A DNA stretch of 63,931 nt, the filler included, from Lenisia limosa (lineage: Eukaryota; Protista; Breviatea): the NCBI GenBank assembly GCA_001655205.1. It is 13 parts of 13 records of this genome, joined end to end, with 100 filler letters (N's around TTAATTAATTAA, not from the genome) between each part and the next. Parts side by side here need not be neighbours in the genome. Positions count along the whole stretch, not along the records: positions 1 to 7,901 come from LPNZ01007810.1; positions 8,002 to 18,103 come from LPNZ01010192.1; positions 18,204 to 23,577 come from LPNZ01011006.1; positions 23,678 to 30,698 come from LPNZ01010475.1; positions 30,799 to 33,188 come from LPNZ01010824.1; positions 33,289 to 40,570 come from LPNZ01009342.1; positions 40,671 to 44,250 come from LPNZ01002173.1; positions 44,351 to 52,144 come from LPNZ01009993.1; 5 more parts are not named here. The stretch is one strand, 5' to 3'. Below are positions 1-63,931 of this stretch, one piece after another. The position numbers and the translations under genes were made by a program. The notes beneath the pieces are model-generated. The model did not search any database, had not been told where the DNA came from, and saw nothing but the letters and a program-made list of their open reading frames with translations. How positions within the stretch are numbered: the first letter of the stretch is position 1; every line of letters starts with the position of its first letter.

Positions 1-1
1 A

Positions 2-597
2 CTTGTGGGGAAAGAAACCAAAGATTATCAGCGGTACAGGTTGGTTCTACTCTTGTGTTTGTTATTCCACAAATGTGCCTTTATTTCATTGTCTACGCTG
101 TTTCATCGTCATTATTTATATCCGCAGGTACTTTGTGTTATGGAGGCTCTCGACACTGAAGTTCCTTGACGCCACAGCGGTGACGGCGGAAGAGGTTACC
201 GAAGCCTCGCGGGTCGGCCAATTCATGAAGGTCGTGAAGGTGTCTGTTGACGATCTCAAAACCTCTTCTGGTGGCAGTAGTATTACCGTTAGGGGGGGGG
301 GTGAATTCAGGGATTCCAGAGATGCTTCTCAACATTCAGCAGTGGTGAATTCTATTTTTCTCGTGTTCCTCTTTTTCATCTTCCTCCTCGTCAATATCTT
401 CTATAACATCTTTATTATACGCGGCACTGACCTGGTCACGGAGCGTATACTAATCATGTGAATGTCCTTTTGTCTTCAATTTTATTTATTTTGTATTATC
501 TTGCTCTAAGCTGACCCCTCAGGCGAAGGCGGCAGCACTGCCCTCAACAACATCATCAGTTGGCGGACACACTGCCAAGTTCGGTGTTTCTCGATAT
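2..597 (+). CDS. LRMDA: LRMDA/C10orf11-like leucine-rich repeat protein, 3' part (exons 2-33, 128-344, 523-597; last exon probably in N gap 901-987)
   Basis: Spliced translation [49 protein letters not shown]...GHTAKFGVSRY matches the recalled LRMDA C-terminus (YRxFVLYKLPNLKFLDAQKVT..E..EA..RGVFMKVVKP...GVLGKCRY). GT/AG boundaries keep the frame. Confidence 0.8.
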
Positions 598-837
598 GTG
601 AGCTGCATGATTGATATGTGTATGGTGACTGGAGATATTATTACATCTTTTTTCTTGAATTTGTTACAACTCCTCGATTACATTGTCTCATTTATATGTT
701 TCTCAAACGGTGTCGATTTTGGGTTTTCGTTGCGTATGCAGTAGATATCATCATTCATTTCCATTTTACGTACGCTGAGTGATGGGATGCGGTGCTGCAG
801 AAGCGACTGTCTGTTTTTGTTATATTCTCATGTCGTC

Positions 838-900
838 AGCCAATAGAGTTGATTTTGGGCTTTTTTTATTTCATAAGTTTTCCAATTTTACCCCCCCCCC
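838..900 (+). repeat. Family A intron-acceptor motif (AGCCAATAGAGTTGATTTTGGGC-T-rich-TTTCATAAGTTTTCCAATTTTAC-polyC)
   Basis: Clear copies at 19674-19740(-), 21056-21135(-), 43587-43640(+), 61036-61095(+), 61354-61414(+). Degenerate or partial copies at 20076-20125, 21577-21610, 21877-21930, 23353-23392, 23838-23868, 27706-27724, 43923-43985. Confidence 0.85.
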
Positions 901-1292
901 NNNNNNNNNNNNNNNNNNNNNNNNNNNNNNNNNNNNNNNNNNNNNNNNNNNNNNNNNNNNNNNNNNNNNNNNNNNNNNNNNNNNNNNTCCCTCTAGGCTG
1001 GGGTGTGTACTAGGATGGTATGGACGTGGTTCCAATGTATTTTTGTTTCGGGATGCTTGATGATTTTCTCTTCCAAGAAGTAACATGTGGTTTCCATATT
1101 AGGAGAAATAAATAGGATAGGAAGGGAAAGAAGCTCAAGATTGTATTAACCCCTGTCTGATACTGTTATTGAGAGGGGTGAACCATCTTATCCACAACAT
1201 TTGGAGATTGAAAAAAACAAACAGAATAGAGTATTATTATGAGCACCCAAATGGTGACGCCTCAATGGATTGAAGGGGCATTCATAGTCCAA

Positions 1293-4200
1293 CTAGGAAC
1301 GTCTCTGTCGGGGCTGGCGAATCCCGATTTTTGAAGGCATGGGGCCTGGCTTACCAAATTTGATTTGGCGGATTATACGTGACGGCAAATGCATTGGCTG
1401 TTCCTCACCATCACTGTCGGCTGAAGAGTGAGGACCATGTTGAGGGGTTGTACAATAATATAATAATATAGAAACAGAAATACCAAACGATTGAGACCCT
1501 CACCCACAAAATGATTTACCCGAAGTCACGGGAATGTTGAAGGAATCTGCTGACTTTTTCCTGGGGTGTGATTAGGACAGGATTGCTGATCATCTCATTA
1601 AAGACGATAAAAACATGCAAAAAACAAAACAAGTTTTGTACTTCTAAAACCGTATTGCTATGCTTCAGCTTTGTCCAACTCCTCCCTTATCAATAGTTTC
1701 TCAAAAACTCAACTTCCACTTTTAACCCGTCCCTAAACACGAACTAATCTCCGACCACACCCACCTCGGGAACAGTGTTGTAGCCATATCCTTGTCATCG
1801 ACGAGAGAGTCCAAATTCACAACCGGTCGCGGCGGCGGCGTCATACTCGACCGTCGCTCCGGGGTGCGAGAGGCAGACCGTCTTCGGAGAGGGGGGGTAT
1901 CAATTAGATGCGTGATACAATGCTTAATACTTCTGGAAAATATGTTTTAGAGGTGCGAGGATTACAATAAAACCATAATTCACAGCCCTGATATCATTTC
2001 AACAATTGGTCTCATACAACTCATAATCATTAAACAACATAGCACTGAAAATTGCCAAGTCACAATTACAGAACAACCAACACAACCTCCAACCGCTTTT
2101 TCTTCTTCTTGGCCGATTTAGACTTTGCTGCGTTGTCCATAACCAAGTCCGACGACGACGACCTCCTGGTTAAGTATAACGGAGACGGTGCGGGCTGGTT
2201 ATCTTCCTTCTTTGGAGATGGTTCAGGCTTTTCCTCCTTCTGCGTGCCTGGTGTTTCTGAGGGCTTCGTCTTCTTGGTTGTTGGGGTCTTCTTTACGGTT
2301 TTGAGCTTCTTATTACCCTTGGCTTTGGGGGTGGATGTGTCATGCGTGACGCCTTTTTGTTGAGATTTGGCCTAAGAGTGTTAGATATCCTTCCTGTTGA
2401 CGAGGGATTTTGATAAGACATGTATCACCACATAATTTCTCATGTTTAAGGTGATTTTAAAGGAAATTGATTGTTCAATATCATCAGTATTTACGTTTAA
2501 TCGAATGGAGAAGTATCAACGAAACGTTGATTCCATTAAGCTCATTATTTTGTGATTTCGAATAATTCAAGGAAAGTAGTAATACTGTAGGAATTTAATA
2601 AAATTTTATTAAAAAACGTGCTCAACATCAGTCCACTAAAATATGTTTTGCAATTGACAGAGAACTTGAAAAAATTTACAAATCCTGAAATTTTGACACA
2701 ATAAATGTTGTTTGATGTGCAAAATACACTTTAATAAACGGGAAATGTACAAGGAGAGAGCAGGGAACTACCTTTTTACTGCTGACAGGCTTGCTATCCT
2801 TCTTCTTTGACTTGTCTTCTTCTAAATAACGTTCATTTGGTACAACAACCCTTATGAGAATGGAAGAGAAGCCCTAACAACAACTGCTGCGACAATCCCC
2901 CCTCACCTTCACTCTGCCTTGACTGCCCTTGCCCCATTTTGAGAATAGGAGTTATTTATTACTTTCAAGATGAATTTATCAATTCAGAATAAGTATGGTC
3001 GTGTTTGCTTTGTATAATCCAAGTAATCTCTGGTTTTGGATGGATTTTTTTTTTTTTTTTTTCTCTGAATTGGTCATCCATCCTTCCCGAAATACCCTGG
3101 GGTCCTATGGACTGAAAAGGAAAGTAAATGTATGTTACTATGTTACTTAATTACAAAGATACAAGTAGTTTGGTGATGATTTGCCCCTTGAAGGTTGCTA
3201 CCTTCAGAAAACTGTTTCAGGGTCAAAGGTTTAAGGTTCCAAGGTTCAAAATAAAGAACTGAAAAAGATAAAGGTCTTTTTGAATATCAACATCCCACAA
3301 TTTCACAGAAATTACTGCACATCCAACTTGCATCAAAGAAAAAGCATAAATAACATCTAACACACAGGAGGCATCCGGAAGCCATAGACCTTGATAAAGC
3401 CGCTACCATCTCTTCTGAGATGAAGCGGTGTTGGGACGCGATGAGCTGCCGGTGGTAGGGCGCGAGGACGGCTCAATACGGCCGCTTCGCCGCTTGGTGC
3501 GGGGCTGGCGTGGGGGGGTGTTCCGCGATGCTCTACTACGTCGGCGCAAACTCTGAAAGATATTATTTTAAAACATAAGCAGGAATAAAAGCTACACTAC
3601 ATGGTTAAACCCCCCCACGGAAACAGGGCTTCGCTCTGGGGAGGGGTTTGGGATGAGCTGGTGATCCACGAGCACATCTTGGATCTTAGAGATCACTTCA
3701 TTGGCCATCTCGTTGGGAAGGTTGGTGTGGAACCTGGGGTTACAATGGAAGGGGGGAACAGAAAGAATCATATCAAGGTCGAAATATCTCACTTTATAAA
3801 TGACAGCACTCTACAGTTAATTTCAAGCTTCATTCACAAAAATGATAGTCAATCCAATTTGAATATTCCATCCTGGCTTACGAGTCATCATTATCCGAGA
3901 CATCACCCGAAAGACTATGTCGCGATGCGGACAGCACGACGGGGTCCAAAGACGTGTTTAAGGGGCACATGTTCAGCCACTCCTGCAAGGACATGGTCCC
4001 ATGGGAGGTTGACGGCCGAAGCTGATGCGTGAAAAACCGGTCAAATGGATGGAATTCACAAATGGAAAAGAACCAACCCCTTAAAAACAATAAATATTCC
4101 AGATACAGCAAGGTGGGGACCCTACCTCCGTGGCAGGGGTCACAGGCCGAGTGATAGTGACAGGGCAAGGTAACGAGCTAATGCCAAATGCTGGGGGGTC

Positions 4201-6165
4201 TACGGAGGGAAACGGCCCAAAGAAGTCGAACGAAGCCTGTACTGCGGGGGAGTCAGAGAACAGTTTGTCTTTATGTAGCTCTTGTCATTTTGGTTAACCA
4301 ACCATACCTGGAAGGTGGGACGAGGGGGTAGCTAAAATGGCAGCGGGCCTCAACTTGAATGCCGAAGGGAGGACGGGCAGGCTAAACGGTTGAGGGGGTG
4401 TGTTTCACGGGTCCAGCGTTGGAAAGTAACTTCCCAAAGGATTCAAAAATTCCCAAAGGATTCAAAAATGATGCGTGAAGAATGTGGAATGGGGGGGGGG
4501 GGGNNNNNNNNNNNNNNNNNNNNNNNNNNNNNNNNNNNNNNNNNNNNNNNNNNNNNNNNNNNNNNNNNNNNNNNNNNNNNNNNNNNNNNNNNNNNNNNNC
4601 ACGAACCGAATAATCTGAAACTCCAAACAAAATACAAACAAAAACAAGCAATAACACGAGCAACCAACGTTAAAACTAGACAAAAGAAAGATGATAAAAC
4701 ACAAAAACAACTTTGTTCCTACCCCCACCCCCCAACTTTGTTGGGGTGATATCCCTGTTGTTGTGGAAAACTTTCATGCTTCTTGTTGGCATATCCACCA
4801 AAAACCCTAAAATATAAGACCGAGGAGTGGGAGCTTAGTTAACATAATAAACTATATAACATAACACAACAAACTACTCAAGGAGAATATGAGCTTAATT
4901 TGTGGAAATGGAAGGAAAATCAGGCAATTCACATCAAGGCACAGTACCCCCCACCGAAGCAATCACCCTCTTCAATGGATGCTTCAACACAAATAGCAGG
5001 GGTTTCATCTGAGAACAATTGATTAAAACGTATTTCTGGAACAGCCTTCCCACCACAGTCAACCAGGAATGAGAGAAATAAAACACCCCCCCCCCCCAAC
5101 NNNNNNNNNNNNNNNNNNNNNNNNNNNNNNNNNNNNNNNNNNNNNNNNNNNNNNNNNNNNNNNNNNNNNNNNNNNNNNNNNNNNNNNNNNNNNNNNNNNN
5201 NNNNNNNNNNNNNNNNNNNNNNNNNNNNNNNNNNNNNNNGGTTCAGATTCTGCGTAGATGCCATTGCTAAGGGTGCGTTACGGTAAAGGAATATTGGTTT
5301 CATAAAATAGCATATGATTTCCACGATCATTATTTGTCTTAACTCTTCAATGACGCACAAGATAAAACATTCCTTCCTCTTACGCGTAAAGATGGCAGGA
5401 AGAGAGGCATACGGTGACGCTACCTGACTTTTTTGCCCTGTCATTCGACCGGATTTGGGACGCTGGTGAGTTGGATAATAAAAATAGTGATATTGTGTTG
5501 ACTGTAAGATTGATTAAACTAGTAAACCACTATGAAAAATGGATGAGAATCAAAGTTATTACCATCTTTTCTAAAATATTGATTATACAAGACAAAATAG
5601 CCAACACAAAATAAAAAGAAAAGANNNNNNNNNNNNNNNNNNNNNNNNNNNNNNNNNNNNNNNNNNNNNNNNNNNNNNNNNNNNNNNNNNNNNNNNNNNN
5701 NNNNNNNNNNNNNNNNNNNNNNNNNNNNNNNNNNNNNNNNNNNNNNNNNNNNTTCGTGTTTTAAAGAAGATGATACAATTATACTAACTGTGATAGATTA
5801 GTTTGACATCGTTAAATTTGTTGGCGGGTGTGTACAACCTTTATCCACGGGATTATATGGTTGGGGTAACTCTCACCCATTCCAGCGGTTGCTGTCTTTG
5901 ATCTAGAGGGAGAAGAATATGTGCCAACCGCCCTGTTGCTGCCAAGGTGCCAAAGAAAGTGAGCTGGGGCATTCTTCATCATAGTGGGCATTCTATTTGT
6001 GTTTGTAGTTCCAAAACAAGAACTCACCTTCCCTGTTCAATATCCCACGCTCACCCTATACAGTGGGGACATGTGTTTCACAACCACAAGCACCGCATTG
6101 CCGTTGGCGAGTATAACGTGTATCACCAACCGTGGGTGTGTGTCCCTTTGTCCAGTTTTTTTCAC
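1293..6165 (-). CDS. Hypothetical multi-exon low-complexity (K/S/P/R-rich) protein; may be more than one gene
   Basis: Chain of GT/AG-bounded open exons (e.g. THPRLVIHVILANGNAVLVVVKHMSPLYR, SLRRRSRASRNTPPRQPRTKRRSG, KKTPTTKKTKPSETPGTQKEEKPEPSP, ADSDGEEQPMHLPSRIIRQIKFGKPG) ending at TAG 1293-1295. No family recognised. Confidence 0.5.
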
Positions 6166-6540
6166 ACTCGAGTCAATTTCTCGTAATTCTGAAGAATACC
6201 TTATCAATATTTAACTAGTCTTTCATTGTGCTGTCACCTAAATGCATGACTTTTGAAACAAGCCACCCTAACTGGCCGGAATAGGTTCCTGTTTACTCAG
6301 AATTTTGTCATTGTGCTTTTCAAGGTGTTGTGGCAGAGAGCCGAAAGAGGAAAATGATCAAAAGAAAAAGGAAAACGGGGGAGAGAAGGGTGTGGATGAG
6401 TAACAGAATTATTAATTGTTATCTGTAGTTATCAAGTTTATTTTGTGACCACCTTCTCCCCTACTAGATTATTGGAAGACCCTTCATCAGCAATAGGTGA
6501 GAGTACAGATCGTCTGAAGAGTAAAGAAGAGAAAAATTGA

Positions 6541-6561
6541 GAAAAAAAAAATGAAAAAAAA
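6541..6561 (-). terminator. Pol III oligo-T terminator of tRNA-Gly
   Basis: T7 and T10 runs on the minus strand immediately 3' of the tRNA. Confidence 0.65.
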
Positions 6562-6633
6562 TACCACATCCGGGAGTCGAACCCGGGCCGTCTGCTTGGA
6601 AGGCAGAAATCCTAGCCGTTGGACCAATGTAGT
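6562..6633 (-). tRNA. tRNA-Gly(TCC)
   Basis: Reverse complement folds as a 72-nt cloverleaf: acceptor ACTACAT/ATGTGGT, anticodon stem TCTGC-CTTCCAA-GCAGA, T-arm CCGGG-TTCGACT-CCCGG, with A and B boxes. Confidence 0.9.
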
Positions 6634-6838
6634 TCACAATATCAAACAACATTTTTTGAAAGTCGACACTTGACAAAAATTAACCATATTTTTTCTGGGC
6701 ACAAAAACTTTCCTCTTTTGGAAGTGTCACGTGACTTTCAAGGAAAGTGCCGAAGGTATCATATATCAATGTCGTTCTTCTGTATAATACCCAAATTTCA
6801 GATCAAATGAAATAAATACAGCTGAGTTATCGTGTACT

Positions 6839-7839
6839 CTACACTGATACGTTAATACCTTGTATGATGCCCTCCAACGTGTAAGTGAGTTTGGTGGGTG
6901 GAAGGCCGAGCGCGGAAGCAAACGAAGTGACAGATGTAGAGTTGGTGAGGTTGAAAGGGGTGACAACCGAGCTTTCTGCTGTGGAGTGCCGCTATACAAA
7001 TCAGTTGGTGTACCCATGATGCCTCATAAACCCAACAGACCAACCCCTTCACAGCTATCGTGTAAAGCTGCCCACAATGGTAGTTAGACCCCACCCACCC
7101 TGGAAGAAAGCCGAACAGAAGTCCTGTCGGGAACATAGGGGGTTTCTTCTTCAAGCAGAGATCTGTGACAGTGAGCGTTTGGCCCTCTACACAACAAAAT
7201 TCAACTTAGCGTAGGTTTTTGGAATGACGAGCAAGAGGCCTGTCATAAGAGAGCCACCCCCCCCCAAACTCTATGGCAATGGGAGGAATGAACGTTGACC
7301 TAATTTTGAGCGCTGTTGGCGCTACTTCAACTGACAACGCTGTTGGGATGCCTGGAGGGGTGAAGGAGGTAGGATTGAAGAGGTTCATGAAAAGAAGATA
7401 CAAAGGTGATTATGCAACATAATATCCCACCTTGAGGATCATCATCTTGGACTACTTCCCACCCGATAATCGCCCTAAAATGGTAATCACAATCAAGTGG
7501 GGGGGGGGGGGGNNNNNNNNNNNNNNNNNNNNNNNNNNNNNNNNNNNNNNNNNNNNNNNNNNNNNNNNNNNNNNNNNNNNNNNNNNNNNNNNNNNNNNNN
7601 NNNNNNNNNNNNNNNNNNNNNNNNNNNNNNNCCTGGCATATCACCTTCCTCAATTTACAGTGTCAACAAATCCATATTCCATATTATTTTACACCTAAAA
7701 ATAGCAGCCCCCCACAAGGGATAGATTCCAGAGTCGAGAGTGAATTGGCTGAGAATTGCAGAGAAGTAGTACCGTCCGAACATTGTGTGACTGTCGATAT
7801 CGGGGCTGACTGATAGACATGCTCGACGCCCGGCCTGGC
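6839..7839 (-). CDS. Hypothetical protein, 3' exons (5' part beyond scaffold gap)
   Basis: Open exons bounded by GT/AG, including NPTSFTPPGIPTALSVEVAPTALK and a terminal AESSVVTPFNLTNSTSVTSFASALGLPPTKLTYTLEGIIQGINVSV*. No family recognised. Confidence 0.45.
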
Positions 7840-8236
7840 CTATGGGGGGGTGAGATGCAAAATCATTATCAACTTTGTTCATTCACCCCCCCCCCCCCCC
7901 CNNNNNNNNNNNNNNNNNNNNNNNNNNNNNNNNNNNNNNNNNNNNTTAATTAATTAANNNNNNNNNNNNNNNNNNNNNNNNNNNNNNNNNNNNNNNNNNN
8001 NTGTCAATTTTCTAAAGTACTTGTTTTATTCAGTTTTTGAGCAAATACTCGAATTTCCAATCTCCAGATATGGGTATTACAATGCCAACTTATGGCAGAT
8101 GTTGACAGAAGTACATCAAAAATATCAAATTTTGGTGTATCTTTTTTATTTTATATGGACTTCAACAAAAGAATGGAAAGATGATTTACTTTTATAAGGA
8201 ATTTTTTTTAAAGGCTATACCCTTATTTTGGGACTT

Positions 8237-9370
8237 TTTGGCGGCACGCGCGCGTTTGGCCTCAGACGCGATTTCAGCATCTTCTCTTGGCTTCTCTTTT
8301 CGGCACTGACGGCAGCCTCGACTTTTTGGATGGACGTCTCTTGAGACTGGGGGGGGGGGGGNNNNNNNNNNTTAAGGAATTTTTTTTATAGGGTTTTATA
8401 GGGTTTAGCCGGTCCTGCATATGTAATATATTATGTACCTTTTATTTAGAAAGGGAAAATTTAAGTACATGTTATATTTCCCACTTCAAATTTTGAAATC
8501 AATTTCTCCATTAATTGAGCGGAGTCCTACATATTTGACTGAACCGTTTTGAACTTTTTTCATACTACTAATACAGGATTTGTTCCTAGATTTTAACTTC
8601 AATTTTTGGCACTCATATCTTAGATTCTTGATCATTTTGTCGCGTTGCTTCACCATTTTAACATATCGCATTCGTTTCAGCTATCGTATTGTCCCGAGGT
8701 TTGTTGGACCGTCATTGATGTTTAACTCATAGAACAAAAATATGCTACCGCGCAGAATTCCCGTAAATTATCCGGATTTCCGTAAATTATTATTTTCTTT
8801 AATTTTTTTTGGCTTAAATGCACCAAAATTCNNNNNNNNNNNNNNNNNNNNNNNNNNNNNNNNNNCAATCCTACAAACACAAAAGCTACATTCATCTCAT
8901 TTCATGAGAGCTTTGTGACGGCGAGTTTGAGAAGCCTTGATCTTGACAGGCTTCAACTCTTCAGGGTTGGCGATAACCTAAAAGAGTTAGTGTGAAAGCT
9001 ATAAATACAATGATACGCCAATTTCAAAACATACCTGTCCAGGCTTAAGTGCTACCAGTTTCTCCCCTGGTTTGGTAATGTAGAACTGGCAGGGACGCTG
9101 TACGTCATCAATTGTAGGTCCAACTTGGCAGGTGCGGAAAACAGCCTTATTTACAATGAGGATGACTCAAAGACGCGTGGGTTCCGCAGGGACACGGAAG
9201 AAATGGTGACCGCAACACCCTCCAAAAAGCTGCGATCTTCAGAGGAGAGCTCTTTTGTGTGGGAGGTCATTCTTGAGGAAGGTTCTGGCACGGATTCCAA
9301 GTGCCTGTTTATACGCAAGGTCTCCATCTTCTTTAACTGCTTGGATAGAGCTGCGGAATTCTGCAGTTTG
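8237..9370 (-). pseudogene. Spliced gene remnant(s), probably degenerate
   Basis: Exon-like segments SQETSIQKVEAAVSAEKRSQEKMLKSRL, VGPTIDDVQRPCQFYITKPGEKLVALKPGQ and VIANPEELKPVKIKASQTRRHKALMK*. Phases do not join cleanly and one frame has in-frame TGA. Confidence 0.35.
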
Positions 9371-10279
9371 NNNNNNNNNNCCTGCAAAACAAACAAGATA
9401 ATAAGCTTGGAGTTTGGATCTACCCCCCACACACACAAAAAACAAACACCAGAATGCAATCTCATATGATAATATATTACAACTAAATGATATCCACAGA
9501 AACTGAATGATGGGACTTTTCTCTCTCCTGGTTTTATTTAAGGTCTCGCTCAGTTTGATTATCATTAACAATAGTATATCAGTAGTCTCAATCTTTCGCC
9601 TCTGACTTCCCATTACATAAGGTTTGTGGAACTATCTCTTTATGGTTGTCTTGGAAACCGCCCCAAATCCTTATATTTTATACAAATGCATCAAAACAGA
9701 CATAATATAACTTGACTTGAACGGCCGTCACGAGTTGGATAGGGAACCAAAACATTTTTCTGGATATCCTAAAGTCTTTGGAGGACAAGGGACTCAGGGG
9801 AAAACGAAGGAGGGGGATGGGAAGAAGAGCCGCCATCTCAGACCACATCACTGGATATTATGTGAACTAATCAGCTATCTAAATACGCACGAAAAAGGTG
9901 TTATATTTCACGTTGTCTTGGTTCAAAAAGGCAAAGAGCTGCTGGGAATTTTTTTTCGAGAATATAACCCGCCGGCGTCCAGAAAAAAAAAACGAAAAGA
10001 GTTGCAACAGAGTATTGAGTAAAAAGAGTAGTTTTTGTTGGGAAAGAAATGTCATCTCCTTTATTTGTGGAATTAAGCAATACTCTTGATTCCTTAATCA
10101 GAGAATATGAGGATGTTTTTTTTTGCTAGTAAAATAGATTGAAACAGAAGATATATCTGATATTTTAATCAGAGATCCTTTGGTTCAAAAAATGGTTTAT
10201 TCTATTGTGTTTATTAATGTCACAAATAAGGATTTACTTACGAGATAAAACAGAGACTGTGGTTTCTGTTCCTGTAGGT

Positions 10280-11870
10280 TCAAGATCAGGTAATTGAGCT
10301 TTTTTGAGACCAATTTTATAGGAAGAGTGTGTCGTGCAGCAGCAGCGGCATTTGATGTATCTATTGAAAGCGGTTATAGGCTTTTTTTACAGGAAGAAAA
10401 TTTGCCTGAGAGAATTATTCAGGTTTGCTGTTTATTACAGGGGCTGTTTGGGAAGACAAAAAGAAGAAAAGAAAGGGAATTTTTTATTTAAACTACCAAC
10501 TTTTAGTACAAGGATTTCCTCAAATCCAATATCTGATAAAAACTAACTGGCATGTCACCTATGCGGGCTTGTTCAAATACAGAGGCTATGTCAAGCTCAT
10601 ATTTGTACTTCGACTGAGTCAGGTATTGACTTTTTAACCTGCTTTAAATGGTATAAGTGTGGTGACTTTTCTTCCGAGAATATTTTTGGTCGTGGAGTTT
10701 TGCTTCTTTGGGACTATTTAATCTCAAAAGCATTCATCCTTGCATGTTTCAGAAAGTGCTCAAAAACACTTTCAGAAGCGCCTGCCCTAGGTTACACTTG
10801 AGTTTTCTATGAGAGTTTAGATCGTTCGTTGAAGAACACTCTTTCCCCAAAAACACACAGTAAGAGAGTTTCTGTTGTTCTCGACGGTTGCTTCTAAACT
10901 TGTTTCACTAGAAGGTTAGATTGACTTGACTGTAAAGAATTTTTTTAGTGGGTAAGTGACACACTACCTGTGATCCAATTTTGACGAGGGAGATAACCAG
11001 AACCCAATGTCTCTCGCCTTATATCAGAAACATTTAATATTTTTCTTGAAGTGAAACATGTATATGGTTTTCTAAAAGCGCCACAAATACGAACTGGGAG
11101 AAGACCGGGGCTGCCATGATTATGGGCTTTCTTTGTTTAAGAGTACAACGGAGAATTACCCACCCCTGATGCTCTTGACGAGTTGCTCTCTCGCACCATG
11201 GACATGATCAATACGATGCGTTCTAACCCCGTCGCTATCGAGGACATCGAGGACATGCGGGTTACTGCTCTTGATCGCGGATTAGGCTGACTCATTTTTT
11301 TTTTTCTCTTTTTGATAATATTTATATCATACACCGCAGATTGAGGAATCTTCAACGACTCTGCTCCTTCCGCGTTAACCGACGAGTTCGCTAAGTCCAT
11401 CGCGAATGGTTGCCCCCCCCCCGATGGGCAGGTTGGTATGCCAATATGATTAAGCAGAATCTTAGCCAACCTGAACAACAGCCTTGATCCTTTAGGCAGC
11501 CCTTACTTCGGTGGTGAAACATATGCTCAACCAAGTAGGTAACAAACCCCAGTTCTTAACTCTATTTGGTTTACAATCTAGTTCGGGTTTACTCACGAAG
11601 CAATCAAACCAGGAAAATGGTACTTTGGATTTGTTATGCCATATTCCCGAGGAAACTGCGCCAAGGGAAAAATCATATACCCGACAAAAAATAGGAAATG
11701 TCATATTTTAAGAGAAATGAAAATCGCCATATACAANNNNNNNNNNTGGGACGGTATGTTTCTCCTTTTTCGTAAACATTATGTCCACAAGGAACGGGTC
11801 ATATCCATCAACAGTGTACCCACATGACTTTTGTGAGGCCCGGATGGCGTCATATGAGGGATGCTTCATT
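10280..11870 (+). pseudogene. Degenerate multi-exon gene, possibly TE-derived
   Basis: GC-richer exon-like blocks (RVCRAAAAAFDVSIESGYR, weakly HTH-like; ELPTPDALDELLSRTMDMINTMRSNPVAIEDIED; FGFTHEAIKPGKWYFGFVMPYSRGNCAK) interrupted by stops. Confidence 0.3.
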
Positions 11871-12732
11871 GCCNNNNNNNNNNTTGTAAAGTGCAACTGT
11901 TTACCGTAATTTTAGTGGTAAAATTCAAAACTGTTGGTGCAAGAACGTCTTCATTTTATCACAGGGACGATTTTAGGCGTGTTTTTAATGTATTTTGCAT
12001 GAAATATAGAAGTATCATGAAATATTGATACTCCTGCCTATTCTTTTGAATAAAACCCTGTATAAAGGAGTGTTTCGGGCGATAATTTGCAAACAATACG
12101 AAATAGTGGAAAAGAAGGAGTGTATTGGGGGATAATTTAAAGAAAAGCCTCCTTTTTTATTCGCGGTTTTAATCATGTTCGCGGTTTTAACTATGCTAAA
12201 GTGACGAATTTTAACATTAATCGAAACCTGCTCCAAAAAGAAGAAAAAAAGTAAATAAAAAAAAAGAAGAAAAGAAGAAAAAAAGAAAAAAAAAGAATTC
12301 AAAAGAAGGGAAAAAAAAAAAANNNNNNNNNNNNNNNNNNNNNNNNNNNNNTTTTGTTTTTTATCCCTTTTTTAAAATTATCACTGTTACAATATTTCAA
12401 GAGCTGACAACGAAGGAACTCAAACGTAAGTGGGATGGGATTCTGTTGATTTTTTTATAATACTATTATCAAATCTTGGTTTATGGGGTCGAAATTAAAA
12501 ATTTGTGTTTTCGAACCCCCCCCCCCCCNNNNNNNNNNNNNNNNNNNNNNNNNNNNNNNNNNNNNNNNNNNNNNNNNNNNNNNNNNNNTTTGTACGTTCA
12601 AAATGAGTGAAATCGGAACAAACAAGAAAATTTTTATTTTGTAAAAAAGGCCTAATAAAAAAATATCTACCTTAATCGATTTTGCTTTCATTTGCGATTT
12701 CTTTTCTTCCCTTCTGTTTCGGTATTTCTCAG

Positions 12733-13920
12733 ATTTAGAATGGGGCTCGGTCGAAAATCAGCCCCGAATTTCTACGATGTCGCTGACATGCATGTTGAGA
12801 AGAACGTCTGGGACAATCACCTTAGTGACCTGAAAAGCACCGATATTTGCACCGATTTTTTAAATCTTCCTCCTGATTGGACATATAAAATGTCCTTGTT
12901 TCAGGTATACTTCCAACCCCAAGCGGATTGCTGTGTTCATCCCTCCCACCATCCTTTCGTTGTCAATTTCAAAGAATTCAACAGAATGTGAAAGTAGGAA
13001 GCAGTATGGTTGATGTCAAGCTAGCTGGAAAGAAGCAAGTTCGCCCTTCTTTGCCAATGAAGACGCTTGATGCTGGAAGAGAAATAATTCGTCAACACAA
13101 ACTGGTATGTGAGTAGTTTTACTGATTTTTGTTAGATGGGCATAAAAACTGATGTAAATGTACTCACGCAATGAAAGAAGTTGGCGAGCAGGGTAGGAAG
13201 TGAAAGTTCGACAAGGAAGCTGTTAGCGGAATTCTTTAATACAAGTGATCTTGATTACCAGCGACAACGGGCAACAAATGTAGGATTTCATTCAATTATG
13301 ACATTTTCTCTATCATTTTCACCTTTCCAGCCCTAAAATTGTGCTAAGAATGAAAAAAAATTCAATCTGCATCGAGAATAGCGGCTAACTGTCAAACTGC
13401 TGTTGAGTCTTCAAGATAAAAAAAATCCTGAAATTCAAACAAAGTGGGCGATGGGTAGTGTGGTAATAGTCGCTCACCAAATAATTATCAATCCAAATTT
13501 GATTCTTTTTTAAAAGCCCAAGGGCATCTATCAAGATGTTCAATGTTGCAAGCACTGCGGAGCTGTGTGTCGCTCGAGTTATTACAATGGCAAGATACGG
13601 ATTTGACGAAGATTTGAAAAAGGTTTGAGTGATGGGTATTTAATTTTTAAAACAATTTTCAAAGCTTAATGTGTCTCATTTGTGAAGCGGAAGAATTTGG
13701 AAAAGAGGAACTGGATGATTTTTACTAACCATTTGGGCCCGATATCTACCGCCTTCTGGGACCTGGCTTTACACTCATTTCCGATGTGACAAAGTAAGAT
13801 CTATTTTTTGTTGACATATCAGTATACTCATGCTCTCAGCGGGATCAGAAAGTTGAAGGATAATTTGAAACTTAAGACCCCAAAGGCACCACAAGCCAAA
13901 AAAAAGCCAAAGAAAAGGGG
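12733..13920 (+). pseudogene. Degenerate intron-containing gene with Cys/His motifs
   Basis: AG/GT-bounded blocks MGLGRKSAPNFYDVADMHVEKNVWD, DGHKN*CKCTHA, P*NCAKNEKKFNLHRE*RLTVKLL, VQCCKHCGAVCRSSYY, EELDDFY*PFGPDIYRLLGPG, with scattered single in-frame stops. Confidence 0.45.
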
Positions 13921-14789
13921 TTCTCATTGTGTGCTTTTATTGAAATAATTATTCTTGCAAGGAAATTCAGAGTTAAATGAATGTTTCTGAGACATGTGTA
14001 CAATACATAAAAAGAAGCAAATTTTGAAAATATTAATTAATCCAAGGTTTATGCGGAGCAGCCTATACTACGTATATCATATGATATACTATACTATTAT
14101 AGTATACTATATGATATGCTTTCAACACTAAACGGGTATTTCAATCTGAGCTTTCTGTAATGTATGGAAACGTTTGACCTCTGATTCATCTGTGTAAGAG
14201 TCGTCCCATTTGAGGAATTATTTCCTCTGCTTTTTCTCATTACCAAATACTCTACCTTGCCATTAGCCCAGCTTTCGTCACCATTGATCGTCCTGTTTGT
14301 CCCTTAGCCAACATTTCGCGGTATTTCTTCGTTACTTTTTAGGGTGACATTAACTGCCCGCTCAGCTCGGCTGTTTTCCAGCTCCCTAACCCAATAGGCG
14401 TGTGGTCCAGCGTGGCTGACGATTGGAGCAGACATCTCTCAATTTCTTGTGAGTGCCTGAGTCCAACGCTGGCGTGTGGTATCTGACTGTGTCGCCTTCG
14501 AACTATTGGCAGATAACCTAGCAATGTATGAGCGGAAGTCCTCGTCGAACGTCAATCAGGTATACAAACACTTGATTCTGACATGTTAAACTAAGAGTGT
14601 AGAACAACATTTAGTTTGAGTTGTGTTACTTCCAAACCATGGTTAATTATACATACGTATGTATGTATGTGTTATATCATATCCACGAGTTGATATGGCG
14701 GAGTAAATTTTTTTAATGGTCTCTAGTATGTAAAAAAGAGGGCCATCTTATTTAGACCTTGTGTAACAGGATCTTATCTGTATATGTAG

Positions 14790-15645
14790 GTCCCATGACC
14801 GCTCCTCACCTCTTTGTGTCGACCACGGCTGCTTTGATGAGATCATGATGCCCATGGCCCTTCTCAGTAAGGTGTCAACATGGTCAGGTCACCTGTCAAA
14901 AGAAGCCAATTTCTTCGGGCATCTGGGGGAGAAGGTGATTACGTCTTTGACTCCTCTTTCCATCAGCGAGCACGTTCTAAAGCTCGTCAAGACCCTCACT
15001 GCTGAAGGTCACATCATTGCTCTTGACAACCTGTTTACTTCGACTACGCTCTTCAAAACCCTCAAGGCTCAAGGCATCAACGCATGGGGCACGAACCGCA
15101 ACGCAAGAGGCGCCCCCTACACCTAGTAAGAAGCCAGCTCATTCCTCGATAAGAAAGGTAAACAACATCGAGATGTGATATCCACTGGAGCTGCTGGCTG
15201 GATGGAGGGCCCACAACAATGATGACAACTTTTGGTGATGACATCCGCTCCACATCAGTCAAGCGTCGCGAGCCTGACTGTCATGACCGAGTTGTATGAG
15301 GGATGTTAATGAATTTTTTATGATTATGGCTTTGTTCATATTTCATTGCTTTTGACCGTTTTCGCTGTTGTACAACCTGATTATGGTGTTGATCTCACCG
15401 ATGCTCTTCCCCTTTTGTAAGGGGGGACTTATCTTATGTGTTAATTACAAATCTGTTTAATTTTTAATATTGAAAATTTGGCACCACCTCAAACTCGGCG
15501 AAGATGTGCATTGCACTACATAATTGACCAATCCATGCTCAATGTGTAATTGCCTACTCTGACTTCCTCTCCTCTGCAGGACGCCCAGGTATTGACCGCA
15601 AGAGCTACCACATGCGTGTCACCGAGTCCCTTGTCGGCATGTCAC
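14790..15645 (+). mobile_element. piggyBac-type transposase relic (DDE_Tnp_1_7)
   Basis: EHVLKLVKTLTAEGHIIALDNLFTSTTLFKTLKAQGINAWGTNRN matches the piggyBac DN.FTS..L...L...G..A.GT.R motif. Downstream YN...GVDLTD and HYIIDQSMLNV motifs follow, with stops and frameshifts. TIRs not found. Confidence 0.85.
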
Positions 15646-15929
15646 CCTTCTCAACCCATCAACCTAAAACTCAATTATATGAGAATATGCAGTAAATGAT
15701 ACACTAGATCATATAAACGATATAATTCTCACTTTCAACAATAACTTTTTTTTTTTCGAAAATGATATGAGGGACCAATATGGTCCACTTCCATGCTCCT
15801 CATAAGGATACAGTTTGATGTTTGTCTCGTTTTCTAGTTCCTATTCGTTATCCTGGTATGACATCTCTTGAATGACCACCTTAATTTACACTGTAAAAAG
15901 AGGGAAAGGAAAGAAAAAAAAAAAAAAAA

Positions 15930-17480
15930 GTTAAATTTTATAGGCCATCTTTTTGCAATGCTCTGAGCCTGTTTGTTAGACCTTGCCTTTCTTGTGCTCA
16001 TGTACTTGCTTCGGATACTCTCTGCACTGCCAGAAATGACCCCATCAGCCGACTACTTTAATTGTGATCATAGTACCAACTTATAAACATTGGTGACATA
16101 GCCTACCAAGTTGCGCAATAATTGCCTTGGACGGCTTCGACATGAAATTCAGAATATCAATTCTGTCTGAGTATCCAAAAACAATAAATGTTGCGATTTG
16201 GGAAGGGAGAATGTTGTAGCATTGAATGTCACCATCGCCAATGTTTATGCAGCAAAGCAACGCTTAAAAATGGCCTTGGAAGAACCTTAAGGACAATAGA
16301 AAGGCTCTTGAATTGTTATTACTGGTTTTTGTTTTTGATTGGATTGGTATGAAGCCAGTAAAACTTTTAGAAATTCAGAACTTTCCTTGCATAATATAAT
16401 CATTATATCTGGCTCTTTCAGCATAAAGTAGTTCTATCGTCAGGCCAAGGCTGGATGAACTTGTAGTTGGTTAAGTCCCCTGTGAAAGATATTGGGTGGG
16501 TGATCAGTGGGGCTTCTCTTCGGTTCAAAAAAGACCGGTAAAATGTCGATAGTTTTCGAGGATTTATCGAGAAATTCAGTCTTTTTTCGAACCGAAGTGA
16601 AGCCCTAGTGATCAGGAATAGAGAAACTCTCATGTGTACATGTACATCTGCGCAATAAAACAGTCGTTTTGAGTGTAGGGAGAGGCACGACTGAGTTGCT
16701 CGATTATAAAACTCAATTTAATTATTGATATTAATAATGTCTCAGTTTTTTATACATGTATTTGTTGAACATAAATTTCGGAGAAAGTTGTTTGCTGTGG
16801 AGCAAAAAAATAAAATAAATGTTGAAGTGATTATTTCATATCATAGTATCATATTTAAGCTTACTTTTGGGGACAAATGAGAATACTAATTATTCAATGT
16901 TATGATTAATGGATACTCTAAAAATTATTATTCAACCACCGCATGTTTTGAGTTCCTCGAACCTTTTACGTAAACATGTACACAGGGGAAGTGTGTCGAG
17001 CTGTAGGTTTTAACAGTCTCAGGATAACGAAGTTCCTTCGAAAATTCAAATAGATATATTAAGGCAACGCAAGTTGGACTATTCGTAAGTGGTATTGCTT
17101 ATTTTTTTTTGTTGCAAAGTGAAATGCAACATGCAATAAGAGGTGTAAATCTCTTGAGAAATTTGAACATTATCCATACTTCTTCATATTTTATTGTTAC
17201 AAAGCCACTTCTAACTTATTCAAGTCAAGATTATCATAAAATCACACAAATAGCAAGATTTAATCTGATTTTGAAGCCGTAGGCCGTAAAAAGAGGGAGA
17301 GGAATGAAAAAGAAAAGAAACTTTCCGACCCCCCTATCGGCTTTTTAGCTCTGAGCCAGTTTGTTTCACCTTTTTTAAATTGTTACATATCATAGCATGT
17401 TTGAAATGATTTACGCTGACATAAACCTTAAACCGAGATTGGAATGGTCAGGGGAGGTAGCGATAGCATGTTCCTTAAGA
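15930..17480 (-). other. Scattered exon-like segments of an unidentified gene
   Basis: Short AG/GT-bounded open blocks (SADGVISGSAESIRSKYMSTRKARS, RIDILNFMSKPSKAIIAQL, EHAIATSPDHSNL) that I could not assemble. Confidence 0.2.
16508..16607. mobile_element. ~100-bp hAT-type MITE
   Basis: TIR TAGGGCTTCACTTCGGTTCGAAAA (left end slightly decayed). Perfect 8-bp TSD GTGATCAG at 16500-16507 and 16608-16615. Confidence 0.9.
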
Positions 17481-18213
17481 AAAAATATGCTCATCGTAAA
17501 ATACATTCAGTAGACTTAGGGGGGGGGGGNNNNNNNNNNNNNNNNNNNNNNNNNNNNNNNNNNNNNNNNNNGCTTTACAACAGAATAACTGTCATAGAAT
17601 CTCCAGTTAATAAGAGGAGACATTAACTCTTTTCTATCTGTTGAGGTTGGTGTGTAATCTCAACCACTTTGTATTATTTACTATAGTCAGCTGTCTGCTG
17701 AAATGGCTCTTTAATCATTGTTATGTGTAATATATTTTCTAAATTTGATTCAACAAGGATTTAAATTTACAACAATTTCGAAATATGATTTTTCCTCTCA
17801 ATAATTAAGGTATTTTTGAAGATAAGTTGAGAAAATTTCAAAAAGCTCTCACGTTTTCGGTAGTGCTCGCGTTTTTGGGCTTTTCATATAGTATATATGA
17901 TATTTTTACATGGTATTATATACGACTACCCAAAAATAAACACAATAGTATATGATATAAAATAAACACAAATAGTATTATATTATATCGAGAAATAGTA
18001 TATATATCACACCGTCCGTCCATATATCTGTGAATTTTCCTCTATCTGTGAAAGCAAGCCAAATGAACATTTACTTTGATAGAATAAGTTGAGTATTACA
18101 GTANNNNNNNNNNNNNNNNNNNNNNNNNNNNNNNNNNNNNNNNNNNNTTAATTAATTAANNNNNNNNNNNNNNNNNNNNNNNNNNNNNNNNNNNNNNNNN
18201 NNNTGAACCATAC

Positions 18214-23152
<4,939 letters not shown>

Positions 23153-23427
23153 NNNNNNNNNNNNNNNNNNNNNNNNNNNNNNNNNNNNNNNNNNNNNNNN
23201 NNNNNNNNNNNNNNNNNNNNNNNNNNNNNNNNNNNNNNNNNNNNNNNNNNNNNNNNNNNNNNNNNNNNNNNNNNNNNNNNNNNNNNNNNNNNNNNNNNNN
23301 NNNNNNNNNNNNNNNNNNNNNNNNNNNNNNNNNNNNNNNNNNNNNNNNNNNNATTGGAAAATTTAAGAGACGAAATCAGCTCTATATAGATGACTAACAA
23401 GGTGCTATGGTTAATAGATAACGATGT

Positions 23428-23577
23428 TGGTGAGGCACATAGAAAGCTGTGTGCACAGCGCTGTTAGGCAAATGATTGGGTGAATCAATATGAATAATAT
23501 ACTATAATCCAGTATCTCATAATCGTGATGGTGTGGGCGGCTTCGGCCAGATACAACCTTATTTCATATCGTTTTCA
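23428..23577 (+). repeat. Family B ~170-bp interspersed element
   Basis: Shares GAGGCAC..AGAAAGCTGTGTGCACAG..GGCAAATGATTGGGTGAAT..ATCTC..GTGATGGTGTGGGCGGCTTCGGCCAGATACAACCTT with 12 other loci. Confidence 0.85.
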
Positions 23578-23677
23578 NNNNNNNNNNNNNNNNNNNNNNN
23601 NNNNNNNNNNNNNNNNNNNNNTTAATTAATTAANNNNNNNNNNNNNNNNNNNNNNNNNNNNNNNNNNNNNNNNNNNN

Positions 23678-24690
23678 CGGTACGGGCGACAGTGTTTGCT
23701 CCGGACCAGCCCCCGCCAGGAGTGGTAGCCCCTGAAGTGCCCGGGGCCATTTCGAAGTCTCCTTTCATCCATGTTTGGGGATAGAAGACATCCCGTGCCC
23801 AACCCTCCATTAAATCAACTTCCACACACCACACCCCGGTTGATTTTGGGCTTCTTTTTTTTTTTTTTNNNNNNNNNNNNNNNNNNNNNNNNNNNNNNNN
23901 NNNNNNNNNNNNNNNNNNNNNNNNNNNNNNNNNNNNNNNNNNNNNNNNNNNNNNNNNNNNNNNNNNNNNNNNNNNNNNNNNNNNNNNNNNNNNNNNNNNN
24001 NNNNNNNNNNNNNNNNNNNNNNNNNNNNNNNNNNNNNNNNNNNNNNNNNNGGGGAGGGTCCTTTTAAGTAAAACAACAACTATTCACTCCTTTGTTGACT
24101 CAGGCGGTCTTGTGGCTGATTATTATAATCCCTAGATCTATAGCCCTTTGATCATCCAAGATTGACGTTTGACCGTTTTAGCGGTTCCTTCCTGATAACA
24201 TGACTATCCCTTGTGTGCATGCCGCTTTGGTTAACCCTGATTGGAGTNNNNNNNNNNNNNNNNNNNNNNNNNNNNNNNNNNNNNNNNNNNNNNNNNNNNN
24301 NNNNNNNNNNNNNNNNNNNNNNNNNNNNNNNNNNNNNNNNNNNNNNNNNNNNNNNNNNNNNNNNNNNNNNNNNNNNNNNNNNNNNNNNNNNNNNNNNNNN
24401 NNNNNNNNNNTGCCATATCTTCTGTCTTGACACGCAGACACGGTCCTCTGTAGCGCCAATATGAGTACAACGCGAGATGTGCGGAACCCTTTCTTCAAGG
24501 GGAGATTGCAAGTGGCCCAGGTGAGGAGCGGGGATCTTTCGGAGTTGTGTCTGTCAATTTCGTTTCCTTGTAATCAAAAATAATATTTTACTTCACCCTC
24601 ACCCTCCCAGCCCTACTTCGACCCCGACACGTGCCTGCTGCTCACTCTCGTCACCATAGATCCCCAAACATTGTGGGAGCGGTGTTATTT
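23678..24690 (+). CDS. Hypothetical protein fragment (multi-exon, gapped)
   Basis: Open exon-like blocks VRATVFAPDQPPPGVVAPEVPGAISKSPFIH, RFLPDNMTIPCVHAALVNPDWS and PYFDPDTCLLLTLVTIDPQTLWERCYLERM with GT/AG ends. Confidence 0.4.
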
Positions 24691-24987
24691 GGAGAGGATG
24701 GGTGTGTCCGTCTGTCATTTCTGATTTACCCGTCTTTTTTTTTATTCCACACATATATTAAACTGTTTTTGCTATCCAGTATATCTCCTTAAATTTCTAT
24801 TTATCAAAAAGGCTTCAAAAAACTTTCGCTTCTCAGTTAGAACTCTATATATATATCCTAAAAATTTTACTTTGACAAGATTTTGAAATCAACTTTTGAA
24901 ATGACATAAAAAGCAAATCACCCCGAAGATGGGTAACCAAAGTCAAGATAATTTTACTTGTAATTCTGCAAAATAAACACAATATGC

Positions 24988-25111
24988 TATATAGCAATCA
25001 GAAATAAAGATGTATCTGGCCGAAGCCGTCCACACCAGCTCATATTAATTCACCCAATCATTTGCCTTACAACTCTGTGCACACAGCTTTCTGCGTGCCT
25101 CCCCAGCATAC
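24988..25111 (-). repeat. Family B element (GTATG orientation on minus strand)
   Basis: Reverse complement GTATGCTGGGGAGGCACGCAGAAAGCTGTGTGCACAGAGTTGTAAGGCAAATGATTGGGTGAATTAATAT...GGCTTCGGCCAGATACATCTTTATTTCTGATTGCTATATA. Confidence 0.9.
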
Positions 25112-25181
25112 AAAATAGCTTTTGGGGATATTGAGAAAGTCAGCATTTTTGAACAGAATTGAAGACCAAGATAAAACAAAC

Positions 25182-28100
25182 CATTTGAGGGGGCAGAAGT
25201 AGCAACGTTCTTATAGTCGAGGCAGTACTGATCATAATCGAGTGTAGACGTCCACATAAGAAGCTAAATAGTGGTAATGAGACAAATGTACTGTGGTGAA
25301 ATATTCAAAATATAGCACAGAAAAATGCACTGTTGAAAAACGTAGCATAAACAAATATTCCTTTGGAAAATATAACATAGAAAAAAGACGACCACAGGAA
25401 TGTGGACCAATAGAAAGATAATGTCAAGAATCAACGAATCATATATGTGGGTCCTCAAAGCTCCGGACATCATTCAAAATTCCCGGACACATCAAAANNN
25501 NNNNNNNNNNNNNNNNNNNNNNNNNNNNNNNNNNNNNNNNNNNNNNNNNNNNNNNNNNNNNNNNNNNNNNNNNNNNNNNNNNNNNNNNNNNNNNNNNNNN
25601 NNNNNNNNNNNNNNNNNNNNNNNNNNNNNNNNNNNNNNNNNNNNNNNNNNNNNNNNNNNNNNNNNNNNNNNNNNNNNNNNNNNNNNNNNNNNNNNNNNNN
25701 NNNNNNNNNNNNNNNNNNNNNNNNNNNNNNNNNNNNNNNNNNNNNNNTCCTCGGAGTAATTGGTTCTGGATTCCCCCTTGCTTTGGCTATGTAATGGTGA
25801 ATTTTGAGGGAAAAATGCTAAAAATAGCACTGTCTACAGGGCCATTTATTCCTTGAATGTGGCCTTTTATAACGGTTTTTGCTTGTTTTTGACCGTTTTT
25901 GGACCGTAAATAGAGAGCTTAGGGACTTAATTTGGTTTTGACCCGCTAATATGTTAAATTGGGGCTTCATTATTTAATTAAGATTGAGATTACTTTCAAA
26001 AACAGAAGGGAAATGGGGTTTCTGGGAGGTTTATGGTGATTTTGTATGGAAAACTCAAGCTGTCCGGGAGTTTTGATGTGTCCGGGAATTTTGAATGATG
26101 TCCGGAGCTTTGACTATACATACTATATATAGCAATGAGAAATAAAAAATAAGGTTGTATCGAATATATCATACCAGTAACCAGAGCAATGATAACAATA
26201 ATACGAGAGGAGATCGACATGGTTTGAAGACGAAGCTACAACCAATTGCATCTTGAAAAAAGATATTGGGCAGCTTGTTTGCTAGAATAAAAATCCACCA
26301 ATTTTGTGACATCACCCACTTCATCAGCATGCTCCTCGAAATCCGGGTGTTGCTCCGGGTTCTCAATCCCCTCAGCAGGTAGCACCGAACCAGGTGCTAT
26401 GCCTTCTCGATATAGTCTCTTCAACCATTCAATCTTCTTCTTTTTACGGGATAGTCGTACCTATAAGTGGTCAACATCAAAAAAATGGAATCTGAACACA
26501 TGCATATCATATGCTGGGGAAAATAAAAAAAAGTAGTTTCAGGCCAAACAGTGTTGGGATTCCAGTATGATAAAAATACCCCCAATCATTTGCCCTACAC
26601 CTCTGGGAACTCAGCGATTAAAAAAGAAAAACACAAAAGATAGTCATAATGCAAATATGAATTGCCTTACGTCATCAATTTTCTTCATTTTGGCAGCCTT
26701 CTCTTTCTGAAGAGCCAAAACAATGTCTTTCTGAGGCGGTCAAAAGAGGAAAGCTATGTCCTGTATCCAAGGGAGTATCCAGTGAGCGTAGAGAGACTGG
26801 GCTTATATTTCCAACTCTGCGTATTAAAATGTTAGCTCCACCTTCCCCACCTGTGAGGGAGCTTCAAAGGCAGCATGCGACTCTTCTAAAGAAAAATCGC
26901 CAACTGTATGGGTGAATAGGTTCTTGAAATATTAAAATGATCATAAGAGTATATCATTGACCGACCCATTAATAAGGATATCAAATAGGTTTAAGACCTT
27001 CACCATTCTTAATTATGTCATTCTGCCTAGTAACCCTCAACCTGGCAAAAAAAACACCTCTGCCTCCACCCCCAAACCTGTAACACCTCACAATATCATA
27101 TTAAAGCTTGAATTTGGGATAATTCTTACATAATCACTGTTGCGTTCTGCACTACTCTTCGCCTCAAAAAATAATCTATCAGCCCCACGCGTGATTTCTT
27201 TTTCCTAATTGAGTGCTATCCAATCATCTCACAGCAAAAACCTGTGACTCCTCCACCCACAGCAATCCCCCCACAAACCTGTGCGCCAGGTGTTATTTTC
27301 AACCCTCTGGTACCACTCCTTGTTGCGAGAATTCTGAACCGCTTGTCGGACATTTGCTGGGGGGGGGGGGNNNNNNNNNNNNNNNNNNNNNNNNNNNNNN
27401 NNNNNNNNNNNNNNNNNNNNNNNNNNNNNNNNNNNNNNNNNNNNNNNNNNNNNNNNNNNNNNNNNNNNNNNNNNNNAGTCAGTCAGTTATTGTAGCTCAT
27501 ACCGGGTCGGATTAAAAACAATAATAAAAAAAATCAAGCAGGGAGCAACACAATGGCAGCCCAACCAACACGCAGTGAAACTTTCAAGCTTGAGAGGCTG
27601 TGAGACCTTGGCGTTATCCCCATGCTTTGCTTTAGACTGAGCTTCTTGGAAGTAATCTCGCGGAGCAAAAGCGTTGATATCCACAAGCGGTCGATGTGTG
27701 AAGATCTGGAGGGGGGGGGGGTAAANNNNNNNNNNNNNNNNNNNNNNNNNNNNNNNNNNNNNNNNNNNNNNNNNNNNNNNNNNNNNNNNNNNNNNNNNNN
27801 NNNNNNAAAACTCAACTTCATCATAAAAAGCGTAACAAAATATCTGTAAAATACTCCCAGAGCCTGACCTTATAGAGAATGTTTGGTGGGAATTTAGCAC
27901 CCCCTAATCGGAAACGAATATGAATACCCTGAAAAGTGAACATGAAGCAGAACATCAATAAAAACAAAGCCATTTGGCACATGTATAGAAATAAATGAGT
28001 ATCAATACAGACAGCCCCCCTCCCCACCGCCGCCACGTCTATGAACTCGGCTTCGGTCGGGTTTATAGACCTCAGCAGCATTCCTGGGTCTACGTTTTCA

Positions 28101-29480
28101 TGGTATCTAATAAGGTCCCGATAATACTGGAACACTTGACGATCCTGGATCAGAAGTAAAACAAGCTCTACTACGTTTGCTTATATCAGCCCAAGAAAAA
28201 TTCTTGAAAATAAAGAACTCGTAGATATCGTAATGATACTATATTGCCTTCTGAAAGTCTCACCATTTAATCAACATTGTCAATATCTTCCCCATCTCAC
28301 AGCGAAACTTCTCCAGGCTCTTTGGATGGTAATGACGTTTCTCCATACCCGCATTTTCCATAGAAGCTCTGCTGAATCCACCCTAATTAATATTGTTAGC
28401 TCGGTTACATACGGGATGAAGAAATGGGACCGATGCGGAGTATCTGGCCGAAGCCGACAACACCATCGCGTTTAATTAAAATAGGTTACAATTAATTCAC
28501 CTCTTGTCCAAATAACAACAGGAAATATTATTCATAAGGCGGATGCATTTGATGAACAAATACATATTGACAAAAGAAGGTTGAAGGTACCCATTTCATA
28601 GAGAATGACAGAATATTACTTACTTACACCTATTTGCCCTACCAGATACTCTGTATGATGAAGGCAGCAACTTCCACCACCTCTCTCTAAAGGGGTGAAA
28701 GACACAACATTACTAAGCAATAGTGGAAAATAAGATTATATCATATCACATTCTGAGTCATTTCAACGAGTGTAAACTATCATTTTCCACGTAGTGATAT
28801 GATACCTCGTTTGTATCCTCCGTAATGAGTCTTGTCAGATTTTATGCAGCGAAATCTGTTTGTAAAGCACCAACCATAAAGGCGCTAGGAATAATCTGAA
28901 GATGTCTCAACAGCTCCTTCTGACAAGGCCCCCGTCTAACGGCAAAACCCCGCCAATAGCGCTGGATTGTCACCGTCGCTAACACCATCCGAAGGAGAAC
29001 AAAAGGTGATGTACTGCTGAGAATGGCCTGGGGTGTTAGTGTCATGGGGTGTGGGGGTATTTGTGGTGCCTATTATAGTAGGATGTTTATCAAGACACGA
29101 GGAATTCAGTCACATTTGTACCTACCATTCGAGACGCAAGAGTTCTGTTGAACGCTAGGAAGGGGGAAACGGAAGAGGGGGCATATCGGGTACCTGGATA
29201 GTAAGGAATGTGTCTGAAACAGAAGAACCGATAAAAAGAAAAGAAAAGCTATTGTAGGAAAGCAAGCCATAGGTAAACACAGAAGAACATTGAGGAATTG
29301 ACTCGTGAAGTAGCAAATAGCCTAGGATAGCAGGAAGACAAGTGTAATAGAGCAAAAGAATCACCTTCTCCAACCTCCCCTCATGATTTTCCCGCCCTCG
29401 TTATTTACCCCCTACCACTAGTAGCCGCAGTGACAGCCCGAAGAATAGCACTCCGATCACGGACCTGGAACCCCTTCATT
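25182..29480 (-). CDS. C11orf65: C11orf65/MFI-like IQ-motif protein, apparently with extra N-terminal IQ exons
   Basis: Exons NVITIQRAWRSFA, DRQVFQYYRDLIRYHENVDPGMLLRSINPTEAEFIDVAA, GIHIRFRLGGAKFPPNILYK, IFTHRPLVDINAFAPRDY, EWYQRVENNTWRT and LLMWTSTLDYDQYCLDYKNVATS match the recalled C11orf65 sequence. The 5' boundary is uncertain. Confidence 0.8.
25455..26113. mobile_element. ~660-bp non-autonomous TIR element in a C11orf65-like intron
   Basis: Perfect 43-bp inverted repeat at 25455-25497 and 26071-26113 (TCAAAGCTCCGGACATCATTCAAAATTCCCGGACACATCAAAA), with internal TCCGG(A/G) subrepeats. Interior partly N. Confidence 0.8.
27090..27228. repeat. 139-bp dispersed direct repeat, copy 1
   Basis: Near-identical (roughly 95% by eye) to 30241-30379. 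Confidence 0.9.
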
Positions 29481-30240
29481 CCTGCCCAAAGGGCTGTCTG
29501 TTGATGGTGAACAATTAACAAGCAGATGAAACACGAACTGTGAAGCATAACAAAATTGAAATATATGCGACCCTTTTAATACAATTCCTTCCCCAATATT
29601 CCATACTAACCCTTTGAGAGTACCAAAAGAGACCTAGCCTCCAAGCTTGGACTTTTGTAGTAGCAACTTGTAGTAACGACTTGTTGCTCCAATTCCCCAC
29701 TGTTCCGCTTTCCCCTTTTATAAAAATCACACAAATCTGTTTACAGGGAGCAAGGAGACAATGTGACGGGGAGAGGGGCGAGGGGGTGTAAAAGCAAAGA
29801 CTAATATGCAGAATATTATCACAAATTAATACTATATATTATAATATGTACTTAATAAATTCTAATTCTGGGTGCTTTGATTCTATTATACAGTCAAAAT
29901 AAATCGGATGTTTCGTAATTTTTCCTTATCCCCAAAAATCATTTCTACTCTTGGGCCTCTTTACAATATTATTTCTTGCTTTTTTGTGTGTGGTGTAAGA
30001 TTTTATGAGCAAATATCCTTTTTGTTTCAATCGTGTCCCGCTTGTCTTCTAACGAACCACCCTCTGAGCAATCCCAGCTGTCTAGAAAGCATTATTGTCT
30101 AATTTGAAGTTCCTTAGGCTGTTTTAGTCACAAATCACGCGATGGCTCCCAAAGCTTCTGTTTTGACCCAGGTTAGTTCATGTTTAGATCTCATTGCGCC
30201 CAGTAACCCGTTTCCAACAACTCTATTCTTTATAATTACT

Positions 30241-30379
30241 ACAATATCATATTAAAGCTTGAATTTGGGATAATTCTTACATCATCACTGTTGCGTTCTG
30301 CGCTACTCTTCGCCTCAAAAAATGATCTATCATCCCCACGCGTGACCTCTTTTTCCTAATTGAGTGCTATCCAATCATC
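30241..30379. repeat. 139-bp dispersed direct repeat, copy 2
   Basis: Near-identical to 27090-27228, same orientation. Confidence 0.9.
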
Positions 30380-30911
30380 CAATCCATTCTTGTCTTTGAG
30401 AACTCTCGTCATCTTTTTTAATGGTTTCCCTATTGTGGAATTCTTGTCTTACGCTCTCGTCTGTCTTCTTCTTTTTTTTTCTTTTTTCTTTTAACTTTTT
30501 GGCGGCTTATTTGTCCCCACAGTTGTTCATAGAATATTGAATAAAATCGGTTACAAAAAATACATAGGGTTGCCAGAAACATAAGCTAACAGAAACTATG
30601 CTGAGCGTATGAAGCTAATTTTGTTGTTTTAAAGCACAACATTTATTACAACAGCGGTAATTCGTTTAGTTCAAAGTTTTCCATATCCCCCCCCCCCCNN
30701 NNNNNNNNNNNNNNNNNNNNNNNNNNNNNNNNNNNNNNNNNNTTAATTAATTAANNNNNNNNNNNNNNNNNNNNNNNNNNNNNNNNNNNNNNNNNNNNAA
30801 TGTATATATTAGTATATCGATATAGTATATGACGATGACCCTAACTGTGTTGTCATCTTGAGCACCCAGGCCATATTAACATCACGCAGTCAAGACAACA
30901 ATACCCAAGTC

Positions 30912-32522
30912 AGGCTGAAAGTATGAGGGGGCCCCCAGGGTTCCAAGCTCCGCTGAGCCGCAATGCCCAGCCTCAACCACAACAGGTGGGATGTAAGGGT
31001 TTTAAAAGATTTACATATGATATAGCTGCGATTTTTTTTCTGGGTTAACNNNNNNNNNNNNNNNNNNNNNNNNNNNNNNNNNNNNNNNNNNNNNNNNNNN
31101 NNNNNNNNNNNNNNNNNNNNNNNNNNNNNNNNNNNNNNNNNNNNNNNNNNNNNNNNNNNNNNNNNTGTGTTCCGGTCATTCTAGCCTCTCACTCCTTTAG
31201 TCAGTCTCAGCCCCTCCAGAAGTCCAGGTATGGGTTGATACAGTGTAACATAAGCCTTGACCGATTTGCACTACGATTTGACAAGGAAAATCGGTCAAGA
31301 ATCCCGGTCACTGTAGGATTCTTTTTATGACACAAAAAACTACACTATTTTTCTGATTGCATTGCTCCATTACTTCTCTCCAGTATTGTTTAAATGCATG
31401 TGTAAAATGTACTAATGTATGTAGTATTTACGTGTATGTACATGTATTACACAAAAAACTTCCACCATTAACAACAGCTAAAATCCGGTCACGCTGGATC
31501 GCAGATCATAAGAACAGTTTACACCCCTGCAGGATATGTGGAAGGTTTGCCTTATTTGTTTGCCTTTACTTTTTTTTTTTGTTTCGATCACATTACTTTT
31601 CTTTTATATTTATTTTCAAGGTCTTTTTTCTGAGTCTCACAATAACCCAAATTGACGCTCTGTTTCTAACCGCTTAGGAGCCGTTGACAATCTACCCAGC
31701 CCCGACCTAGGATGTTTTGAGCCAAAAAAGAAGGCTGTTTTGCCTCCTCTTCCTCCAGTCAACCCCGTGAGCTTTTCGCGCTTGTTTTATTTTTAACGGG
31801 GGGGGGTGTCATAGCTAAAGGATTATATTAAATAGATGATGAATTGTTTGAGACAGGAAGTCCTTTTTAGTCCGTACTCCATATTGAATTAAGACATGAA
31901 TTCCTGAGAAGTCCTAACTCCGTATTGAATTACGCATCTTGTTAGCCTCGAGTTTTAATTCTGCAGGTGAGCTGGGCCGCGGCAGCAAATGAAGGGTGGG
32001 ATGACGGGCCTCTCCCGGACCCAACTCCGAATGATGATGCCACTGTAGAGGGGGGGGTTGGCGCAACTAGAATTAATACGAATTATAATGGGGGATTGTG
32101 TATTGTTGCAAAACCCTACAACTGCCTGACTTCTAGGTAATCAACGGGAAAACCATCCAAGACGCTGAATGTGATATGGCAGAATACTATGCTGAACTTC
32201 AAAAAGACAATGACGCTCACCAATCGGCTGTTAATCCAATTGCGAATAGGGACAGGTGCATATGGGGTCTTATCTGTGGATTTAGGCATCATACATCATA
32301 TTGTTTTCTTAACAAAATAAATACTCAAAACATCTTGCACAGATACAATTTTGATTCTCTCATTAAAAGAGCAACCTCACAACATTGTCAATATGAAATC
32401 TCTTCTAATGCCCATATCTTTGTTACAATATCCTCAAACACCGCAGGTCTTGGCTGAACATGCCGAAAGGACGCAGTGGTGGAGGCGGGTGGAAGACTGA
32501 CGGCTGGGCTGCTAAACCCTAG
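30912..32522 (+). CDS. Hypothetical protein with a possible C2HC-type zinc finger, 3' part
   Basis: Exons AESMRGPPGFQAPLSRNAQPQPQQ, AKIRSRWIADHKNSLHPCRICGR (LxPCxxCGR), VSWAAAANEGWDDGPLPDP, VINGKTIQDAECDMAEYYAELQKD and RSWLNMPKGRSGGGGWKTDGWAAKP*. Confidence 0.5.
31241..31313. mobile_element. 73-bp Tc1/mariner-type MITE
   Basis: TA|CAGTG...CACTG|TA termini with internal inverted repeat CTTGACCGATTT / AAATCGGTCAAG. Confidence 0.8.
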
Positions 32523-33741
32523 CATTAGAGGGTGAAGGGAAAATCTGCCTCAAGGGACGCCATATCTTTTGCAGGGTTTGTTGGCTCACTCTGTTCTCCT
32601 TACCAAAGCTATAAAAACATGATGTTTCTCCCAATTAGCACACACCTTAGTTTTATGTTCTTATCATCCACCCAGAACATGCACAACCCTGAGGCTTCAG
32701 CTGAGACTATGGACGATGGTAGTCAGGAAATGTGTCAATGTGTGATTATGCTCTTTTCTTGTTGTATTTTAGCTTGAATGTATTCCGTTCTTCATAACTC
32801 TACAGTCATGATACGTTTGGGCTGAAGTATAATCCCTGAACGTCTGAAAAATTTGAGTCTTACTTATGAATCCTCATAATAAAACTAAACTACATTTACT
32901 GTAAATTAATTATCAAACGACAAGCAGAACACACAAACTGCTTGCAAACGGTCAAACTGTACAAACACATTCACACATTCAACAGCGAAGCAAAATAAAA
33001 CAACTTTATGGATTTTAGGATATTGTGTGTGGTCGAAGTGGAAGATCCTGTTGATCGTGCTGCCTTAATACTAAAAATGATTCAAATCATCTCCTCCCCT
33101 TTTTTGCCCCTTCTTCTTGTTTGATATTATTTATTTAATAGAAGATAGAAGAAAATTAAACAGCGAAACCGTCTGCCCCCCCCCCCCCNNNNNNNNNNNN
33201 NNNNNNNNNNNNNNNNNNNNNNNNNNNNNNNNTTAATTAATTAANNNNNNNNNNNNNNNNNNNNNNNNNNNNNNNNNNNNNNNNNNNNGAGGTGGCATTC
33301 TTGCACCTTCTACAACGACACTTACAAAGCTTGTGAAAAAACAAAAGATAAAAAAGTAACTTGTTGTCAACATCTATTATTTACCCTTGATACAAGTTGA
33401 CTGTATTGATGAAATGGTATTATTTTGAGGAGGAAAGTTTATTTTTTTGTTTAAAAGTGTGTGCATGTAATTTAAACAAACTAAAACTGTATTTGGGCGA
33501 TTAAAAACAGAGAATGAGCTAAAAACTCGAGAAAAAAAAATAAGCAACGGGAAAGGGGAATACACAACGGGATTTCTGCGCCTGAGCATATACATTGTAT
33601 GTGTATGACCACATACATATGTAAATGTATATTTTACATGTATATAATAATAAAATACTCTCATACATCACAGTATATGGTATATACTTGTATCTTTTGA
33701 TTAAGGATTAGCATATAGCAGTTTTTAATTGCCTATGAGTC

Positions 33742-35519
33742 TGGGGCCATGCAGATACATTCAGCTTGATCTGGTCATCTTTAACAATTATGTACCATGG
33801 CCGATGCGAAAGCTCTTCAGGAGTACCGGTGCTACGATAATGTCCGAATTGTTGGAGTATGAAATTGAGTCGCTTAATAATTACAGTTAGGGATATTTTG
33901 ATTTCAGAATTATTGTTTGTATGTGTCATATTATAGGTTTTCTAACTCCCCAGAAAAACTTACCTCACATGTTGCTCTTCGCAATCGACGAGATTGTGGG
34001 GCTGGACCAGATGCCGGATGACGACCAACTGACCTTTGCCCAGGGTGAGGCCTCCAACGTCGTCTTTCCGTCGGATGAGGAGTATGTTAAATATTTTTTG
34101 CTTCACTGTTGACTTATTCAACTACAAGGACTACAACTTTCGCCACATTGAGATGATATGTGACGACCTCATTGCCCATGGTACTGAAAACTTCAAGGCC
34201 TATGCAAGATCTAGTTGTTGGGGGGGCTTATCCTCTTGCAGTTCTAGTAATGCTGCATGATTGAACGGGCATGTTATGTTTCTCTGGATTATGTTATGCA
34301 AACCAGGCAGTTATATGTCAAACTTTGACCTATTCAAAAAATATTTGGGTGTATATTCAGATATAAAGTACCAAACACTTCTAATTATTCTTAAGAGTAC
34401 TTCAACATTGACGAGTCAAAACCCACCATCATCCGGAACCACGAACTCATCCACAAGAACAAGGGCACCATTAATGGTAGGAAGCACATTGGAGCTATTG
34501 AATCATGCCATATTGTCAAGTCAATATTATTATAGGTTTTCAATCTGGGGGTCTGGTTTCTTTTTACTCCCCAGGCTCCATCAAGCTCAACCAGCTGATT
34601 AAGGAAATGGTCGCCTGTATCTTTGCTCTTGGTTTGATGCGCATTCGGTAAGTTGATCCTGAGTTGTGAGGGTGATTTCCAGAATAAGTGATGTTTGAAA
34701 AAATAAAGAAAAGAAAGGAATTAAAAATGTACAATGGGGAAATTACTTTTTAGGAATGGTGACGTTGGCTCCATGATGACTGAGGAGTCGGCGAAGACTG
34801 TCCAGGGAGAAGGTGCTCAGCTGACAAAGATTTTTTTTTTATAAATTTTTATGCAGTCTCTACTAGGACTCTGCAGACTACGCTGAGTGTTCTACTGAGT
34901 TCAAGTTCATCGCTTCCTTCTCCATCGCCCACGTCGGCAAAGGATACTTTGTCGATGACAACCCCGCTGGCCGTCTCCTGGCCCTCCATAAGGCCCTCTA
35001 CATGTTACATGACTTTGATCTCGCTATCAAGGTTAATCAGCTCTTTTTGTTCTTTTTTACTTTCATAAATAGTGAATTGTAGAAGGAGTGGATTAGAAAT
35101 AGTACGCAAGCTTAATATTATGTATTTACTTTGCAGGTAATATATATTAAGAGAAACATATTACATGTTTTTCATACATCGCAGTTCTGCTTTTTTTTGA
35201 GCCAAAGGATTTGTGTTTGTTATAAATATTGGGTGGAATCCGTGCTAACATTCTCTTCCACATCTGCTCCCTCATTCCGTTCTTCGCCGGAAAAGGTAAG
35301 AAAGCTATTATTAAGGGTTCTCGTGATTTTTTTATCATATAACTACAACCTATTTAAAAGTTTGGCAAGCTTCAATATACTTTTTTACCAAGCTGTAACG
35401 TGTCCAAGATACAAGTATGTCAGAACCTGCATCCAGGTGGCTTGCATGCTCTACCGTGAGTCTATAAGAGAGCGAGAGCAAGTGCTGCAGTCACTCACTG
35501 TGTCAATCGGAATGAATGG
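33742..35519 (+). CDS. Orphan multi-exon protein (at least 9 open exons)
   Basis: GPCRYIQLDLVIFNNYVPWPMRK, MLLFAIDEIVGLDQMPDDDQLTF, DYNFRHIEMICDDLIAHG, EYFNIDESKPTIIRNHELIHK, GSIKLNQLIKEMVACIFALGLMRIR, FKFIASFSIAHVGKGYFVDDNPAGRLLALHKALYMLHDFDLAIK, IRANILFHICSLIPFFAGK. No stops seen inside exons; no family recognised. Confidence 0.6.
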
Positions 35520-36907
35520 TAGGACTGCTCAGTTAAAAATTCTTTTATGAGCACATGTATCATATTTTTCATCTATAATATCACATGATTATAATAAATC
35601 ATAGTATTGAAGCATATTATTATTTAGACGGGTTTAGGAAGATCTATCTGCACGGGAGATTTTGTTTTATTCATGAATCTAATGCACAGAGATGTAAGGA
35701 AAATGATTGGGTGATTTAATGATGTACAATAATCCATTATTTCTTATAAGTGTGATGGTTTGAGTGGCCTCGGCCAGATACAACCGATGTTTTTATTTTG
35801 TAACTACTGCCGGCGTGTCCTAATATTTTTCTGTTGGTAAGTGCATCAAATGCCTTCAGCGGTCAGGGTCAAAGAAGATGGGTAATTCTTCTGGCGAAAG
35901 ACTTCACCGTGACCATACTTAGATGGGAATCTTTTCAGGTTGGTACTGAGTAGAACCTAATCCACATGCTTCGGTTAATTTCCTTACAACGTCAACTGTG
36001 ACAGATTCCAGTACACCACGAGTCAAATTTGCCAATTGCGCCTCATTCATTCTAAAGGTAAACACTTGGAAAAATAACTTATATGTCCCTTAGTCTTCTT
36101 AAAATGTGCCACTTCTTTCTTAATCCACATGTATCTGCTGTTACTGGATTACACGCTATATGGGTTGGGTTGGGCGTCTCAAATAATCCTTAGGGTCTTT
36201 TGATTAAACATGTAAGTTGATAAAACATGTATTAGATCTGAATATACTTCTCAATACACCTGTTTCAACTTCAAGTAAGCTAAGGAGTATCTAAGTACAG
36301 CTGTGCATATTCCTGAATAAATAAATAGAGTCAGAAAATATTGTTTGTATATAATATACTGTATATATGCTCAAGGTCNNNNNNNNNNNNNNNNNNNNNN
36401 NNNNNNNNNNNNNNNNNNNNNNNNNNNNNNNNNNNNNNNNNNNNNNNNNNNNNNNNNNNNNNNAACAAATACCATTAAGACATCATCGATAATAAGATAA
36501 TTAAAACACAAGATTAGGAAATTTTGATTTTTGAATTTATTTTAGCTGATCTCCAAGTGATCATGTTGGTGATCTTGTCATTTTTTTTTCGATTTTCGCG
36601 ATTTGCTCTTTGGATATGATTATACAATTGTTATTAGTTCTCTAATTGACGAAGTAAGTTAAAAATGGGGTTCACAGGTAAAAGCAGGATTTTAAAAAAA
36701 TTGCGCCAACATAGCGCGCATTTCCCCTTTTCTTTGAATTTTTTTTTCTTCTTCCTCTTTTACTCTGTTAAGCAGTGATAGTTCATATTTCAAAATATTT
36801 AAGATAGTTGGTTCCTTTTTGCTCTTAAACAACGACTTCTGACCAAAACGGTTTTCTATTCTTGAACAGTAGGCTGTTACCTGATCCATCTTATTTACTT
36901 TTTAATT

Positions 36908-39900
36908 ATGTCTAATCGCGGCCGAAAGCCAACCCCAAATCACTTCCCTGTGACCCTCCCTCTTCTCAAAGATGCTTGGAACGGAGAGGATCCTGATTCA
37001 GGGGAGCCATATCTCTCTGTAAGAGAGAAAAATAATTATCTCAAAAAGGCAATTGAAGCCTATACTGACTTCGACAACATTGGAATTCGCCCATCAATGA
37101 CTTCATTCCTCCATATGGACTGCGACAGTTCTTTTTCAATGGTGATTCCAAGAACAACTTTTATTCGCTCATTGACCCGCTTTGTCCACCATAAGCTTCT
37201 CAAAAAGTCAGAGGATGTTTTTGTCTTCTTTGGAACTACGAAGGGACGCAAGCCACTCGGAAATGATGCCAAGAAAGAGGCTGAGGAAACATGCCGCAAG
37301 CTACAATCGGTAAGAAGTTTTTCTTTGTTGAGCAACAGTATCACTTTTCCCTTCAAAGGGAGTTATATCTTTGTTGATTAGAGAATTGCTGACTTATTTT
37401 AGATGGGGTTTCAATGAAGATCGAGGACATTGTGAGAAAGCTACAGGAGAAAGACTCAATGGGGAGAGGTTCAAAGACAAAAGCCAAGGCAATCAGAGCT
37501 GAAGCCAGAAAGCGAGTCCCCTCAGNNNNNNNNNNGGTAACTATTTTCACACTATTTTCTTTTCATTTATTATTGTGATTTCACTAACATGCGAGCCAGA
37601 GAGCATCTTAATCATGGCTCGTCTCTGGAATGCTGGAGTTCGAATCGCTATAAAGGTCAAATTTGCCTCAAAATCCAAGACAACTATCGAAGCCAAAATG
37701 AAAGCATCTATNNNNNNNNNNNNNNNNNNNNNNNNNNNNNNNNNNNNNNNNNNNNNNNNNNNNNNNNNNNNNNNNNNNNNNNNNNNNNNNNNNNNNNNNN
37801 NNNNNNNNNNNNNNNNNNNNNNNNNNNNNNNNNNNNNNNNNNNNNNNNNNNNNNNNNNNNNNNNNNNNNNNNNNNNNNNNNNNNNNNNNNNNNNNNNNNN
37901 NNNNNNNNNNNNNNNNNNNNNNNNNNNNNNNNNNACCATTTTCTCATCTTATTCTGTTTTTTGATGGTTTCAGTGTGTTGAAGCGCCCCTGTCCAAGCCG
38001 AAAGCTCTTACTCTGATGCAGTCCTGGGTGGCACTATTGGACGGTTCTGCACCTGATGTGGATATCGAAAACCAGCACATACTCTTCTACGACGACAATG
38101 CGTGGATAAAGGTGGTGTTTAAGGACATGAAGGATGACCCCATGGCCTCTGCGGTCACGATTACGTCGATGTCGGGTGAGATAGTGTCGTCAGGCATTGT
38201 TGTTGGATCCCCGCACTATGCCACAGCTGCTGCCAAGCGGGAGAAGAAGGCTGCCCCGTCAACCCACCCCTACTTACCAAAACTCTCTTCCGTCGATACT
38301 GCCGAAGCCAAGAAGATCATTCAATGGATGAAAGAAAACAATCCTCTTGAGTCGCCAGTTCTTTCCCCCCCAAAGCCGGAGTCAGTTCAAGCAGCTGAGG
38401 ACTGGAACGTGGTTGCAATCGGTGTCAATAGTAGTGCTTACTTTTCGACTGAAGCTTTCTTGCGGTGCCTTGAGGTAGTGTACCGAAACAAACGCTCATC
38501 GTGCCATGACGCTTTGATCATGATCGGAGATGGTGCCAGAAAACACGCAACATTAGCGGTAGGGTAACAGCTTTTGTGAAAGATACCTTATTCTCATATT
38601 TTACTTTTCAGGTGTGTGCTGCTATCTTCTTACTTTACGGTATAATATTCATCATTGAGCCGTCGTTCACCAGTCATTTTCTTCAGGTTTGTCTTGGAAA
38701 ATATGCTGTAACCATTTCACAATATCTGATTGCCTTCAGGTCGCCGATTTCACACTACCACGCCAAAGTAAACCAATCAGTATACAGACAAATAGCTAGC
38801 TGGAAGGAGGCCAATTCCGGAAAGTGAGCGGGATGAGTTTTTTTTTGTTGGATGTATCTACATTTCTTGAATATTTTTTTTATCCATATTAGGTCCATCA
38901 AGGAGGAGGAATTGTTCCAGCTGATTGCAAAAGCTATGAGCAGTCCAAGCACAGCAGTTATTCGGTAGGGCTATAGAAATTCTTGCATAATTGTATCCGT
39001 AACTTCATTGACGCACTCTCACTGTTAACCCCAATACCCCATCCTCCCTCCTCATAAATATGAGCAAATTAACGTTATAGTGCCTCCCAGAAGTCTTGTG
39101 GTTACGAAATCTCTGAGTATAACCCATTCCAAATCCCACCCTCCCTCTACCTCAAAGGTTTTGTCTTCCGCCCCCCACCATCCCAAGGTTACCCTGCTCC
39201 TACCACCCAGTACCTCCATGCACTATTCTCCTTCACCAACACTTACTGCCCTTTCAACTACCCCAACCTCTACCCCCGCATTCCAGAATTCCCTCGAATG
39301 ACTTGCAAGCCAACTGCTCTCGAGAAGGCCCAGGCTCTCACCACCATCAACATGGCTAAGCCTGAAGGTTGCATTGAGTAAGAGCAATCCCTTGCCAATC
39401 AGGCAGTGTCCTTTGTGCCAGAGAACACCCCAAGTCCGGAGTTTGTCAAAGGTGCTGCCGCAATGCTAGCTGCTACCTCCGTGAAGTTCCCATCGACACT
39501 TTCACGGATTAGGGAGCTCAGCCAAGCAGCTACAGCATTCGATGATGATATGGCCGACGCTATTGTTCTCGCCACCTAGCTTGCTCTTAACCAAAGAGCA
39601 ATTGTGGAGAACGTCTCAAGACCACTTTCTTTCTTTCACATTCCAGCAAACCACAGAATTGCTNNNNNNNNNNTGCCACACAGCTTGCTGTTAACCAAGG
39701 AGCAATGGTGGAGAACGTCTCAAGACCACTTTCTTTCTTTCACATTCCAGCAAACCACAGAATTGCTATTTTAGCACCAGGGAAGGTGTGTAGGTATTGC
39801 AATTATCGCTGAGACAGATTTTCTTTGACAATTTTCACATTTTTTTAGATTGTATGTGACACTGCTGACGTGAAGGAGACAGCCATTCGTCAGCTCCAAT

Positions 39901-40570
39901 GTGACACCTCGCAGGGAGCTATTCTATCCCATCTAACTGCAATTAAGAGAGGTTGGTTTGATGAAAGGTTTTGAAATTGTCAAAATGTATCACGATTGTT
40001 AACGTATTTCTATGTTTTCTTTCTTAGATGGTGCTAAANNNNNNNNNNGCAGTGTCCTTTGTGCCCGAGAACCCCAAGTCCGGAGTTTGTCAAAGGTGCT
40101 GCCGCAATGCTAGCTGCTACCTCCGTGAAGTTCCTATCTACACTTTCAAGGATCAGAGAGCTCAGCCAAGCAGCTACAGCATTCGATGATGCGGGTAGTG
40201 ATATGGCCGACGCTATTGTTCTCGCCACGCAGGTTGCTGTTAACCAAGGAGCAATTGTGGAGAACGTCTCAAGACCACTTTCTTTCCATTCAACCACAAA
40301 GTTGCTATTTTAGCACCAGGGAAGGTGTGTAGGTATTGCAATTATCGCTGAGACAGATTTTCTATTAAAATTCTCACATTTTTTTTAGATTGTATGTGAC
40401 ACCGCTGACGTGAAGGAGACAGCCATTCGTCAGCTCCAATGTGACACCTCACAGGGAGCTATTCTATCCCATCTGACTGCAATAAAGAGAGGTTGGTTTG
40501 ATGACAGGTTTTTAAATTGTCAATGTATAACGATTGTAAACGTATTTCTATGTTTTATTTCTTAGGTGGT
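36908..40570 (+). mobile_element. Intron-containing pogo/Fot1-type (DDE_1) transposase or transposase-derived gene with a long C-terminal extension
   Basis: N-terminal VIPRTTFIRSL (psq-HTH-like). FYDDNAW (first Asp), GVNSSAYFSTEAFLRCL...ALIMIGDGARKH (second Asp, LLILDGxxSH-like), IFIIEPSFTSHFLQ (LPxHTSHxLQ-like), and later IRxASQKSCG. GT/AG introns lie between these blocks. Confidence 0.65.
39403..40570 (+). repeat. Tandemly duplicated exon block
   Basis: 39403-40018 and 40029-40570 are about 90% similar by eye. A 3' sub-segment appears a third time at 39674-39780. Copies are separated by 10-N gaps. Confidence 0.8.
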
Positions 40571-41574
40571 NNNNNNNNNNNNNNNNNNNNNNNNNNNNNN
40601 NNNNNNNNNNNNNNTTAATTAATTAANNNNNNNNNNNNNNNNNNNNNNNNNNNNNNNNNNNNNNNNNNNNTTTGGTCTCTGCGCTTATGAAGAGTGCCAC
40701 CCATGAAAACATTCTGGTAAGAAGAGAGAATATTCTGGGGGGGCGGGGGCGGTATATGGAAATCTTCTTGTTTGATCTGTTTCCTCTTCCATCCACTTCG
40801 ATTTGTTTGATCTGTTTCCTCTTCTATTTCATTGCTTCAGAACCCCCTTGAGGAAGTCGCTAAAGGCTCGGAAATTGATGTTCAGGACTTTTCTGTTCCA
40901 GAAAGGCTTACTCAGTGGATGGTTTGAGGAGGTCAAAAGATTGAATTCTGTAACACGATGGTTTGAAACGAAGGAGATTGCTCTCACTCACCTCCAGGCA
41001 CACTCAGTTCCTCAAGCCGACATTACAACCAGTCACAAGCCCAAACCGTGGGGGGGAGGGGGGTTCAACATGTTTTCACATCTGATATGCTATGCAATGG
41101 GTCGTTGTCATTGTCTGGAAGGGCATAAGCAGTATTCTGTATTCTTGACGATACAGTCCTCCCGTTCCCCCTCGTAAGCCCTTGGAATTCATGAAGATCG
41201 TTGATTCAAGGGACATCCTTCGCAAGTTCAGAATCCTTAAGGAAATCTAAACCTATTCGTACAACTAGTTTTTGTTTTATTGTTAATTTGTTGATAGATT
41301 GTTGTTTCACAGCGTAGATTATTCATTATAATAATACTACACTCGTTTGGAGAATACTGATTTCAATATTTGAAACAAGTAGATTATGTCCACACTAATT
41401 TGACAATGAGTGTGAGTGACACCAAAGAATAGTGTATCATTCTTCGGTATGATGGTGACTGGTTATTATACTCATCTTGAGTGATATAGTACATCAAAAA
41501 ACTGGAGCATAATTACAATTCTCTTTGACTTCTTTCAGTTCAGAGTCAAATAACGAGAGAGAATACAAGGAACT

Positions 41575-43922
41575 CTAGAACTCGGGTTTGCCTTTGTTGA
41601 TAGTCATTGGTAGCAGTTGCTCCATTTGGGAGGCGATGTCATATTCGATGGCCAGTCGGTCCCCCACTTGCTCCTGGGAATGATAAACAAAAGATTTCTA
41701 GTTTGACAATAACCAATAATATATCATCACCATCTCAATCATACATTCTCATCCCCCCCTTCCCCACAGTGTTTTTGTCGCAGTAGCGCACGAACCAGGA
41801 GTAGTGGTTTAGAGAGGCGGTCAGATTGCGGCGGAAGTCATCAGGATTGTCCATTCCGGCCTGGGGAAAAGAAAGGAATATTATTGAAGCATTTTTGCGA
41901 GTAAAAACAAGCATGAGCAGGAAACGTTAAAATTGCGGAGCGGGAGAGGGATGGAATATGATATGTATGCCACACACATCCCGACACAAAAGAATAACAA
42001 ACACAGACCACGCACCTTTGCGCAAACACGCGCCATTCTGAATCGTGCTGAGAGGCAGGCATCCACTGCAGCTTCATGATAGGGCTTATTATTACCAGTT
42101 TCTGGGGGGAGGGGTGAATTGGGAAGGTGTATGGAAAATATGCGCTTCTCGTTAGCTGCTGTGGATATCATGTTGAAATAAGATTGTTTTCAGAATTATC
42201 AACAGGCAAGCCGTCATCATCACATTATCATCAGGCTCATCATCACATTATCAGGCTCACCTTCATAGGAGTCCAGGAAGCTCTGGAAGTGCTTCAAACT
42301 CTACAGGCGTTACAGGTATGGTTAGCAGCAAATGAGACGTAAAGCTTATTGAACCATATCAAAAGTACTCCAGTACTGCCCGCGGACCTTCTCAGAAAGG
42401 TCCGTAAGTCTGGCTGCAGAATGTTCATGGCCCTTTGCAATCGCGTCATGCTGGGGGGGGGGGGNNNNNNNNNNNNNNNNNNNNNNNNNNNNNNNNNNNN
42501 NNNNNNNNNNNNNNNNNNNNNNNNNNNNNNNNNNNNNNNNNNNNNNNNNNNNNNNNNNNNNNNNNNNNNNNNNNNNNNNNNNNAGTCCTAGAAAAGAAAA
42601 CTGAATGATGGGGTATATAAGGGGGTGTAACACAGACCCTCAGGGTTATCTGTTAATTGTCGAAATTGACTGACAAGCCCCACCTTCAGTTCCAAGATGG
42701 CAGCGTAGCATTCGCCAAGTTCGAATGAGATGGAACGCACTATGTTCTGAGTTGTTAGGGGCTTTGCTCTGGTAATAAATAAGCACAATTATCCTTTAAC
42801 AGCCTGTCCCAAAAGAGAGGAAGAGAGAGGGAGAGAGAGAGAGAGAGAGATAAAAGGGAGGTCCCATATTTGACCACATAACATACCTGATAGTGCTGTT
42901 TGGAGATTTCGCCCAAAAGGGGTTCCAACAGTCTAATTCGTCGCTGGAGTGTAAGGGCCGCAATGGTATTTTTTGTCTCAGAAGTGCAAATAAAGAATAT
43001 AGAGGCTTTTGATTTAGGAAAGGTTATTATTCAAAGCGGTATTCAGCAAAAAAGCCCCTTAATATCATACCTTGTGCATTTTAGCCGCGTTTCCTGGGTC
43101 GGCTTCGAACTGAACCAGCGACCTGGGAAAATTAGATGGGTGCCAACATTTACTGGTGGAGGAGGGTGAGACAAAGATGTGTTTTTATATAGCAATGAGA
43201 AATAAAAAAATAAGGTTGTAGTATCTGGCCGAAGCCATCCACATCATATTGAATTATAGTATAATAATAATACACGATGAAGATGTGATTATTAAAGAAC
43301 CACCCCTTAAAAATAATCATGGAACGAAACAACTGACCCCAACACTATGATATAGTATAATAACATAATTAAATATCCTAAGCCCCACCTGTATAGTGTG
43401 GACATTTCCTGCAGAAGCGCGACATGCTCGGTGACAAAGCCCTCCAGAACGTAGTACTTCAGAGAGTATTGCAGATCCTGGGGGTGTGAAGGGAAATGTA
43501 ACAGTGCAAGCATTTAAGATAGGCTTTGTGTTGAAAACAGCAATCATTACACAACACTTTCACCAAAAGTTATAAACAAAAAAGCCCAGAGTTGATTTTG
43601 GGCTTTTTTTTGAGAAATTTTCCAATTTATCCCCCTCCCCTCTGCATACTGAAAGACCTTGGACAAATATTTCCTTGGCATCTTCGAAATGCTGGACAGG
43701 CTGCAAGCGTTAAGGTAGAGAGCCAAAGAGGGCACTCCCATTTAGTGTACAATCTTCAAATAAGAGGTCATTTCTACTGTTATTCTCACTTTAGTGATAT
43801 CGGGCATCATCCAGATGGGAACGGTGTCATAAACAATGGGTTCTGGGGCCTCCGGAATGTACTCCTTTTTCTCGAGCAGACATCGAGCTTTGGCTGATTC
43901 GATTCTGTTAGCTTCCGCTTCC
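41575..43922 (-). CDS. KIFBP: KIF-binding protein (KBP_C domain), 3' part
   Basis: Exons FEDAKEIFVQGLS, DLQYSLKYYVLEGFVTEHVALLQEMSTLYR, SLVQFEADPGNAAKMHKRRIRLLEPLL, RSISFELGECYAAILELK, LKHFQSFLDSY, ACLSARFRMARVCAK, NLTASLNHYSWFVRYCDK and EYDIASQMEQLLPMTI...EF* align with the recalled KIFBP C-terminus. Possible further exons at 44090-44215; 5' end lost at the gap. Confidence 0.9.
42814..42850. repeat. (GA)n microsatellite in a KIFBP intron
   Basis: Direct inspection. Confidence 0.9.
43587..43640 (+). repeat. Family A motif, antisense to KIFBP, at the donor end of intron 43478-43649
   Basis: CAGAGTTGATTTTGGGCTTTTTTTTGAGAAATTTTCCAATTTATCCCCCTCCCC ends 8 nt from the GT donor on the opposite strand. 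Confidence 0.8.
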
Positions 43923-44350
43923 CTAGGGTGGAGTGACAAAGGAAAATGTAGGGAACAAAAAAATCACAAAAATCAACTCTGCTGGTTAAACACGAAAAAC
44001 ACACGACTGTTTGAAAATAACAAAACAGACAACGCACACTACGCTTACACAAGCGGGTTTTATTAAAGGCTATTTACGAGCCACGTAACTTCTATGGGGC
44101 TTTCATCAACCCTCATTGAAAAGATTGAGGAAAAATAATAAAAATACAAGATTTCCCTCCAACGCTCTCTCTTTGCGATAGATCTCTTCAGCATCTTTCA
44201 CCATTTCACAAGCGTTTTCTATATTATAAAAAGAGATCACCTATTTTAATNNNNNNNNNNNNNNNNNNNNNNNNNNNNNNNNNNNNNNNNNNNNTTAATT
44301 AATTAANNNNNNNNNNNNNNNNNNNNNNNNNNNNNNNNNNNNNNNNNNNN

Positions 44351-44485
44351 ACAAGGTTGTATCTGGCAGAAGCCACACACCATCACGCTTATAAGAGATA
44401 TTGGATTCAAGTACAATATTAATTCACCCAATCATTTGCCCTACAACCCTGTGTACATAATTTTCTGTGAGCCTCCCCAGCATAC
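44351..44485 (-). repeat. Family B element whose first bases are a splice donor
   Basis: Open exon ...LNDLATEPDGTAAIQ is followed directly by GTATGCTGGGGAGGCTCACAGAAAA, the family B start. Confidence 0.8.
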
Positions 44486-45139
44486 TTGGATAGCGGCAGT
44501 GCCATCAGGCTCCGTGGCAAGGTCATTGAGACGCGTGAGATTGAATGTTACTGTGGCCGTACGGGAGGATAACGAGTGAACGTCCGCGCAGGTCTGAACT
44601 GGGNNNNNNNNNNNNNNNNNNNNNNNNNNNNNNNNNNNNNNNNNNNNNNNNNNNNNNNNNNNNNNNNNNNNNNNNNNNNNNNNNNNNNNNNNNNNNNNNN
44701 NNNNNNNNNNNNNNNNNNNNNNNNNNNNNNNNNNNNNNNNNNNNNNNNNNNNNNNNNNNNNNNNNNNNNNNNNNNNNNNNNNNNNNNNNNNNNNNNNNNN
44801 NNNNNNNNNNNNNNNNNNNNNNNNNNNNNNNNNNNNNNNNNNNNNNNNNNNNNNNNNNNNNNNNNNCCAGCCCCATCAAGCAGGCTTTCAAGCGTGCTGC
44901 GGATTCCAATTTCTACATTGTGAAACTAATATTCCAATAAACCTAAATGAGGCACTCTATCCCAGTCACAGACAGATACAAAGCAGGTTGCATATACATC
45001 CTGATTCATCTACCCAACACCCCACCCCAATAACTATCCCCGACCCACGTTCGGTAAAGAGTTCGCCAGATGGGCTGACGGAAGCAGGGGTACTGAGGGT
45101 GAAGGAGACAAGGAAAAGCAGGACAAATGCCAAGATCAT
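44486..45139 (-). CDS. Putative secreted/surface protein, 5' part (truncated by scaffold gap)
   Basis: ATG at 45139 gives signal-peptide-like MILAFVLLFLVSFTLSTPASVSPSGELFTE, followed by exons EIGIRSTLESLLDGAG and VQTCADVHSLSSRTATVTFNLTRLNDLATEPDGTAAIQ. Confidence 0.55.
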
Positions 45140-45432
45140 GATTGAGATTGATTTTCAGATGGGTTTGTTTCGCTAGGTTTCGGAGGCTCTGCACTCTCTG
45201 TTGTTCCTCAGCTTTCTCTCTCTTGTTCTCTGTGATTCTGTGATTCTTCCTATGTGATTCTAGACTTTTGGGTTGTTAAGAATGTTTCCTTTTCCTAACA
45301 AAAGACCGGGAAAATATCGAGAATTTATCGAGGATTCAGTCTGCGAGCCGTGAAGCTCTAACTCTAACATTGCTCTCAAACATTTGAAGTTGGTTAATTA
45401 ATTAATTACGTCAATTAATTAACGAAGCATTC

Positions 45433-48236
45433 ATGACATTTTCGGTATGGTGGTGTGATGGTCCACGCTTACGCTTCCGCTTCTCACCACCACAGGATGA
45501 AACGATAACTCTCAAGTGGATCAATCAAGATGATCCCTTATTTCAAGGTCTTCTTGCGTTGAGATACAAGTTGGGGGGGGGGGGGGANNNNNNNNNNNNN
45601 NNNNNNNNNNNNNNNNNNNNNNNNNNNNNNNNNNNNNNNNNNNNNNNNNNNNNNNNNNGACTCATTCGACCCCAAAAAAGTCGATTCGCAAATGCGTACT
45701 TTTCGCATGTCCGACGCTACATATGCGACATTAATGCGACATTTGTTGACCCTACCTCGTTTCATCCATGTATGTATTCTTCTCAACGCTCCATCCAAAT
45801 GATGATTGTGTGATACATTGTGGGAATGTTAAAGGTTACTCCATTTCTTTGGACCCAAGACCAAGAGTTCATGATCTGTGTACACACCTCGGAGGAAATT
45901 AGATATAATATACTCTATTTTAGGTAAATATATAGTACTATATATCATATGAAATATTTATATTCCTCCTAGTACATATTCCTCCAAGTGTACACAGATG
46001 TGTAAGAATGGGCAGCATTATTTTTGAATGATGGACGGTTTCAGCCAATGAAAGGCCTAATTACTTGTAGGGTACTACGAGAACCTCTTGGAATGCCACC
46101 GGGTTCAGAGAACAATGTTCTTGGTTGGTGGTGCCACATTTCATGCGGTGTAGCCTTGATTGTGACTATATAATGAGCAGCAATGAGAAATAAATAACAA
46201 GGTTGTGTCTGGNNNNNNNNNNNNNNNNNNNNNNNNNNNNNNNNNNNNNNNNNNNNNNNNNNNNNNNNNNNNNNNNNNNNNNNNNNNNNNNNNNNNNNNN
46301 NNNNNNNNNNNNNACAACTCCCAATAGAGTGTTTGCAAATCGGAATTTATGAATATATCATCTACTATATATCATACAAATATTGTACAATATTTTATGT
46401 AACGTGACCGTATTCCTTGGCCGATAATTTCAGTGTTATGATACATTGTATTCTCTTGGTATTAGTTACTGTGCAGGGCTTTTTTCATAAAGCTACCCCT
46501 TGTAGTTCTGCTTGGGAGGCACGCAGAAAGTTGTGTGAACAAAAATGATTGGGTGAATTAATATTATACTATATACTCCAATATCTCTTATAAGCGTGAT
46601 GGGCGGCTTCGGGCAGATACAACCTTGTTTTAATTCTCATCTCTATCTCATCTCATATACATGTACATGTGTATAATATTAAATATATGGTAAAATATTC
46701 CATTTTGATAGGTTATTATTAAACATTCACTCAAGTTGCTCAGTGGATATAGTAGTTGTTATGCATTTAATGATTGTAGATGATGAGAATGCCCGTTTTT
46801 TAGTGGCAATTAAAGGAAACAAAGTTTGATGGGTCTAACAATGGGTATTGGGTACGGCATATTAGCTGGAACCTCAAGGTGATCTAATTGTTATATCTTG
46901 GGTTTTGTTTTTTCAAATGTGTATGATTACTCGGGCTTCACTTCGGTTCAAAAAATAAACTGAATTTCTCAATAATCCTCGAAAACTGTCGATATTCAAC
47001 CCGAATTTTCCTAACCGAAGTGAAGCCCTAATGATGACTATTGTCACTCAGCCAAAATTTGTATAATGTACCCCTGAGCGCTTCTTCTAAGCAACCTCAC
47101 TGGCCTCATAGACCTAATCCTACAAGCAGGGCTTCACTTCGATTCCAAAAAGACTGAATTTCTCTATAAATCCGAAAACTATCGAATATTTCACTAACCG
47201 AAGTGAATCTGTACCTACAAGCCACTTATAATCAGTGCTCCCTCGAGTACGTTTTCAATAAGCCCAAGTGGTTTTTTCGCAGAGGTGAAGAGGCCTTTTC
47301 TGATCCACTTCACCAATGAAGTGGAACACCCGCTGTGTAGTGGTGAAGAAAAGGCCGATAAACCGAAGCAGGAAGATCGAGTGGTATTTCGTTGGGAAAC
47401 ACCGAGAATCTTTCTGGAAAACACTTCATCAATTGTATTATGATAGATGTTAACGCTTTCAAAAGGTCGTATTATCGGATTTATGAAAAAAATAACCCCA
47501 AAATTTACGAAATATCTAGGTTGTGGCAACCGTTTCGTACACTCACCGCTATCAAGGTGCGAATGCCGGAGTTATAAAACTCTTCCAGATGGCTGTAGTA
47601 GGAGGGACAGTCACAGTAATGATGTTGGTTGAGCCAATTTGGAGGACTTTTTTTGAAAACTAATTCACATCTTAAATTTAAACTAATCATTCCTGTTTCA
47701 TCTTTTCAAAATCAAAATAGTAGATTATATTTTCGTTTTTATAGCCGCCCCCCCCCCACCATTAATTTATTTTATTAGTCCCCAGAATCTGTTGGGCTTG
47801 GCCTTGGTATGAAGGGGGAAAACCTTTTGTGAACTAAGCACTACTGTTCCCAATTTACCTGCTAATTTCTTTAGGAACAAATGTTGTGAAAGAAATGCAC
47901 AAGCTTGCGAAAGAGGAAGGACACAAAACAGGTTAGTATTGGGTTTGTACAATGCGGACAAGGGTTTAGTTTTCAAATGAATGAGAAATAAAGATGTATC
48001 TGGCCGAAGCCTGGAAATAGCAATTGTTGATTAAATTTTAGTGAAGGCAAATGTGAGGCAAGTTGCTGAAGAGTTTTACAGGAAAATGGGTTATTCCCTC
48101 TCGGAAGACACTTTTGTTGAGGTGGGAAATTTTTCAGTAAATCAATCAAATCATCGTATTCTTCTTTGTAACAGTTCTTTAGGTTGGAATAGATCACCGT
48201 ACTGGTCTGTTTGACCTTACCAAGGCGCAACAATAA
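45433..48236 (+). CDS. GNAT-family N-acetyltransferase (YjcF/ElaA-like), complete, 9 exons, ~159 aa
   Basis: Exons 45433-45444, 45496-45569, 46071-46123, 46780-46823, 47520-47597, 47779-47806, 47875-47931, 48042-48121 and 48183-48236 join in phase. Key segments: LLALRYKVLREPLGMPPGSE, IKLFQMAVSPESVGLGLGTNVVKEMHKLAKEEG, KANVRQVAEEFYRKMGYSLSEDTFVEVGIDH. Confidence 0.88.
46931..47030. mobile_element. hAT-type MITE (GNAT intron)
   Basis: TIRs present; TSD ATGATTAC / ATGATGAC (7/8). Confidence 0.88.
47127..47213. mobile_element. hAT-type MITE (GNAT intron)
   Basis: TIRs partly decayed; perfect 8-bp TSD CCTACAAG at 47119-47126 and 47214-47221. Confidence 0.9.
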
Positions 48237-48332
48237 AGTGTGAGGTCTCCATATGGTGGAAATTGTTTATGGTGTGCGAAGTCAAATATATTAGTCTGAT
48301 AAAATACATAATAGAACACTAGTGTGTTTGAA

Positions 48333-51310
48333 TTAGCTGCTGTGGAATCTTTCCTGAGATGTGAATTTTTGTGTTACCATAATAGAAAAAGAGAAACCCA
48401 ACATTGATTTCCTTGAGAGTGGTTGATTTTGGGCGTTCAATTGGAAGAGCCAAGCCTCGAGACAGCACGTTGGATGATACAATGCCTAGTTGTCACAAAC
48501 GGATGTTCCCTACCCATAGACCTGGAAACTGCGAAGAGAACAGTGTAGAACTCAGGTTCGGGAATTCCTGCCCAAGAAAGAAGCGCTCCTGGTGTTTAGT
48601 AAACTGGGAATTTCGACCAATTCATGTATCTTGCTAACCTTAATTCTCAAAAACCCCCTTTGAATAATGTGAATAATGGTATCCCAATTACCACTGTGAC
48701 AATCAACATTTGGATAAGGGTTCTTGACCTTGCCTTGTTTCGCCAAAAGATCAGGAACCACCTAAACACAATGGTCACTACTTGCGTATATGCTTTCATT
48801 TGGATCAATTTACCTTAAACAGGATGTCAACAAGCGAGAAAAGAGGATCATTCTTCATAAACTCCAGTCCAAATTCTCTTTCAAGAATGTATCTAATTGA
48901 TTACATGGATTTCTATTACAGACATCAACAACATGAGGTACCATAGTACCTAGGGTCAGTTCGTCTGAGAACCGCATGCCCTAAACGGTCAAGTTGTCAA
49001 AACAATTATCACTCCTTCATTGTGACATGTAATATGCCCAAAATACACGTCACATAGGGTTACCACCAACCGAAACCGGGAATAACCTCTCGATTGTCCA
49101 ATTTCTGCTGAACAATTTGCCTGACATCAGATTCATTGTATGACTCCCCCTCCTGTAAACGTCAAAATAGAAAGGACAGAATTTTGTGAATTTGCAATTA
49201 AAAGGACAAACCATACCGCCAAGGCTGGCAGCTGGTCCTGAATTCGTCTTATAAAAATCAGTGCTTCCTAAAAATATGAAGGAAACAAACCTTGATATTT
49301 CACCACAGTTTGCCACAACTGCGCATCGACTTGGGATTCCTTTAGAGTGTCTGGGAATCCCATAAATTTCTTCAGATTTCCACAAAGTTACATTAGATTC
49401 ACGTGTAAACAATAATAATCCCAGCTTTTTCATTATCCCAAGTCAATGCGCCGTAGTGCATGAATGGATTCAGTTACCTGATTTGCAAGACCGTGAAGAG
49501 GGCCGGCTAGTCCATTGATACCTATTCGGTCAATTTCAATTTGAAATGGACAGCTTCACACCAAGCGCTTCACTTTGGTTCGAAAAAAGACTGGATTTTC
49601 TTGATAAACCTTCGATACCTATCGATATGTTTCCGTCTTTTATGAATCGAAGTGAAGCCCTATTCACACCTCCAGAAACCGAGTAGTAGACATCTGCCAA
49701 CGCTGATCCGATAACATGGGCTGTGTGGGCCGAGACATTACCACCTAGTTTTGTTATTGATAAATGATTTCACCTGTAACAGGTTTTAGCACTCTTACAC
49801 ACACCCTCATGATCACAATGAAGCATCATATAAAGTCGCATTACGTCGTACGATTTGGAGTCTGTAAGTCCTGTTTGAAAGTTAGTACACACATATTTCA
49901 AACCAATCATCTTGCAAAATGCTTCTGAGATTCCAATTTTCTCGGGCATACAGTAAGAAGTCTGTAAAGTGTCAGGAGAATATTTGACTCACAGTTTGGT
50001 TGCGATATTTTCTATTGTACACATGTGCGGCGAGGACAGGAATTCGGGCACTACATTTATAATAGAAATATGACAACAAGATATTGATTACAGAACGAAC
50101 TAAATTACGTATCAAACAAGGGACAAAGGGGACAAAGTAAGAGTTTCATTGTTTCGGAACTCCTGCTTGACGCTTTCTTGGGAAAAGAAGCCCATTTACA
50201 CAAGGGCCAAAGCATCAGTGAGCGCTGGTCGCCAAAGATGCTCTCTCGGAAGTCCTTGGGAGTATTCCTAAACACAAATCAGAATTATGGCTCCCAACAC
50301 AAACCTTGGCAAAGAAAGACTCGGACTGCATGGACACTATTGCTGAGGATAACATTGCCATAGGGTGTGAATCATTTGGGAACGAGTCAATGATCTGAAG
50401 GAGTCATTTCACTCTCTCAACTTGACAAACTTGAAGGCTGTGTTTAGGAGTGGTACAGGCCAAGTGATGAAGGCATGCTGAAAGATCTGATTGATGAGAA
50501 AACAGAAAGACCCCCACCATGACAATTTGCTTCAGTTGGTAATTTGCTTGTCAGAAGAAGCCACAAAACACCTTCCGAAAGAGCTTGTGAACTATCTAAA
50601 GAGGTGTCATGACTTTGTCAAACATCATACTATTGACACATAATGATCATATCGAAATATATTGCTATATATATATAATATATATATATTTGTATGTGAT
50701 AAAATTATGACAAAATATGTATTACTTCAGCAATAATTCCTCAAACTTGGTGCTCTGGGAAGAAGCTGTTGTAGTTCGTGCATTGAATGTCCCCTAACTC
50801 TGTTCGAAATTACAACAGTTAGGAAGAGAACAAACCTAATGCCTTGAACAGGGTCCAAAAGGGACGTTTCTGTTAACAAATTAACCATTCCCCTCTGTCC
50901 ATTGAGCATCTAATACGTGTTATTACATGGTAAAACGATTGGTGAGACAAAGTCACCAACCTGTTCCACTGTGTAGCAACCCATTGTTTCTCCTCCATGC
51001 CTAAAACAATTATTGAATAAAGGGCAATAAATTGGCTCAAATAAAATCAAGTATGGCAAAGACCCACACACTCTTTTTTTATTTGTTTTAAAACCTGTCG
51101 TTTTTTCTCGATCTCCTCTTCCACACTGTCAAATAACTGTTGCACCTGGAGATTCAATTTTTATTGGATTATCTCACCACAGGAGTTTTGGGAAGAATTG
51201 AGAGTATCCTTCTTTGAGTTGAAAATGCCTAAATAGTAATAACGATATTTGTAGTTTGTATAATTGTTATTGCGTTATTGTCCCATCCACCCTTTGAAAG
51301 AGACCTGAAG
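48333..51310 (-). CDS. CS: Citrate synthase (eukaryotic type), at least 20 exons; 5' end uncertain
   Basis: [135 protein letters not shown]. The catalytic His/His/Asp motifs are present. Stop TAA at 48333-48335. Confidence 0.97.
49563..49662. mobile_element. hAT-type MITE (citrate synthase intron)
   Basis: Perfect 8-bp TSD TTCACACC at 49555-49562 and 49663-49670. Confidence 0.9.
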
Positions 51311-51877
51311 ATAACTTCAGCATTTTGTGCCTGTTGTTATCTCAGTGTTGCTATCAGTTTTGTTAATTTGTTAATTATTTCGAATTTAATTATGGCAAGG
51401 TTTGGGAAGAGGGCAGGGAGGTGGGAAGAAATGTACACAATGCCACTTACCAAATGCGGAAGACCGTTTTCAATTTTACTCAGACCATCACACCATCACC
51501 ATCGTTGTGATTTTTTGTGTATGAAATTGTAACAGAACTGAAAAAAAAGAAAAGAGAGGGCGTGGCCAAACGAAGCGACTCAACTGCAACCGGGGTTGGA
51601 GTAGTACTTTATCTGTATATGAGCTTAAAATTGACGATAATTCTTCTTAGATTAATTGTATCTTGACAATAATTCTTTAGGTGAATTGTATCTTTTCTCA
51701 TATTCTTTGTACAGAATCTTTCTTTCTTTTTAGTGTAATTTGTTCAATCTGTTCAAAAAAAAAAAGGCGTGATTTCAAAACAAATAAAAAGCGAATCTCT
51801 GAAACCCAAGAAGCGATTTTGTGGGAAGGGGAAACCATAAAAATACATTAGGAGCGACAGATCACGTTGATCTAGAC

Positions 51878-52144
51878 CTTGGCCTTGGGAGTGACATCGG
51901 AGGGTTGGATGGAGCGCAGAATAATTTGGTCGCGGCCATGGGGCTTGTCTCCCTGTCGGAGTAAAAATGGAAATTAATGTAACGCCGCCATAGAGATGAG
52001 GAGGGAGTATTGTTAATCAGTGTTCAGGTATGAAATAGGGCCCCCTTCCTCCCGCACCTCATCCCAGGTGTAACTCGCAGCAACGGCCAAGATATTGCCA
52101 GCGTAGTTAAAGGAGAGTGAGGCAACGCTGTTGGAGTAGCGGGG
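51878..52144 (-). CDS. BUB3: BUB3 mitotic checkpoint WD40 protein, C-terminal exons only
   Basis: PRYSNSVASLSFNYAGNILAVAASYTWDE and GDKPHGRDQIILRSIQPSDVTPKAK match the BUB3 C-terminus (YPTSIASLAFS.DG..LAIASSY...HP.D.I.IR.V...E.KPK) better than RAE1. Confidence 0.8.
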
Positions 52145-52244
52145 NNNNNNNNNNNNNNNNNNNNNNNNNNNNNNNNNNNNNNNNNNNNTTAATTAATTAA
52201 NNNNNNNNNNNNNNNNNNNNNNNNNNNNNNNNNNNNNNNNNNNN

Positions 52245-54380
52245 TGACGTTGGACCTATCACCGAAGGAGTACCGCAAATCGCAGTTGTACCAATGGCAC
52301 CTGTTCACCTGGTGAGCAGATTGTTACAATCAAGGAGGATGAGGTTGTTGCAAAATTGGAGGANNNNNNNNNNNNNNNNNNNNNNNNNNNNNNNNNNNNN
52401 NNNNNNNNNNNNNNNNNNNNNNNNNNNNNNNNNNNNNNNNNNNNNNNNNNNNNNNNNNNNNNNNNNNNNNNNNNNNNNNNNNNNNNNNNNNNNNNNNNNN
52501 NNNNNNNNNNNNNNNNNNNNNNNNNNNCCGCTGCAGTTGGCCCAAGGGGTGTCACAGACAGCGAGGAAAAGGTCGACTTCAGCAGGAGTGAGCTGATCAC
52601 GGTACTTCTACCCAAGCGTCTTTGGCACGGCAGCGTCCTCATTCTCCTTGGCAATCTCAATCAAGGAAATGAGCTCGGGGGTGTTCAGAATGCAGGAATA
52701 GGTGGCAAAGTGGCTTGGGTGAAGTGAACTGTCCCAGAAAGGTGGACGGCAAGGCTGGAAGGATCAACTGAGAGGCCACTTTCAACAGTGACAACAATAC
52801 CTCCAGCAGCGAAAGCACTTTTGATCTTTTGGGGAGAGGAGGCAGTATGGAAGGCGGTGGTTTGGGAGGTGTGAGATGGAAGGAGATAAACAAAGATATC
52901 GTGGAGAAAAAAGTATCGGAGTAGTGCAGGAGCATATCTTGACAGGTGACCGTCAAGGATAAGAAGGGCAGGAGCATTGGAGGGGAGGCCAAGCTTTTGG
53001 CGTTGCTCCTTGACAGCAGGTACAAATACATCAAATCCCAGCCGTAAAAGATTCCACGTTCTTATAGAATACAGAGAAGCAATAATGGTATCATTATTCT
53101 TCAAAATAGACAAAGTCAACTCACAAGATTCAAAGAAAAAAGGATAACTTCAAAAACAACACAATAATCCACAATACCTACCATCCATTGGGTGCATGAT
53201 ATGCCTTGGCACAATACTCTTTGGGGATGGCCTCTTCTTTTTTCACAGTCTTCTGCTTTACAAAAAACACAGGAAGGACTTGAAGAGGACCAGTGCTATA
53301 CAAGTGAGAAAGGATTTCAGCGTTTTCTCACCCCCACCCCTCAACTATCAGAAGTATTTACCCCTCCCCTCTTCTCATAAATAATCATTTTCTCAAAGTA
53401 TAAATGCAATTTATTTTCATCCCACAAACGCAATGGTTCCAATGAAAGTGATGTGGCTTGGGAGTGGGAGTCTTGCCGTAAGTTATTTTTGCATCCTTCA
53501 GCTGGATAACCTTTGTCTTGAATTTATTCCAGACCATACCAGAATGGAAAGACTTGTCGTCAATGACAGAGGTAAATTTATCAATATGGGGATCCGAGGT
53601 GACACCGAGGTGACACTGATCCAGAAGTTTAACCAAAACTACAATTCGCAAAAAAAGTACATAGTTTTGTAGCTACTATAAATATAAGAATATTCGAGGA
53701 TTGGTTGAGAGATGAGAAGTTCCGAGTGTCATCTTTTGAAAATCGAGTGTCCAACTCTGAAGATCATGATGACCTTTGTGATTATTTACAATGTTTTATG
53801 ATGATCCATCAAGTAACTATAGTAGGCCTTGACTACTGCCAAAGAATTCGGCACTACTACCCCTGAACACCCTCCATGCAAGGACTGGGCCAAGGATTGG
53901 CTCAAGAAGAATGCTGACATCTTGAAACTTGTGGTTGGTTGGTGATATTCCTCGGAACATAGTGACAACTACACAGTAGCTATCATCATTACTAGCCACC
54001 AGAAACACTCAATTAAATCATCCCAAATGCTTATAATCCCTTTTATAACGCTCACAGACCCCCAATGTACTAGACTCGGCAAGTGAAGGTCCTCTTATGT
54101 AGCATGCAGCTTCCCTTGCCTCCATACTAGTTTTTTGTCTTTGTTTATTTTGGAGTGAGTTTTGAGTTCATGTCCTTCTATTTAACTCTTCTCTTGCGTG
54201 TTTCTATTTTAATATGAAAGTGGGCTGATCTTCTCGGTGTTTTTTCTTTGAAAACTTTTTTTGTTTTAGATACACTGACTACGACCTTCAACCACAGTTT
54301 GTCACCCCTGTGAACAAGGGCACTATCAGGTTCCGGGAAGCCGTCCGGTGTTGCGTCTCTGGTACCCCCTTTCACGCTTT
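52245..54380 (-). mobile_element. Degenerate pogo/Fot1-type DDE_1 transposase
   Basis: FDVFVPAVKEQRQKLGLPSNAPALLILDGHLSRYAPALLRYFFLHDIFVYLLPSHTSQ is a typical DDE_1 core. It jumps straight to KIKSAFAAGGI, so the LQPLD segment is deleted. Frameshifts and stops elsewhere. Confidence 0.85.
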
Positions 54381-54721
54381 TTAGTAGGCAATATTACAAT
54401 GTATTTGTTTACCCAATTCAGCTTTAGAATGATTGCGTCTTTGAAAGAAAACAAACACCCTCTGCAAAGATGCCTTTATTAAGAACAGTAACAGATTTCA
54501 TAGTTTGTTTATTTCTTAATACTTATTCATTCAGGTTTGGTCCACTCTCCAAGGGGAATACCTTGATTTAATCAAGGTGAAAAATGTTCAAGTATCATTG
54601 GACTGCAGGTGGTGTAAAGTAGGTGGTGTTTCACAAAGTGGACACTAAACTTCAACAAATATAAATATTTTATTTACCTATTCAACTTTATTTTTTTTGG
54701 ATTATCAGGTATTTATTGGTA

Positions 54722-54880
54722 GCGCTATGACTGGAACTCTACCGATGCCCTGACCTTCATTTGTGCTGATGGCAAGATCCTGGACTTTGAGATTCTGCAT
54801 CGTGATACCCCATCTGGATCCAAATCCAGAAACGGGGAGGAGTGCGTGGATCACATAGCCAAGGCGGCTCTTGACCCCCT
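54722..54880 (+). mobile_element. Possible transposase exon fragment
   Basis: RYDWNSTDALTFICADGKILDFEILH resembles the T...C.SADG..LP motif of pogo/Tc1 transposases. Confidence 0.3.
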
Positions 54881-56571
54881 TTTTTTCTTGTTATCAAAGT
54901 GAAACTTATTCTGTATTAATCTTGCAACTCACAACCCCCTCATACAATCGTACCTCATGGGTCTCATGCACGTGCGTTGTCCCCAATTGCAAGAATAGGA
55001 CTGCTTGGAGAAGAATTGTAGGTTTTGGCNNNNNNNNNNNNNNNNNNNNNNNNNNNNNNNNNNNNNNNNNNNNNNNNNNNNNNNNNNNNNNNNNNNNNNN
55101 NNNNNNNNNNNNNNNNNNNNNNNNNNNNNNNNNNNNNNNNNNNNNNNNNNNNNNNNNNNNNNNGATTAAATACTACGGGCCCACGATTTTTAGCCTTCGG
55201 AATTTTCTTGCCTGTTGTTATTAGAATGCAGCTCATGGGAAAATAGGAATTTTTTTGTTCTGGTTCAAGATTTCTCGATACTCCAAATTCTTAGCTTTTC
55301 CCTACCATCATCTTTATCCTTTCAATAGGCTTTTCTTACCTGGTAGCTCGTCTATTACGCTACAAATTATTAATTGATAGAGTTTTGATATTATTAATTA
55401 TTATTGACCATAAGACCTAGGAGGTATATATAATCTACAGTATGAGGAGTCAAGATGAAATCCTTAAATTGTGTGACTGGGGCGGAATCGAGGAAAACAT
55501 TCTCAGGTTCAAGAAAAAAAAATCCGAGGAAAAGGCAAATCAGGTGCCAGAAAACTAAGCCAAATCTGGTATTAACCGATCCTTCAATTTTACATATTAT
55601 TTTAGTTGTTATGAGAAATAAGAAGCAATATTCAAGAGCTTATCTTAATGTTAACTAGATTATCCATCAGAAGAGAAGTGGAGAATGGTGCGTAAGAAGA
55701 AATGTTTGGGTAGGAGAAGATCAAATACCTTCTATTTTTGATGCGAAAGTGTTTAATATTGTTGTTACACTTTCTTGCTTTCAGAATTCAACGCCTCTTT
55801 GCAGCTGTTACCTTTGATACTGAAACTCACACCAAAACAAGTTTGTTTTGAAAATATAAAAAAACTAACCAGTTCGGGAATTATGTTATTTTTATCATTT
55901 TCGTTTTACATTGTGGCAAAAACGGTCGCATAATAGTACTCATATGATTAATAATTGTCTACAGGTTAGAAGCCAAGCATCAAGGAGATAGATAATTGTT
56001 GAAGTGGAGAAATTTAGACGGAAACACACACAAACGGAACCACTGGTGTCACCGCGCTCGTGCTTGGGGTCCAGCTTTGTCTCAACTGAGTTGGTGCACA
56101 TGGCTGGAGACGTGAGAATTGAAATTATGAATATCATTCCCTATGAAACAACTATATTAATACATGTCACAGCGCAAGGTATCAATTTCATGATAATGTG
56201 TTATCATATGATACATATATGCTAGGCAACCTAAACTCCGTATTCTATTCCAAAACTCCGTATTCTATTTTTTAAAAAATACTTACCATAAAATCTCGCT
56301 TTTTCTCCATTATTACTCATGAACACCTCATTAGTATCGTATTTCGGAATGTATAAAAACAGAAAGGTTGAAAAAATTTAGACTCAATTCTAATTATATA
56401 CTTGAACAAAACATCTGGCTTCAAAACAACAACAAAAACACACAAATCTAAGCAAGNNNNNNNNNNNNNNNNNNNNNNNNNNNNNNNNNNNNNNNNNNNN
56501 TTAATTAATTAANNNNNNNNNNNNNNNNNNNNNNNNNNNNNNNNNNNNNNNNNNNNTCCCTTACGCACCAG

Positions 56572-58028
56572 CTGTCCTAGTTGCCCTCGAGGCAGGTGCG
56601 TGTCCTAACGCCTGGAGTGCCGAAACAGGACTCACTGCCCTTGCTATCGCTGCCACTGGTTGGGGCTGGTTCCAGAAATACAGCTAAACAAAATCGATGC
56701 TTATTGTAATTCTCGAATTTTAATAATGCTGTTAATTGTTGGAAGCAAATACGCCTCTTTACTGGTTCACCAAATAGGAGGAGGAGTCCCACCTACATCC
56801 CTTGAAAAGTACTCCACCACTCTCAATAAGAAGAAAGACGGTCCCAAACAGCTCAAGCCTAAAACCCCTGCATATCGCCTTAGTGGCCCCCCTCCCTCTC
56901 CGCAGTACGCTATTTTTCACAAATTGTATTTTTTTGATACACTGGAGAAAGAACAACATGAGGGGAATGATGACTCACTACACAACTATTGAATCATTGT
57001 TTTTTTCTTTTGAATTTTGTATTTCTTATTTGTTTCATGAATGCAATGAATGGGGAAACCTTATTATTTCTACGTAGCATTTCATCTAAAAAAAAACAGG
57101 ACTCCAGACCCACCTGTCTCCATTGTTCGTCTCCTCCTTGAAAGGGGTGCAGTCTGTGACTATCGCTTCGGTAAAAAGAAACGTACTGCTTTGAGAATGG
57201 CCCTATTAAGTGGTATGTGCTTTTCTATAATTTATTTATCCATACACCATACCACGTATTACCACAGTTTTCAAATAAGAAAAGTGTATGTTGCATTCTT
57301 ACATTGTTGGGGAGAGTTGATATTCCTAAGATGCCCCTATAATAGTCTCAAAACCTGTTTTCTTATTGGTTTAGGGAACGGAGATTGCGCAGAACTTCTG
57401 GTTTCTGAAGGTCAATCTGATCCTCTTGGTGTGTTTGTTTTCAACTTTGGTTTTACATTGCAAACAAAACCTCCATCTGCTAAATAATACACTCATGCTG
57501 AAATAATGGATTATTCCTCATTGTACCGTATGTTACTAGTTCAATCAATACACGAGCTTCACTGCACAAAGATTATAATCCTCCTAATTTCAATTACAGC
57601 ACGGGATATTAGCGGCCAAACCGACTTCGAGTTCGCTGTTGCCAAAGGCCATGCACCTACCGTTAAAGCCATGTTGACGAGCGCTAATAAGAGCTGGGTA
57701 TGCTGCTTCCAAACTGGGGAAGGGGGGGGGGGGNNNNNNNNNNNNNNNNNNNNNNNNNNNNNNNNNNNNNNNNNNNNNNNNNNNNNNNNGGTATGTATTC
57801 ACTATACTATTTGAGCAGCAATTCCCTCTCACCAAAACAATACACACGTTATCTATGTAGAGCGTCCCAATTGGATGTCTCACCAATGCCACCGAGGCCA
57901 ATTTTCCGGACGTAGTGGAGGCTTTAGTTCGTCTTGGGTCTGGTATCAAGCGTGGTGAAGCGTCCAAAGCCGTGTTAATTGCCGCCAAATCTGGTTTCAC
58001 GGAGTGTCTCTACCATATTCTTGAGAAG
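56572..58028 (+). CDS. Ankyrin-repeat protein, internal part
   Basis: Exons ALEAGACPNAWSAETGLTALAIAA, IVRLLLERGAVCDYRFGKKKRTALRMALLSGNGDCAELLV, ARDISGQTDFEFAVAKGHAPTVKAML and VVEALVRLG...KAVLIAAKSGFTECLYHILEK. Confidence 0.8.
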
Positions 58029-58247
58029 GTAAGTGTATCACTCAGTATAGCCTCGGTACTTTAAACCTTCTTGTGTGGGTATTATCACCTGGCTCCTTGA
58101 TTACTTTTAATAGTGTGATGTTGTGGTACAAAAGAATAGACCTTACCNNNNNNNNNNNNNNNNNNNNNNNNNNNNNNNNNNNNNNNNNNNNTTAATTAAT
58201 TAANNNNNNNNNNNNNNNNNNNNNNNNNNNNNNNNNNNNNNNNNNNN

Positions 58248-59900
58248 CCATTTCACCGGCTATCAACCCCGATGTACCCCTGGATAACCCTGATATATTG
58301 ACCATAAAGTGAGGGTCGTGTATTTATGTATTTGTAATGAAAATATGTTTATTATGGGAATACCACAGACGAAAATATCTTAGTGGGGTGGCTTTACAGC
58401 ATTAGGAGTAGGGCTTCACTTCGGTTTGAAAAAAGACTGCATTTCTAGAAAAAATCCTCGAAAACTATCGATATTTTACCGGTCTTTTTCGAACCGAAGT
58501 GAAGTCCTAATTAGGAGGGTTGCAATTTTGAGATTCCCCTCTATCTGCATTTTCTGGGTGTTTCTATGTGAAATTAATGAATATATTCCTATCCTCAGGA
58601 TTGCCGTTGTCCCTGGTTAATTTTAGTATCAAACAACCTGAGGGGGTCTAAGCTGGTCCCTCGCAAACTATTTGTTAGCAAAACCGTTGGAATTTGACTG
58701 AATATTTTAACGCACGCAGGATAGTGGTGGTTACGATATCGCTGATGGCCCCGCCAGTGGTACTTCGGACCCTCTATTTGGCCTCTGTCGTCTCAGGATG
58801 GCTCACCCTGGCTCTGTCTATTGCCATCTTCTACGCCAATGGTGGGGTGAAATTAGAGCTCCGTGCAATTACTTTTTTGAGGCAATCAATTGACAAAATT
58901 GGAAATTAAAGTGTCTGGAATAGGGTTTTCGTTAAATATGTCCGACTTCAAATTTTGAAATTAATTTTTCAATTAATGAGCCTTAAATGTTATTGACCAA
59001 GGGTCTGTTCTGGTTCTTCTACCACAGTGGTGAGAAAGGCTCACTACGGTTACGTCACCGGTATTTAGACATGCATAGGGATTAATACGCACCCCCAGAC
59101 ATAACACATATCACATGTATATTTCATCATCTTTCCGGCTTGTCTAAATATGAGGTCCACTTGTTTTTGAACTCGTAGATGACCCCTCCATTTTTCAAAA
59201 ACTGGTCTAAAAATTCAACTTTAAGCTTCTTTTTTTTCAAAACTACTGGTTCAAAAAAAAGTGGACCTCATATATGGTTGTGCCATCTTACCACTCAGAT
59301 ATCAGCATTACCACCCCAGATATCACATAGCATAACATTTTTACCACTCCAGACATCAACGTATGGACCAACACTCCGGTCGGAGGCGTAATGCTCTATC
59401 TGATTCCTTTCAACATTCTGCTCAAGTAGGCTGGATGTTGAACCCCATTAAATAATCACTTTATGGAAGCCAGATTGCACGGTGAAACCATGTCTTTCTC
59501 GCTTCAAGAGCCATAGTAAACGTGAAAATAAGGATTCATCATGGGGCATTTCATCGCCAAACTCGATGGCTCTCAATATTTTACCACAATCGTAGATCCC
59601 TATACATACATGTCCTCACTAATGCTTCACTTCGGTTCGGGAAAATATTGATAGTTTTTGAGGATTTATCGAGAAATTCAGTCTTTTTTCGAACCGATGT
59701 GAAGCCCTAGATCTCACATAACTCGAGATCCCTATACATGAATACACGAGAAATTCAGTCTTTTTTCGAACCGAAGTCCTCACCATTTCAGCTACGTGAT
59801 AAGGCGATCTGAGATCCATAGCCGTCTTCTTTTCACCAAGACGCAAGCCCTCAACTCCGAACGAGACATGCTTCAGAGCCATTTGGGGCATATTGCCCAG
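58248..59900 (+). CDS. Multi-exon membrane protein fragment
   Basis: Hydrophobic exons (IVVVTISLMAPPVVLRTLYLASVVSGWLTLALSIAIFYAN; GFIMGHFIAKLDGSQYF) followed by YVIRRSEIHSRLLFTKTQALNSERDML. Confidence 0.5.
58409..58509. mobile_element. hAT-type MITE
   Basis: Perfect 8-bp TSD ATTAGGAG at 58401-58408 and 58510-58517; intact TIRs. Confidence 0.92.
59620..59709. mobile_element. hAT-type MITE (plus a partial right-end copy at 59745-59776)
   Basis: TSD GTCCTCAC / GATCTCAC (6/8). Confidence 0.82.
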
Positions 59901-60010
59901 GTTACCTCCCTTGGAAAGGTAGCAGGGGGGCATATTTAGGGTTTCCCTTTTGTCCGAACAAAAACGATAAAAATGGTCTGATTTTTGGGACAGGAAGAAA
60001 GCGCCGTCAC

Positions 60011-60108
60011 AAAAGCTTAAGTTCGGTTCGAAAAAATATTGAATTTCTCGATAAATCTTCGAAAATTATCGATATTTTACCGGTATTTTTAACCGAAGTG
60101 AAGCCCAA
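60011..60108. mobile_element. hAT-type MITE
   Basis: TSD GCCGTCAC / CCCGTCAC (7/8). Confidence 0.85.
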
Positions 60109-60848
60109 CCCGTCACGTGTCTGAGCAAGATAAGGGCTTCTCTCCTATATCAATTCTAAACCCCCAACATTCNNNNNNNNNNNNNNNNNNNNNNNNNNNN
60201 NNNNNNNNNNNNNNNNTTAATTAATTAANNNNNNNNNNNNNNNNNNNNNNNNNNNNNNNNNNNNNNNNNNNNTGTACTGCAGGTGTGTTATATACTGTTT
60301 ACGCTTTTACGTTGTTATTCACTTAGGTACACTTTTATACACGCTGCTGTACACTTTTATTCACTTTTATACACTCATTGAAAGACAATATTACATAAAA
60401 TCGCGCTTTATTCACTGATAGCATGACTAATCTGTATGCACAGAGTTGTAAGGCAAATGATTGGGTGAATTAATATTCACTATAATCCAATATCTCTTAT
60501 AAGCGTGNNNNNNNNNNNNNNNNNNNNNNNNNNNNNNNNNNNNNNNNNNNNNNNNNNNNNNNNNNNNNNNNNNNNNNNNNNNNNNNNNNNNNNNNNNNNN
60601 NNNNNNNNNNNNNNNNNNNNNNNNNNNNNNNNNNNNNNNNNNNNNNNNNNNNNNNNNNNNNNNNNNNNNNNNNNNNNNNNNNNNNNNNNNNNNNNNNNNN
60701 NNNNNNNNNNNNNNNNNNNNNNNNNNNNNNNNNNNNNNNNNNNNNNNNNNNNNNNNNNNNNNNNNNNNNNNNNNNNNNNNNNNNNNNNNNNNNAAATAAC
60801 CAATATTCATTCTCTATTCCCTGTTAAGTTTGGGCCTAACCCCATCAG

Positions 60849-61850
60849 AGTTCAGCACCGCAAACTCTGGCCGTGACACTGCCGGTACGGTCTCCATTCT
60901 GCCCAGTGGGAGGGTGATGAAGGAACTGGTGATACAGAGGTTGATAGTTTGCTGTATATGATATATAATATCACGAATCACATTACTTTTCATCCATGAT
61001 CCCCCTGGCCTGTGCTTTATTTGTTTTGTTGTTTTCAACAGAGCTGATTTGAACTTTTTTTTTTTGTTTCATAATTTTCCAATTTTACCCCCCAGGTATG
61101 CTTCCGAGATGAGGATGAAGATGAGGTTATCCGAGCCGCTTCCTGCCAGCTCTGCATCAATCCTCACGCAATTGAAAACTCGCAAAGCCTCGACCCTAAC
61201 GCCGAAATGACCCCCCAGGTTTGTGGCTTGGGCTTTCCTTCGTTCCGAAAAAGACCAGTAAATTATCGATATTTATCGAGGATTTATCGAGATATTCTTT
61301 TGGGATCGTAGGGAAGCCCTATCCCTCTGATGTTGGGTTCTCCCCATTATCCCCAACAGAGTTGATTTGGGCTTTTTTTTTTCTCACACAAATTTCCCAT
61401 TTTACTCCCCCCAGGACATGGCTTTNNNNNNNNNNNNNNNNNNNNNNNNNNNNNNNNNNNNNNNNNNNNNNNNNNNNNNNNNNNNNNNNNNNNNNNNNNN
61501 NNNNNNNNNNNNNNNNNNNNNNNNNNNNNNNNNACCATTTGTCTATACACCAGGTATGCTGGGTTAAGGCAAATGATTGGGTGGATTAATAATCGAATAT
61601 CTCTTCATAGCGTGATGGTGAATGGCTTCCCAAATGCCGTGTTTTATTTCTGACCTCTGTATATATACCAGGTTTGTGTCAACCTTCCAGATGCGGAAGG
61701 TGGCTAGGTTTTCTTCTGCTACTTACCATATTAGGAAGGCGTTACGGACCAGTCCTTGCGATATCTTGCCGGGCGTGGAGGGGCCCGGGCCTTACATACC
61801 GGCAGCGTTGACTCCTGCATGTCTTGGCATGATGAGGCGGCCGACTCAAA
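60849..61850 (+). CDS. Hypothetical protein exons (may continue the 58.2-59.9 kb gene across the scaffold gap)
   Basis: In-phase exons FSTANSGRDTAGTVSILPSGRVMKEL|VCFRDEDEDEVIRAASCQLCINPHAIENSQSLDPNAEMTPQ|DMA...TICLYTR|FVSTFQMRK|EGVTDQSLRYLAGRGG. Confidence 0.6.
61228..61321. mobile_element. hAT-type MITE, diverged copy (intronic)
   Basis: Recognisable TIRs and internal ATCGAT / GGATTTATCGAGA motifs; TSD not evident. Another very decayed copy lies near 45301-45360. Confidence 0.7.
61554..61671 (+). repeat. Family B element constituting a whole predicted intron
   Basis: GTATGCTGGG...GGCAAATGATTGGGTGGATTAAT...ATCTCTTCATAGCGTGATGGTG...TTTTATTTCTGACCTCTGTATATATACCAG. Its removal joins two exons in frame. 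Confidence 0.7.
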
Positions 61851-61941
61851 GTTGGTGGTCCCGGGAATTGTTTTCATATTCCCACAATTATCCCTTGGAT
61901 TCTCTTCTTTTGTTTACCAATCATGAACTTACACATATCAC

Positions 61942-62039
61942 TCGGGCTTCCCTCCGGTCCGAAAAGGACGGTTAAAATATCGATATTTAAAGAGGATTTA
62001 TCAGGAAGTTCAGACTTTTTTGGGACCGTAGGAAAGCCC
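61942..62039. mobile_element. hAT-type MITE, diverged copy
   Basis: TSD CATATCAC / CTTATCAC (7/8), right TIR shortened. Confidence 0.75.
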
Positions 62040-63307
62040 CTTATCACTGATCTCATTTTGTCACTCCCCCCACCCTTATATTCTTCTCTTACGTACGCTG
62101 GAGTGATGGGATGCGGTGCTGNNNNNNNNNNNNNNNNNNNNNNNNNNNNNNNNNNNNNNNNNNNNTTAATTAATTAANNNNNNNNNNNNNNNNNNNNNNN
62201 NNNNNNNNNNNNNNNNNNNNNTTAGTAAGAAGCGCCCTTGATTTAATGGAGAGGCAGCCAAGAAAAGGAAAGAGCAAGACCCAATGTAGATCTACCCTGC
62301 TCTGTAAGTACTCTCAAAGAGTCGTTATTGAGTTTGGATGACGTTGAGGAGGATTAAGCAAAGAGCTGTTGTTCTTTCCGTTATAATTTTTTACAAGAGG
62401 ATAGAATTGTTTTGCAACCTAAAAATAGACATTTCCAATGAAAATGGGTAGAAAGAAAGAGGTTTAGTCATCAGAGTAATGATCAGGAACAAAACATACA
62501 CTCTGGAAGCGTGACACGCTGGTCCACTACTCCCAAAACAACAGCTACCTCCCTGTAGGTGACAAGGGTGGTCGTCATCAATTAGGAGGTCGTGATTACG
62601 GCACCAATCCCAAAGAACCATACAGATCAAGAAAAGAAAAAGGAGAGGATCTTTCAAAATGAAACAATAAGAGATCAAAAACACAGTTATTCTTAATAAT
62701 AAGAGCAAGCCAACTCTAGAGAGGTTTGGGGGAAGAGTCTCCAGGAGGAAACGAAAGTGGGAGTCAATTAAAGAAGTAAATTTGGTTGTACAATATCAGC
62801 TTTATAATGCTGTAGAGTTGAGGGATTCAATGAAGAAAAGTCACTTACACTACAGTTATCCCAACTTTCGCGTTCCTCGGACATGGTGGCCTAATTCCTC
62901 GGCTGCATCAACAGCCTCAACAGCCTCAGCGCTGTGGGAGTGGAAGACATCGCCTCCAGATTCGGAAATGTCACCAAAAAACAAAAAAAAAATTGAGGGT
63001 AGAACTGGGCGGTGAATCCCTAGAAAAACATTATTATTCCCTACTTTTCTGTCATGTATTGAACCTTGTCATTTTTATATATAAAAAAAATATGTATTGA
63101 ATACAAGACAAGAGAAACAAATTCACATTAGGATCATATGTCGGGGAAAGCATCTGGATGCGTGACGAAGGACCTCGTCCTCTCTAGTAGATTCAGGTGC
63201 CAAACTTCTTCTTTAGCGACCAAACACCATCATGGCCACTTGAAACCGTAGTCAACTTAACAACAAAGTCCTGCTTCAAAAGAAGAACAAATAGAAGAAT
63301 AAAATGG

Positions 63308-63372
63308 GACCACGGGCGGAGTCGAACCGCGACATAGTGGATACCCAATTGACCACTTGGCCAACCATGAAT
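63308..63372 (-). pseudogene. tRNA-like remnant (A box and B box, truncated anticodon arm)
   Basis: Reverse complement has TGGCCAAGTGG and GGTTCGACTCC followed by TTTT, but it does not fold into a full cloverleaf. Confidence 0.35.
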
Positions 63373-63442
63373 TTCAATGTACAAATTTTTTTGACAGTTC
63401 CTTAAAGCGTAGTTAAAGGACATTTTTTGCGCGCCTTTTTTT

Positions 63443-63520
63443 TAGTGGCCAAATGGGATAAAGATCGATTCAAGACTGTTTTTGGGCTCGAGGTCAAGGG
63501 TTCGAACCCCGGAGTGGTCA
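63443..63520 (+). pseudogene. tRNA-like remnant (Arg-like D arm, B box, no 5' acceptor strand)
   Basis: AGTGGCCAAATGGGATAAAG ... GGGTTCGAACCCCGGAGTGGTCA. The 5' acceptor strand is replaced by a T run. Confidence 0.35.
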
Positions 63521-63931
63521 AAAAAAATTCAAAAAGGAATTTTCTTTTTTCTTTAGTGGTCACCCTTCTTTTCTTTTCTCTCTGTTCTCTTCATTTAAGA
63601 GTTGTCAATCGTCTAACACATATCCAAAAACACTTACAACTTGTATAAAGCTGTTCGCACTGTAAGAAAGCTGAAAGATTCACTATTAGAAAAATCGTTC
63701 TTTGATCTTGCCACATCCCCCTTTTTCGCTTCTCAGCGCATCGCAGGAACATTTTGAGGAATAAAAAGGGAATTCATTTAAGTGTTGATATTATCCTTCG
63801 ACGTCTGGATGAACAAAGATATTTATTGTTAAAGCCTTTAATCAACTTCATGAACCTGCCTGCATCTGCTCTAATGATGTCTTGCTTGTGGACATTTTAC
63901 ACTATCAGATTGCAACGATGAGTCAAAATTC

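Follow-up and report, generated by a model that had tools for sequence, protein, structure and literature searches.

An abundant repeat at the 3′ ends of introns in Lenisia limosa, likely inserted into introns already present

Introduction

Why should introns of unrelated genes in the breviate Lenisia limosa end in the same sequence? The window analyzed here comprises 63,931 nucleotides, filler included, of assembly GCA_001655205.1, assembled from 13 parts separated by runs of N. A first-pass annotation, made from the sequence alone, reported a motif of about 60 nt at the 3′ end of roughly ten introns and proposed either that these introns descend from a mobile element (introners) or that the lineage uses an unusually long cis-acting acceptor code. 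Here we describe the repeat, its relation to splice signals and intron positions, and the explanations that may account for its placement.

Results

Build of the repeat: An abundant repeat of L. limosa sits almost only at the far (3′) end of introns. The reported motif exists far beyond chance, since its gapped exact pattern matched four distinct places and none of 100 shuffles, and six cores are 82–96% alike in pairwise comparison. It is indeed part of a dispersed repeat, but 60 nt is too short, as the element reaches about 75 nt further 5′ and measures at least 135 nt in its longest copy (Table 1). In the DNA contigs, which together with the RNA contigs represent two runs of one study, depth on the element forms a thousands-fold pile-up. 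The 3′ end is constant, consisting of TTTAC and a C-run of variable length, and the 5′ ends are ragged. Past TTTAC, 151 DNA contigs continue into further C and heterogeneous flanks (loose end after 61093, agreement 0.44). The repeat does not include the AG as a constant feature.

The 5′ reach of the copies declines, with the 5′ part present in two, the middle clear in fewer than half and some core in about 13, a truncation gradient that is softened by the DNA depth, which over the upstream T-rich part equals that over the core. Two copies and RNA contigs share a 5′ start. With boundaries set by eye, both long copies open with TTAC, the word that closes the core, and a short C-run precedes several of the truncated ones; in the target-duplication test, TTAC was present at either terminus of the longest copy and opened a second copy. 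The element has no constant target duplication and no inverted repeat, and none of six stretches folded better than its shuffles. An Rfam search of 600–900, with E-values up to 10, returned nothing credible and no tRNA, 5S or 7SL polymerase III head, although the element may in truth begin further upstream; a suspected likeness of the 5′ part to 5S rRNA was not upheld. Exact motif patterns had no match in metagenome contigs, viral contigs or prokaryote genomes, and neither a reverse transcriptase nor another autonomous partner was detected among the 20 exon or ORF pieces scanned.

Table 1. Copies of the repeat in the window, with strand and supporting observations.
Position	Strand	Copy	Context and evidence
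697..769	+	Possible older degenerate copy, weak	Directly upstream of the longest copy; p 0.015
766..900	+	Longest copy, 135 nt: GC-richer 5′ part, T-rich middle, core, TTTAC, C-run	3′ end of predicted intron from 598; meets N gap
19674..19772	-	Full core and degenerate upstream part	GFAT acceptor confirmed by RNA (intron 19827-19674)
20079..20137	-	Degenerate copy	GFAT intron 20242-19931; 42-nt tandem repeat between copy and AG
21056..21135	-	Full core	GFAT acceptor confirmed by RNA (intron 21452-21056)
21577..21605	-	3′ half of core and C11	GFAT acceptor; RNA exon ends at 21576
21877..21942	-	Conserved 5′ half and TTTAC	Meets gap that must contain a GFAT exon
21950..22005	-	Second degenerate copy	Upstream of, and head to tail with, the 21942 copy; score 48
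23353..23405	-	Partial copy	Before gap with start of GFAT exon; RNA loose end at 23152
23839..23868	+	5′-truncated copy	Meets gap; predicted plus-strand gene
27706..27725	-	TTTAC and C11, remainder N; putative member	Predicted acceptor
43587..43643	+	Well-conserved copy	Antisense in KIFBP, close to donor of predicted intron 43649-43478; inverted fragment follows (fold-back)
43923..44038	-	Degenerate copy	Predicted KIFBP acceptor (intron 44163-43923)
61005..61095	+	Copy including T-rich upstream part	Predicted acceptor (intron 60940-61095); no RNA cover
61353..61414	+	Full core	Predicted acceptor (intron 61219-61414); 9-nt direct repeat across junctions; no RNA cover
62089..62121	+	5′ part of second long copy	Truncated by scaffold end; no preceding AG, hence GT not a donor

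Distribution of the copies: Full cores occur in four genes, namely an LRR-like gene, GFAT, KIFBP and the gene at 61 kb. Of the 11 sites first reported, five carry a full core (900, 19674, 21056, 61095 and 61414), another five hold partial or degenerate copies (21577, with just the 3′ half; 21877, with the 5′ half and TTTAC; 23353, 23868 and 43923), and 27706 shows only TTTAC and a C-run before N. The partial or degenerate sites score 33–49, which overlaps or barely exceeds the T-rich background (real maximum 47, block-shuffle maximum 37–38, a few acceptor coordinates in this comparison being off by 1–8 nt), so they are backed more by position than by sequence. Additional to that list are the antisense copy at 43587-43643 and those at 20137-20079, 22005-21950 and 62089-62121. 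Head-to-tail stacking is seen at 22005/21942, weakly at 697/766, and in one DNA contig in which only CCCCCT separates the copies.

Among the host genes, the identities of GFAT and KIFBP are supported, the latter by Pfam KBP_C (E 1.8e-5), and PDB searches with exons of KIFBP yielded no informative match. No confirmation was obtained for the names LRMDA and C11orf65; the first gene looks LRR-like. Searches with exons for close protein relatives yielded none.

Relation to splice signals: Contig 8 of RNA run X2 joins the exons flanking 21056 and those flanking 19674, and these two element-bearing GFAT introns are therefore spliced correctly. The visible acceptors of the first-pass annotation are confirmed at these two sites, and an RNA exon ends at 21576, beside the acceptor at 21577; those at 27706 and 43923 are predicted only, and no RNA covers the exons of the 61-kb gene, which is evidence neither for nor against 61095 and 61414.

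In eight of eight introns measured, 53–168 nt of unrelated sequence separates the donor from the element. The 5′ parts of motif-bearing introns are as dissimilar as had been noted (mean score 14.2, against 13.5 for other introns, in a comparison that, like the YTNAY tally and the direct-repeat test below, used 44147 as the KIFBP donor, a position replaced by 44163). Great age of the family, which had been offered as the cause, fails as an explanation given the likeness of the cores. A GT at 770 was rejected as the donor of a full-length introner, since 28 nt of intron-like composition (742-769) precede it and the twin copy at 62089 has no AG upstream. Were 598-734 coding, a donor at the GT at 735 would leave an unrelated stretch of 31 nt; the intron-like composition of 598-734 argues against this.

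A YTNAY lies 7–20 nt before the AG in 19 of 22 element-free acceptors, a count that none of 5,000 shuffles reached (shuffle mean 9.8). The terminal YTNAY of the element occupies a similar place, 9–18 nt before the AG, in six of seven element acceptors. The fixed end of the element thus appears, by its sequence, to coincide with a branch-like site, and the element likely now supplies the putative branch site of its host introns. An antisense copy scored in only one of 37 donor regions, and the five long donor-side G-runs with visible flanks (292, 5097, 21778, 32050 and 47757) carry no copy, which indicates that plain homopolymer targeting is insufficient and that selection or a context cue is needed.

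Intron positions: The GFAT motif introns lie at position 351 phase 0 and 479 phase 1, shared with 0 of 36 and 0 of 34 covering intron-bearing loci, respectively, in a search that used a peptide pattern spanning position 351, took the best 80 of 385 and is therefore biased against a shared intron at 351. At this position, 129 of 136 homologue fragments read through; elsewhere, three fragments break at one element-free position and one at another. The comparison that had been suggested thus places the two RNA-confirmed motif introns away from positions seen in other eukaryotes, but it does not single them out, since none of the GFAT introns, whether they carry the repeat or not, is shared with any of the 36 intron-bearing loci. 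An apparent GFAT intron at 421 phase 1 proved to be an N-gap artefact. In the GFAT tree, the host forms a long unresolved branch outside the sampled animal and fungal groups.

Discussion

Our findings support a mobile-type dispersed repeat that ends at 3′ splice sites of unrelated genes; they lend no support to the further claim that the introns descend from it, since similarity never gets to the donor. The element likely jumped into introns already present rather than making them. With somewhat better than even confidence, we regard it as a high-copy, non-coding, non-autonomous element, probably retroposed, that inserted at the branch site and C-tract of existing introns. A partner reverse transcriptase would have copied its RNA, with priming at the C-tract beside the branch site; the new TTTAC and C-run would then replace the branch site and pyrimidine tract of the host, whose AG is retained. 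Sense copies would be tolerated because TTTAC and the C-run take over the acceptor signals, and later copies could land again at the same spot. A fixed 3′ end with a simple tail and variable 5′ truncation, as expected of retroposons, is observed here, the tail being C rather than A; our literature search turned up no retroposon with a C tail. The unshared positions of the motif introns count against this reading.

Those same positions are what an introner would predict, many introns were gained in this lineage, and a direct repeat of 9 nt occurs in one motif intron. Introners are also expected to give similar introns in four or more non-paralogous genes, a count reached here by full cores. Under this alternative the element made the introns, whose 5′ parts either were substituted afterwards or came along as variable flanks. 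However, similarity reaching the donor is the defining filter of introner surveys, in which 3′-only cases are removed as secondary insertions (PMC9860276, PMC12130899), and it was seen in none of the eight introns, whose 5′ ends are unrelated even though the cores are closely alike. Neither a target duplication nor a terminal inverted repeat, which are common but not universal in introners, is present: direct repeats in motif introns measure 1, 1, 1, 2, 3, 4, 4 and 9 nt, so that seven of eight fall at 1–4 nt, within the background of 0–7 nt in 20 other introns. The novelty of the positions is shared by element-free GFAT introns, and the locus search was biased in its favor. The introner idea is thereby weakened, and we consider it doubtful.

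Acceptor sequence could also spread without an enzyme of its own if breaks at G/C homopolymer runs were mended by invading another C-run and copying 60–135 nt upstream of it. Resemblance to template switching is seen in the fixed end at the run, the variable 5′ extent, the stacking, the fold-back (43565-43643) and the 42-nt tandem repeat (19938-20078); yet the shared 5′ start points to a defined master, and donor G-runs should have been affected about as often, so we find such repair copying rather unlikely. It is quite improbable that the repeat is one arm of a DNA transposon with long inverted repeats, or of a rolling-circle or recombinase element, whose other arm was lost because it would pair with splice signals. 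Although an antisense arm opens one KIFBP intron, with a sense fragment behind it, and the intron ending at 21577 starts with G13-TAAAA and ends with TTTTA-C11-AG, the scarcity of antisense copies in donor regions, the absence of folding above shuffles and the lack of a partner arm for the longest copy speak against it. Two inverted arms and a fixed target duplication, which define MITEs and inverted-repeat elements, are both lacking.

A long acceptor code held by selection without mobility would suit the strong sense and acceptor bias and a second YTRAY in the core, 49–59 nt upstream. This reading, the alternative originally offered to descent from a mobile element, is highly improbable: the other 24 acceptors examined have no obvious copy and show no clear trace of one (lowest p 0.04), one copy lies antisense at a donor, and the family extends 75 nt past the core. 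Splicing of most introns relies on a short code, the one used by element-free introns, which makes a long one unnecessary.

More speculatively, and with somewhat less than even confidence, the element may home to the branch site of spliceosomal introns and have rewritten acceptor signals in thousands of introns of single-copy genes while leaving these introns functional. The C-tract or a spliceosome-bound RNA may guide it, and it is perhaps what remains, in degraded form, of an element that once made introns. The usual refuges of target-specific elements are multicopy genes and microsatellites; if the proposal is true, landing on the branch site and C-tract of ordinary introns would constitute a new safe haven and a route of genome-wide splice-signal turnover. 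One-ended families may have been overlooked elsewhere because introner pipelines discard them by design. Our literature search found no such family described, although a paper on L. limosa could still describe the repeat. Two motif words were absent from the readable part of the supplement of PMC9860276, and five from the supplement files searched for PMC12130899 (all but files 13 and 14 of 14); such files may hold no sequences.

Like introners (Gozashti et al. 2022, PMC9860276; 2025, PMC12130899), the element brings similar sequence up to a splice boundary in introns of unrelated genes of an intron-rich protist, but its similarity is confined to the 3′ part, with neither a constant target duplication nor an inverted repeat. 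Some target-specific non-LTR retrotransposons are known to exploit microsatellites and to insert in tandem; Utopia, Togen and their kin (PMC4640811) share with the element a fixed 3′ junction, 5′-truncated copies and tandem insertion at one kind of multicopy target. In contrast to them, its apparent target is the branch site and C-tract of single-copy genes, its tail is C, and no coding partner was found in the pieces scanned.

Intronic SINEs such as antisense Alu supply pyrimidine tracts, create alternative exons and lie throughout introns. The element resembles antisense Alu as a short repeat whose T-rich part can serve as an acceptor signal, but its copies stand at constitutive acceptors. 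The family offers many natural insertions for testing branch-site choice in this lineage. The intronic MITEs of the same window are likewise high-copy short repeats; they carry inverted repeats and lie mid-intron or between genes, whereas the element has none and is tied to intron ends.

Structure of the family A element

Family A, first annotated as a motif of about 60 nt closing the introns of unrelated genes, is a real and abundant repeat in an odd position. Its gapped exact pattern matched at 4 places and in 0 of 100 shuffles, and six cores are 82-96% alike across aligned columns. The 11 sites of the first-pass annotation comprise five full copies, five partial or degenerate ones and one mostly hidden by N. 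Summed DNA depth, which by the tool's own warning is not copy number, reaches 103,486 at 61072, with unique sequence at 20-30; the window's MITE reaches 150,767 at 61263, and by this depth the two are close in abundance. Only eight of the 180,449 RNA contigs were placed on the 61-kb stretch, and four of those cover the repeat.

The element exceeds the length first assigned to it. Because DNA contigs link 61039 to 61353, RNA loose ends tie 61005 to GC-richer sequence found at 784-806, and 766-797 is repeated at 62089-62121, it spans at least 135 nt. Its order from 5' to 3' is a GC-richer part, a T-rich middle, the core, TTTAC and a C-run, past which 151 DNA contigs continue with more C and then diverge. 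The AG, which the first-pass annotation suggested might be supplied by the element's terminus, is not a fixed part of the element, since it lies 9-18 nt beyond the last A and the intervening letters vary. None of six family A stretches folded better than its shuffles, and an Rfam search with the element gave no match.

Placement of copies and the acceptor code

Eleven copies are in sense orientation and terminate either at an acceptor or at a gap expected to contain one; in a further copy a tandem repeat intervenes before the AG. Another sits on the upstream side of a neighbouring copy, stacked with it, and a scaffold end truncates yet another. The remaining copy is antisense and lies a few nucleotides inside the KIFBP donor predicted at 43649, which keeps the frame open across 7 exons, as 43664, 43697 and 43577 do equally. 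Just one of the 37 donor regions has an antisense copy, five long G-runs on the donor side whose flanks are visible carry no family A copy, and the whole-window scan revealed no additional copy above the T-rich background.

Of the 22 acceptors that no copy adjoins, 19 have a YTNAY with its A 7-20 nt from the intron end (shuffle mean 9.8; 19 reached in 0 of 5000), and 7 have one at 27-40 nt; these element-free introns are mostly predicted, with RNA support for those of GFAT. In 6 of 7 element acceptors the TTTAC or TTTAC-like word that ends the element matches the 7-20 nt distance, and we infer that TTTAC is the branch site. C makes up 37% of the last 15 intron nucleotides and G 43% of the first 15 (36 donors). 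Throughout the window, introns are G-rich at the start and C-rich at the end, with a branch-like word near the AG; the two ends could pair. The assembly is broken at long G- and C-runs, where many of the remaining gaps start.

Introner or secondary insertion

Two introner surveys (PMC9860276, PMC12130899) require similarity to both splice boundaries and discard the remainder as secondary insertions. Family A similarity, in contrast, stops short of the donor: all eight introns compared carry 53-168 nt of unrelated sequence 5' of the element, which speaks against their proposed descent from it, and the first 50 nt of motif introns (n=10) are no more similar than those of others (n=25). By this defining test, family A falls outside the introners. 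In seven of eight motif introns the junction direct repeat measures 1-4 nt, and in the eighth it reaches 9 nt; 20 other introns have 0-7 nt.

Intron positions in GFAT bear on both readings. Loci were searched with two patterns, one spanning position 351 (the P of PES); the best 80 of 385 were mapped and included 36 intron-bearing loci with 28 distinct structures. The motif introns occupy positions common to none of these 36, as an introner origin would predict and against secondary insertion, but the element-free introns are equally unshared: not one of the 11 called introns recurs there, whether it carries the repeat or not. The other loci among the best 80 of 385 share positions mutually (495 phase 0 in 14, 402 phase 0 in 7), and the commonly shared introns are absent from the host gene. 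Among 136 GFAT protein fragments, 129 are uninterrupted at 351, with breaks at the element-free positions 395 (in 3) and 415 (in 1). The lineage thus gained many introns, heavily so in GFAT, and the repeat does not mark out the gained ones.

Secondary spread of some kind is the probable explanation for family A. The 3' end is fixed, the 5' ends are ragged, copies stack at 22005/21942, and two host introns are spliced correctly, RNA contig 8 joining the exons that flank the annotated GFAT acceptors 21056 and 19674. The element probably inserted into pre-existing introns at the branch site/C-tract, most likely via target-primed reverse transcription, its end replacing the host branch site and tract. 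Family A works like a target-specific retroposon, sharing tandem and 5'-truncated copies with the target-specific non-LTR elements described in PMC4640811. The literature searched yielded no such element targeting a branch site/C-tract; PMC11282704 and PMC12166617 contributed nothing specific. Retroposition in particular is roughly an even proposition. The mechanism is weakened by a missing partner, an unusual C tail, donor G-runs that lack copies and the absence of an empty site.

Sequence context and other repeats

The window is eukaryotic (GC 40.5%, 63 N runs), and a 12-letter spacer flanked by N runs in 12 pairs marks it as 13 joined pieces. Its sequence was found as contigs in two public runs of one study: X1, of unrecorded type and DNA-like behaviour, and X2, polyA RNA. 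GFAT identity was confirmed, with an open spliced frame; its tree places the host on a long, unresolved branch outside the animals and fungi sampled.

Features of the window and their coordinates
Feature	Position	Strand	Remarks
GFAT	18204-23577	-	about 10 introns in 300 codons
GTATGCTGGG family	61554-61671	+	entire predicted 118-nt intron; direct repeat 7 nt
GTATGCTGGG family	44351-44485	-	
GTATGCTGGG family	24988-25111	-	
GTATGCTGGG family, 10 more			
MITE, 13 stretches	16510-62039		80-110 nt
Third repeat	19178-19241, 22164-22237, 31250-31315, 18343-18372		around TCTTGACCGATTT
Two-copy repeat	27090-27228, 30241-30379		139 nt, 96%
Tandem repeat	19938-20078		42 nt, perfect, 3.4 copies; between degenerate family A copy and acceptor
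Coding-like stretch	39403-40570		partly triplicated
Transposase remnant	14767-15123	+	PF13843, E 2.2e-7
ORF	52685-53149	-	DDE-like by eye; no Pfam match
tRNA gene (one)	6562-6633	-	

A second repeat family, starting GTATGCTGGG, has 13 stretches. It starts at predicted donors at 44485 and 61554, and the 61554 copy, occupying an entire predicted intron with a direct repeat, makes it a stronger candidate for an introner than family A; the remaining copies are mid-intron or antisense. The MITE, with inverted ends GGGCTTCAC...GTGAAGCCC, is presumably Harbinger-like and lies in introns and intergenic sequence, often flanked by TTA or TAA. The third repeat is small, palindromic and intronic.
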